Positions 1-32,000 of a stretch of 32,000 nucleotides of DNA are shown piece after piece. The DNA comes from Cyanobacteriota bacterium. GTDB taxonomy: Bacteria > Cyanobacteriota > Cyanobacteriia > Cyanobacteriales > Microcystaceae. How positions within the stretch are numbered: the first letter of the stretch is position 1; each line of letters opens with the position of its first letter. The notes beneath the pieces were generated by a model that saw nothing but the letters and a program-made list of their open reading frames with translations, did not search any database and was not told the origin of the DNA. The stretch is taken from the NCBI GenBank assembly GCA_046304295.1, contig JBKCES010000311.1:969-32968 (forward strand), in the 5' to 3' direction. The position numbers were made by a program, and so were the translations under genes.

Positions 1-3
1 CGG

Positions 4-720
4 GTGACGGAATTTAGCCAATCCGCCCAGCGTTTGCCCACCGCCGCCGAACTAGAAAAAATCGCTACGGATCTAGGCATCGACCCGGAGGAAATCCAAG
101 CGGCCCAACGGGAGGCCCAGGCCCACTACACTCGGGCTCAGGGCTACTTACGCCTGCGTCATTGGGAAGACGCCATTACCGAACTTCAGGACGCCGTCGC
201 CCTAAATCCCGCTAACTCGGAGATGTTGCTTGCCTTAGCCCAGGCTCATTTGGGACGTTGGCGCCTGTCCCACCGTCGGGAGGATGCCGAAGAATTGCGC
301 CTTCGGGCCCGTCAGTGCCTAGCCCTCGACCCGAACTCAGATCCGGCGCTGGAATTACTGGGACTCTTTAGCAAATTACGCCAACGGCGCCGTCAAGGAT
401 TTTGGGCTCTCGTTCTCTTTGTCGGCGCGGTTTTAACCGGCGGCTTGGGCTATTTATTGATTCAAGGACGCTTACCCTATGTGCTTCAAAGTCGGGCGGA
501 GTTGGAGCAACTGGAGCGCCGTCTGGAAGGAGAAACCCGGCGCTTGCGGGAGGATCAAAGCCGCTTGCAGGAGGAAATTTTGGCTCGACAACGGGCGGAA
601 GACGCCGCTTTGAATCTGCGGTTAATCCAACTTCAAAACCGACTTCAAAGCTTAGAAAAAGAATTGGAAACCCTCAAAAAGCCCGAGCCATCCCCATCTC
701 CGGCGCCGCCCCAAGGTTAG
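4..720 (+). CDS. hypothetical TPR-like / single-TM / coiled-coil protein (GTG start at the window edge, may be 5' truncated)
   Basis: 238-aa ORF. The N-terminal half has TPR-like helices (YTRAQGYLRLRHWEDAITELQDAVALNP). There is one hydrophobic segment (FWALVLFVGAVLTGGLGYLLI), followed by a charged heptad-like region and a Pro-rich tail. Motif density is host-like. Confidence 0.6.
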   Translation: MTEFSQSAQRLPTAAELEKIATDLGIDPEEIQAAQREAQAHYTRAQGYLRLRHWEDAITELQDAVALNPANSEMLLALAQAHLGRWRLSHRREDAEELRLRARQCLALDPNSDPALELLGLFSKLRQRRRQGFWALVLFVGAVLTGGLGYLLIQGRLPYVLQSRAELEQLERRLEGETRRLREDQSRLQEEILARQRAEDAALNLRLIQLQNRLQSLEKELETLKKPEPSPSPAPPQG

Positions 721-764
721 GGCTATTCCCTCGGGTCGGTGGGTCACCAAGGGTCGCATTAAGT

Positions 765-2342
765 TTAGCTTTTAGCGACTGTTTCTTTTGCCCCTCCTAT
801 GGTGCCTAAATTTAAAAACACTATTTTCTCTTGCCAGGCGAAGGTTTCCGTATCGAGATTTACCAGAAAGGGCGACTCCTCGGCACCGAAAGCTTCAAAA
901 TTTTCAACCTGTTGGCGTAATAGCGCCGCGGTGGCGTCGGAAATATCGCCCCGGCGCTGGTTGAGGCGCTCCGTTAGGGTGGGCAGGCTGGCCTGGCAGT
1001 GCAGAAAGATCAGGGGTAGGTGATGGGTTTGGCAAAACTTAAGGATCGTTTGTCGCTCCACCCGGCGGTCGTATTTGGCGTCGAGAATCACCCGCCAGCC
1101 CTGACAAGCTAACGCTAACCCCCAATTTTGTAAATATTGGTAAGTTTGTTGAGTTCGTTCTGGGGTGTAAAGGTCGGCGCCGCCCTGGGCGGTTAAGGGC
1201 AGGCCAGCTAACTGCTTACGAATCGCGTCGGAACGGAGGTGGAGAGCGCCGATCTGGGGTGCGAGGTAACGGGCGACGGTGCTTTTGCCCGCCCCCGATA
1301 ATCCTGAGAGTAAAATAACTTCTCCCTCCTGGGGTTGGGCGTAGCCCCAGGCTTGACGGTAATAGTTTTGGGCGGTTTCTAAGGCGGTTTCTTTTTCTCG
1401 GGGGGAAATTTGCGGATCATCCAGCAAGAAAGAGGTCACCTTAGCCCGGACGTAGGCTTGACGACTGAGATAAAAAGGCAACAAAGAAACGCCCTCCCAA
1501 TCCCCCGTTTGCTCTAGGTAAGCGTTGAGAAAAATCGTCCCCAAATCCCGGCGCTCTTTGGCGTCCAGATCCATGACGGTAAAGGCGACATCGTACATGA
1601 CGTCCACAAAACGGAAGGGTTCGTTAAACTCAATCCGGTCAAACAGTTGTAGTTTGCCTTGCCAGTAACAAATATTTTGTAAATGGAGATCGCCGTGACA
1701 TTCCCGGATTTTCCCCGCCTCAATCCGGCGCTGGAAGCGGTCTCGATGCTGACGGAGGAAGGCTTCGTCAAAGGCTTTTGTTTCTGCGTATTGACTTTGA
1801 GTCTGGGCGGCACCGATATATTTCTCTGTGGCTTTGAAATTATCCATAATCGCGTCTTGAATCTTCTCGACTTGCCCAAAACTCTGGATATAGGTGTCGG
1901 TGCGGGTTTGGGCGTGAAACTCCGCCACGGTTAGCCCCAATTCCCGGATCAATTCCGGGGTTAATTGCCCCGCTTTAAACAGATTCACGAATAAACAGGA
2001 CTGGGGAAACTGGCGCATTCTTAGGGCGTATTCCACCAAGGTTTCCTGGGGTTGATTCACCCAAAGGTTCTCCTCGCCGTCTTGATAGATGGGAACAACC
2101 GCTTCATAAATATCCGGAGCAATGGGTTGATTGAGCGCCAATTCCTGCTCTAGGTAAAATTTGCGTTTCTCTAGGGTGGAAAAATCCAGAAAGCCGAAAT
2201 CCACCGGTTTTTTCACTTTATAGGCATAATCTCCCGTTAAGAAAACCGCCGAGCAATGGGTTTGCAGGACTTCAATCGGTGGCTTTACGGCGTGGGGATA
2301 GACCTGAGCGTTCTGAAGTTGAGCGATTAAATTGGTAAGCAT
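765..2342 (-). CDS. bifunctional phosphotransferase: APH-like kinase domain fused to a P-loop (AAA_33-type) kinase
   Basis: 525-aa ORF. The N-terminal part has an aminoglycoside-phosphotransferase-like catalytic loop (HGDLHLQNI). The C-terminal part has a Walker A motif (LSGLSGAGKST). This architecture is common in cyanobacteria. Confidence 0.75.
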   Translation of the reverse strand: MLTNLIAQLQNAQVYPHAVKPPIEVLQTHCSAVFLTGDYAYKVKKPVDFGFLDFSTLEKRKFYLEQELALNQPIAPDIYEAVVPIYQDGEENLWVNQPQETLVEYALRMRQFPQSCLFVNLFKAGQLTPELIRELGLTVAEFHAQTRTDTYIQSFGQVEKIQDAIMDNFKATEKYIGAAQTQSQYAETKAFDEAFLRQHRDRFQRRIEAGKIRECHGDLHLQNICYWQGKLQLFDRIEFNEPFRFVDVMYDVAFTVMDLDAKERRDLGTIFLNAYLEQTGDWEGVSLLPFYLSRQAYVRAKVTSFLLDDPQISPREKETALETAQNYYRQAWGYAQPQEGEVILLSGLSGAGKSTVARYLAPQIGALHLRSDAIRKQLAGLPLTAQGGADLYTPERTQQTYQYLQNWGLALACQGWRVILDAKYDRRVERQTILKFCQTHHLPLIFLHCQASLPTLTERLNQRRGDISDATAALLRQQVENFEAFGAEESPFLVNLDTETFAWQEKIVFLNLGTIGGAKETVAKS

Positions 2343-2349
2343 TCGCGAC

Positions 2350-3540
2350 TTATCCTTGGTTGAAACGGTAAAGCAAGCCCAAACCCACGGTGAAACCGAT
2401 TAAATTCGGCGCCCAAGCCGCCAGCGCCGGGGACAGAAGCTCCGCCATGCCCAAACTGCCCGCCGCAAACCCCACCAGGTAGTAAGCGAAAACAATAAAA
2501 ACGCTCAAGCCCAACCCTGTGGCCCGACTTAGGCGCTGGGGACGGGCGCCGACGGCCATACCTACCAGACCAAAGACGACGCAGACGAAGGGAAAGGCGG
2601 CTTTTTGCTCGGTGCGGACTTGGAAAAAATTCAGTTTTTTACGATCCCCGATTAAGCGGAGGATATCCATATAGGCCCTCGCCTCCTGAATATTCATTTC
2701 GTAGGGATCCCGGCCCTGAAGGGCGAAATCAAAGGCGGATTTGGGGAGTTCCACCAGTCGGGCCTGAAAGGGTTCCGATTCCTGATAGGAGGCGTCTTTT
2801 TTCAAGGGATAAACCGCACCTTCAAAAAAATCCCAACCCCGGCGCTGGGGGTTCCAGGCCGCTTGGTCGGAAATAATAATTTTATTGAGGCGGGAGCCAG
2901 ACCACTGTAAAACGGTCAGCTCCTCCATGGTTTTACCGTCGAAGCGCTCAGCGTAGATTAACCGTTTTAATCGTCTCTCGGTTTTCCCCCCGGCTATTTT
3001 CACCTCTTCAAATTCCGGGTAAAAGATATCTCGGTTCTGCCAAAAGGGATGCTCTTCCTGAATGGAATCCACCAAAATCGCCGTGGCTCGGTAGTTGGCC
3101 GCCGGGACAACCCACTCGCCGACACCGTAGGTTAAGCCTGTGGCCACTAGACTTAAACACACCACGGGAACCGCTAAGCGAAATAAGCCGGCACCGCAGG
3201 CCCGGAGCGCCACCAATTCGCTATCTCCCCCCAAACGCCCAAAGGTAATTAAGGCGCTGAGGAGAACGGCGATAGGCAGAGCGTAGGCCAAAAACTCCGG
3301 CACTTTGAGTAGGAGGATTTCCAGCGCCTGCTCTAGGGGTAAATTTTTTTCGACGATTTTATTGCCTAAATCCGAGAGGTAACCGATGGCCACCCCTAAA
3401 CTAGCCACCAAACCGACGCTAAATAAAAACGGGGGAACCAACTGCCCCGCCAAATAGCGGTCCATCAGGGGCAGGGAGAGCCAACGACCTAAACGGGGGA
3501 GACGGAGACGGCTCGGCGCGGTCCAATACATAGCAAACAA
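2350..3540 (-). CDS. LptF/LptG (YjgP/YjgQ) family permease
   Basis: Multi-TM ORF with the family-typical N-terminus MDRYLAGQLVPPFLFSVGL. The true start is probably that Met at 3465 rather than 3540. It has a periplasmic middle domain and C-terminal TM helices. Confidence 0.8.
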   Translation of the reverse strand: MFAMYWTAPSRLRLPRLGRWLSLPLMDRYLAGQLVPPFLFSVGLVASLGVAIGYLSDLGNKIVEKNLPLEQALEILLLKVPEFLAYALPIAVLLSALITFGRLGGDSELVALRACGAGLFRLAVPVVCLSLVATGLTYGVGEWVVPAANYRATAILVDSIQEEHPFWQNRDIFYPEFEEVKIAGGKTERRLKRLIYAERFDGKTMEELTVLQWSGSRLNKIIISDQAAWNPQRRGWDFFEGAVYPLKKDASYQESEPFQARLVELPKSAFDFALQGRDPYEMNIQEARAYMDILRLIGDRKKLNFFQVRTEQKAAFPFVCVVFGLVGMAVGARPQRLSRATGLGLSVFIVFAYYLVGFAAGSLGMAELLSPALAAWAPNLIGFTVGLGLLYRFNQG

Positions 3541-3610
3541 TTCACCCCAAAAGAAAGCCGACTACCGCCCCTAGGGACGAGTCGGCTGGGTTCCCCGGTT
3601 CCAGGGCTTC

Positions 3611-3746
3611 GGTGTACACAGATCTGTCTTAAAGACTCAGTTTTGGGTTCGATCCCCCTAAATCCCCCTTTACACGGGGGACTTTGAAAAGTCTTCCCCC
3701 CTTTCAAAGGGGGGCTAGGGGGGATCGTGACACTTGTGTGTACACC
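3611..3746. repeat. MITE-like palindromic small dispersed repeat
   Basis: Terminal inverted repeats ggtgtacaca (3611-3620) and tgtgtacacc (3737-3746). Inner arms gatccccctaaatccccc and ggggctaggggggatc are near-complementary. A 35-nt core (3654-3688) recurs at 21640-21674 with 33/35 identity. Confidence 0.55.
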
Positions 3747-3768
3747 GTTAAGGTTCCAGGGAGAGAAA

Positions 3769-3888
3769 TTAGCTTTCCCGGCTGAGGACTTCGTTCAACT
3801 GCCGGAGGGCGGCGGCGCCGATATTGATGGCCGCCCAAGTGGCGGCGATCAGCAGGGGACTCAGGACAATTACAATACGCCAATCCAT
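3769..3888 (-). CDS. psbY: photosystem II protein Y (39 aa), absent from the supplied ORF track
   Basis: My reverse-strand translation gives MDWRIVIVLSPLLIAATWAAINIGAAALRQLNEVLSRES. The MDWR start, single TM helix and WAAINIG motif match cyanobacterial PsbY as I remember it. A GAGGGA Shine-Dalgarno lies just upstream (reverse strand), and the stop is TAA at 3771-3769. Confidence 0.7.
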   Translation of the reverse strand: MDWRIVIVLSPLLIAATWAAINIGAAALRQLNEVLSRES

Positions 3889-3983
3889 AGGATTATTCCC
3901 TCGAATTTGAATCTAAAATGTTAAGTTTTCTAAATTATCCCTCATATATAGCCTAAACTCGCTCTCTTGGGAATCGGCGCCGG

Positions 3984-4490
3984 CTATTTTGCCTGGGCGT
4001 GGGCGTGGGCCAGACGGGCGTAGCGTTGGGCGTGGCGGATTAAGTCCTGGGCCTGCTCCTCGGTTACCGGACGAATCACCCGCCCCGGCGCCCCCAAAGC
4101 GAGGGAACGGGGAGGGATCGATTTAGTAATCACCGAGCCGGCACCGATAATACTGCCGGCGCCGATCCGAACCCTGTCTAAAATAATGGCACCCATGCCG
4201 ATTAAACAACCCTCTTCTAGATAGGCGCCGTGGATCACCGCCCGGTGCCCCACCGTGACCCAGCGCTCTAAAACTGTGGGCGTCCCCGGATCGCCGTGGA
4301 TCACTGCTCCGTCCTGGACATTGGTTTCTTCGCCGATCTCAATCCGCTCCACATCTCCCCGGACTACGGCGCTGTACCAAATACTGGAACCGGGGCCCAG
4401 GGTTACTCGGCCGATCACCGTGGCGTTGGGCGCCACAAAGGCTGCGGCGCCGCGGTCGGGGAGGTCTAAATAAGCGGGAAAGTCTTCCAT
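3984..4490 (-). CDS. gamma-class carbonic anhydrase-like / left-handed beta-helix (hexapeptide repeat) protein
   Basis: 168-aa ORF with hexapeptide repeats and His residues typical of the gamma-CA/YrdA family (VIHGD, GHRAVIHGA, IGMGAIIL). Confidence 0.8.
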   Translation of the reverse strand: MEDFPAYLDLPDRGAAAFVAPNATVIGRVTLGPGSSIWYSAVVRGDVERIEIGEETNVQDGAVIHGDPGTPTVLERWVTVGHRAVIHGAYLEEGCLIGMGAIILDRVRIGAGSIIGAGSVITKSIPPRSLALGAPGRVIRPVTEEQAQDLIRHAQRYARLAHAHAQAK

Positions 4491-4613
4491 GATTGCTGAG
4501 GGGAGCCGAACTCCGCCAGATAGCCCTCTATATCTTAAAATAAATTAACACTTCCCCCAAACGGCCCCTAATCCCTATTGGGGGTTATTTTGATCGCTAA
4601 ACTCCGAGTAACT

Positions 4614-6701
4614 ATGAAAGACCTCTCTCTCTACCGCAATATTGGCATTTTTGCCCACGTTGATGCGGGAAAAACCACCACGACAGAAAGAATTCTTAAA
4701 CTAACGGGTAAAATTCATAAAATCGGGGAAGTCCACGAAGGCGCCGCCACCACGGACTTCATGGAGCAAGAGCAGGAGCGGGGCATTACCATTCAATCCG
4801 CCGCCACCAGTTGTTTTTGGCGGGGACACCAGTTCAATATTATCGACACCCCGGGCCACGTTGACTTCACCATCGAAGTTTATCGCTCCCTCAAGGTGCT
4901 GGACGGCGGCGTCGGCGTTTTTTGCGGCTCCGGCGGGGTGGAACCCCAGTCGGAAACCAACTGGCGCTACGCCAACGACTCCAAGGTTGCTCGTTTGATC
5001 TATGTTAATAAGCTCGACCGCACTGGCGCCGATTTTTACCGGGTGATTAAACAGGTGGAAAACGTCCTCGGCGCTAAGCCCCTAGTGATGGTTCTGCCCA
5101 TCGGTTTTGAAGACCAATTTGTGGGGGTGGTGGATCTGCTGACCCGCAAGGCTTGGATTTGGGACGACTCCGGGGAGCCGGAGAACTATGTGATTGAAGA
5201 CGTTCCCGCAGACATGGCGGATAAGGTGGAGGAATACCGGGAAAAATTAATCGAATTGGCGGTGGAGCAGGACGATGAGTTGATGGAAAAATACCTGGAA
5301 GGGGAAGAACTCTCCATCGACGAGATCAAACGCTGTGTCCGCAAAGGCACTCGGGATCTGGCCTTTTTCCCCACCTACTGCGGCTCTTCCTTCAAAAATA
5401 AAGGGGTGCAATTAGTGCTGGACGCCGTGGTGGATTATCTGCCGAACCCCACGGAAGTCAATCCTCAACCGGAAGTGGATCTGGAAGGGCACGAGACCGG
5501 CACCTTCGCCATTGTGGACCCGGAAAAACCCCTGCGGGCCCTGGCCTTCAAAATTATGGACGACCGCTTCGGCGCCCTCACCTTTACCCGGATTTACTCC
5601 GGCAAAATCGCTAAAGGGGACACGGTGCTCAACACCGCCACCGGCAAAACGGAACGGATTGGGCGTCTGGTGGAAATGCACGCCGACTCCCGGGAGGAAA
5701 TTGAATCCGCCCAGGCGGGGGACATTGTAGCCATTGTGGGGATGAAGAACGTCCAAACCGGTCACACCCTCTGCGACCCCAAAAATCCCGCCACCCTAGA
5801 GCCGATGGTCTTCCCCGAGCCGGTGATCTCTATCGCCATCGCGCCGAAGAAAAAAGGGATGGACGAAAAAATGGGTATGGCACTGAGCAAAATGGTGCAG
5901 GAAGACCCCTCCTTCCATGTGGAAACCGACGAAGAGAGCGGCGAAACCATCATTAAAGGGATGGGAGAATTGCACCTTGATATTAAGGTCGATATCCTCA
6001 AGCGCACCCACGGGGTGGAAGTGGAGGTGGGCAAACCCCAGGTGGCCTACCGGGAATCCATCACCAAGGTCATCAACGACGGCTATGTCCACAAGAAACA
6101 ATCCGGCGGTTCTGGTCAGTACGCCAAGATCGACTACACCATCGAACCCGGCGAACCCGGCACCGGCTTCCAGTTTGAGTCCAAGGTCACCGGCGGCAAC
6201 GTGCCTCGGGAATATTGGCCAGCGGTGCAAAAGGGCTTTGAGCGGAGCATCGTTAAAGGTCTGCTGGCGGGCTATCCCTGCGTCGATCTGAAGGTCACTC
6301 TCACCGACGGCGGTTTCCACCCGGTGGACTCCTCCGCTATCGCCTTTGAAATCGCCGCCCAGGCGGCCTACCGGCAAACGGTGCCCAAGGCTGGCCCCCA
6401 ACTTCTAGAGCCAATTATGAACGTGGACGTCTTTACCCCCGACGACTACATGGGCGACGTCATCGGCGACCTGAACCGGCGCCGGGGCATGATCAAATCC
6501 CAGGAAACCGGCGCTATCGGTGCTCGCATTAAAGCAGATGTGCCCCTGAGCGAAATGTTTGGCTACATCGGCGATCTGCGCACCATGACCTCTGGGCGGG
6601 GCCAGTTCTCCATGAGCTTTTCCCACTACTCCCCCTGTCCCGGCAACGTGGCGGAGCAGGTGATCAAGGAAGCCAAGGAGCGCCAAGCCGCCAAGGCTTA
6701 G
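4614..6701 (+). CDS. elongation factor G paralogue (EF-G-like translational GTPase)
   Basis: G1 [10 protein letters not shown]3 DTPGHVDF and G4 NKLD motifs, followed by EF-G domains II-V. The likely start is ATG 4614 ([12 protein letters not shown]), not the TTG at 4578. The gene is not in a str-operon context, so it is probably a second EF-G copy. Confidence 0.9.
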
Positions 6702-6711
6702 ATCCCAATCT

Positions 6712-6745
6712 GTAGGGTGTGTTACACTTTGCTAACGCATCCTAC
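6712..6745 (+). terminator. stem-loop just after the EF-G stop (possible terminator or repeat hairpin)
   Basis: gtagggtgtg (6712-6721) pairs with cgcatcctac (6736-6745). This gives 10 bp including 2 G-U pairs and a 14-nt loop. No U-tract follows, so a terminator role is uncertain. Confidence 0.3.
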
Positions 6746-6825
6746 GATTTAAACCCATGTTGCGGGGACGTAACTTAAGGTTTGTCTAGAGCAAAAGTAA
6801 TGAACGCTCCCCGCCTCGACATCTC

Positions 6826-7545
6826 TTAATCTAATCCTAGTTCCCGCAAACGGCGCCGGTCTTGAAAAATTGCGTCCGGGGAATCGGCCTGCGCCACCCG
6901 TCCCCGATGCATAACGATGACCCAATCGGCCCACTTTTGCGCAAAGGGAAGGTCGTGAGTGGCCAGGAGCAGGGTGGTTCCCGCCTGGTGAATTTGCTCC
7001 AATAGTTCTCTCAGACGCCGAGTCTGGCCCGGATCGAGGTAGGCGGTGGGTTCGTCCAATAGGAGCAAGGTCGGCTCCAAAATAAAGCTATCGGCGATGG
7101 CCAGGCGCCGTTTTTGCCCCAAACTGAGGTAATTGACCGGAAAATCCGCCACTTCTTCTAGGTTAAAAGCCCTTAAGGTCGCCTCCACCCGGTGCTGGAT
7201 TTCCCCCGGTGGTAGTCCCAAATTACACAGCCCGTAGGAGAGATCCTCTTCCACAGTCCCTCCCACCAGTTGCTCGTCGGGGTTTTGAAACACTAAAGCC
7301 ACTTCTTGACGGAGACGATACAGCGCCGGCTGGTCGTAGGCCAGGGGTTGATTTTGCCAGTAAACAGCACCGGCACAGGGTCGATACAGACCGTTCGCTA
7401 GACGTAAGAGGGTGGTTTTGCCACAGCCGTTTTGGCCAATGAGGGCGTAGCGTCCACCGGCTTCGAGGCGGAGAGAAAGGCCCTCTAGCACCGGCTGGGG
7501 ATGGCCGGGATAACGGTAACTGACCGCCTCAAAGCGCATTAACAT
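6826..7545 (-). CDS. cbiO: ECF/cobalt-type ABC transporter ATP-binding protein
   Basis: Walker A GQNGCGKTT, signature LSLGQKRR, Walker B LLLLDEP. The probable start is MLMRFEAV at 7545, overlapping the cbiQ stop. The longer track ORF to 7623 is unlikely. Confidence 0.8.
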   Translation of the reverse strand: MLMRFEAVSYRYPGHPQPVLEGLSLRLEAGGRYALIGQNGCGKTTLLRLANGLYRPCAGAVYWQNQPLAYDQPALYRLRQEVALVFQNPDEQLVGGTVEEDLSYGLCNLGLPPGEIQHRVEATLRAFNLEEVADFPVNYLSLGQKRRLAIADSFILEPTLLLLDEPTAYLDPGQTRRLRELLEQIHQAGTTLLLATHDLPFAQKWADWVIVMHRGRVAQADSPDAIFQDRRRLRELGLD

Positions 7546-8345
7546 GGGCGCGCCCAGTAATACCAGCCCGTTAAACCTAACAAAAAGAAATAACCCCCCA
7601 CCGCTTCGGCGCTGTAACGCCAACTGGGTTGATGATGGCGCCGGCTCCAGAATTTAAGTTCTCCGGTGTACCCCCTAGCGGCGAGACCCAGGGAAATTTC
7701 CCGGTAGTGATTCAGGGCCCGTTGCAGAAGTTGCCCCGTTAAGAGACTCAAACTATTGAGGCCTGGGCGCCAGGCGCCGTAGCCGCAACGGGACTGCTGG
7801 GCCGTGAGCAATTCCTGCGCCGTAGCCCTGAGAACCGCAATCAATCGATACATCAGCAGAATTAATTCTGTTAGTAGCGGGGGACAACCCCAACGACTCA
7901 GAAGACGAATAATTTCCCAGAAGGGAACCGTCAGCAGAAGAAAGTAGAGACAGGAGGTGAGCGCCAGGGAGCGAAAAACAATCCCTCGACTTTGCTCCAG
8001 TCCCTGTTGGCTGAGGTAGAGATAAACAGGCCCTATCGGCGCTCCCCAGAGAACGTCGCTCCGAAAGGTCGCCAGTTGGTCGGCCCGGCCGGCGCCGATG
8101 ATCCAGGCGGGCAGTCCCAAGAGTAAAAACCCTAGGGGGAGGGAGAGGAGGCGCAGATAAATCCGAGGAGAAATTTGGGCGTATTGAACGACCCAGACAA
8201 AAAGCCAGAGGCTAATTAAAGCCTGGACGGGAATCGGCGCTCCGTAGCCCAAAAGAAAAAGCGCCGCCGCAAACCCCAGTTTATGTTCTGGGGGCAGGGA
8301 GCGCAGTCCATTCCTTTGGGCTAGGGCGTCAAGGGAATAACCCAT
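7539..8345 (-). CDS. cbiQ: ECF/cobalt transporter transmembrane (T) component
   Basis: 268-aa polytopic membrane ORF directly upstream of, and overlapping, the ATPase gene. Length and hydrophobicity pattern are CbiQ-like. Confidence 0.7.
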   Translation of the reverse strand: MGYSLDALAQRNGLRSLPPEHKLGFAAALFLLGYGAPIPVQALISLWLFVWVVQYAQISPRIYLRLLSLPLGFLLLGLPAWIIGAGRADQLATFRSDVLWGAPIGPVYLYLSQQGLEQSRGIVFRSLALTSCLYFLLLTVPFWEIIRLLSRWGCPPLLTELILLMYRLIAVLRATAQELLTAQQSRCGYGAWRPGLNSLSLLTGQLLQRALNHYREISLGLAARGYTGELKFWSRRHHQPSWRYSAEAVGGYFFLLGLTGWYYWARPC

Positions 8346-8348
8346 TAT

Positions 8349-9596
8349 CTAGAGCGCCATGCCGAGGTATTTCGCCACAGTTTGAACGTCCTTATCGCCC
8401 CGGCCGGAGGTATTAATCACAATCCGGGGATTCCCCGTCAGTTGGGGGCAGAGGGTTTCTAGGTAAGCGAAGGCGTGGGCCGTTTCCAGCGCCGGAATAA
8501 TGCCCTCCAGTTGGGAGAGTTTTTGCAGGGCGGCGATGGCTTCGGCATCGGTGACGCTGTAGTATTCCGCCCGGCCGGAGTCCTTGAGAAAACTGTGCTC
8601 GGGCCCGACGCCGGGGTAATCCAAACCGGCGCTGATGGAATGGGCTTCCGTCACCTGACCGTCCGCGTCTTGCAGTAAATAACTCATGGCGCCGTGGAGC
8701 ACGCCGGGTTTACCCATGGTTAAGGTGGCGGCGTGGTGACCGGAGGCGACGCTTTCCCCCGCGGCTTCCACCCCGATAATGCGCACCTCGGCGTCGTCGA
8801 GGAAGTCGTAGAACAGTCCCATGGCGTTGGAGCCGCCCCCCACGCAGGCCAGTAAAATATCCGGCAGACCGCCCCATTTCTCCTGACACTGGCGCCGGGT
8901 TTCCTGCCCGATGACCCGATGGAAGTCCCGCACCATCATGGGATAGGGATGGGGCCCCGCCACGGAGCCGAGAATGTAGTGGGTGGATTCCACATTGGTG
9001 ACCCAGTCCCGAATGGCCTCGGAGGTGGCGTCCTTGAGGGTGCCCGTGCCGGCGCTCACCGGTTGCACCCGAGCGCCGAGTAAATTCATGCGGAAGACGT
9101 TGAGCTTTTGGCGCTCCATGTCCTCCACCCCCATATAAATGACGCAATCCAAGCCAAAGCGGGCGCAGACCGTAGCGGTGGCTACCCCGTGTTGACCGGC
9201 GCCGGTTTCGGCGATAATCCGAGCCTTGCCCATCCGTTTGGCCAGTAAAACCTGCCCGAGGGCGTTGTTAATCTTGTGGGCGCCGGTGTGGTTGAGGTCT
9301 TCCCGCTTCAGGTAAATCTCGGGGCCGCTTCCGTCGGGGCGGGCGTAATGCTGGCTCAGGCGCTCGGCGAAATAAAGGGGGCTGGGGCGCCCCACATAAT
9401 CTTTGAGGAGGCCGTTCAATTCCGCCTGAAACGCAGGCTCGTCCTTCACCCGTCGATAGGCGTCCTCTAACTCGGCCAAGGCGGGCATCAGGGTTTCCGG
9501 GACGTATTTGCCGCCGAAGCGCCCAAAGCGCCCCAGAGCGTCGGGGTATTGACTAATGGGTCGGAGAGCGGGGGAGACAAGAGGAGTAGTGGTCAT
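8349..9596 (-). CDS. trpB: tryptophan synthase beta chain
   Basis: Hallmark motifs [11 protein letters not shown] (PLP lysine), GGGSNAMG and [11 protein letters not shown]. Confidence 0.95.
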
Positions 9597-9672
9597 AGGG
9601 GGAAAGAACGGCGACGGTCTCTGATTATAGCCTAGGCCCTAGCGGCGCTCTCAACTGGCGGCCCATTCCAGT

Positions 9673-10125
9673 CTAGAGGGTGGCGGAGCCGGGATAGTAT
9701 TTCAATTCGTCGACAATGTAGGTGACGACGGCAGGTTCCCCGGAAGGTAGGGCGATGACCTCCCAGGTCTGGTAGGCGTCCAGAACAATACGCTTACTCT
9801 TGGCATCCGGCACCGTCCAGACGCTGGCTTCCCACTTGACCACCACTTTGACGAGGGTTTTTTCCCCTTCGACGCCGATCAGTTCCACGGATTTTACTTC
9901 ATGGACTTCGTCAAAAAAGATATTGATCACTCCCGGTAGATCGTCGCCGCCCTGATACCAGGCGATAAATTTATCCATCCCTTCTAGGGTGGCTTCCGGG
10001 AAGACCATTTTCAAGCCTTCCGGGGCGAGGAGGGGGGTGATTTCTGCCACGGGAGCGTGGACATCTAGTTTTTTGTACCAACCTTCGGCAAAGGTCTGGA
10101 GTTGGGCTTGGGTAAAGGCGCTCAT
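9673..10125 (-). CDS. hypothetical protein, possibly NTF2/SnoaL-like fold
   Basis: Clean 150-aa ORF with host-like composition. The fold suggestion rests only on size and an alternating beta-rich C-terminal pattern. Confidence 0.55.
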   Translation of the reverse strand: MSAFTQAQLQTFAEGWYKKLDVHAPVAEITPLLAPEGLKMVFPEATLEGMDKFIAWYQGGDDLPGVINIFFDEVHEVKSVELIGVEGEKTLVKVVVKWEASVWTVPDAKSKRIVLDAYQTWEVIALPSGEPAVVTYIVDELKYYPGSATL

Positions 10126-10267
10126 GGGACTTTCCTCTCGTTTAGAGTAGAGAATTTTCCCTATCCTAGAAGGATTTGCCCGGAACGGCGCTGTTTGGGG
10201 GGCGGGTTCGCCCTAGGGAAGATGGTAAAATAAACCCTCATCGCTCAGTCCCCTAGGGAAACCCTCC

Positions 10268-12829
10268 ATGACCGCCCCTGCCGACCGCATCATCGCCACC
10301 GACCTCCGCAACGAAATGTCCCGCTCCTATCTGGAATACGCCATGAGCGTGATCGTGGGTCGGGCCTTGCCGGACGCTAGGGACGGGCTGAAACCGGTGC
10401 ATCGGCGCATTCTCTACGCTATGTACGAACTCGGACTGACGCCGGATCGTCCCTTTCGGAAATGTGCAAGGGTGGTGGGGGAAGTACTGGGGAAATATCA
10501 TCCCCATGGGGACACGGCGGTCTATGACGCCCTGGTGCGCATGGCTCAGGATTTTTCCATGCGGAACCCCCTGATTAACGGGCACGGCAACTTCGGCTCG
10601 GTAGATAACGACCCCCCGGCGGCCATGCGTTACACCGAATGCCGTCTGCAAACCATCGCCACTAACGGCCTTCTGCGGGATATCGAAGCCGACACGGTGG
10701 ATTTTATCGATAACTTCGACGGCTCCCAGCAGGAACCCACTGTGCTCCCGGCCCGCCTGCCCCAACTGCTCCTCAACGGCTCCTCCGGTATCGCCGTGGG
10801 GATGGCCACCAATATTCCGCCTCACAATTTAGGAGAATTGATTGATGGGACAATTGCTTTAATTCATAACCCAGAACTCACGGATTTGGAGTTGATGCGC
10901 TACATCCCCGGCCCCGACTTTCCCACCGGCGCCCAAATTCTGGGTCGGAGCGGCATCCGGGACGCCTACACCACGGGCCGCGGCTCCATTACTCTGCGAG
11001 GGGTGGCGGACATTGAAACCCTAGAGCAACGAGGGCGGCAGGATAAGGAAGCGATTATTATTACCCAACTGCCTTACCAAACCAATAAGGCGGCGCTGAT
11101 TGAGCGTATCGCTGAGTTGGTGAATGAGAAAAAAATCGAGGGGATTTCCGATATTCGGGACGAGAGCGACCGGGACGGGATGCGGATTGTCATCGAGCTG
11201 AAGCGGGACGCCTATCCCCGGGTGGTGCTGAATAATCTCTATAAACAAACGCCAATCCAAAGTAATTTCGGCGCTAATATGCTGGCCTTGGTCAATGGCG
11301 AACCCCTGACCCTAAACCTCCGGCGCTTTTTGGCGGTCTTTTTGGAGTTTCGGGTGGAGACCATCACCCGGCGGACGCAGTATGAACTGCGGAAGGCCGA
11401 AGAGCGGGATCACTTACTCCAGGGCCTGCTCATCGCGCTGGATAACCTCGACGCGGTGATTCGCCTCATTCGCGGCGCCGCCGACACGGCCACGGCTAAG
11501 GGGGAACTGGTGGAAAGTTTTGGTCTCTCGGAAGTCCAAGCCGACGCCATTCTCCAGATGCAACTGCGGCGCTTGACGGCGCTGGAGGCGGACAAGATCC
11601 AAGCCGAGCACGCCGAGCTTCAGGAGAAAATCCGAGATCTTCAGGATATTTTGGCGAAGCGGGAACGAATCGACCAAATTATCGAAGAGGAACTGACCCA
11701 ACTGAAAACCCTCCACGCCACGCCGCGCCGCACGGTGATTATTCAGGACAAGGGGGGCTTAGTGGATACGGATCTGATCGCTAACGAGCCGGCCATCATC
11801 CTCCTCACCGAGCAGGGTTATATCAAACGAATGCCCGCCAATACCTTCGAGACGCAAAATCGGGCCACCCGGGGTAAAGCCGGCGCCAAGATTAAGGAGG
11901 ACGACGGAGTAGAGCACTTCCTCTCCTGTTGCGACCACGACCGGATTCTCTTTTTCAGCGACCGGGGCGTGGTTTACGGTCTCAACGCCTACCAAATTCC
12001 GGTGGCCAGCCGCGCCGCGCGGGGGATTCCCATCGTTCAGATGCTCCCCATTCCCAAGGATGAAAAAATCACTTCTCTGGTGCGGGTGGTGGAGTTTGCC
12101 GAAGACACCTATTTTGTTATGCTCACCCGCCAGGGCTTTATCAAAAAAACGGCGCTGGCGGCGTTCCGCAGTATCCGGGCCAACGGCTTGATCGCCATTA
12201 CCCTCGAAGAGGGCGACCAACTCCGCTGGGTGCGGTTAGCCAAGGAAGAGGACAGCATTATCATCGGCTCCCGGCAGGGGATGGCCATTCATTTCAAAGC
12301 CGACGCCCAGGAACTCCGGGCCGTGGGACGCTCGGCTCGGGGGGTGAAGTCGATGAAACTCCGCAAAGCCGACGAGTTGATCAGTCTGGATATTCTGCCC
12401 AGTCAAATTGTGGCCCAAATCAGCGCCGCAGAGGATGGCCCGGAAGAGGAGGAAGAGCTGGAAATTTTGCCGGAAGGGGATAATCCCGTGCCCTGGGTTC
12501 TAGCCATCACCGCTAAAGGCTTTGGCAAACGGGTGCCGGTGACCCAATTCCGTCTTCAACACCGGGCCGGGATGGGCGTCAAAGCCATTCGTTTTAAATC
12601 CGACAGCGATAAACTGATCGCCCTGCAGGTAGTCGGCGCCGAGGATGAGTTAATGCTAGTTACCAATCGGGGTATTATTATTCGCCAAGCCGTTAAGGAT
12701 ATTTCCCCCCAGTCCCGCAACGCCACCGGCGTCCGGGTTCAACGCCTAGACGAAGACGACGCCATCGCCGCCGTGGCGCTGGTGCCCCCCTCGGCGGAAG
12801 GAGAAGAGTCCAGCGCCGATGAGGGCTAA
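10268..12829 (+). CDS. gyrA: DNA gyrase subunit A
   Basis: N-terminal motifs [24 protein letters not shown] and GKYHPHGD, an active-site region containing AAMRYTE, C-terminal beta-pinwheel repeats and an acidic tail. Confidence 0.95.
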
Positions 12830-12971
12830 GTTTTGGATCGTCCGGCGCTGTCCGCGCCCCAGTTCCTAATTTCGGCGTTAGTGGGATGATGGGTTAGCGA
12901 TGGCGTAATGGTTCGTCTCTTTTCGCTATAGTTAAGCAATCCCCTGAGCGATATAGGGCGGAAGGACTACG

Positions 12972-13292
12972 ATGGCGGAGGCGCAAAAACCCAATAAACC
13001 CCTATTTTCCCGGCATTATCTGGAGCATCGGCTCCCGGAGTGTCCCGAGTGGCGGGAGGACGGCGGCGCCGTTTTGGCGGCGCTACAGGATCTTTTCAGC
13101 CGGAAAAAAGTGCTTCTGCCGACCTTGAATGAGGCCCAGACGGAAACGGAGTTTATTCAACCGGTGCTGGAGATTTTGGGCTTTAGCGTTATTCCCCAGG
13201 TGACGACCCGCGGGCGGGGACGGGCAGAGCGCCCGGATTATGCCTTGTTTACTGATTCGGCGACGCAGAGGCTCCATTTCCCGCTAAACTAA
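12972..13292 (+). pseudogene. N-terminal fragment (106 aa) of a large type IIG / type I-like restriction enzyme (HSDR_N-like nuclease domain)
   Basis: The sequence LFSRHYLEHRLPE...NEAQTETEFIQPVLEILGF...RPDYALF matches the N-terminal nuclease module of COG1002-type R-M fusion proteins as I remember them. The ORF stops shortly after the PD motif, where such proteins normally continue for about 1000 aa. Confidence 0.6.
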
Positions 13293-13354
13293 AATTTCAT
13301 GGTCCTCTTAGGAGACCACTCTTGGTCAATTTCAGCGCAAGGGTAATTTAAATC

Positions 13355-14308
13355 GTGAATCAGTATAAGACTATAGATTTATTCGCCGGTATTGGCGGTA
13401 TAAGACTAGGATTTGAGAAATACGGATGCCGAACTGTTTTTGCTTCGGAGTGGGACAAGGCGGCTCAAACCATGTATGAAGCAAATTTTGGGGAGAAACC
13501 CTTTGGGGATATTAACTTAATTGCGCCCAAAGAAATTCCTGACCATGATATTTTACTTGCTGGTTTTCCCTGCCAACCCTTTAGCATTGCGGGCAAAGGC
13601 CTTGGTTTTGCAGATACCCGCGGCACTCTCTTTTTTAATATTGAAACTATTTTAGCCGCAAAACGACCCCACGCCTTTCTATTAGAAAATGTCCGGCGCT
13701 TGACGACTCACAATCATGGACAAACGTTTACCGTGATTCTAGAAAAGTTAACAAATTTGGGTTATACTGTCTATCATCAGATTTTAAACTCCTTGGACTT
13801 TGGTGTTCCTCAAAAGCGAGAACGAATTTATATCGTCGGTTTTCAGGAAAAGCTAGATTTTAACTTTCCTAAACCCCCAGGATACTATAAACCGTTAAAA
13901 GAAGTTTTAGAACCAGATGATAAAGTTCCTAAACAATACTTTCTGTCGCCAAGCCTAAAAGAAAAGCGTCTAAAATCTGTCAAAGGGACTCCTCCTTTCC
14001 CCTCTATATGGCATGAAAACATCGGAGGAAATATTTCTGCACTTCCTTATTCCTGTGCGTTGAGAGCGGGCGGCAGTTATAATTACCTCGTTGTCAATGG
14101 TATCCGTCGTTTGACAGATCGAGAGATGCTTAGACTCCAAGGATTCCCTGAAGATTTTAGAATCCCTATCCCTTATTCTCAACTCCGCAAAGTTGCCGGA
14201 AATTCGGTTACTGTTCCTGTGATTGAAGCTATCGCTCAACAGATGATAACAGTCTTGGTAAATCGTTGTTCTTCTCCTGATTACCCTATCCAACTACGTT
14301 TAGCATAA
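13355..14308 (+). CDS. DNA (cytosine-5) methyltransferase, HhaI/HaeII-like (predicted GCGC-core specificity), copy 1
   Basis: All the Dcm-family motifs I checked are present: I DLFAGIGG, IV GFPCQPFS, VI ENV, VIII QKRER, X GNSVTVPV. The N-terminal half (SEWDKAAQTMYEANFGEKPFGDI...IPDHDILLAGFPCQPFSIAGKGLGFADTRGTLFFNI) closely resembles M.HhaI as I remember it. GTG start. The gene is AT-rich relative to the host. Confidence 0.9.
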   Translation: MNQYKTIDLFAGIGGIRLGFEKYGCRTVFASEWDKAAQTMYEANFGEKPFGDINLIAPKEIPDHDILLAGFPCQPFSIAGKGLGFADTRGTLFFNIETILAAKRPHAFLLENVRRLTTHNHGQTFTVILEKLTNLGYTVYHQILNSLDFGVPQKRERIYIVGFQEKLDFNFPKPPGYYKPLKEVLEPDDKVPKQYFLSPSLKEKRLKSVKGTPPFPSIWHENIGGNISALPYSCALRAGGSYNYLVVNGIRRLTDREMLRLQGFPEDFRIPIPYSQLRKVAGNSVTVPVIEAIAQQMITVLVNRCSSPDYPIQLRLA

Positions 14309-14312
14309 TTAC

Positions 14313-14325
14313 ATAAACTCTATGA
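14313..14325 (+). repeat. 13-nt direct repeat ataaactctatga, left copy (overlaps the endonuclease ATG)
   Basis: An exact copy recurs at 15406-15418. The two copies bracket the endonuclease ORF. Confidence 0.7.
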
Positions 14326-15374
14326 AAGCTAAAAAAGCTCTTGACACTGTTATTAATAAAGCCAGAGTCCATTTTTATAAACCTATTCAAATAGCAGAGA
14401 TTCTACATCGAGATCGTGTCTATGGTGATATAGATCTTTCTGATTTGTCGAGTTATAAAAATTTGTCTAAGAAATGGCGAGATATTATTTGTAATCAATT
14501 CTTAGGCCGTACATCAACATCATCAGCTCGCTATCAAGATGATCTTTTTAATGAGAATGCTGTCCCGCCTAACTTGTTAAATGAGTTAGGAGAAGAAAAC
14601 CGGAATAAAAATGGAATCGTTGAAGCCTATATTTACAGGAAATTTGAGAGTAAATTATCACAAATGACGATGGGTCTGGGTTATTGTTCTGAGCATAGTA
14701 AAGAAAATTTTGATGTGCAAGAGTTTCTAAGCTTGTTTTGGCATGAGCCTGGACTAAAAAGAAGCATAGATAAAATTTATGAAATTATTGTTTTTTCGCT
14801 ATTTTCATCTCTCATTGACAGCTTAGATATTTTTGTTGAAATCTCTATTGATAACAACAAAGCTCCTATTATAGAGGAATTTAAAGAATTTGCTCATAAG
14901 GTAATCTATCTATCACCGATGGAAGATAGCCTAAAATTTAAAGCAAAAGTTCATAGAGTTGGCGTAACTAATGCTGCGGATAGAGGAATTGATATGTGGA
15001 CAAGTTTTGGTCTTACTATTCAAGTTAAACATGTATCTTTAACTGAAGATAAAGCTCAAGATATTGTTTCATCAGTTTCTTCTGATAGAATTGTTATTGT
15101 TTGTAAAGATACAGAAGAAAAGATTATCTTGTCTATATTAAATCAAGTAGGTTGGAAATCAAAAATACAAAGTATCATCACTGAAACAGAGCTAATCGGT
15201 TGGTATGAAAAAGCACTCAGAGGTAAATATGCAAATATTATTGGTGATCAGCTACTTCAAACTATCAACGATGAAATCAAACTTGAATTCCCTATAACTG
15301 ACGATTCTGAATTCACCTCCTTTCTGGAAGAGAGGGGATACACAAATCTATCTGATTCTTTATGGGAAGCTTAA
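14322..15374 (+). CDS. type II restriction endonuclease, HaeII-family-like (predicted RGCGCY)
   Basis: 350-aa ORF starting 13 nt after the methyltransferase stop. The N-terminus (ALDTVINKARVHFYKPIQIAEILHRDR) and the size match my recollection of the HaeII family (Pfam RE_HaeII). A candidate PD-(D/E)xK-like core is DRGIDMW...TIQVKH. GC is about 30% in the lines I sampled, and I found no GCGC tetramer in the gene. Confidence 0.6.
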   Translation: MKAKKALDTVINKARVHFYKPIQIAEILHRDRVYGDIDLSDLSSYKNLSKKWRDIICNQFLGRTSTSSARYQDDLFNENAVPPNLLNELGEENRNKNGIVEAYIYRKFESKLSQMTMGLGYCSEHSKENFDVQEFLSLFWHEPGLKRSIDKIYEIIVFSLFSSLIDSLDIFVEISIDNNKAPIIEEFKEFAHKVIYLSPMEDSLKFKAKVHRVGVTNAADRGIDMWTSFGLTIQVKHVSLTEDKAQDIVSSVSSDRIVIVCKDTEEKIILSILNQVGWKSKIQSIITETELIGWYEKALRGKYANIIGDQLLQTINDEIKLEFPITDDSEFTSFLEERGYTNLSDSLWEA

Positions 15375-15380
15375 TTCTGT

Positions 15381-15485
15381 GATCAACTCATCGATCAAAT
15401 TGTTTATAAACTCTATGATTTAACCCCAGAAGAAATCGCCATCGTCGAAGGCCGGGAATCGGCGCTGGTGCTAGGTAAACTTTAG
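15381..15485 (+). pseudogene. C-terminal remnant A of the type IIG-like gene
   Basis: Translates as DQLIDQIVYKLYDLTPEEIAIVEGRESALVLGKL*. The IDxxVYxLYxLTxEEIxIVE tail is characteristic of COG1002-type R-M fusion proteins. Coordinates 15413-15471 recur at 17434-17492. Confidence 0.55.
15406..15418 (+). repeat. 13-nt direct repeat ataaactctatga, right copy
   Basis: Exact match to 14313-14325. It lies inside remnant A, 32 nt after the endonuclease stop. Confidence 0.7.
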
Positions 15486-15898
15486 GGTTCAAACCAATTT
15501 TCCAAAGTAAGATTATCAAACTCCGAAAAATCTTGGATATTACGAGTTACTAAAATTAGGTCATTGACAGCGGCCGTACTTGCAATTTGTCCGTCTATAA
15601 AAGCTGGTGTTTTCCCTTTTTGAGATAAGCGGACTCTTTCCCTAGCGTGCCATCTCGCCGCCTCTAAATTATAATCAAAAACCGGTAAGCTCAAAATAGA
15701 ATCTTCTACGTAACGCGATAAAACCTCTCGCTTTCTTGACTGCGGCAATCTCCAGCAACCATAGAGAATTTCTGAAAGGACAACACTACTAGTGCCGATC
15801 TCAAAACGGTACTGATTTAAATAACTCAAAACCTTCTGATTCGGATTAGGACGACACGGCTCGGATAAAATATTTGTATCCAGCAAGAATCTAATCAT
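15482..15898 (-). CDS. vapC: PIN-domain toxin (VapC family)
   Basis: 138-aa ORF starting MIRFLLDTNILSE with a conserved acidic Asp, plus later acidic residues typical of PIN domains. It overlaps the upstream small ORF by 4 nt (ATGA). Confidence 0.85.
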   Translation of the reverse strand: MIRFLLDTNILSEPCRPNPNQKVLSYLNQYRFEIGTSSVVLSEILYGCWRLPQSRKREVLSRYVEDSILSLPVFDYNLEAARWHARERVRLSQKGKTPAFIDGQIASTAAVNDLILVTRNIQDFSEFDNLTLENWFEP

Positions 15899-16140
15899 TG
15901 AATTTCCACATCTCTCCCTGAGCTTCGATCTCGTAAATCTGCAAAATCTTCATCAGTAAAAATCAGTACTTCCTCTTCAATCACCTGTCGAAGTTGTAAG
16001 ACCCCTTGCCAAAAAGCGTCCCCCGTTTTTTCAGCGGGACTTGAATCAGCCCAACGTTTCTGAAGCCGAGAAAACAAGAGCAATTGGTCTGTAGAGGACA
16101 AATCATCTAACTCCTGAATAATTTCCTGTAAAGTCATCAC
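15895..16140 (-). CDS. putative antitoxin partner of VapC
   Basis: 81-aa acidic ORF, translationally coupled to the PIN gene in the standard upstream antitoxin position. I did not recognise the family. Confidence 0.6.
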   Translation of the reverse strand: MMTLQEIIQELDDLSSTDQLLLFSRLQKRWADSSPAEKTGDAFWQGVLQLRQVIEEEVLIFTDEDFADLRDRSSGRDVEIQ

Positions 16141-16234
16141 TCCGTCTCCAAAGGAAAACCGACCTTCTCTAATTATACTATAATCTCCTCGTCAAGCGCC
16201 GCGCTCTCCCACAGATTAAAGAAGGAGAAATTTA

Positions 16235-16459
16235 ATGGCAGAAGTAAACGTTTATTATGACTCGATGGGAAATACTCTAACCATCTGGTTTGGGGAACGA
16301 TCCTCAGAATATCTCTGCGAAGAAACAGGAGACGAAGTGATTTTGATGAAAAATCAACAAGGGGAGGTCATCGGCTTTGAAAAAATCAACTATACGATTA
16401 CCGAGAATACCAACCTAAAAATCTCCCTCGAAACCATGCCCTTCGGCGCCTTAACCTGA
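16235..16459 (+). CDS. DUF2283-family small protein
   Basis: 74 aa. YYDSMGNTLTIWFGE...VILMKNQQGEVIGFEKINY matches the DUF2283 pattern. AAGGAG Shine-Dalgarno at about 16221-16226, and a TATAAT box at 16179-16184. Confidence 0.7.
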   Translation: MAEVNVYYDSMGNTLTIWFGERSSEYLCEETGDEVILMKNQQGEVIGFEKINYTITENTNLKISLETMPFGALT

Positions 16460-16495
16460 AAATAGGATGATCCATCACACAGTTAAGCCATCGCC

Positions 16496-17413
16496 ATGAG
16501 TCACTATAAAACCATAGATTTATTCGCCGGTATTGGCGGCATACGGCTCGGCTTCGAGAAATACAGGTGTCAAACCGTCTTTGCCTCCGAGTGGGATCAA
16601 GCCGCTCAAACCATCTATGAAGCCAATTTTGGGGAGAGACCCTTTGGCGATATTAACCTCATAGCGCCGTCAGAAATTCCCGACCATGACATTTTACTAG
16701 CCGGTTTTCCCTGTCAACCCTTTAGTCTCGCCGGGAAAGGTCTTGGTTTTGCCGATACTCGGGGAACTTTATTTTTTAACATTGAAAAAATTTTAGACAC
16801 CAAACGCCCCCAAGCTTTTTTACTTGAAAATGTCCGGCGCTTGAAAACCCATAATCAAGGACAAACCTTTAGCGTTATTCTCGACCGATTAACAAATTTG
16901 GGCTATACCGTCTATTATCAAATTTTAAACTCCCTCGACTTTGGCGTTCCCCAAAAGCGAGAACGAATTTATATTGTCGGTTTTCAAGAAAAGCTAGATT
17001 TTAACTTTCCTCAACCCCTAGGATACTACAAACCCCTAACAGAAGTTTTAGAACCAGACGCTCAAGTCCCTCAGTGGTATTTCCTCTCGCCGCATCTTCA
17101 AGAAAAGCGCCGAAAATATCTGAAAGAAACGCCGCCTTTTCCCTCCATTTGGCATGAAAATATTAGCGGCAATGTTTCCGCCTTACCCTACTCCTGCGCC
17201 CTCAGAGCGGGCGGTAGTTATAATTATCTAATTGTTAACGGTGTCCGGCGCTTAACGGAGCGAGAAATGCTCAGACTACAAGGATTCCCGGAAGATTTTC
17301 GTATTCCCGTTCCCTACTCCCAAGTTCGTAAAGTCGCCGGTAATTCCGTCACCGTTCCCGTGATTGAAGCCATCGCTCAAGCCATGATGACGGCGCTGGG
17401 AAGCTTAATCTGA
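16496..17413 (+). CDS. DNA (cytosine-5) methyltransferase, copy 2 (orphan paralogue with no adjacent endonuclease)
   Basis: 305 aa, colinear with copy 1 and without indels over about 298 aa. I estimate about 85-87% amino-acid identity by eye. All the catalytic motifs I checked are intact. The gene is GC-richer than copy 1 and carries five RGCGCY sites against one in copy 1. Confidence 0.9.
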   Translation: MSHYKTIDLFAGIGGIRLGFEKYRCQTVFASEWDQAAQTIYEANFGERPFGDINLIAPSEIPDHDILLAGFPCQPFSLAGKGLGFADTRGTLFFNIEKILDTKRPQAFLLENVRRLKTHNQGQTFSVILDRLTNLGYTVYYQILNSLDFGVPQKRERIYIVGFQEKLDFNFPQPLGYYKPLTEVLEPDAQVPQWYFLSPHLQEKRRKYLKETPPFPSIWHENISGNVSALPYSCALRAGGSYNYLIVNGVRRLTEREMLRLQGFPEDFRIPVPYSQVRKVAGNSVTVPVIEAIAQAMMTALGSLI

Positions 17414-17433
17414 AATATTTTAAACGAGATACC

Positions 17434-17492
17434 CTATGATTTAACCCCAGAAGCAATTGCCATCATCGAAGGCCGGAAATCGGCGCTGGCGC
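17434..17492 (+). pseudogene. C-terminal remnant B of the type IIG-like gene (duplicate of 15413-15471)
   Basis: 54/59 nt identical to remnant A. Translates as YDLTPEAIAIIEGRKSALA. It follows the copy-2 methyltransferase stop after a 20-nt spacer. Confidence 0.55.
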
Positions 17493-17671
17493 AATCACGC
17501 CGAGGACAGTATCCCGTTATACAATTACGATTTGGCGTTAACTCAGAAAAGCTCATCCAGTAAGGGTTCTGGCTCCCCTTCTCCCAGAATTGGATTGCTT
17601 TTACCACCTATTTGATGCTTTTGTCCTTGCGCTGACGAGATTCTTTAAAAAAGCTGACCGCAAGCTGGTAA

Positions 17672-18388
17672 TCAGACGGAGAGAAACTCTTGAATAATCT
17701 CCTGACTGAGATCCTGAGTTTGACCGCTGGCAACAATGCCGCCCTTCTGCATGGCGTAATAGCGATCCGCCTGGCGCACAAAGTGGAGGTGTTGCTCCAC
17801 CAGTAGAACGGAAATTTGGGTTTCTCGAATGATGCGTTTCACCACCGCTTCGATTTCTAAAATAATTGAGGGTTGAATCCCTTCCGTGGGTTCGTCCAGG
17901 AGTAATAATTGCGGTTTTCCCACCAGTGCCCTAGCGATAGCCAATTGCTGTTGCTGACCGCCACTCAGGTCGCCTCCCCGGCGGGCAAGCATGGTTTTGA
18001 GCACAGGAAACAGCTCGAAAATTTCTGAAGGAATCCGTTCCTGACCCCGGCGCCCCTGGGGCATCGCCTCAAAACCCAGTAATAAATTTTCCGCCACCGT
18101 CAAACGGGGAATAATGTCCCGACCCTGGGGCACGTAGCCGATACCCGAACGAACCCGGCGGTCTGTGGTTTGGTTGCGTAAATCCCGCCCCTGGAAAAAG
18201 ACCGCACCCTGACGGGGCGCCAGCAGACCCATGATGGTTTTGAGAAGGGTCGTTTTGCCAACGCCGTTGCGCCCGATTAAACAAACCATTTCCCCCGGTT
18301 GGACGCTGAGATCCACCTCCCGGAGAATATGGCTTTCGCCGTAGTAAACATCGAGACCGCTAACTTGCAACATGAGGTCGGGATTCAT
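17672..18388 (-). CDS. urtE: urea ABC transporter ATP-binding protein UrtE
   Basis: Walker A GRNGVGKTT, signature LSGGQQQ, Walker B LLLLDEP. It is the last gene of a urtABCDE-ordered cluster. Confidence 0.9.
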   Translation of the reverse strand: MNPDLMLQVSGLDVYYGESHILREVDLSVQPGEMVCLIGRNGVGKTTLLKTIMGLLAPRQGAVFFQGRDLRNQTTDRRVRSGIGYVPQGRDIIPRLTVAENLLLGFEAMPQGRRGQERIPSEIFELFPVLKTMLARRGGDLSGGQQQQLAIARALVGKPQLLLLDEPTEGIQPSIILEIEAVVKRIIRETQISVLLVEQHLHFVRQADRYYAMQKGGIVASGQTQDLSQEIIQEFLSV

Positions 18389-19131
18389 TCCGGCGCCGCT
18401 CCTAAATAGACTTCAATAACTCGGGGGTCGTTTTGCACTTCGTCCATGGAACCTTCGCAGAGGACGGTTCCCTGATGAAGCACGGTGACCTGGCGGGCGA
18501 TTTGGCGGACAAACTCCATATCATGTTCGATGACGATAATGGAATGGCTTTCCGCCAGCGCCAATAAGAGATTGCCCACATTTTCCGTTTCCTCGTCCGT
18601 TAACCCCGCCACCGGCTCGTCCACCAGCAGTAAATCCGGCGATTGAATCACCAACATGCCGATTTCTAGGCGCTGTTTTTCGCCGTGGGATAAAAAGGTG
18701 GCTTTGAGGTCGGCTTTGGCCTCTAAACCAATGGTTTCCAACAAACTAGCCACATGGCGACTTTCCGTGGCGGAGGGAGCGTTAAAAAGGGTGGCAAAGA
18801 CACTTTTACGTTTATTGGCCACCAAATCGAGATTTTCCCGGACGGATAAATTGAGGTAGATCCGGGGGGTTTGGAATTTGCGGCCAATGCCCAAGCGAGC
18901 AATTTGGTATTCCGCTAGGGGACGCAGGTCTTTGCCTTTAAAGAGAACCCGACCCTGGGTGGGTTTAACCTTGCCGGTGATCACGTCTAAAAAGGTGGTT
19001 TTACCGGCGCCGTTGGGGCCGATAATGACCCGCAACTCCCCGGTTTCCATGGCGAAATTAAGCTGGTTCAGCGCCTTAAAGCCGTCAAAATCCACCGTCA
19101 GATTTTCAATCTCTAAAATCGAATTACTCAT
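18385..19131 (-). CDS. urtD: urea ABC transporter ATP-binding protein UrtD
   Basis: Walker A GPNGAGKTT, signature LSHGEKQRLE. The probable start is MSNSILEIENL at 19131, overlapping the urtC stop. The track ORF start at 19269 is unlikely. Confidence 0.9.
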   Translation of the reverse strand: MSNSILEIENLTVDFDGFKALNQLNFAMETGELRVIIGPNGAGKTTFLDVITGKVKPTQGRVLFKGKDLRPLAEYQIARLGIGRKFQTPRIYLNLSVRENLDLVANKRKSVFATLFNAPSATESRHVASLLETIGLEAKADLKATFLSHGEKQRLEIGMLVIQSPDLLLVDEPVAGLTDEETENVGNLLLALAESHSIIVIEHDMEFVRQIARQVTVLHQGTVLCEGSMDEVQNDPRVIEVYLGAAPE

Positions 19132-20254
19132 GCTCCAATTGCTCCCGTTCCTGTTGAACCTCGGGATTGACCTCCAGCGCCGGATAGGTGAGGAGTTTCG
19201 GGCTTCGTTTAGCGGCGAAGAGTTGGGCCAGTCCGCCCAAAATACCGTTAGGAAGGACAGTGACCACAATTAAGAATAACGCGCCCTGAAAGAAGAGCCA
19301 GATTTCGGGAAAACTTTCGCTTAGGAAACTTTGCCCCAAACGGACTAAGAGCGTCCCTAAAATCGCGCCGACTAAGGTGGCTCGACCCCCCACCGCGACC
19401 CAAATGACAATTTCAATAGAAAAGGCCACCTCCATAATGCTGGGGGTAATAATGCCCGTTTGCACTGTGTAAAGCGCTCCCGCCACCCCAGCGATGGCGC
19501 CGGAAAGGGCGAAGATAAAGACCTTAAAGCCCGTGGGGTCATAGCCGGAAAAGCGCACTCGGGTTTCGTCGTCCCGGATGGCTAGGAGGAGGCGCCCAAA
19601 GCGTCCGGTGGTGAGCCAGCGGCAGAGGAGATAAACCAACAGTAAGGAGAGGAGGGAAAGCTCGTAAAAGGCCACTTGCACCCGATTATCGCTGACCAAT
19701 AGACCGAAAATGGTTTGGGTATCGGTTTTTAGTCCGTTGGTGCCGTTAATTAGCTTTTGCTGACCGTTAAAAAAGTTATAAAACACCAACAGCGCCGCCT
19801 GGGTCAGGATGGAAAAATAGACCCCCTTAATGCGGTTACGGAAGATGAGATAGCCTAGTAAACCCGCCACAATGCCCGGAACTAGGATTAAGCTAATAAT
19901 GGTCACCGGCAGGGAATGGAAGGGTTGCCAGAGCCAGGGCAGGGACTGGACGCCGTAGAGGGTGAAAAACTCCGGCAGTTGCCCCTCCGGTAATTGCAGG
20001 TTTAAATACATCGCCAGGGCGTAACCCCCGAGCGCAAAGAAAATCCCGTGGCCGAGACTGAGTAAACCCGTATAACCCCAAATTAAATCCACCCCCACCG
20101 CCACAATGGCGAGGGAAACAAAGCGCCCCAACAGCCGCAGGCGAAAGGCGGGGATCAGCGCCGGTAAAACTAAGCCCCCAATAACTAAAAGGGCGACAAT
20201 AATGCCGATTTCCCACAACCTTCGGCGCTGTTTTTCCTGAGCAGTTTGATTCAT
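19124..20254 (-). CDS. urtC: urea ABC transporter permease UrtC
   Basis: Branched-chain-amino-acid-type (LivM-like) permease in the urt cluster. Confidence 0.9.
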   Translation of the reverse strand: MNQTAQEKQRRRLWEIGIIVALLVIGGLVLPALIPAFRLRLLGRFVSLAIVAVGVDLIWGYTGLLSLGHGIFFALGGYALAMYLNLQLPEGQLPEFFTLYGVQSLPWLWQPFHSLPVTIISLILVPGIVAGLLGYLIFRNRIKGVYFSILTQAALLVFYNFFNGQQKLINGTNGLKTDTQTIFGLLVSDNRVQVAFYELSLLSLLLVYLLCRWLTTGRFGRLLLAIRDDETRVRFSGYDPTGFKVFIFALSGAIAGVAGALYTVQTGIITPSIMEVAFSIEIVIWVAVGGRATLVGAILGTLLVRLGQSFLSESFPEIWLFFQGALFLIVVTVLPNGILGGLAQLFAAKRSPKLLTYPALEVNPEVQQEREQLEHE

Positions 20255-20296
20255 AGTTGACCTACGAGGATGTTGATCTAGGCTTAATTAGTCCCC

Positions 20297-21454
20297 CTAT
20301 AGTTCCGCGGTGCGACCCTTGGGCGGAAACAGACCCGCGGGTTTAATTTGTAAAAAGGCGATAATCAGGGCGAAGATCACCACTTTAGCCATACTCGTGG
20401 TGGCGAAAAACTCAAAAAAGCTTCCCAAACCTGAGCCGAGGGAGAGCGCCAAACTGCTACTACCCACAATAATCAGGTAATTGAAAACCCCAATGGCCAG
20501 CGCCGCCACGATAGTTCCCAAGAGATTGCCGACGCCCCCCACCACCACCACCATAAAGGTGTCCACAATGTAGTTTTGGCCGGTGTTGGGGCCCACGGAG
20601 CCGAGAAAGCTGATGCCGCAACCGGCGATGCCCGCCAACCCCGACCCAAGGGCGAAGGTAAGGGCATCCACTTGAGCCGTGGGAATTCCTAAGCAGGCGC
20701 TCATGGTTCGATTCTGAGTCACGGCCCGAATCCGTAGCCCCCAACTGGAGCGGTTCAAAAACCAATAGGTTCCGAAAACGCAGAGGACAGTTAGGGCGAT
20801 GATAAATAGACGGGTGTAGGGCAGTTGGAAATCTCCGATGGGCAAACCGCCCCGCAACCATGCCGGTGCCGTGACGTCCACATTACGGGCGCTGAACCAG
20901 GGTTTCACCCAAAAATCCTGTTTGGTCTGAAACAGCAAAACCCCCAACGCCGTCGCCAGTGCTGCGGAGAGGGGTAAAAGAACCCACAGGGCTTTCTGTT
21001 GGATTTGGGCCCAATCCAAACGGCGCTGAATCAGCCAAAGACCGCCGAACAACAGCAGGGCGAAGACGACTAACGCCAGAGCCAAGAGCGTGTTGACGCT
21101 CCGAACCAACTGTTGCAGGATCAAGCTCACTCCCCAGGTGGCCAACAAAGTTTCCAAGGGGCGCCCGTAGAGGAAACGAATCACCCCCCGCTCCAGCGCC
21201 AATCCCACCAGCCCGGAAACCAGAAAAGCGAGGGGCAGAGCGGCGAAAATATAGAGGCTAAACCAAGGCTCTCCCAAGGGTTTAAAAAGATTCGGCACCA
21301 CAAAGGTGGTGTAGGCGCCAAGCATGATCAGTTCGCCGTGGGCGAGGTTAATCACCCCCATCAGGCCAAAAACGATGGCCAGACCTAGGGCGGCCATCAG
21401 GAGCACCGCCCCAATACTCAAACCGTCAAAGACGCCGCTCAGTAAAATAGACAT
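20297..21454 (-). CDS. urtB: urea ABC transporter permease UrtB
   Basis: LivH-like permease (INLAHGELIMLGAYT) in the urt cluster. Confidence 0.9.
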   Translation of the reverse strand: MSILLSGVFDGLSIGAVLLMAALGLAIVFGLMGVINLAHGELIMLGAYTTFVVPNLFKPLGEPWFSLYIFAALPLAFLVSGLVGLALERGVIRFLYGRPLETLLATWGVSLILQQLVRSVNTLLALALVVFALLLFGGLWLIQRRLDWAQIQQKALWVLLPLSAALATALGVLLFQTKQDFWVKPWFSARNVDVTAPAWLRGGLPIGDFQLPYTRLFIIALTVLCVFGTYWFLNRSSWGLRIRAVTQNRTMSACLGIPTAQVDALTFALGSGLAGIAGCGISFLGSVGPNTGQNYIVDTFMVVVVGGVGNLLGTIVAALAIGVFNYLIIVGSSSLALSLGSGLGSFFEFFATTSMAKVVIFALIIAFLQIKPAGLFPPKGRTAEL

Positions 21455-21514
21455 TTAAATACAGTTATCAGTTACTCAGTTATCAGCGGTTAAACTGGGT
21501 CTTCCGGTTCCCAT

Positions 21515-21582
21515 CCTTGGAGGGGTTAGGGGTGGGTTAGCGCTCAGGGATAGAACCCACCCCCCTGCCCCCTCCCAAGAGG
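21515..21582. repeat. imperfect GC-rich inverted repeat (hairpin element) in the urtA-urtB spacer
   Basis: ccttggaggggttaggggtgggtt (21515-21538) is nearly complementary to aacccacccccctgccccctcccaagagg (21554-21582). Confidence 0.45.
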
Positions 21583-21636
21583 GGGAGTTCAACTACGACA
21601 GAAATCAGGAGCATGTAGCTTTCCCTCGATGGGTTT

Positions 21637-21708
21637 TATCCCCCTAAATCCCCCTTTGCAAGGGGGACTTTGAACTGAGCTTGTCGAAGTAGGGGTTAGG
21701 GAGGATTC
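21637..21708. repeat. small dispersed hairpin repeat, same family as 3651-3726
   Basis: The core ccccctaaatccccctttgcaagggggactttgaa (21640-21674) matches 3654-3688 at 33/35. A partner arm aggggttagggaggat lies downstream. Confidence 0.55.
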
Positions 21709-21758
21709 TAACGCTTGTATACGCGACAGATCCCAAGTTGAGGAATGGGTTCTCAGAC

Positions 21759-23096
21759 CTAGGAAAACTGCGGCCCCTTAAACTTGCCGGGGGTTTCCGG
21801 CGGTTGAATGTCCGTCCGGGTCCAGTCGCAGGTGAAGCCCTTGGTTTCAGGGACAAACTGGTTCCAGGGAACGGGAATCACGGGGCCCTCGGTGGCCCAA
21901 ACGATGTTGAAGAGACCGTCGTCTCTGACCTCCCCCATCCGCACCGTCTTAGAAATATGGTGGTTGGGGTACATCTTCACCGGCCCTCCCGGCGACGCAA
22001 ACTCCTGACCGATGGCCGCGGCCCGGACGGCGTCTAGATCGTCCGCTGTCCCCGCTTTTTCCACGGCTTGCTTCCAGAGATAAACCATGATGTAGGCCGC
22101 TTCCATGGGGTCGCTGGTCACCCGGTCGGCGCCGTATTCTTTCTGGAACGCGGCTACAAATTTGGCGTTTTCCGGGGTGTCCACGGTTTGGAAATAGTTC
22201 CAAGCGGCGTATTGCCCCAGTAGGTACTCTTTACCGATTTGTCGGACTTCCTCTTCGGCGATACTCACAGACATCACCGGGTATTTATCCGGCTTGAGAC
22301 CCGCGGCTTGCAGTTGCTTAAAGAAAGCCACGTTGCTGTCGCCGTTGAGGCTGTTAAAAATCACGCCGCCATTGGGAAGTGCCTGCTTAATTTTGGTGAT
22401 GATGGGAGTCACTTCCGTATTACCGAGGGGTAAATAGTCTTCCCCGACAGTTTTGCCGCCTTTAGCTTTAAGTTGCTCTTTAATAATGGTGTTGGCCGTG
22501 CGGGGAAAAACGTAGTCGGAGCCGACTAAAAAGAACTCCTTACCCTTGTTTTCCAGCAACCAAGTCACCGCTGGCTCAATCTGCTGGTTCGGCGCGGCGC
22601 CGGTATAGAAAATATTGCGGGAACATTCCTGCCCTTCATACTGGACGGGATACCACAACATGTGGTTTTTCTCTTCAAAAACCGGCAATACCGCCTTGCG
22701 ACTGGCGGAGGTCCAGCACCCAAAGACCGTCGCTACTTTATCCTGATCAATCAATTTTCGGGCTTTTTCCGCAAAAGTTGGCCAATCCGAGGCGGCGTCT
22801 TCCACCACCGCTTCCACTTGTTTACCCAGTACTCCCCCGGCGGCGTTGATTTCTTTAATGGCCAACTTTTCAGCTTCCACCACCGTGGTTTCGCTAATGG
22901 CCATGGTGCCGCTGAGGGAATGTAAAATCCCCACCTTAATCGTGTCTCCAGACGCAGCGCCGGTGGGGGAAGCCGTTCCGCCTTCCGGCGTCGTTTCCGG
23001 CGCCGGATTATTTTGACAAGCTTTCAGGAGCAGACTCGTTCCCAAAGTCGCCCCGCCGTAAAGCAAAAACTTTCTTCTTCCTAATCCTTGCATCAT
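21759..23096 (-). CDS. urtA: urea ABC transporter substrate-binding protein UrtA
   Basis: 445 aa with a signal or lipoprotein-like N-terminus (LLKAC) and a LivK-type periplasmic binding fold. It is the first gene of the urt cluster. Confidence 0.9.
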
Positions 23097-23175
23097 AGAC
23101 TTTAAGTCACCTCTAGGGGGTTGTAGAGTAAAAAATAACCAGCGTGAAGAGTGAGTCGAAACCGCTAAGAGTTTG

Positions 23176-23218
23176 ATACTAAGTCTAGGGTCGGGGATAA
23201 AATGTTATGTACGCTACA
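23176..23218 (-). promoter_or_regulatory. NtcA-type activated promoter of urtA
   Basis: The reverse strand reads TGTAGCGTACATAACA (23218-23203), i.e. GTA-N8-AAC, one mismatch from GTA-N8-TAC. It is followed by exactly 22 nt and then TAGTAT (23181-23176), which fits the TAN3T -10 box. This is the canonical NtcA class II geometry, about 80 nt upstream of the urtA ATG. Confidence 0.5.
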
Positions 23219-23348
23219 AAATCGGCGTTCATGCCCCCTCGGAAGCCTAGTTTTGTCAGTAAAATCACCATAGATAGGCGGGAAATGGCTATACGTTAGA
23301 GTCGCCACCTAACGGAGAGCAGTTCTAGAGCTTTAAGCGCCGGGGGGA

Positions 23349-25016
23349 TTAAGGCTTGGATTGAGTGGGTTGAAACTGGACAATCTTCTCTCCCGAACTA
23401 CGGTAGAGATCCAAGGGTAAATTAGCCTGATGGCTGATCTGTTGTAAAGACCGCTCTAGCTCCTGAATATGGCGGAGGATCTGGGCCTGCTCCTCTTGTC
23501 CTCCCTCCTGGACTCCCCGCTGTAGTCGTTGGAGATAATCTGATTTGAGGACGATTTTAATTCTTTTGGACTCAATTTTATAATCACAACGACGGGGAGA
23601 GCCTACACAAAGGATTTTTAGATTCCGCTGGAGGGACTGGGCCCGGAGTGCCGCTTTTAAATTTTCTTGGCTCTGCTTTTTGGCTAATTGATAACGGGTG
23701 AGGAGAGTTTGAGTCTGGGGACTGAGCCAGCTTTGGGAAGGAATTTGCTTGAGGCTCTCTAGGGCGCTCTGCCAATAGCGAAGGGCTTCTGAGAATTGAC
23801 GACGTTTCCCGGCGCTTTCAGCTTTGTTGGCTAAAACTCGGGCTTGTTCAAGGGTCTTCTGGGCGCGGGTTTCTAAGGATTGTTTGGCTTGCAGTTGTTT
23901 AAACTCGGATTGTTCTAGAGTCAGTTGTTGTTGAGCGAGGGCGTAGAGGTCGGACTCGGGCGGAATCTGCTCTAGGAGTTGCAAACCTTGGCTCCAAAGC
24001 ACTAAAGCCTGTTTAAGTTCTCGAAGCGTTTTGGCTCCTCTAGCCTTGAGTTTCGCCTCTGTGAGCAATTGATTGCCCCGTTGACGCTCTAGGTTGGCTT
24101 GCTGTTGGGCCAAAACCTGCTGGTCAATCTGATGGAGTTGGCGCTGATAATCTTGGGTTTGGGCCATCACTAGGGATTGAAGGGGGCTTTGGGGAGAAAT
24201 TTGCGCCAATAAACGCAGACTCCTATGCCAAAGTTCGCGACTTTGGCGGCTATCGCTCTGACTCTGGGCTTCCTGGGCCAAGCGAGACGCTTCCGCAAAC
24301 AAGTTGAGTTCCCGCCGCCGCGTTTGGTAGGAGTCTAGAAGGGCCTGACTCCGCTGAAAGTGGGGAGACCAAGGGGGAATCGCTTTAAGGTGGCTTAAGG
24401 TGTCTAGCTCTGTCTCTGAAGCGAGTAAGGCCTCAAACTCCGGTGGCAGGCCGAAGCTCTGTAATTGGGCTTGGGCCTGGAGCAATTCGGGACAAGAACT
24501 GAGAACACAGGGACGACTCAGGCCATAACCGAGACTGAGAACAATGCCAGCGCCTAGCCCCCATAGCAGTGGTCGTTGGTGAAATCGGAGCCAGCTCTGA
24601 GCAGACTCCCGCCAATGGTTGGTTAAGACTCTGTCCCAAAGCGACTTGGGCGACTCCCGAGGGGAGAGAACTCCGGAGAACGGAACACTAAAATCCGGCG
24701 CCGGGCTGATCTGGGGCTGAATGGCGCTGGCGTCGCCGTCCCGTAGAGCCAACTCTTCATCTAGGACTAAAAAGATTTGGGGTCTGTAGAGCGCCGTCAA
24801 GCCGTCTTGGGCTAAACAATCCCGAGCTGAGGCGAAAATCGCTGTGCTTTCTAAGAAAGGAGTCGTTTCAAAGTAGAGGGCAATGAGGAGGGTTTCCCCG
24901 TCCAGGCGACAGTGAACGCTCTGGGGAGTCAGGGCAATTTGGTCTCCTTGAAGATGTCTGAGGAGTCTCTTTTCCAGTCGGCCTAAATCGAAGGGAATCA
25001 GTGCCGTGTTGACCAT
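23349..25016 (-). CDS. hypothetical membrane-anchored protein with Q-rich internal repeats
   Basis: 555-aa ORF with a soluble N-terminal domain of about 100 aa, one TM segment (LLWGLGAGIVLSLGYGL, about aa 149-166), then 3-4 repeats of about 65-75 aa. The repeats share W..[SA]L.LL.QIP..S.L...AQ..L..Y. Confidence 0.7.
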   Translation of the reverse strand: MVNTALIPFDLGRLEKRLLRHLQGDQIALTPQSVHCRLDGETLLIALYFETTPFLESTAIFASARDCLAQDGLTALYRPQIFLVLDEELALRDGDASAIQPQISPAPDFSVPFSGVLSPRESPKSLWDRVLTNHWRESAQSWLRFHQRPLLWGLGAGIVLSLGYGLSRPCVLSSCPELLQAQAQLQSFGLPPEFEALLASETELDTLSHLKAIPPWSPHFQRSQALLDSYQTRRRELNLFAEASRLAQEAQSQSDSRQSRELWHRSLRLLAQISPQSPLQSLVMAQTQDYQRQLHQIDQQVLAQQQANLERQRGNQLLTEAKLKARGAKTLRELKQALVLWSQGLQLLEQIPPESDLYALAQQQLTLEQSEFKQLQAKQSLETRAQKTLEQARVLANKAESAGKRRQFSEALRYWQSALESLKQIPSQSWLSPQTQTLLTRYQLAKKQSQENLKAALRAQSLQRNLKILCVGSPRRCDYKIESKRIKIVLKSDYLQRLQRGVQEGGQEEQAQILRHIQELERSLQQISHQANLPLDLYRSSGEKIVQFQPTQSKP

Positions 25017-25124
25017 GCCATTGCCGGGGTAGATTAGAAAGGAAAGAGAGGCTAGGTTCTTAGAGAGTCATTATACTGGAGGCTCCGACCGGATAAATCC
25101 CATGGGGTTTCTGTTTTTAAAACC

Positions 25125-25730
25125 ATGTCTGTTGTTGATTCCCAGTCTTTGATTCAAGGCGTTCTAGAGGGAAAAGTGGTGAGTTTTCCCACCGATACCG
25201 TTCCGGCGCTGGCGGCCCTCCCGGAGCGCTCTGGAGAGATTTATCGGCTCAAACGGCGCTCCGCCGACAAGCCTCTGATTCTCATGGCCGCAGAGCCAAA
25301 GGCTTTTCAACCCTACTTAGGCGGCGCCGGGGAAGACCGAGCCCAGTGGCGACGGATCATGGATCAAGTGTGGCCCGGAGCCGTCACCTTAGTCTTGCCA
25401 GCCTCTCCGGCGGTTCCCCCGGCGCTGAATCCTCGTCAGGACGGCACCATTGGTTTACGGATTCCCGCTTGTCCCCCGGCGTTAGCCATTCTCGCCCAAA
25501 CCGGCCCCTTAGCCACTACCAGCGCCAATCTCTCCGGCGCCGCCCCCCTGCAAACCCTAGCGGAGATTGCCCAAGTCTTCCCCGAAGCTCTTGTGTTGAA
25601 GCTAGAGCCTCCTAGTCTGGTTGTCGGAAGCGGCCAACCCTCCACCGTCGCTCAGTGGCAAGCCGGACAGTGGAGCCTTTTACGCCAAGGGCAGATGCCG
25701 TTCCCCCCGGCGGACGACGACAAAGTTTAG
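25125..25730 (+). CDS. tsaC: L-threonylcarbamoyladenylate synthase (YrdC/Sua5 family, short form)
   Basis: FPTDTVPALAA, KRRSADKPLILM, WPGAVTLVL, IGLRIP and TTSANLSG are the conserved YrdC-domain blocks. Confidence 0.85.
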   Translation: MSVVDSQSLIQGVLEGKVVSFPTDTVPALAALPERSGEIYRLKRRSADKPLILMAAEPKAFQPYLGGAGEDRAQWRRIMDQVWPGAVTLVLPASPAVPPALNPRQDGTIGLRIPACPPALAILAQTGPLATTSANLSGAAPLQTLAEIAQVFPEALVLKLEPPSLVVGSGQPSTVAQWQAGQWSLLRQGQMPFPPADDDKV

Positions 25731-25782
25731 CCCCGGTTCCATAAACCGAGAAACGAAGCGCTAAAATTGATGCACAATTTTG

Positions 25783-25794
25783 CCCCCCCCCCCC
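25783..25794 (+). repeat. C12 homopolymer 10 nt upstream of the GTG start of the Wzz/BY-kinase-like gene
   Basis: Twelve consecutive C residues read directly from the sequence (tgcccccccc ccccttaaga). Confidence 0.9.
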
Positions 25795-25804
25795 TTAAGA
25801 ACCT

Positions 25805-28165
25805 GTGTCCGACAGTTATTTGGAAGCTCCCCTTGAGGAACTACAAGCCAGCGCCGAATCTCCCCAGCGGGTGCCGCCTCGTTTGCGGCTCATGGTTCGC
25901 ACCCTCCTCCGCAAATCTCCGTTTATCTTCGGCTTCACGGCGCTGAGCGCTTCGGCCAGTTTGGTCTTCGCTTTTTTCCAGCCCTTTACCTACAAAGGCA
26001 ATTTTTACCTCTTGGTGGAACCCATCACCGCCGCGGCTCGTTTGAGCGATCCTTCCACCATCGCCCGAGGCGGAGGCACCTTCAGGAACGAGCTGACGGA
26101 GCTAGACTATCCCACCAACTTGGCCTTTCTCCAGGGACCGGGGATGGCACAACAAATCGCCCAGGATGTTTTTGACAAAAAGGTTTTAAAGAAACGCTCC
26201 CTACCCGCCATTATCAAGGAGGTGCGAGACAATCTAAAAGTGGAATGGATTCGAGATAGACGGGGGTCGGACGCCACCAAAATTTTCGCCGTCACCTACA
26301 GCGCCCCCAGCGCCCGGGAGGTAGAAGCGGTGTTAACCGTGGCCGCGGACAGCTTTGTCAAATACAGCACGAAAGACCGAGAAAGCAGTCTTAAGGCCGG
26401 AGTTGAGTTTATCGACGACCAGCTCCCTAACCTCCAGCGCAACCTCGCCGCCCTCAAGGCCCAGCAAAAAGAATTGCGACAGCGCTACGCCCTTGTCAAT
26501 CCCAGCGCCAAACAGGAGACGTTGCTGACGGAAATTAGCACCCTCTCCGGCCAGCGTCTAAGCTTGGTGCAACAAATCAAGTCCCAACAGGAAATTATTA
26601 AAAAACTACAAGCAGAACTGAAAGTCTCTGAGGAAGAAGCGGTTTCCGCCTCCATTATCAATCAAGATCAAGAGCGCCTAAGTTTAATCAAGCGATTACA
26701 GGAACTCGACGCGCAGATCGCCTCCGTCAGCGCCGTTTATACGGATAACAGCAACCAAATGCTGAATCTGAGGGAGCAGAGGAACAACCTCCAGGCGCTG
26801 TTAGACAAGCGCAACCAAAAATTAGCCGGTCAGGTGCGAATCCCTATCGATCCCAACTCTAGCGCCGCTGATTTACAAGACCCCACTCGTCTGGATCTGA
26901 TTAAGCAATTAACTGCGGCCAGAACCCAACTGGAAAGTCTCCAATCCCAGCTGCCTCCCTTGGAGACGAGAATTCGGCAACTAGAGGCGGCGGCGGCGGA
27001 TTTGCCCAAAGTGATCAATCAATACGAAGCTATTGAAAGAGAGATTACGCTCAATGAGCAAATCGTTGATAAATTTCTCCTGCAACGGGAAACGCTGAAG
27101 GTGGAGGCGTCCCAAGAATTGCCTTGGCAGATTATTTCCAAGCCCCAGGTGCCCACGGATGAACAGGGTAACCCCATCGGCGAGGCGCCGCCCCGGACTC
27201 GGTTGCTCGTGGCGGGTTTAGGGGGAGGCTTGTTGTTCTCGACTCTGCTGGCGCTGTTGTGGGAAAAAATGCGCAATGTTTTTTATTCTTCGACAGACGC
27301 GCAAGATCTTCTAGGAATTCCCTTAGTCGGCGAAGTTTATCGGCACTTGGCGCCCCGCACCGCTCTCATGCCCCTACGCCAGTCCCCCGCCCTAGAAGCG
27401 GCTAAAACAGCTCTGCTTTTAGAAAAGTCCCCTGGCCAGGCCCTACTGGAGGAAGGGGAAAAATCGATGGCGCCCGCCGCCGCGACGGCCCTGTTAGTCG
27501 AGAAACCGGCCATCGAGAATGAGCCTGGAGCCGTCAACGGCGGCCCCCCTTCGCCCTCCCCTCTACCAGCGCCGGGCTTTGCGTCCATTCCGGGGGTTTT
27601 TGAAGATATCTACGCCGAGCTTTCCTTCTTTTACCGCTCTCCGGCTCTCCGTTCCCTAGTGATTTCCGCCATTCAACCCGGCGACGGTCAATCCACCCTG
27701 ATTTTGAATTTGGCCATCGCCGCCGCCAGTCAAGGCCGTAAGGTCTTAGTCGTGGATCTGCAACCCCAGGGCGTGGGTATTACCCAATGGCTCGGGGGAA
27801 GCCGCCAACCGGGAATCAAAAATCTGCTAGCGGAAGAAGCGGCGCTGGAGTCGGTATTACAAACCTTCCCGGCCCATCCCAATCTTCATCTCTTGAGCAC
27901 AGGACAGGAGACTCCCCTCTCCCCCCTCTGGTCGCCAGACTTCCAGTATCTCATGGCGGAGTTTCAGGCTAGCTATGATTTGGTGCTCTACGACCTCCCC
28001 TCTTTCTTCGTCACCACCGACCTCTATTTTATCGCCAGCCACACCGACGGTCTTATCTTTGCCGTGAGTCTGCAAAAAACGCCCCTCAATAAGACTGCAC
28101 AGGCTGTTAAAAAAGCTCAGGAACTGCGATTACCGGTGATTGGGCTGATGACCAATCTAGCTTAA
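25805..28165 (+). CDS. polysaccharide chain-length determinant (Wzz/GumC-like) fused to a degenerate BY-kinase-like P-loop domain
   Basis: 786 aa: an N-terminal TM segment, a long coiled-coil periplasmic region, a second TM (LLVAGLGGGLLFSTLLALLW), then a C-terminal ParA/BY-kinase-like domain. Its Walker A reads PGDGQST, with Gln where Lys is expected. There is a Walker B-like YDLVLYDLPS and no C-terminal Tyr cluster. The start is uncertain: GTG 25805 or ATG 25892. Confidence 0.75.
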   Translation: MSDSYLEAPLEELQASAESPQRVPPRLRLMVRTLLRKSPFIFGFTALSASASLVFAFFQPFTYKGNFYLLVEPITAAARLSDPSTIARGGGTFRNELTELDYPTNLAFLQGPGMAQQIAQDVFDKKVLKKRSLPAIIKEVRDNLKVEWIRDRRGSDATKIFAVTYSAPSAREVEAVLTVAADSFVKYSTKDRESSLKAGVEFIDDQLPNLQRNLAALKAQQKELRQRYALVNPSAKQETLLTEISTLSGQRLSLVQQIKSQQEIIKKLQAELKVSEEEAVSASIINQDQERLSLIKRLQELDAQIASVSAVYTDNSNQMLNLREQRNNLQALLDKRNQKLAGQVRIPIDPNSSAADLQDPTRLDLIKQLTAARTQLESLQSQLPPLETRIRQLEAAAADLPKVINQYEAIEREITLNEQIVDKFLLQRETLKVEASQELPWQIISKPQVPTDEQGNPIGEAPPRTRLLVAGLGGGLLFSTLLALLWEKMRNVFYSSTDAQDLLGIPLVGEVYRHLAPRTALMPLRQSPALEAAKTALLLEKSPGQALLEEGEKSMAPAAATALLVEKPAIENEPGAVNGGPPSPSPLPAPGFASIPGVFEDIYAELSFFYRSPALRSLVISAIQPGDGQSTLILNLAIAAASQGRKVLVVDLQPQGVGITQWLGGSRQPGIKNLLAEEAALESVLQTFPAHPNLHLLSTGQETPLSPLWSPDFQYLMAEFQASYDLVLYDLPSFFVTTDLYFIASHTDGLIFAVSLQKTPLNKTAQAVKKAQELRLPVIGLMTNLA

Positions 28166-30529
28166 AAAGGCCACGGTCACCCCGGCGCCGCCCTCCTCCC
28201 GGGGCGCCGTTTCGTAGCGGCTTACTTGGGGGTGGCGGTCTAAAAATTCCCGCACCCCCTCCCGCAATTTGCCGGTGCCCTTGCCGTGGATGATCCAAAG
28301 GGCGCCAAAGTCATTGGCCTGACGAATCGCTTCTTCCAACAGGGATTCCGCCGCTTCTACCCGACTGCCCCGTAGATCGATAGTATTTTTTTCGCTCCGC
28401 AGACGGATCGGCGCCTTTGGGGTTTGGGGGAGAGGAGCCATCGGTGCCGGTTTGGGGGGCGGCGGCTCCGCTTTTTTTCCATCCAGGGATTCAATGTCCG
28501 CTAGAGGCAGGGTCATTTTTAACAGCCCCAGTTTGACCGTCACTTCCCCCGACTCCAGACTCGTTACCTCCGCCGTTTGCCCCAGATTGGCGAGGCGCAC
28601 CCGTTCCCCGATTTGGGGTAAATAGCCCTGGGGCACCGGTGCCGGTTTTTGGCTGTGTTGAATTTGGGCCAGGGCTTGGGTAGCTTGATGGGCATCTTGG
28701 GCCGTGGGGGTTCCCCGTTGCAGTTGCCGGATCACCTGGGCGATTTCCGCCTTGGCCTCCAGAATGGCCCGCTGGACTTCCTCCTCCTGTTGTTGTTTGA
28801 GTTCCCGTTCCCGCCGTTGCAAGCTCTCGGATTTCGCTAACAATTCCCGATGGAAAGCCTCGGTTTCCTGTAACAGGCGCCGGGCTTCCCCGGCTTTGCT
28901 CTCCTGCTCCCGGCGCTGTTCTTCCAGCCCGGCGATGACCTGGTTCACGTCTTCCCGCAGTCCCCCAAGGCGAACTCTTGCCTGCTCTAAAATCCCCTGG
29001 GGCAACCCCAGGCGCTGGGCGATGGCCAGGGCGTTGGAGCGCCCCGGAATGCCCCAGAGCAGACGGTAGGTGGGCGCTAGGGTTTGGTCGTCAAATTCCA
29101 CCGAGGCGTTTTCAAAGCGGGCATCCTGGTATTTCAGTGACTTCAGTTCGCCGTAGTGGGTGGTGGCCAGGGTTAACTGAGTCTTTTGGGCTAAGTCATT
29201 TAAGAGCGCAATGGCTAGGGCCGTGCCCTCCACCGGATCAGTGCCAGCGCCGACTTCGTCCAGCAAAACTAGGGCGGAGGCGTAGGGATCTGCGGGGGGA
29301 AGAGCGTCTAAAATGCGGCCAATTCTGCGGATATGACCGGAAAAAGTGGATAAACTCTGCTCCAGGGATTGCTCGTCGCCAATATCGGCTAGGATCTCGG
29401 CGAACCAAGGAATTTCCACCGGCTCCTTGGCGGGAAGATACAGTCCCGCTTTGGCCATCAGCGCCGCTAAGCCTAGGGTTTTAAGGGTGGCGGTTTTGCC
29501 GCCGGTGTTGGGGCCGGTGAGGGTGACGACCCGAATCTGAGGATCGATAGTCAAGCTAATGGGCACCACTTCGGCGCCGTCCTGGCGCCGGTTTTGCCAA
29601 ACGAGGAGGGGATGGCGCAACTGCCGCAGGGTAATGGCTTCCTGGGGAGAAATAAAGCGGGGGGGATTGGCGCCCAGCCAGAGGCTATAACGGAGGCAGG
29701 CGTTGGCCAAATCCAGTTGGGTGACGACGGTTAGCAGATCGTCTAAATCCTCCCGGCGCTCTCCGACTTTTTGGCTCAGGGCCCGAAGAATGATCTCCTC
29801 CTCGCGGATTTCCTGACGACGGCTCTGGCGCAGTTGATTGCCCAGGTCTAAAGTCCCCTTGGGTTCAATATATAAGGTGGCGCCAGTGCTGGAGCTATCC
29901 TGAACGACGCCGGGAATTTGCTCCTTGTGGGAGGCTTTCACCGCCAAGACGTAGCGGTCGCCCCGTTGGGTGATCACCGTTTCCTGGAGGGCGTTGCCCT
30001 GACGCTGGATAATAGTCTGGAGTTTTTGATAAATTTGCTCACGCAAGCGCCGGGATTGGCCCCGCAGTTCCCCCAATTTGGCGCTGGCCCGGTCGGCGAC
30101 CTGAGCGTCTTCCCCCAGGCAATGATGGATCTCCTGCTCTAAGTCCGGGTAGGTGCGCAGATCCGCCACCAGCGCCAGCAGGGTGGGCGTCTCCTCCTGC
30201 TCCTCGATCACCCGGCGGAGGCGCCGGGCGCCGGCGAGGGTCTGGGCGAGGTCCAGCAGTTCGGCGCCGGCTAACATCCCCCCCTTAGCGGCCCGCTCTA
30301 GGCTCTGCCGACAATCGGCGACGCCGGTAAATTTCCAGTTGGGGTTGAGGCTATGGCTCAGGCGCTCGACTTCTTGGGTTTGCCGTAGTTGCTCTTGGCT
30401 TTCCGCTAAGGTTGCGGGAATCGGCAAATTTTGGGCGTAGAGGCTACCCAGGGGCGTTTCTGTAAATTCCGCCACCTGTTGACAGAGACGGGGCCATTCC
30501 AGTAAGTCAAGGGTTTCGGATTGGATCAA
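28157..30529 (-). CDS. mutS2: endonuclease MutS2 (MutS domain plus C-terminal Smr)
   Basis: Walker A GPNTGGKT, the MutS ATPase core, a coiled-coil linker and an Smr domain (IDLRGSRVEAA...LWIIHGKGTGKLREGV). Confidence 0.92.
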   Translation of the reverse strand: MIQSETLDLLEWPRLCQQVAEFTETPLGSLYAQNLPIPATLAESQEQLRQTQEVERLSHSLNPNWKFTGVADCRQSLERAAKGGMLAGAELLDLAQTLAGARRLRRVIEEQEETPTLLALVADLRTYPDLEQEIHHCLGEDAQVADRASAKLGELRGQSRRLREQIYQKLQTIIQRQGNALQETVITQRGDRYVLAVKASHKEQIPGVVQDSSSTGATLYIEPKGTLDLGNQLRQSRRQEIREEEIILRALSQKVGERREDLDDLLTVVTQLDLANACLRYSLWLGANPPRFISPQEAITLRQLRHPLLVWQNRRQDGAEVVPISLTIDPQIRVVTLTGPNTGGKTATLKTLGLAALMAKAGLYLPAKEPVEIPWFAEILADIGDEQSLEQSLSTFSGHIRRIGRILDALPPADPYASALVLLDEVGAGTDPVEGTALAIALLNDLAQKTQLTLATTHYGELKSLKYQDARFENASVEFDDQTLAPTYRLLWGIPGRSNALAIAQRLGLPQGILEQARVRLGGLREDVNQVIAGLEEQRREQESKAGEARRLLQETEAFHRELLAKSESLQRRERELKQQQEEEVQRAILEAKAEIAQVIRQLQRGTPTAQDAHQATQALAQIQHSQKPAPVPQGYLPQIGERVRLANLGQTAEVTSLESGEVTVKLGLLKMTLPLADIESLDGKKAEPPPPKPAPMAPLPQTPKAPIRLRSEKNTIDLRGSRVEAAESLLEEAIRQANDFGALWIIHGKGTGKLREGVREFLDRHPQVSRYETAPREEGGAGVTVAFLS

Positions 30530-30577
30530 GGCTAGGGCAAGTCAGGGGGAATCAAAGTCGTTCCCATAGTAAAGGAT

Positions 30578-31093
30578 TCAGCCGATAGCTTGTTGTTGTT
30601 TCCCTCGTCTCTGGGCGAACCAAGACCGGAGCAAGTCCTGACACGCTTGTTCCCGAATGCCCCCAATCACTGGCAGGGAGTAATGGGAAGCCGCGCTCTG
30701 GGGAATAGTTAACACCGTTTGAATCGCACCCGCCTTCGGGTCGGCGGCGCCGTAAACCAGGAGACCCAAGCGCGCCTGTAACAAAGCACCGGCGCACATG
30801 GGACAAGGCTCCAGGGTAACGTAGAGTCGACAGGTTTCCAAATGCCAAGTTCCCAAAACCCGGCTCGCCTGTTCAAGCGCCAAAATTTCCGCATGGGCGA
30901 CAGGATTGCTGTCCCGTTGTTTGCGATTGGCCGCCTCAGCTAAAACCGTTCCTTCTTGGCTCACCACCACGGCACCTACCGGCACATCCCCCGCCGCTCC
31001 AGCTTCCTGAGCCAGTGTTAACGCACGATCGAGCCAACGATAATGGTCGGCGTTGGCCTGGGGGGTGAGGTAGGGAGCTAAGGTCGCCAGCAT
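30578..31093 (-). CDS. tadA: tRNA adenosine(34) deaminase
   Basis: CDA-fold zinc motifs HAEILAL and PCPMCAGAL, with a length typical of TadA. Confidence 0.9.
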   Translation of the reverse strand: MLATLAPYLTPQANADHYRWLDRALTLAQEAGAAGDVPVGAVVVSQEGTVLAEAANRKQRDSNPVAHAEILALEQASRVLGTWHLETCRLYVTLEPCPMCAGALLQARLGLLVYGAADPKAGAIQTVLTIPQSAASHYSLPVIGGIREQACQDLLRSWFAQRRGKQQQAIG

Positions 31094-31260
31094 GGTTTAG
31101 GGTTTAACGCCGGGTGTTGTCAAATCTAAAGATGGTCAAATCAGTCTAGACTTCAAAACACTTTGATAGCAAGGCTTTTCTTGTGTTGCATTCACTCTTC
31201 ATTTTCTGATCTGATCAACGCCAATAATTTCCCCACCCACAAGAAATATAAAAAACAGTA

Positions 31261-31290
31261 TTGACATCTCTGCCAGAAACTGGATAAGAT
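31261..31290 (+). promoter_or_regulatory. sigma70-like promoter candidate in the ORF-less AT-rich tail
   Basis: Perfect TTGACA (31261-31266), an 18-nt spacer, then TAAGAT (31285-31290). No ORF of meaningful length follows. Confidence 0.25.
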
Positions 31291-32000
31291 GTAACTCTGA
31301 GCTCACATTATAGGAGGCTGACAGAAAAGGAAGTTTTTCCTGAGGTCGTCTAGGGGGTTGTATCCCGTTATACAATTCTGCTCTGGCTGGCCCGCAAGGA
31401 AGCCTTATTCTCTTGCGATCTTGTCTTCCGTGACTACTGGCCTAATCCCCAGAGATCTATAGACATCTTCGGAAATTATAATCCTTTAGCAGTAAGGCCT
31501 TGAGCCTGTACTATCCATGACCTTCAATTGGCTGAAAGCCCCGTCTCTCGTTCCTAATTCAATTTCATCAGGAAAATATGAGCGCAAAAAATCAACTTTT
31601 ATTATCCCAATCCCTTTACCAATAAAGCTTACAAGCCATTAATTATATTTCGGATGTGTCTATTGCATCAAGACAAATTAAGTTAATCGAGATAGTCTAA
31701 TGTTTTTTAAAAAGCTGAGTATTAAATCACTTCAACGATCCAAGCTAATCTGCACCCTTAAATTGATCAAAAACCAACTAACAATTTTATGGTTGTCTCA
31801 ATCAAAAAAAATGATTACCTTGCAACCCACTCGCAGTACACATAGCTATTATCACTTTATTGTCGATCTTTTGCTTCCCCTCAGTACAGTAATAAAAAAT
31901 ACGCCTGATGATTGCATTTTTGTAATCCAAGAGTTTGGTATTCTTACTAACTTACTTACCCAAATATTTCCAGGGCGAATCAAAATAGAAGAAAGAGATA

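Follow-up and report, generated by a model that had tools for sequence, protein, structure and literature searches.

A hyperabundant RGCGCY motif as a putative alternate HIP, with a predicted matching methylase, in a relative of Synechocystis

The DNA analyzed here, a stretch of 32 kb that we call the window, belongs to an uncultured cyanobacterium akin to Synechocystis/Microcystaceae, a lineage without a match among GTDB representatives, and it appears to carry a real, lineage-wide alternate HIP together with a predicted matching methylase. We regard it as a new member of the kind that Elhai described in 2015. The HIP class comprises octamer palindromes present at roughly 0.3-2.7 per kb, with an observed/expected ratio (O/E) relative to base composition well above 16 (Elhai 2015, PMC4390886; Xu et al. 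2018); alternate HIPs are features of genomes with little or no HIP1, and every one described so far has a matching methylase (PMC4390886). What we find accords with that class in density and O/E, in the absence of HIP1, in the predicted matching methylase, and in an enrichment beyond codon usage that covers every reading frame as well as non-coding DNA. The RGCGCY motif, the HaeII enzyme family and this lineage are not described by Elhai (PMC4390886). The explanation that we favor, with some reservation, is that hyperabundance of RGCGCY replaces HIP1 and was built up via methylation by the enzyme designated M2 below, a HaeII cassette having been acquired later.

The octamer CGGCGCCG occurs 26 times in the window, a density of 0.81 per kb and, relative to the 0.8 copies predicted from base composition, an O/E of 32. 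The original prediction had put the count at about 26, and every position it gave is exact; further copies lie at 29572, 30262 and 30745. Its figures of about 21 for CGGCGCTG and about 15 for CAGCGCCG become 22 and 15 on recounting. The G and C contents it assumed (about 0.28 each) were slightly high, the actual values being 0.264 and 0.268. In 100 dinucleotide-preserving shuffles CGGCGCCG averages 1.25 +/- 1.25 copies and never exceeds 5, so that 0 of them match the 26 observed. Against a synonymous-codon shuffle that leaves the proteins and the codon usage of every gene unchanged, CGGCGCCG still stands at 24 copies in coding sequence versus 4.6 (z = 10, 5.3-fold), and CGGCGCTG and CAGCGCCG together at 33 versus 4.2 (z = 16), which bears out the claim that the signal exceeds codon usage; CGGCGCCG remains the top word under both the dinucleotide and the codon nulls. 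It is the commonest octamer in the window and by far the top palindromic one, and the 13 most frequent octamers all overlap its core. Under a Markov model of order 3 its excess falls to 3-fold, much of the signal being absorbed at order 3 and above since its sub-words are enriched too.

The true unit is a degenerate hexamer, RGCGCY, with flanks that prefer C and G, and it is here that the octamer palindrome of the original prediction gives way, even as the alternate-HIP reading itself is supported: perfect CGGCGCCG octamers make up only 26 of 182 RGCGCY sites. RGCGCY is the recognition sequence of HaeII. The 182 sites in the window compare with 47.7 +/- 6.3 in dinucleotide shuffles and stand 2.9-fold above the synonymous shuffle (z about 17); the density is about 5.7 per kb, or one site per approximately 176 bp, and 182 of 238 GCGC tetramers (76%, versus 25% expected) lie in an RGCGCY context. 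The excess is carried by GGCGCC (64), GGCGCT (60) and AGCGCC (50), AGCGCT being the exception with no enrichment (O/E 0.9), and GC-rich palindromes outside the RGCGCY set are neutral or depleted. Enrichment is seen in every reading frame (2.1-, 3.9- and 3.9-fold) and in the non-coding DNA of the host (8 sites versus 2.1 expected from composition), the intergenic sites named earlier at 3975, 9643, 10186 and 12843 being real. All resident genes have sites, at 2-14 per kb. Spacing is near-exponential (coefficient of variation 0.93), with no periodicity detectable in 32 kb.

The preferred form is CC-RGCGCY-GG in which one or both degenerate positions are G:C. One-base variants of the octamer, tallied by symmetric position, number 25, 43, 28 and 18, and their excess at positions 2 and 7 consists solely of R/Y transitions; the expectation that deviations would concentrate at the outer positions failed. 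A pyrimidine at the R position is depleted about 4-fold. The strongest half-site is CGGC, at 33% of half-sites, and half-sites do not pair independently (CA-CA, 0; CA-dA, 2 versus 13 expected). Asymmetric variants divide 60 versus 50 by strand and orientation (p = 0.39), a lack of bias that marks the motif as not Chi-like.

The enrichment extends beyond the window. The analysis covered about 41 kb of the genome, together with some 14 kb of DNA from relatives: the window's flanks (8.7 kb, from the same metagenome contigs) have equal RGCGCY density and no HIP1, the density is uniform across 40.7 kb of the genome, and the signature recurs on unlinked contigs of close relatives. HIP1 (GCGATCGC) was said to be missing from the window, and it is missing from the rest of the DNA examined as well: there are 0 copies in the window, where CGATCG occurs once, 0 in 40.7 kb of the genome and 0 in approximately 14 kb of close relatives (L086, L087, L173, L174 and L175). 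Canonical HIP1 has been lost in the lineage, over the roughly 55 kb examined.

The candidate enzymes are in the window, as had been proposed, in the form of two HaeII/HhaI-like m5C methylases and an intact R.HaeII homologue (Table 1).

Table 1. Features of the window and positions of the perfect octamer
Feature	Position	Strand	Basis or remark
Host DNA, left block	1..13292	.	hyperabundant RGCGCY sites
CGGCGCCG in left block	385, 701, 1175, 3813, 3975, 4157, 4445, 6477, 6851, 8090, 9197, 11473, 12634, 13064		
Truncated 106-aa N-terminal relic of a restriction-enzyme-like gene	12972..13292	+	weak HSDR_N match
Low-GC island (GC 0.38): M1, R.HaeII, PIN toxin-antitoxin pair	13293..16140	.	
M1, m5C DNA methylase, predicted partner of R.HaeII	13355..14308	+	PF00145, E = 1e-93, full length
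R.HaeII-family restriction endonuclease (RGCGCY, predicted), apparently intact	14322..15374	+	PF09554 RE_HaeII, E = 2.6e-149, profile 1-338/338
PIN-domain toxin, VapC-like	15482..15898	-	PF01850
81-aa ORF, likely antitoxin of the PIN toxin	15895-16140		ORF layout
Host DNA, right block	16141..31093	.	hyperabundant RGCGCY sites
M2, second HaeII-family m5C methylase	16496..17413	+	PF00145, E = 4e-91
CGGCGCCG in right block	18391, 19005, 22127, 22595, 22998, 24696, 25322, 25535, 28183, 29572, 30262, 30745		

M1 and the restriction gene lie in an island of low GC, which starts directly after the stop codon of the 106-aa relic; the relic, which is host-like because its GC is 0.58 and it holds 3 RGCGCY sites, forms the island's left edge. 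Within the island RGCGCY is at the level of composition (2 versus 0.9 expected), and GC3, determined in the island for M1, R.HaeII and the PIN gene, is 0.23-0.36 versus 0.54-0.75 in host genes; the island with M1 and R.HaeII looks recently acquired. The PIN toxin-antitoxin pair is island cargo, outside the motif system. A full-length PF09554 R gene adjoining the full-length m5C methylase M1 is the layout of a HaeII Type IIP system, and R.HaeII shows 52-66% full-length identity to the R genes found 3' of most methylase homologues, those homologues being 65-77% identical to M2. The M1 protein is present as an NCBI MAG entry, 'Cyanobacteriota bacterium' (P0005).

M1 and M2 share 85% amino acid and 80% nucleotide identity. 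M2 finds its best solved structure in M.HhaI (GCGC; E = 1e-65), in a full-length alignment that includes the target-recognition region. Homology and the avoidance of RGCGCY in other hosts point to this sequence as the predicted specificity of M1 and M2. Of the candidates for a motif-linked methylase, M2, the resident orphan-type enzyme of the lineage, is the strongest. Its gene (GC 0.46), itself horizontally acquired, has 5 RGCGCY sites versus 0.6 expected, all of which are kept in two orthologues (L086 and L087) and missing from 8 outgroup genes; the gene has gained 5 sites at a GC3 still no higher than 0.44, and the newer island none.

Orthologues of M2, 92-94% identical, were found beside rpmE or lpxA on unlinked contigs of four other samples; none of those contigs has an R gene 3' of the orthologue, and in the surrounding DNA 71-75% of GCGC lies in RGCGCY and HIP1 does not occur. 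The signature is present on 4 of 4 unlinked relative contigs with an M2 orthologue (L086, L087, L174 and L175), an association that is partly by construction because the contigs were located via M2. A methylase of this family is not sufficient by itself, since about 50 other hosts of the family, HIP1-bearing cyanobacteria included, avoid RGCGCY or are neutral; the fraction of GCGC in RGCGCY is 0-0.42 in those hosts versus 0.76 here, and RGCGCY/GCGC at loci L113, L115, L156, L105 and L176 is 1/112, 0/112, 0/77, 0/48 and 0/18. The same range, 0-0.42, is seen at 40 further gyrA loci from cyanobacteria. RGCGCY/CGATCG counts in gyrA of this lineage and its relatives are 13/0, 15/0, 0/5 and 1/0. Three states coexist in one Synechocystis-level clade (GyrA 85-87%): a relative at 87% GyrA identity is rich in HIP1 and avoids RGCGCY (fraction 0.05), Synechocystis sp. 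LKSZ1 (85%) has neither motif, is neutral for RGCGCY and has GGCC-based words, and the present lineage has RGCGCY. The RGCGCY enrichment appears, from these comparisons, to be lineage-specific and derived.

In orthologue comparisons the sites arise mainly via synonymous change at conserved amino acids. According to Xu et al. 2018, conservation of HIP sites across related genomes exceeds that of control words. Along one 3.2-kb orthologous stretch of a sister genome (92.9% nucleotide identity), 14 of 16 sites of the window are retained, 3 of them differing by C<->T at the Y position only and so still HaeII sites; other GCGC persists at 4 of 8, and GC-rich control hexamers at 0.73. Shared sites over the union are 14/21 for RGCGCY versus 4/15 for other GCGC (Fisher p = 0.04, for these 3.2 kb only). 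Nucleotide divergence inside window sites (roughly 8% by hand tally) hardly differs from the background (about 7%), which makes this weak evidence for purifying selection.

In the explanation we favor, M2 would hold all RGCGCY sites methylated, and changes creating or retaining a methylatable site would be preferentially fixed, either by a methylation-directed repair ratchet, as Elhai proposed, or by selection for a dense methylated self-mark, as now suggested for the role of HIP1 in transformation and recombination. Sites would build up mainly by synonymous codon choice, and with RGCGCY already fully methylated a HaeII restriction enzyme could be acquired later without cell death. The causal role given here to methylation is one that we infer. 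Several observations tell against this explanation: AGCGCT, although also a HaeII site, is unenriched, the flank preference and half-site pairing exceed the known recognition sequence, and other hosts of the methylase family avoid RGCGCY or are neutral. Elhai's G-meC rule fails to explain the preference for G at R because both cytosines of RGCGCY already follow G. More tentatively, it is possible that HIP identity is set by a lineage's orphan m5C methylase and can be swapped quickly, a HaeII-type methylase having been domesticated as a replacement for DmtC and methylated RGCGCY taking over the role of methylated HIP1, that of marking self DNA in uptake, recombination or repair. A HaeII-type methylase normally belongs to a defence system whose sites hosts avoid.

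Other origins of the motif must be weighed. The motif might be selected independently of methylation, as a binding or structural site with consensus CGGCGCY for a nucleoid, uptake or recombination protein, the methylases and the restriction-modification (R-M) system being tolerated or retained simply because their sites already abound in the genome. The reach of the CGGC half-site past the HaeII site, the unenriched AGCGCT, the pairing of weak half-sites with strong ones, as for a binding-energy threshold, and the fact that elsewhere the presence of a methylase never brings enrichment would all suit such a site, but the R/Y degeneracy is matched exactly, down to the depletion of Y at R, contigs of relatives with M2 orthologues all show the signature (if partly by construction), all alternate HIPs so far described have a matching methylase (PMC4390886), and the unbiased, un-Chi-like orientation of asymmetric variants and the near-exponential spacing also speak against it; we find it rather doubtful. 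That the enrichment stems from base composition, codon usage or amino-acid content (Gly-Ala, Ala-Leu, Gln-Arg), or from a dispersed repeat element, is highly improbable. Many sites do coincide with common codon pairs (GGC GCC, GCG CTG, CAG CGC), and high-order Markov expectations come near the observed counts, but the protein- and codon-preserving shuffles, the enrichment in all frames and in non-coding DNA, and orthologues of relatives that encode the same amino acids without the sites refute such an artefact at the level of the window; conservation that ends within +/-2 bases of the hexamer rules out a dispersed repeat.

The inflation of CCWGG in E. coli is the work of Dcm and Vsr. A comparable very-short-patch over-repair, restoring T:G to C:G after m5C deamination, might drive near-cognate RGTGCY and RGCGTY to RGCGCY. 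The enriched word is the predicted target of an m5C methylase, and some sister differences are CpG transitions (GGCACC/GGCGCC at 9809, GGCGTT/GGCGCT at 11568, GACGCT/GGCGCT at 12327), but both parts of the Dcm/Vsr-type signature are missing: no vsr-like ORF lies near either methylase (12.8-17.7 kb searched), and the source words, which are the deamination products, are not depleted (RGTGCY+RGCACY, O/E 1.25; RGCGTY+RACGCY, O/E 1.38). Many sites, moreover, are separated from the outgroup state by 2-4 changes or by transversions, such as GCC to GCG in Ala codons. We consider Vsr-type over-repair an unlikely driver.

What HIP1 does and how it arose has been an open question for about 30 years, and the best clue so far has been the rare HIP1-less genomes that carry another GC-rich word and a matching methylase. 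The present case adds an independent and clean example, in which the enriched words match, base for base, a degenerate recognition sequence already known and the same enzyme family goes with avoidance in other hosts. The switch looks recent because near relatives carry different words, and Elhai's G-meC rule looks incomplete because it does not predict the non-enrichment of AGCGCT. A HaeII site every 176 bp beside an intact HaeII endonuclease would be an extreme test of methylation fidelity. If HIP identity does follow the orphan methylase, the origin of HIPs becomes tractable by comparison and experiment.

Among known systems, the HaeII R-M systems of other bacteria share the order of M then R, about 15-100 bp apart, at 52-77% protein identity, and the RGCGCY bias of the present host is of opposite sign. 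The alternate HIP of Calothrix PCC 7103, GGCGCC with GrCGyC methylases (Elhai, PMC4390886), resembles ours in its hyperabundant GC-only words centred on GCGC, in the loss of HIP1 and depletion of CGATCG, and in having two methylases predicted able to modify the word in the genome; there, however, only GGCGCC is enriched and no GCGC/GGCGCC-specific enzyme is recognised, whereas here GGCGCC, GGCGCT and AGCGCC are enriched with C/G flanks, in a unicellular Synechocystis relative of 53% GC with HaeII/HhaI-like enzymes and a cognate restriction enzyme. The rCCGGy motif with DmtD in Oscillatoria PCC 10802 (Elhai 2015) is also a degenerate 6-mer matching an m5C methylase where HIP1 is low, and there too enrichment extends to three of the four instances and spares the A...T one, but G at r fits the G-meC rule there and is not predicted for RGCGCY. 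HIP1 itself (GCGATCGC, with DmtC/DmtA) has a different sequence, a core that is a methylase site with a fixed G/C flank rather than a degenerate 6-mer, and deviations at positions 1 and 8 rather than 2 and 7; like HIP1, the motif described here occurs in all frames and spacers, is associated with an orphan m5C methylase and, at 0.8 octamers per kb and an O/E of 32, falls within the HIP1 range.

The octamer counts of the original prediction (about 26, 21 and 15, with no GCGATCGC) were reproduced almost exactly: the window contains 26 copies of the palindrome CGGCGCCG, 22 of CGGCGCTG, 15 of CAGCGCCG, and none of HIP1, the canonical cyanobacterial repeat GCGATCGC, whose core hexamer CGATCG occurs once. 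With the GC content at 53%, CGGCGCCG is the commonest octamer of the window, as well as being by far the top palindromic one (0.81 per kb; observed/expected [O/E] 32 on base composition), and the octamers ranked 2-13 all overlap its core. When shuffled with dinucleotides preserved, the window yields 1.25 ± 1.25 copies and never more than 5. Under a stricter null, in which synonymous codons were shuffled within each gene so that all proteins and per-gene codon usage were preserved, the predicted prominence of CGGCGCCG held: 24 copies were observed in coding sequence versus 4.6 expected (z = 10), and the two asymmetric octamers, pooled, gave 33 versus 4.2 (z = 16). Markov models of order at least 3 account for a large part of the octamer count, and do so solely because the sub-words of the octamer are themselves inflated.

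The unit that accumulates is the hexamer RGCGCY, the recognition sequence of HaeII. Of the window's 238 GCGC tetramers, 182 (76%) are flanked by a purine on the 5' side and a pyrimidine on the 3' side, against an expectation of 25%; dinucleotide shuffles give 47.7 ± 6.3 such hexamers, and the excess over the synonymous shuffle is 2.9-fold (z about 17). It was proposed at the outset that the motif exceeds codon usage and extends into non-coding DNA, and this is borne out by enrichment in all three reading frames (2.1-, 3.9- and 3.9-fold) and by 8 RGCGCY in host non-coding DNA versus 2.1 expected. GCGC outside RGCGCY is depleted, to 0.51 when one flank is wrong and to 0.26 when both are. The one-base variants of HIP1 are reported to cluster at the outer positions, whereas those of CGGCGCCG are in excess at positions 2 (G to A) and 7 (C to T), which is the R/Y degeneracy of the hexamer. 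The four forms are unequally represented (GGCGCC 64, GGCGCT 60, AGCGCC 50, AGCGCT 8), with AGCGCT not enriched in the window (O/E 0.9). C is favored before the hexamer and G after it, with a weaker second C and G further out, for a consensus of CC-RGCGCY-GG. CGGC makes up 33% of all half-sites, and halves are paired non-independently: A-type halves go with CGGC halves, and the pairing CAGC|GCTG never occurs. Spacing between sites is close to exponential (gap CV 0.93), and we found neither periodicity nor a mod-3 preference. The asymmetric forms have no bias of strand or of orientation to transcription, and we dropped a Chi-like polar motif because strand bias is absent; an origin in a repeat element was likewise set aside, since information ends within ±2 bases of the hexamer.

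Other GC-rich palindromes of the window are neutral or depleted. Several classic restriction targets fall far below the counts that synonymous shuffles give (GGWCC 0.13, GCWGC 0.07, CGCG 0.25, CGATCG 0.11), and RGCGCY is therefore handled in the opposite manner to other restriction sites in the same DNA. Further palindromes avoided in the host genes are CTGCAG, CAGCTG, GGATCC and GTGCAC; such avoidance implies several additional restriction systems in the lineage. Words containing CTAG are over-represented in the coding regions (CTAGAG 3.2-fold, CCCTAG 2.8-fold, CTAG itself 1.49-fold), contrary to the shortage of CTAG that many bacteria typically show.

The window also carries candidate enzymes, as had been claimed: two m5C methylases, M1 and M2, and a full-length HaeII-family endonuclease lie in a cluster between gyrA and the urea-transporter genes (see table). 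M1 and M2 share 85% protein identity and 80% DNA identity, and for both the nearest solved structure is that of M.HhaI (GCGC), with an alignment that runs the full length and includes the target-recognition region. The genes for M1, the endonuclease and the PIN toxin have a low GC content (0.33-0.41; GC3 0.23-0.36), contain RGCGCY only at compositional expectation, and look like recent arrivals. M2 is intermediate in GC (0.46), yet it has 5 RGCGCY versus 0.6 expected. The relic open reading frame stops exactly where the low-GC island starts, and is probably a gene cut by insertion of the HaeII cassette. One metagenome contig (L001, JGI Ga0568990_000430) stops within M2, its locus end at 16782 matching about 17049 of the window, most likely an assembly break arising from the M1/M2 paralogue pair.

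Restriction-modification features of the window and orthologues of M2 on contigs from other samples
Feature	Position	Strand	Remarks
Probable restriction-enzyme-gene relic	12972-13292	+	106 aa; N-terminus-like (restriction-enzyme or helicase-type); weak HSDR_N match
M1, m5C methylase	13355-14308		
HaeII-family endonuclease	14322-15374		full length; PF09554, E = 2.6e-149
PIN toxin and likely antitoxin	after endonuclease gene		
DUF2283 gene	between PIN pair and M2		
M2, second m5C methylase	16496-17413		
M2 orthologue, L086	1217-2191		
M2 orthologue, L087	55-966		
M2 orthologue, L174	741-1652		

The enrichment is not confined to the window. RGCGCY is equally dense in 8.7 kb of flanking sequence from the same metagenome contigs, and contigs of relatives share the signature. 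Orthologues of M2, 92-94% identical, are present in four other samples, beside rpmE/rpsI/rplM or beside lpxA, with no endonuclease gene downstream; the differing neighborhoods indicate that the orphan methylase gene has moved within the lineage. On contig L086 the orthologue follows an AAA_15/AAA_21 ATPase gene and an unassigned 217-aa gene, a setting that suggests a defense island. In the DNA around the orthologues, with the methylase gene excluded, RGCGCY accounts for 8/11, 24/31 and 12/17 GCGC, and HIP1 is absent. The five RGCGCY sites in M2 are all conserved among three orthologues with 8-10% DNA divergence, and none of eight outgroup genes of the M2 family has any.

The closest GyrA, 98% identical, comes from SRR10063240, also the source sample of one M2 orthologue; among GTDB representatives the best match is 77%, and the organism itself is absent. 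Next in the larger protein collection are an uncultured relative (87%) and Synechocystis sp. LKSZ1 (85%), followed by Microcystaceae, Snowella and Synechocystis. In the 87% relative, HIP1 is plentiful at 0.8 per kb, frequently in the form GGCGATCGCC, and RGCGCY is avoided, with a fraction of 0.05 and a single site per 11 kb. Among the relatives examined, the most similar GyrA after that of the immediate sister thus belongs to a genome in the opposite state. At the LKSZ1 locus (AP031572.1, 1192362-1214938) HIP1 is absent, a loss noted in a 2026 preprint (10.64898/2026.06.24.733823), and RGCGCY is neutral; GGCC reaches 10.7 per kb, and GGCCCTGG/CCAGGGCC (16 copies), GGCCTGGG and CAGGGCCA occur at 13-16 copies in 22.6 kb, which may represent a third, GGCC-based family of hyperabundant words. 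At 40 other cyanobacterial gyrA loci the RGCGCY share of GCGC is 0-0.42. This three-state contrast among near relatives is what the present case adds.

How sites arise can be followed in gyrA, where the counts of RGCGCY and CGATCG are 13/0 in the window, 15/0 in the sister genome, 0/5 in the HIP1-rich relative and 1/0 in LKSZ1. Synonymous choice at conserved residues (Gly-Ala, Ala-Ala-Leu, Thr-Ala-Leu, Arg-Arg-Leu) accounts for most sites, with a few others at variable ones; transversions, for example GCC to GCG, are frequent among the differences from the outgroups, which are 24% diverged in nucleotides from the window. The same Thr/Val-Ala-Leu codons read CGGCGCTGG in the window and CGGCCCTGG, LKSZ1's own favored word, in LKSZ1. 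Over the single 3.2-kb stretch aligned with the sister (92.9% nucleotide identity), 14 of the 16 window sites are also RGCGCY in the sister, including three that differ by C<->T at the Y position alone and are thus still HaeII sites, versus 4 of 8 other GCGC that persist; seven sites occur in only one of the pair. Shared over union, this is 14/21 for RGCGCY and 4/15 for other GCGC (Fisher p = 0.04, from 3.2 kb only). Sites thus come and go, with a tendency to remain RGCGCY, a pattern that selection or a mutational drive could each produce. Synteny with the sister (L173 3834-4324 versus the window from 12866) ends just after gyrA and, on its other side, just before the 150-aa gene upstream of gyrA. 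The restriction-modification island is absent after gyrA in the sister, so that it, and M2 at that position, are specific to the window genome.

Other hosts of this methylase family present a different picture. We retrieved 80 metagenome loci whose methylases have 54-77% identity to M2; where such a locus exceeds 4 kb, an R.HaeII homologue usually lies directly downstream. The host DNA of these loci avoids RGCGCY sharply (1/112, 0/112, 0/77 and 0/48 GCGC in example loci) or is neutral, and Calothrix sp. MO_167.B12 gives 0/18. This supports RGCGCY as the specificity of the family. None is enriched, including six evidently cyanobacterial, HIP1-bearing loci, which shows that possession of the enzyme usually works in the other direction.

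The best-supported explanation is accumulation linked to methylation, an alternate HIP in the sense of Elhai (2015; PMC4390886). A resident orphan HaeII-type methylase would mark RGCGCY, and mutations would be favored when they generate or preserve a target for it. The complete HaeII cassette probably arrived later; once all RGCGCY were methylated, the genome could tolerate the endonuclease even with a target every 176 bp. That AGCGCT fails to accumulate is not foreseen by Elhai's specific G-meC rule. An altered specificity of M2, for instance for GGCGCY only, would account for this deficit, but it is unlikely given that the target-recognition segments of M1 and M2 are near-identical in the aligned translations.

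A drive through over-repair of the Vsr type is also improbable, since RGTGCY and RGCGTY, the expected products of deamination, show no depletion (O/E 1.25 and 1.38), site creation involves transversions, and the neighborhood of the methylases contains no vsr-like gene. A binding site that acts independently of methylation, with the consensus CGGCGCY, has in our view a small but real chance. Accumulation linked to methylation remains the reading we prefer.

Alternate HIPs with matching methylases are already known (GGCGCC, rCCGGy, GCsGC, GGGATCCC and CAGGCCTG). In the literature we found neither CGGCGCCG nor RGCGCY described as a HIP of cyanobacteria, no HaeII-family enzyme in such a role, and no mention of this lineage. 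The pattern seen here parallels that of rCCGGy, for which Elhai found three of the four instances enriched.

Follow-up and report, generated by a model that had tools for sequence, protein, structure and literature searches.

A HaeII-type restriction-modification island and a candidate alternate highly iterated palindrome in a Synechocystis-like cyanobacterium

Genes of the low-GC island

The window, by which we mean the whole 32-kb stretch of DNA analysed, carries a low-GC island (Table 1) in which a methyltransferase gene (M1) is followed by an endonuclease gene (R), a vapBC pair, a DUF2283 gene and a second methyltransferase gene (M2). The first-pass annotation described a complete m5C methyltransferase resembling M.HhaI and M.HaeII, and profile searches bear this out. 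PF00145 matches both M1 (E 1.1e-93) and M2 (E 3.6e-91) over their full length, TIGR00675 also matches M1 (E 5e-102), and the top PDB match of M1 is M.HhaI (E 1.7e-67, residues 5-296 aligned). The catalytic motifs FPCQPFS and LLENV (PCQ, ENV) are seen in both translations. Catalytic and target-recognition domains alike align collinearly with those of M.HhaI, the GCGC m5C methyltransferase of PDB 1MHT, but the recognition-domain sequence is clearly different here. The query methylase groups with enzymes linked to HaeII-type endonucleases, whose loci deplete RGCGCY only and not all GCGC. At 131 columns that are ≥96% conserved in 74 endonuclease-linked methylases, M1 shows no deviation and M2 one; M1, M2 and the M2 orthologues all stay at or below one, including the recognition-domain core (PPFPSIWHENIxGNxSALPYSCALRAGGSYNYL, retained in M1 and M2). 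Both M1 and M2 would, on this conservation, methylate RGCGCY.

Table 1. Features of the window and their positions.
Feature	Position	Strand	Details
Dispersed RGCGCY / CGGCGCCG motif	1..32000	.	182 sites, ~1 per 155 bp in core DNA
Low-GC island (M1, R, vapBC, DUF2283, M2)	12900..17600	.	4.7 kb; GC 34-46% vs ~56% host
Type IIG restriction-modification gene, N-terminal remnant, left island edge	12972..13292	+	106 aa; PADLOC REase_MTase_IIG E 2e-6
M1, HaeII/HhaI-type m5C DNA methyltransferase, partner of R	13355..14308	+	Pfam PF00145 E 1.1e-93
R, HaeII-family type II restriction endonuclease, uninterrupted ORF	14322..15374	+	Pfam RE_HaeII E 2.6e-149
62-nt repeat copy A, 36 nt past R stop codon	15410..15471	+	90% identity to copy B
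VapC (PIN) toxin, between R and M2	15482-15898	-	Pfam PIN E 1.6e-10
Putative antitoxin, between R and M2	15895-16140	-	segment absent from L090
DUF2283 small protein, 5' of M2	16235..16459	+	Pfam PF10049 E 1.8e-7
M2, orphan M1 paralogue, candidate lineage-resident methylase	16496..17413	+	86% amino-acid identity to M1
62-nt repeat copy B, 17 nt past M2 stop codon	17431..17492	+	90% identity to copy A

The adjacent 350-aa ORF had been proposed as a HaeII-family endonuclease, and a search with the Pfam RE_HaeII profile (PF09554) upheld the proposal: residues 3-340 align to positions 1-338 of the 338-position model (E 2.6e-149; score 497.5 bits, cut-off 25). The PADLOC REase_II profile also matches R (E 2.6e-150). 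This full-length match to the family model is shared with the HaeII system of Haemophilus aegyptius (RGCGC^Y; PF09554 endonuclease and m5C methylase), from which our locus differs in having an additional orphan methylase paralogue 2.2 kb downstream. The M1 stop lies 13 nt 5' of R on the same strand, and an m5C methylase immediately 5' in the same orientation is likewise found in Spirulina major (L003) and 74 others (74 of 80 genome loci). The closest non-self homologues of R share 66-68% identity with it, the best match among GTDB species representatives being just 66%, and exact-sequence look-ups of M2 and of the 353-aa NCBI version of R returned no record.

Orthologues of M2 (92-94% identity) occur in other metagenomes with no adjacent endonuclease and in differing contexts. 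The pN/pS of M2 is 0.15-0.17, and as an orphan it is, by this measure, under purifying selection. The span annotated in the first pass (13355-15374) omits this second methyltransferase paralogue (16496-17413). A metagenome scan for further M2-clade loci recovered only methylases of ≤77% identity, which were used as a negative control.

GC3 rises from R (0.23) through M1 (0.34) and M2 (0.44) to the host genes (0.59-0.70). R contains no RGCGCY site and M1 a single one; M2 has five in 918 bp, which is the density of the host. All five are common to the M2 orthologues and four are missing from M1, which dates their gain to the ancestor of the M2 clade. The foreign composition of M1-R and its near lack of sites point to a cassette younger than the motif, and the relative ages that these sequences show make M1-R the younger of the two acquisitions, M2 the older. 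M2 may nevertheless be mobile rather than anciently resident, given a GC3 of 0.44 against ~0.65 for the host and the differing contexts of its orthologues.

The type IIG remnant at the island's left end covers positions 41-101 of the 1250-position REase_MTase_IIG profile and is host-like in composition (GC3 0.66; 3 RGCGCY sites). The 62-nt repeats past R and M2 suggest descent of the M2 cassette from an M-R ancestor through loss of R, or else recombination between the two cassettes; the M2-orthologue contigs have no homology around the repeat. L090, an otherwise collinear variant, lacks the VapC/antitoxin segment (15482..16140) and has DUF2283 directly after R. Its 98.6% identity to M1-R and the 62-nt repeat ends at repeat copy A, and DUF2283 is only 92.3% identical, a further sign of the later arrival of M1-R. 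Scanning the island for promoters and terminators gave no hits above chance.

Excess and shape of the RGCGCY motif

The first-pass annotation put the number of RGCGCY sites in the 32 kb at about 180, and we counted 182. Outside the low-GC island there are 169 in 26.2 kb (O/E 4.3), where 39.5 are expected from base composition, 44.7 from a first-order Markov model and 45.4±6.5 (maximum 62) from dinucleotide shuffles, in keeping with the 3.5-4-fold excess first estimated. Core genes hold 161 sites, where a shuffle of synonymous codons leaves 55.9±6.1 (z = 17). All three codon frames are occupied (64/48/49), sites are present in every core gene as well as in intergenic DNA, and over-representation is uniform across the 20 core genes in 26 kb, the window being the 32 kb of this genome that was seen. 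A codon or amino-acid artefact is ruled out by the spread over frames and the codon shuffle, as is dinucleotide bias by the dinucleotide shuffles. The excess reflects a DNA-level process that is independent of coding.

The first-pass annotation named GGCGCC, GGCGCT and AGCGCC as members of the iterated family, all of them RGCGCY sites, and counted RGCGCY as a whole as over-represented. The enrichment differs between the hexamers: GGCGCC and GGCGCT/AGCGCC are up ~5-fold, but AGCGCT occurs at expectation (16 vs 15.5, both strands). GGCGCC (O/E 5.05) is the top GC-rich hexamer palindrome. Outer C...G flanks are strongly favoured, so that the real consensus is CGGCGCCG; its 25 copies in 26.2 kb amount to 954 per Mb, whereas shuffled sequence yields 1.2 copies. 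GCGC lacking R...Y flanks shows no enrichment. What accumulates is thus a narrower sequence than the target of the methylase, which argues that the motif is partly defined by something besides the methylase. Periodic spacing of the kind associated with HIP1 was rejected, the spacing of sites being near exponential (CV 0.94).

The usual avoidance by a host of its own recognition site does not hold here. Among 61 other HaeII-family endonuclease loci ≥8 kb long, RGCGCY has a median O/E of 0.10, and 28 are without any site. When 79 other loci of the family are pooled (1.08 Mb), just AGCGCC, AGCGCT, GGCGCC and GGCGCT are depleted (O/E 0.34-0.35), whereas the remaining 12 NGCGCN hexamers have O/E of 0.98-2.54. 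Set against this family-wide depletion, the ~4-fold enrichment of the window makes it a real outlier, and the excess was rightly described at first as the opposite of the usual pattern. The same annotation had allowed for a true specificity other than RGCGCY, which is disfavoured by this RGCGCY-only footprint and by recognition columns in M1 and M2 that are identical, or nearly so, to those of the family.

Orphan and endonuclease-linked methylases of the M1/M2 type in non-cyanobacterial metagenome loci are never accompanied by enrichment (maximum O/E 1.7), and a methylase alone is therefore insufficient. The flanks of three M2 orthologues that have no adjacent R are enriched: on these short contigs (1-3.4 kb, from hosts not placed taxonomically) RGCGCY occurs 24, 12 and 8 times against 4.5, 2.1 and 2.0 expected. 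Two of these orthologue contigs contain CGGCGCCG; none contains HIP1. The pairing of M2-clade orthologues with an RGCGCY excess recurs in four or more independent assemblies. Cronbergia and Dolichospermum also combine a HaeII-family endonuclease with high RGCGCY, but as AGCGCT within ~50-bp intergenic tandem repeats, and were set aside as a different phenomenon.

The host and its relation to HIP1

The window includes psbY, and its GyrA is 85% identical to that of Synechocystis sp. LKSZ1. The host is, by these genes, an uncultured Synechocystis-like cyanobacterium. HIP1 (GCGATCGC) is absent from the 32 kb and CGATCG occurs once. HIP1 persists in a relative whose GyrA is 87% identical, with GGCGATCGCC at nine copies per 11 kb, and RGCGCY is depleted there (one against 11 expected).

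Three alternate HIPs have been described: GGCGCC in Calothrix PCC 7103, GCsGC in Cyanothece PCC 7822 and rCCGGy in Oscillatoria PCC 10802. Each is paired with cognate methylases, which are doubled in the Calothrix and the Cyanothece, and no GCGC-type methylase was found among 97 cyanobacteria (Elhai 2015, Life 5:921, PMC4390886). A literature search on RGCGCY in cyanobacteria found nothing. Three marks of an alternate HIP are found in our window: HIP1 is absent, the GC-rich palindrome CGGCGCCG, at 954 per Mb and with an outlying O/E, comes up to the rough mark of 1000-2000 per Mb, and methyltransferases with predicted recognition of the motif (M1 and M2) are encoded. As in the earlier cases, the clade is HIP1-rich while HIP1 itself is absent, the palindrome stands at ~1000 per Mb, and a degenerate site is enriched chiefly in its G...C forms; as in Calothrix and Cyanothece, there are two copies of the predicted cognate methylase. 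The motif, the methylase family and the consensus octamer are different, however, and here an intact cognate endonuclease sits next to one of the methylases. A further difference is that the order of events can be inferred here, from orphan orthologues found in further assemblies. The logic is shared with HIP1 and DmtA/DmtC (GATC, CGATCG) of Synechocystis and most cyanobacteria, where orphan methylase sites lie inside a hyper-abundant palindrome which, as here, extends one or two bases past the methylase site, although the sequence differs.

Origin of the motif and role of the endonuclease

Weighing these data, we think it probable that CGGCGCCG is a new alternate HIP tied to the orphan M2, and that the M1-R cassette came later and was tolerated on a pre-methylated chromosome. 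The host would have lost HIP1 and would now bear the highly iterated palindrome CGGCGCCG, whose consensus decays to GGCGCT/AGCGCC and which falls within the predicted recognition sequence of M2, a putatively lineage-resident orphan HaeII-type m5C methyltransferase. As in the alternate-HIP cyanobacteria of Elhai, a motif-recognising methylase would accompany the accumulation of its motif across the genome. M1-R, an apparently functional HaeII-family system, would have entered by later horizontal transfer into a defence-gene hot spot beside M2, and could have become established without purging of sites because M2 would have methylated these beforehand. Alongside two methylases, R would be harmless to the chromosome and unable to act as an addiction module. 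Among the explanations first offered, the one closest to the evidence gives methylation a function in the chromosome on which the R-M system draws, except that the causal partner would be the orphan M2 and not the R-M pair.

Methylation would, in our view, bear causally on the build-up of the motif, through a site-creating repair bias or selection rather than simple T:G correction. Vsr repair is a known route by which an m5C methylase raises the frequency of its own site, and Bhagwat and McClelland reportedly described in 1992 how this very-short-patch repair shapes oligonucleotide abundance around the Dcm sites of E. coli. A profile search found no Vsr domain among the ORFs of the island, RGTGCY/RGCACY, the products of deamination, show no depletion (O/E 0.88-1.18), and site-creating changes in gyrA are of all substitution kinds, with C>G transversions common. 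T:G repair of the VSP type is therefore unsupported as the generator of the motif.

The alternative that survives best, with a small but appreciable chance of being right, is that R is silent, attenuated or inactive; two methylases and a decaying R gene would then leave no real conflict with the abundance of sites. R has diverged further than M1 (R-minus-M identity difference -11 vs -5.5±5.3), and five of its residues (K46, K111, I184, S228, V238) deviate at columns that are ≥96% conserved in 74 other genomes, which places it among the top three of 75, where the maximum count in any genome is six. An initial count of 13 deviant positions clustered near the catalytic block came from the top 116 hits; it fell to five in the less biased 75-genome set and was discarded. 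Two of the substitutions, N228S and L238V, are near the conserved D220-D224...Q234-K236 block, N228S adjoining the putative catalytic D...QxK region. The divergence and N228S would fit some relaxed constraint, and the presence of M2 leaves little selection for a balance between R and M. However, the ORF has neither stops nor frameshifts and matches the Pfam model from end to end, all but one of the five deviations are conservative, the comparison with L090 (98.6% identical) gives a pN/pS of 0.30, on 15 substitutions only, rather than ~1, and the M1-R cassette is 98.6-100% conserved across three independent metagenomes. R thus looks functional, judging from its full-length HMM match, its pN/pS and its conservative deviations, and it would presumably be expressed and active. 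An inactive R is in any case compatible with the origin of the motif proposed above.

It is less likely that the excess has nothing to do with M1 and M2 and that another methylase (e.g. one specific for GGCGCC), a Chi- or uptake-like signal, or a GC-rich codon-pair drift overlaps RGCGCY only incidentally. That AGCGCT stays at expectation, that the octamer CGGCGCCG is both wider and narrower than RGCGCY, that methylases of the M1/M2 type cause no enrichment elsewhere and that sites arise through every kind of substitution, C>G transversions included, would all suit such a process. Against it stand the joint occurrence of M2-clade orthologues and the excess, seen in no fewer than four independent assemblies, the apparent purifying selection on M2 as an orphan, the survival of the excess under codon and dinucleotide controls, and the lack of enrichment of GCGC outside R...Y flanks. 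Moreover, every alternate HIP of Elhai has its cognate methylase, so coincidence is unlikely.

We regard as very improbable that M1-R itself created or maintains the motif, or that it is an extreme addiction module holding thousands of potential breaks, as the first-pass annotation had considered. Target and motif do coincide, and the gene pair is intact. Yet the excess is also found beside orphan M2 orthologues that stand alone, the composition and scarcity of sites in M1-R point to an age below that of the motif, and hosts of the HaeII family elsewhere deplete the site. As to addiction, M2 lies outside the cassette with the same predicted specificity and should keep the sites methylated upon loss of M1-R, rescuing such cells, and post-segregational killing would thereby be defeated. 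Least probable of all is that R, at ≤68% identity to others, drifted to a different or narrower specificity that excludes, for instance, the abundant GGCGCY forms: its branch is long relative to M1 and the non-enriched AGCGCT would be the sole form needing limits, but equally distant family members (mean 68% identity) share the RGCGCY-only footprint, the invariant residues are unchanged save for N228S, and AGCGCT is at expectation, not depleted.

The origin and role of HIP1-type repeats have been open for ~30 years. The three alternate HIPs known before each came from a single genome, and the candidate described here would be a fourth, with a different motif and methylase family. It comes with comparators at hand, namely a close relative bearing HIP1, assemblies with the orphan only, and a co-resident intact endonuclease of the same predicted specificity. 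With these one can test whether methylation is what drives the motif to accumulate, and at what pace, with the sites gained inside M2 serving as a clock, and whether prior orphan methylation lets R-M systems invade without purging of sites. The case is also a caution for the prediction of specificity from site avoidance, which is striking in the HaeII family (O/E 0.34, RGCGCY only) and invertible in cyanobacteria. More tentatively, and with considerable doubt, acquisition of an orphan m5C methylase alone, in a cyanobacterial repair background, might re-programme oligonucleotide content throughout a genome. Over the divergence between organisms of ~85-87% GyrA identity, HIP1 would have been erased and every gene would have received CGGCGCCG at ~1 per kb, with amino-acid changes as an occasional price, and M2 would record the process through its host-density sites gained before its clade diversified. 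A genome so marked might then be a safe harbour for matching R-M cassettes, which would act as a barrier between lineages of different HIPs.

The RGCGCY excess and the shape of the motif

The window holds 182 RGCGCY sites by direct count, in agreement with the figure of about 180 given in the first-pass annotation. Of these, 169 lie in 26.2 kb of DNA beyond the low-GC island, for which composition predicts 39.5 and dinucleotide-preserving shuffles of the same DNA give 45.4±6.5 (maximum 62). Twenty core genes contain 161, against 55.9±6.1 after synonymous-codon shuffling, which preserves protein sequence and codon usage (z = 17). Sites occur in all codon frames (64/48/49), in every gene and in intergenic DNA, and their spacing is approximately exponential. 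The excess is therefore real and operates at the DNA level, and the fold-excess first reported withstands composition, dinucleotide and codon controls.

The motif that accumulates does not span all of RGCGCY. Enrichment is approximately 5-fold for GGCGCC and for GGCGCT/AGCGCC, AGCGCT is at expectation, and the flanks of the hexamer are strongly C...G, giving the consensus CGGCGCCG (25 copies vs 1.2 expected, approximately 954 per Mb). Between other flanks GCGC falls below expectation, mildly in some contexts and strongly in others; every strong case includes CGCG, itself an avoided palindrome (observed/expected, O/E, 0.26). GTAC (0.13), ACGT (0.31) and TGCA (0.39) are likewise strongly avoided in the window core (1-12900, 17601-30900), suggesting that R-M systems with matching specificities act or once acted here, and AAATTT is 7-fold over-represented there. 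RGCGCY density in the MutS2/Smr gene (23 sites, 9.7 per kb) is among the highest of the window; that this is a recombination and repair gene is probably a coincidence.

The HaeII-family pair and its relatives

Features of the window and the evidence for each
Feature	Position	Strand	Evidence or remark
tRNA-SeC (anticodon TCA)	3668-3746	+	ARAGORN
Type IIG R-M N-terminal stump, 106 aa	12972-13292		PADLOC E 2e-6, profile positions 41-101 of 1250
M1, complete C5 cytosine methyltransferase	13355-14308	same as R	PF00145 E 1.1e-93, TIGR00675 5e-102
R, HaeII-family endonuclease	14322-15374	same as M1, adjacent	Pfam RE_HaeII E 2.6e-149
vapC/vapB pair (compared span)	15472-16214
M2, 305-aa paralogue, 86% identical to M1	16496-17413		no endonuclease gene after M2
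ORF remnant downstream of M2	17431-17563		no start codon
MutS2/Smr gene	28157-30529
GC ~40% segment after tadA-like deaminase gene	31100-32000		no ORF above 58 aa, no RGCGCY

Both genes of the pair had been called correctly at first pass. Of the solved structures, M.HhaI matches M1 best by a wide margin (E 1.7e-67, residues 5-296). R covers the RE_HaeII model from first to last position, and the same protein, longer by three residues at its N-terminus, is an NCBI entry named 'MAG: HaeII family restriction endonuclease [Cyanobacteriota bacterium]'. No interruption breaks its reading frame. Measured against 75 genomes chosen without bias, R has five deviations at family-conserved columns, four of them conservative, which ranks it in the top three (maximum 6); M1 has none, and the divergence of R is somewhat above that expected from its partner. 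Compared with L090, a contig from another sample, R has a pN/pS of 0.30 (7 synonymous and 8 non-synonymous changes). Taken at sequence level, this fits a functional gene with slightly relaxed constraint, and it is conceivable that R is inactive despite being intact.

An alignment of the endonuclease was scanned against 185,579 species genomes, 495 of which encode a relative. For 61 of their loci, each retrieved with 8 kb or more, the median RGCGCY O/E was 0.10, with zero sites in 28. Pooling 79 loci (1.08 Mb) showed depletion of the four RGCGCY hexamers and no others (O/E 0.34-0.35), the remaining twelve NGCGCN hexamers having O/E of 0.98-2.54; this is independent evidence that the HaeII family as a whole targets RGCGCY. 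Beside these loci the window, with an O/E of 4.3, is an outlier, which bears out the earlier remark that it shows the opposite of the usual pattern. Two other loci with HaeII-family endonuclease genes, from Cronbergia sp. UHCC 0137 (full-length match) and Dolichospermum sp. LEGE 00240 (match ending at residue 335 of 350), have O/E of 4-5. These were rejected as the same phenomenon, since their sites are AGCGCT within ~50-bp intergenic tandem repeats (…GAGCGATAGCGCAAGCGCTGAC…); HIP1, the usual highly iterated palindrome of cyanobacteria, is still abundant in both.

A second methylase and the order of arrival

Missing from the first-pass annotation is the second methylase, M2. Across 131 columns at least 96% conserved in 74 methylases adjoining HaeII-family endonucleases, M1 and M2 each depart from consensus at no more than one, the near-invariant recognition-domain core included, and we infer that both share RGCGCY specificity. 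The two genes belong to a 4.7-kb low-GC island that also carries vapBC and DUF2283. At its left edge, the type IIG stump has host-like GC3 (0.66) and 3 RGCGCY; the remainder of that gene seems to have given way to the island, which marks a hot spot for defence genes immediately past gyrA. A 62-nt segment downstream of R recurs directly after M2 at 90% identity, a hint that the M2 cassette goes back to an earlier M-R cassette from which R was lost. The ORF remnant there (…YDLTPEAIAIIEGRKSALAQSRRGQYPVIQLRFGVNSEKLIQ*) opens with this repeat. Elsewhere, the GC-poor segment at the end of the window may border on a further foreign island, and the tRNA-SeC call beside psbY, unusual for a cyanobacterium, may be a false positive.

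Sequence comparisons indicate that M2 was resident before M1-R arrived. M2 orthologues from other metagenomes are 92-94% identical, none with an adjacent endonuclease, and their contexts differ (rpmE-rpsI-rplM neighbours in one, lpxA in others). Their short flanks contain 24, 12 and 8 RGCGCY vs 4.5, 2.1 and 2.0 expected, with CGGCGCCG in two of the three and HIP1 in none, these contigs being short. The orphan M2 is under purifying selection (pN/pS 0.15-0.17 at pS 0.22) and its 918 bp carry 5 RGCGCY, as dense as in host DNA. The orthologues share all five and M1 lacks four of them (for example CGTCGT in M1 vs CGGCGC in M2, a synonymous Arg-Arg change), which places their gain in the common ancestor of the M2 clade. 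M1 contains only the one site shared with M2 and R contains none, and GC3 rises from R (0.23) through M1 (0.34) and M2 (0.44) to host genes (0.59-0.70). M1 is 85-87% identical to the M2 clade and 79-82% to endonuclease-linked methylases of other phyla, to which the M2 clade is 75-78% identical. Moreover, M1-R with the 62-nt downstream segment is 98.6% identical between L090 and the window, against 92.3% for the adjoining DUF2283 gene, which marks the R-M cassette as a discrete unit whose spread is more recent than the divergence of its surroundings. The vapC/vapB pair is missing from the otherwise collinear L090, where DUF2283 directly follows R, so its presence reflects a separate insertion or deletion event.

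Loss of HIP1 and the origin of the motif

The presence of psbY and a GyrA 85% identical to that of Synechocystis sp. LKSZ1 and 81-82% to that of PCC 6803 identify the host as Synechocystis-like, from a HIP1-rich group. The window contains zero GCGATCGC and one CGATCG (0 vs 7.7 expected in the core), and the loss of CGATCG parallels Elhai's scenario for the disappearance of HIP1. An uncultured relative (87% GyrA identity) retains classic GGCGATCGCC at 9 per 11 kb and has 1 RGCGCY vs 11 expected. Neither motif is found in LKSZ1 (AP031572.1 1192362-1214938; HIP1 0 in 22.6 kb), the closest cultured relative. Its commonest 8-mers, GGCCCTGG/CCAGGGCC, align with window GGCGCTG sites at some gyrA positions; they could represent a further alternate motif, or simply reflect the Ala-Leu codon pair.

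Three cyanobacteria have lost HIP1 and carry another GC-rich palindrome at ~1000-2000 per Mb, with cognate methylases in all three, duplicated in two, and a methylation-directed repair ratchet as the proposed source; target sites are usually deficient, endonuclease present or not (Elhai 2015, PMC4390886). The window resembles these in its lost HIP1, GC-rich palindrome and two copies of a predicted cognate methylase, but differs in motif and methylase family. As 97 cyanobacterial genomes held no recognisable GCGC-type methylase (Elhai 2015, PMC4390886) and our literature search found no paper linking RGCGCY with cyanobacteria, it would be a new member of the alternate HIPs.

Judged from 32 kb of host genome, a few short related contigs and predicted specificities, the order of events most likely dissolves the paradox of R amid abundant sites. 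M2 and the motif would have come first, and M1-R would have entered a chromosome whose sites were all protected beforehand, which made purging unnecessary. The addiction module suggested at first pass fails under this order, because M2 protection would predate M1-R and R could not hold the cell hostage.

Vsr-type T:G correction is not supported as generator of the motif: a vsr gene is absent from the island, the deamination products RGTGCY/RGCACY are undepleted, and C>G transversions at third positions account for many of the changes that create sites in gyrA. A few of these site-creating changes even alter amino acids. This substitution pattern is compatible with a ratchet of the kind Elhai proposed, in which a mutation of any sort would be favoured if it completes a site open to methylation, or else with the motif being under selection. 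Since AGCGCT is unenriched and the motif extends to C...G, something beyond the methylase target defines it. Lastly, enrichment was never seen with methylases of the M1/M2 type outside cyanobacteria, which argues that a cyanobacteria-specific partner process is required.

Follow-up and report, generated by a model that had tools for sequence, protein, structure and literature searches.

The Dcm enzyme of E. coli, a C5 methylase encoded on the chromosome, has no restriction partner. As a homologue of the EcoRII methylase with the same target, it protects the genome from EcoRII restriction and post-segregational killing (PMC3424554). Orphan methylases are regarded as degradation products of restriction-modification (R-M) systems: the system is acquired whole, the endonuclease (R) is lost, and the methylase (M) that stays behind is better conserved than the methylases of R-M systems. 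In operational terms, a methylase counts as an orphan if none of the 10 genes around it encodes a cognate R (Seshasayee et al. 2012, PMC3424554). Among cyanobacteria, Calothrix PCC 7103 has GGCGCC as its iterated palindrome, together with two GrCGyC methylases; HaeII/HhaI-type methylases, i.e., those of RGCGCY specificity, are a class not found in 97 cyanobacteria (Elhai 2015, PMC4390886). How methylases lose their R partners and why cyanobacterial genomes become filled with a single short palindrome are old questions, argued mainly statistically.

The locus described here is a new example of these known kinds. It has two related methylase genes, M1, which is followed by an R gene, and M2, which stands alone. 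M2 takes the general route of the orphans of Seshasayee et al., that is, R-M acquired, R lost, M retained, and its breakpoint is exactly readable. In the present genome, M2 is not an orphan under the 10-gene definition: upstream, at a distance of 1.1 kb or four genes, is R. The differences from Dcm and EcoRII are as follows. M2 and a complete R-M system are just 1.1 kb apart in one genome; M2 carries a visible deletion scar; and the predicted target of M2 is hyper-abundant (6.4/kb), whereas that of Dcm is mildly skewed. Moreover, M2 has no vsr partner in the window, i.e., the whole 32,000-nucleotide stretch analyzed: its major ORFs all lack a Vsr domain, in contrast to the Dcm/Vsr-type arrangement.

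As in Calothrix PCC 7103, HIP1 is absent, a GC-rich palindrome is found instead at ~1000–2400 per Mb, and there are two horizontally acquired methylases able, by prediction for M1 and M2, to recognize the palindrome. Unlike the Calothrix enzymes, M1 and M2 are of the HaeII/HhaI type, and one of them, M1, has an intact (full-length) restriction partner. In addition, AGCGCC is here enriched like GGCGCC, with GACGCC at only 2.0 times expectation, and the host belongs to the Synechocystis/Microcystaceae neighborhood. M2 aligns with M.HhaI over its full length, recognition domain included, and the GCGC core of the predicted M2 target is also that of M.HhaI. M.HhaI, however, has a four-base target and R.HhaI as its partner, whereas the M1/M2 family pairs with HaeII-family endonucleases.

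The Two Methylase Genes

The features of the locus are collected in Table 1.

Table 1. Features of the M1–R and M2 units and of the DNA between them.
Feature	Position	Strand	Remarks
Type IIG N-terminal remnant, 106 aa, left border of the M1-R cassette	12972–13292	+	
M-R cassette leader, ~60 nt	13293–13354	+	GC falls to 0.40 exactly here
M1, C5 cytosine methylase of intact HaeII-type R-M pair	13355–14308	+	317 aa; PF00145, E 1.1e-93
R, HaeII-family endonuclease, full length	14322–15374	+	PF09554, E 2.6e-149; 338/338 profile positions
C-frag1, type IIG C-terminal remnant	15375–15485	+	Reads FCDQLIDQIVYKLYDLTPEEIAIVEGRESALVLGKL, then stop
VapC (PIN-domain) toxin gene	15482–15898	-	PF01850; NCBI name VapC family toxin
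Small ORF, presumed VapB-type antitoxin	15895–16140	-	Position and 4-nt overlap with vapC; without Pfam match
DUF2283 gene	16235–16459	+	PF10049; stop 36 nt 5′ of M2
M2, solitary C5 cytosine methylase, M-R-derived	16496–17413	+	305 aa; PF00145, E 3.6e-91
Deletion scar: R 3′ end (Trp-Glu-Ala-stop), out of frame, supplying the terminal codons and stop of M2	17397–17413	+	
C-frag2, second type IIG C-terminal remnant	17414–17560	+	Conserved block 17434–17489

M1 and M2 both cover positions 1–323 of the 324 in the PF00145 profile, a full-length match to the HhaI-like C5 methylase family. The best solved relative of M2 is M.HhaI (PDB 1mht and related entries, E 1e-65). The first-pass annotation had judged the two genes, by eye, to be colinear without indels, about 85–87% identical in amino acids, and to retain the catalytic motifs. 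The alignment bears this out: it is ungapped over 298 codons, with 85.9% amino acid and 80.3% nucleotide identity, and FAGIGG, PCQ, ENV, QKRER, and GNSV are found in both proteins. At 129 family-invariant columns, M1 shows no deviation and M2 a single, conservative one, I78L (128/129 kept). M2 is a C5 cytosine methyltransferase of the M.HhaI/M.HaeII kind, for which methyl transfer is predicted.

Between M1 and M2, dS is 1.19 and dN/dS is 0.07. Recent duplication or gene conversion as the origin of the pair was considered and rejected on this dS; M2 is not a recent duplicate, because dS is ~1.2. The longest exact run common to the two genes is 26 nt, too short for M1–M2 repeats to account for assembly breaks inside M2.

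Of the genes between the units, vapC has a GC content of 0.40 and no RGCGCY sites, and the DUF2283 protein clusters at 90% identity with proteins of Microcystis and Snowella. M2 is probably co-transcribed with the DUF2283 gene. A promoter and terminator scan did no better than with shuffled sequences.

The Deletion Scar of M2

No R reading frame follows M2, and just the last ~17 nt of R are left; M2 is thus a derivative, not a member, of a HaeII-type R-M system. M2 ends in CTGGGAAGCTTAATCTGA, and these terminal codons with their stop are the 3′ end of a HaeII-family R gene read out of frame. A 13-nt string, TGGGAAGCTTAAT, occurs without a mismatch both at 15363–15375, at the end of R, and at 17398–17410. 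R-family proteins terminate in W(x0–5) followed by the stop, which shows that the match is to the native terminus of R. The Trp codon of the scar is the near-terminal Trp conserved in the R family, and the junction lies inside a common TGG. The block of C-frag2 matches 15413–15468 (56 nt, 93% identical, E 2e-17). That is, the same type IIG remnant stands downstream of the scar in M2 and of the intact R. The arrangement of scar plus C-frag2 is also found after an M2 orthologue in contig L092; the deletion is therefore old, predating the split from L092.

These sequences show that M2 descends from an M-R cassette of the HaeII type. About 1.1 kb was deleted, so that M, at codon ~300, is fused to the final four codons of R; the endonuclease was thereby removed, and the out-of-frame R tail and the cassette's downstream flank were left. 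Such losses are common in the family. Of 130 scorable homologous loci, a complete R adjoins the methylase in 89, remnants of it in 19, and nothing of it in 22, i.e., R is lost or reduced to remnants at 41/130. The ancestral state is M then R.

The M1–R Cassette

R begins 13 nt after M1, the M-then-R adjacency of HaeII-type systems. R keeps 54 of 56 invariant residues; the substitutions Y158F and N228S are at positions invariant in 79 homologues, the latter in the conserved segment ..GLDMWANFGLAIQIKH.. The first-pass annotation described the R-M system beside M2 as still complete. R is indeed full length, and full length is how "complete" should be read, because of the two substitutions at otherwise invariant positions; as an active enzyme, R is putative.

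The type IIG N-terminal remnant to the left is host-like, with a GC3 of 0.66 and three RGCGCY sites, including CGGCGCCG. It has a weak HSDR_N match. Its homologues include proteins of 1187–1442 aa, several of which (1361, 1365, 1187, and 1335 aa) match at their N-termini, and C-frag1 matches the C-termini of these full-length homologues, e.g., ..CDKLIDKIVYQLYGLTDEEIAIVE. M1-R appears to be a cassette of the sister lineage lying within a dead type IIG gene. The M1 leader aligns weakly with the ~60-nt leader of the M2 orthologues in contigs L001 and L092. In all likelihood, M1-R came later and as an acquisition of this strain, since it is compositionally unameliorated and known from one population only, other strains being represented by fragmentary assemblies.

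RGCGCY Sites and Composition

The first-pass annotation listed five RGCGCY sites in M2 (16663, 16836, 17106, 17247, 17392), one in M1 (13695), and none in R, and pointed to A/T to G/C changes in M2, citing example strings that lie at 13397 (M1) and 16538 (M2). The sites are as listed. When synonymous codons are permuted, 0.50 ± 0.65 sites are expected in M2 and 0/1000 permutations reach five; the corresponding expectations are 0.28 for M1 and 0.23 for R. GC content or codon usage as the cause of the M2 excess is ruled out by this permutation. The difference between M2 and M1 plus R has p = 0.013 (conditional binomial), and site density is 5.1/kb in M2 plus flank vs. 1.25/kb in the rest of the island. 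Zero sites are found in 156/160 homologues. At the five M2 positions, RGCGCY never occurs in 74 outgroups. Polarization by outgroups was confined to these five positions; for synonymous changes it was judged untrustworthy, given that an amino acid identity of 77% already means saturation at synonymous sites. In M2, the codon strings CGGCGCTTG for RRL and ACGGCGCTG for TAL are the same as in host genes.

The drift toward G/C is also real, as third-position changes from W to S number 62 vs. 36 from S to W (p = 0.011). GC3 is 0.346 in M1, 0.433 in M2, and 0.228 in R, and averages 0.66 in host genes (range 0.59–0.75). A family regression predicts a GC3 of 0.49 for a host of such GC; M2 is near this value, and M1 and R are below it. 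The proposal that M2 has ameliorated toward the host is borne out by site density, the stronger signal, and in part by GC3, which at 0.433 is still far below that of host genes. GC3 and motif density differ significantly between the copies, and M2 is not a very recent duplicate with its differences drawn from elsewhere by gene conversion, so neither outcome that the annotation had named as fatal to its view was found. After the loss of R, M2 would have gained four extra RGCGCY sites, three by synonymous changes alone, along with a partial rise in GC3.

The M2 Lineage

M2 has five orthologues, at 92–95% identity. In the tree (M1,(M2 + P0001–4)), with 100/100 neighbor-joining bootstrap support, M1 and M2 are sister lineages. 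In a database of 5.8 billion protein sequences, the identity to M1 does not exceed 83% and that to M2 does not exceed 78%. An exact-sequence look-up of M2 returned no contig, and a scan of GTDB species genomes and JGI metagenome contigs gave no relative above 77% identity; the clade is thus represented only by one MAG and a handful of short contigs. Presence across strains, which the first-pass annotation had proposed as a check, separates the copies: the M2 type is found in five other contigs, and the M1 type is confined to the present population, where alone an M1-identical protein was seen (in fragmentary metagenome assemblies for other strains).

All six M2-lineage sequences have an uninterrupted reading frame, and the same five RGCGCY sites are present in all M2 orthologues. 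Orthologue dS is 0.26–0.44 and dN/dS is 0.07–0.15. M2 is thereby conserved in relatives under purifying selection, as is asked of an orphan methylase, and would since its origin have been kept by such selection in a small Microcystaceae-like clade. For the orthologue in contig L002, dS is 0.26 vs. 0.30 for gyrA and 0.28 for the neighboring orf150, as fits co-divergence of M2 with the host (one sister-strain sample, in which L002 and L173 are taken as one genome by shared sample and shared composition only). No adjacent R is present in the 4/4 orthologues with readable downstream sequence (L001–L003 and L092, of five in all).

The orthologues are found beside rpmE-rpsI-rplM, beside lpxA-like and E2 genes, or with the scar (L092), and in two neighborhoods homology begins 2 nt before the ATG. 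Given the three neighborhoods and this point of onset, either the M2 gene has changed place or other DNA has been substituted for its flanks. An integron-like cassette might, speculatively, account for the onset of homology so close to the ATG. The surroundings are RGCGCY-rich, HIP1-free DNA.

A separate observation concerns L001, nt 150–298 of which are M1-like, a mosaic tract. Such tracts weaken tree-based dating of the M1 and M2 lineages.

Origin of the Two Units

Both units have the same junction between the 3′ end of R and the type IIG remnant, from which it follows that insertion took place once, in an ancestor. The type IIG C-terminal remnant is not a general part of HaeII cassettes; by tblastn against 80 loci, it is present in the M1/M2 lineage only. 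The shared junction fits simple "two independent arrivals" poorly. Any account has to include recombination or gene conversion, because the 56-nt flank is 93% identical and the synonymous sites of the genes are near saturation. The first-pass annotation had left the choice between two arrivals of one lineage and long residence of M2 as an orphan. Long residence is favored by the orthologues, purifying selection, and gyrA-like dS, and independent arrivals fit poorly.

An in-situ tandem duplication of a single M-R-flank unit within the type IIG gene, after which copy 2 lost R, would account for the common junction, for the direct orientation of units 2 kb apart, and for M1 and M2 being mutual closest relatives. 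We consider it improbable. The copies would be of equal age, and M1-R should then be ameliorated, but its GC3 is 0.35/0.23 vs. 0.43 and its sites number 1/0 vs. 5; the M1 type occurs in one population only and the M2 type in five other contigs. Moreover, in the sister strain, homology of contig L173 to the window stops 40 nt past gyrA, this contig lacks the type IIG N-terminal remnant at that place, and in the same sample the M2 gene adjoins the lpxA-like gene.

We think it likely, on the evidence as a whole, that M2 is a functional, solitary, old, and selected methylase that lost its R by deletion, and that M1-R is a later cassette. M2 is not derived from the neighboring M1-R copy. The suggestion that the R-M to orphan transition is captured in one locus holds for the scar, which is readable, and not for descent from the adjacent pair.

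The Host Palindrome

The host, which is placed in the Synechocystis/Microcystaceae neighborhood, has 182 RGCGCY sites vs. 47.7 expected. Host genes are ~3-fold enriched against a codon-aware null. Around 121 homologues, median RGCGCY density is ~0.1/kb, and the host is an outlier. In ~26 kb of host DNA, GGCGCC occurs 61–62 times, CGGCGCCG 25 times, and HIP1 (GCGATCGC) and CGATCG 0 times; the palindrome survey covers 32 kb plus a few contigs. The HIP-associated pattern, i.e., an abundant GC-rich palindrome with HIP1 low or absent, is seen in the host DNA examined. The nearest sampled relative outside the clade, at 87% GyrA identity, has HIP1 and 0–0.09 RGCGCY/kb. The comparison to HIP1 and the orphan methylases that go with it, drawn from the sequence at the outset, is apt: the host has RGCGCY/CGGCGCCG instead of HIP1, and the enriched degenerate word matches the HaeII specificity.

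Predicted Specificity of M2

The target of M2 is predicted to be RGCGCY, a specificity that rests on the adjacent HaeII-family R (for M1) and on homology. Support also comes from the M.HaeII literature (PMC6182155). The enriched hexamers of the host, GGCGCC and AGCGCC (both with an observed/expected ratio of 5.0), coincide with this predicted target; the ratio is 1.04 for AGCGCT, 2.0 for GACGCC, and 0.05–0.78 for other xGCGCy. The A/T-flanked forms AGCGCC or GGCGCT make up 4/5 of the M2 sites and most host sites. The enriched host word is thus degenerate like the HaeII target.

A drift of M2 to another specificity, e.g., GGCGCC or plain GCGC, would make it non-cognate to R and the two methylases non-redundant. 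The recognition domains of M1 and M2 are 80% identical vs. 88–89% elsewhere, and the M2 lineage has fixed loop changes, HENIGGNIS to HENISGNVS and YLVVNG to YLIVNG. G224S and I227V are found in the recognition domain of all M2-lineage proteins, at positions at least 95% conserved in the family, and might alter flank recognition. The unenriched AGCGCT of the host points the same way. These changes are conservative, however, the core PFPSIWHEN..SALPYSCALRAGGSYNYL is identical, and the A/T-flanked sites of M2 and host show HaeII-like degeneracy, so that we hold such drift to be unlikely. Finally, that M2 is a functionless, decaying relic with sites acquired through composition or chance is very improbable: it lacks the native C-terminal tail and native leader, and R loss is common in the family, but the low orthologue dN/dS, the 128/129 invariant residues, the intact ORFs, and the codon permutations all speak against decay.

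Functional Consequences

As a functional methylase of RGCGCY specificity, M2 would keep the ~6 RGCGCY sites/kb of the genome methylated. Its earlier presence would make acquisition of R harmless in a target-saturated genome. It would also cancel addiction to M1-R, i.e., post-segregational killing, as Dcm does for EcoRII. More speculatively, M2 methylation could feed a repair bias that makes RGCGCY the iterated palindrome of the clade, as in Elhai's model.

An extension of this last step is that the M2 lineage caused a recent and complete switch of the clade from HIP1, GCGATCGC, to RGCGCY/CGGCGCCG. We regard this as possible, with doubt the stronger side. Methylation-directed repair bias would turn near-sites into sites, and M2, itself foreign, would record the drive in its four gained sites, three of them synonymous-only. 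The switch is bracketed by the 87%-GyrA relative, which still has HIP1 and is almost without RGCGCY.

One and the same R-M lineage is seen here in neighboring units with and without its R, and the deletion breakpoint is readable. That M2 has ten times the expected RGCGCY density, when nearly all homologues have zero sites, argues for an ongoing process acting on resident DNA, and the gain of sites within M2 argues against their placement for local function. The identity of the enriched word with the predicted specificity of a resident methylase independently repeats, for another family of methylases, the correlation described by Elhai. That a HaeII-type endonuclease gene of full length stands amid ~6 sites/kb is an unusual case of tolerance, typical hosts of the family having ~0.1/kb, and it bears on methylase redundancy and on the "molecular vaccine" idea. 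If the palindrome switch were true, the clade would be the cleanest natural experiment yet for Elhai's model of iterated-palindrome origin, and an orphan methylase could pre-adapt a site-saturated genome to regain its cognate restriction enzyme.

Organization of the Methylase Island

The methylase region lies between gyrA and the urea transporter gene urtE. It forms an island of 4.4 kb with a GC content of 0.33–0.46, against a host background of 0.52–0.62. Within it are a C5 cytosine methylase, M1, paired with a HaeII-family endonuclease, R, and a second, solitary methylase, M2; the predicted target of all three is RGCGCY.

Features of the methylase island and its flanking genes
Feature	Position	Strand	Remarks
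gyrA	10268-12829		left flank
Type IIG restriction-modification gene, N-terminal remnant	12972-13292		106 aa
Methylase M1	13355-14308		
R, HaeII-family endonuclease	14322-15374		full length; PF09554, E 2.6e-149
Type IIG gene, C-terminal remnant	15375-15485		
vapC and vapB-like gene	between C-terminal type IIG remnant and DUF2283 gene	minus	
DUF2283 gene	16235-16459		
Methylase M2	16496-17413		
urtE	17672-18388	minus	right flank

Full-length homologues of the N-terminal type IIG remnant are 1187–1442 aa long, with C-termini reading ..CDKLIDKIVYQLYGLTDEEIAIVE.., and the peptide encoded right after the R stop codon (FCDQLIDQIVYKLYDLTPEEIAIVEG..) is the C-terminal peptide of those homologues. Thus, M1-R has taken the place of the middle of a type IIG gene that is now dead: the two remnants are the ends of a gene of ~1350 aa, with the 2.1-kb HaeII-type M-R cassette between them. 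Only the N-terminal piece is host-like in composition (GC3 0.66), the C-terminal one having a GC content of 0.44.

The DUF2283 protein clusters at 90% identity with proteins of Microcystis and Snowella, though GyrA is only ~81–85% identical to that neighbourhood; its gene was probably exchanged horizontally along with the VapBC pair. Elsewhere in the window, positions 31100–32000, past a tadA-like deaminase gene, have a GC content of ~0.40 and no ORF longer than 58 aa; the stretch may border another island, or it may be non-coding or specify an RNA.

The Endonuclease Scar in M2

M2 descends from an M-R unit whose right-hand junction is that of its intact neighbour, and the evidence for this is direct. 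The last codons and stop of M2, CTG GGA AGC TTA ATC TGA, include a 13-nt string, TGGGAAGCTTAAT, that is also the end of R (TTA TGG GAA GCT TAA; 17398–17410 in M2, 15363–15375 in R). HaeII-family endonucleases have a conserved Trp close to the C-terminus (..RGYxxLxDxxW(x0-5)*), and the Trp codon in TGGGAAGCTTAAT corresponds to it, which identifies the string as true R sequence, one frame off in M2. Two short indels further on, a 56-nt block matches the type IIG remnant after R at 93% identity (17434–17489 versus 15413–15468, E 2e-17). On the M1-R template, the missing segment would span ~1107 bp, starting around codon 300 of M and reaching codon 348 of R, with the junction inside the shared TGG.

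One R/type IIG junction common to both units implies that the insertion took place once, in an ancestor. Between the units, the flank (93% identical) has diverged far less than the synonymous sites of the genes, and mosaic tracts are present among the alleles. Taken together, the shared junction, the over-similar flank and the mosaic tracts indicate that inter-allele recombination has been part of the history.

Divergence of the Two Methylases

The first-pass annotation had described the two methylases as colinear, with catalytic motifs intact and M2 compositionally ameliorated toward the host. The alignment is indeed gap-free over 298 codons (85.9% amino-acid and 80.3% nucleotide identity), neither copy has lost the C5-methylase motifs, and of the 129 family-invariant residues practically all are retained in both. 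The site counts were also reproduced, with RGCGCY present five times in M2, once in M1 and not at all in R. Permutation of synonymous codons within the gene predicts 0.50 ± 0.65 sites for M2, and five were reached in 0/1000 permutations; by the same measure M1 (0.28 expected) and R (0.23 expected) are unremarkable. The proposed synonymous shift toward G/C in M2 holds (third-position W->S 62 versus S->W 36, p = 0.011). Amelioration stands in that M2 has the five sites and the higher GC3 (0.433, versus 0.346 for M1), but by GC3 alone it is just partial, because host genes are at 0.59–0.75. Across 107 homologous loci, methylase GC3 follows host GC (r = 0.76), and the regression value for this host is 0.49. 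M2-lineage genes (0.43–0.47) are near that prediction; the GC3 of M1 suits a host of ~45% GC.

That M2 is a recent duplicate of M1 is excluded by a dS of 1.19 (Nei-Gojobori; dN 0.083, dN/dS 0.07). Among the 5.8 billion proteins of the database searched, only four are closer to M2 than M1 is (92–95% identity), and the sole relative found for M1 is itself, from its own population. By neighbour joining, M1 is sister to the M2 group with 100/100 bootstrap support, and identity to the outgroup is 83% for M1 versus 78% for M2.

The contigs with M2-group genes, all short and metagenomic, fall into three types by gene neighbourhood: rpmE-rpsI-rplM adjoins the gene in L001, lpxA-like and E2 genes adjoin it in L002–L004, and in L092 it has the scar of R and the type IIG remnant, as in the window. 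No R gene follows the M2-type gene in any of the four contigs with readable downstream sequence (L001–L003, L092); L004 stops ~55 nt past the gene. The five RGCGCY sites are at identical codons in every M2-group gene, and pairwise dN/dS is 0.07–0.15. Because L092 has the same scar and remnant, the R deletion predates the window/L092 split; by the dN/dS values, M2 has stayed under selection ever since. In a sister organism from sample SRR10063240, whose GyrA is 98% identical to that of the window, dS to the window is 0.30 for gyrA, 0.28 for a neighbouring ORF and 0.26 for the M2 orthologue. These values are consistent with M2 and its host diverging together by vertical descent, the two SRR10063240 contigs being placed in one genome by sample and composition only.

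Positions 150–298 of the L001 gene have 17 mismatches to M1 (25–29 in the others) and are more distant from the other M2-type genes; the segment looks like a recombination tract between two allele types. A leader of ~60 nt resembling that of M1 is common to L001 (1158–1216) and L092 (215–273). In the window (16460–16495) and L002–L004, homology to other M2 genes begins just 2 nt before the ATG. From these differing limits it follows that the region upstream of M2 was replaced at least twice. Within M2, 17049–17075 is a common endpoint of five independent metagenome contigs (L091 on one side; L087, L088, L089 and L090 on the other), which may reflect strain-level structural variation; the longest exact run common to M1 and M2 is 26 nt.

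The Iterated Palindrome of the Host

The contig's MAG is labelled 'Cyanobacteriota bacterium'. Its GyrA is 85% identical to those of Synechocystis sp. LKSZ1 and a Microcystaceae MAG, and 81% to that of PCC 6803.

The window has 182 RGCGCY sites versus 47.7 expected from dinucleotide shuffles, and the host part (1–12950 plus 17560–30600, about 26 kb) has 6.4 per kb. The observed/expected ratio is 5.0 for GGCGCC and for AGCGCC/GGCGCT, and 1.04 for AGCGCT; all other xGCGCy hexamers are depleted (0.05–0.78). There are 25 copies of CGGCGCCG in the host part, and zero of the iterated palindrome HIP1 (GCGATCGC) or of CGATCG (7.8 expected). Host genes are about three-fold RGCGCY-enriched over a codon-aware null. 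Most gyrA sites fall where the amino acids (GA, AAL, RRL, TAL, VAL) are conserved among relatives, and the same strings are found in M2. CGCG is strongly under-represented in the host part (40 observed versus 175 expected under a Markov model), with one copy each of CGCGCG and AGCGCG.

Around 121 homologous methylase loci of other organisms, the median RGCGCY density is ~0.1 per kb and the maximum 2.8, making this host the outlier; 156 of 160 homologous methylase genes lack any site, and none of 74 outgroups has one at any of the five M2 positions. Every contig with an M2-lineage gene has RGCGCY-rich, HIP1-free flanks, and the sister strain has the same pattern as the window. Outside the clade, HIP1 is found nine times per ~10 kb in the closest relative (GyrA 87%, GC 0.50), where RGCGCY is at 0–0.09 per kb. 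Judged from these word counts, the host is one that has swapped its iterated palindrome from HIP1 to RGCGCY. Elhai (2015; PMC4390886) described alternate iterated palindromes in place of HIP1, with methylases able to recognise them, and this host is alike in having a methylase of predicted matching specificity. Elhai's GGCGCC case involved GrCGyC enzymes, with no GCGC-type methylase among 97 cyanobacteria, whereas the methylases here are predicted to be GCGC-type.

Activity of R and Specificity of M2

R retains 54 of the 56 residues invariant in 79 homologues. It deviates at Y158F and N228S, the latter within the conserved ..GLDMWANFGLAIQIKH.. segment (..DMWANFG..IQIKH..), and ranks third of 80 for deviations at invariant positions; the activity of R may therefore be reduced. 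G224S and I227V, both in the recognition loop, are common to all M2-lineage proteins, and so an altered flank preference is possible. No vsr gene is found within the window.

Proposed History and Roles

The comparisons show M2 to be the product of deletion from an M-R unit; it is old, under selection and rich in sites. M1-R has its full length, a low GC3 and few sites, and is known only from this population. The finding of the first-pass annotation is real and its reading essentially right, refined by the deletion scar, the age of the split and the comparative evidence. We suggest that M2 is the clade's resident predicted RGCGCY methylase and that M1-R is a later, strain-specific arrival out of the same gene pool. 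With M2 methylation already in place, R could be taken up by a genome full of its target sites, and M1-R addiction would be cancelled, the same logic by which the resident Dcm cancels EcoRII addiction and protects against that R-M system (PMC3424554). More speculatively, M2 methylation would drive palindrome accumulation. The locus adds a further case to each of two known kinds, solitary methylases that arose from R-M systems and alternate iterated palindromes with a cognate methylase, and its setting is unusually informative.
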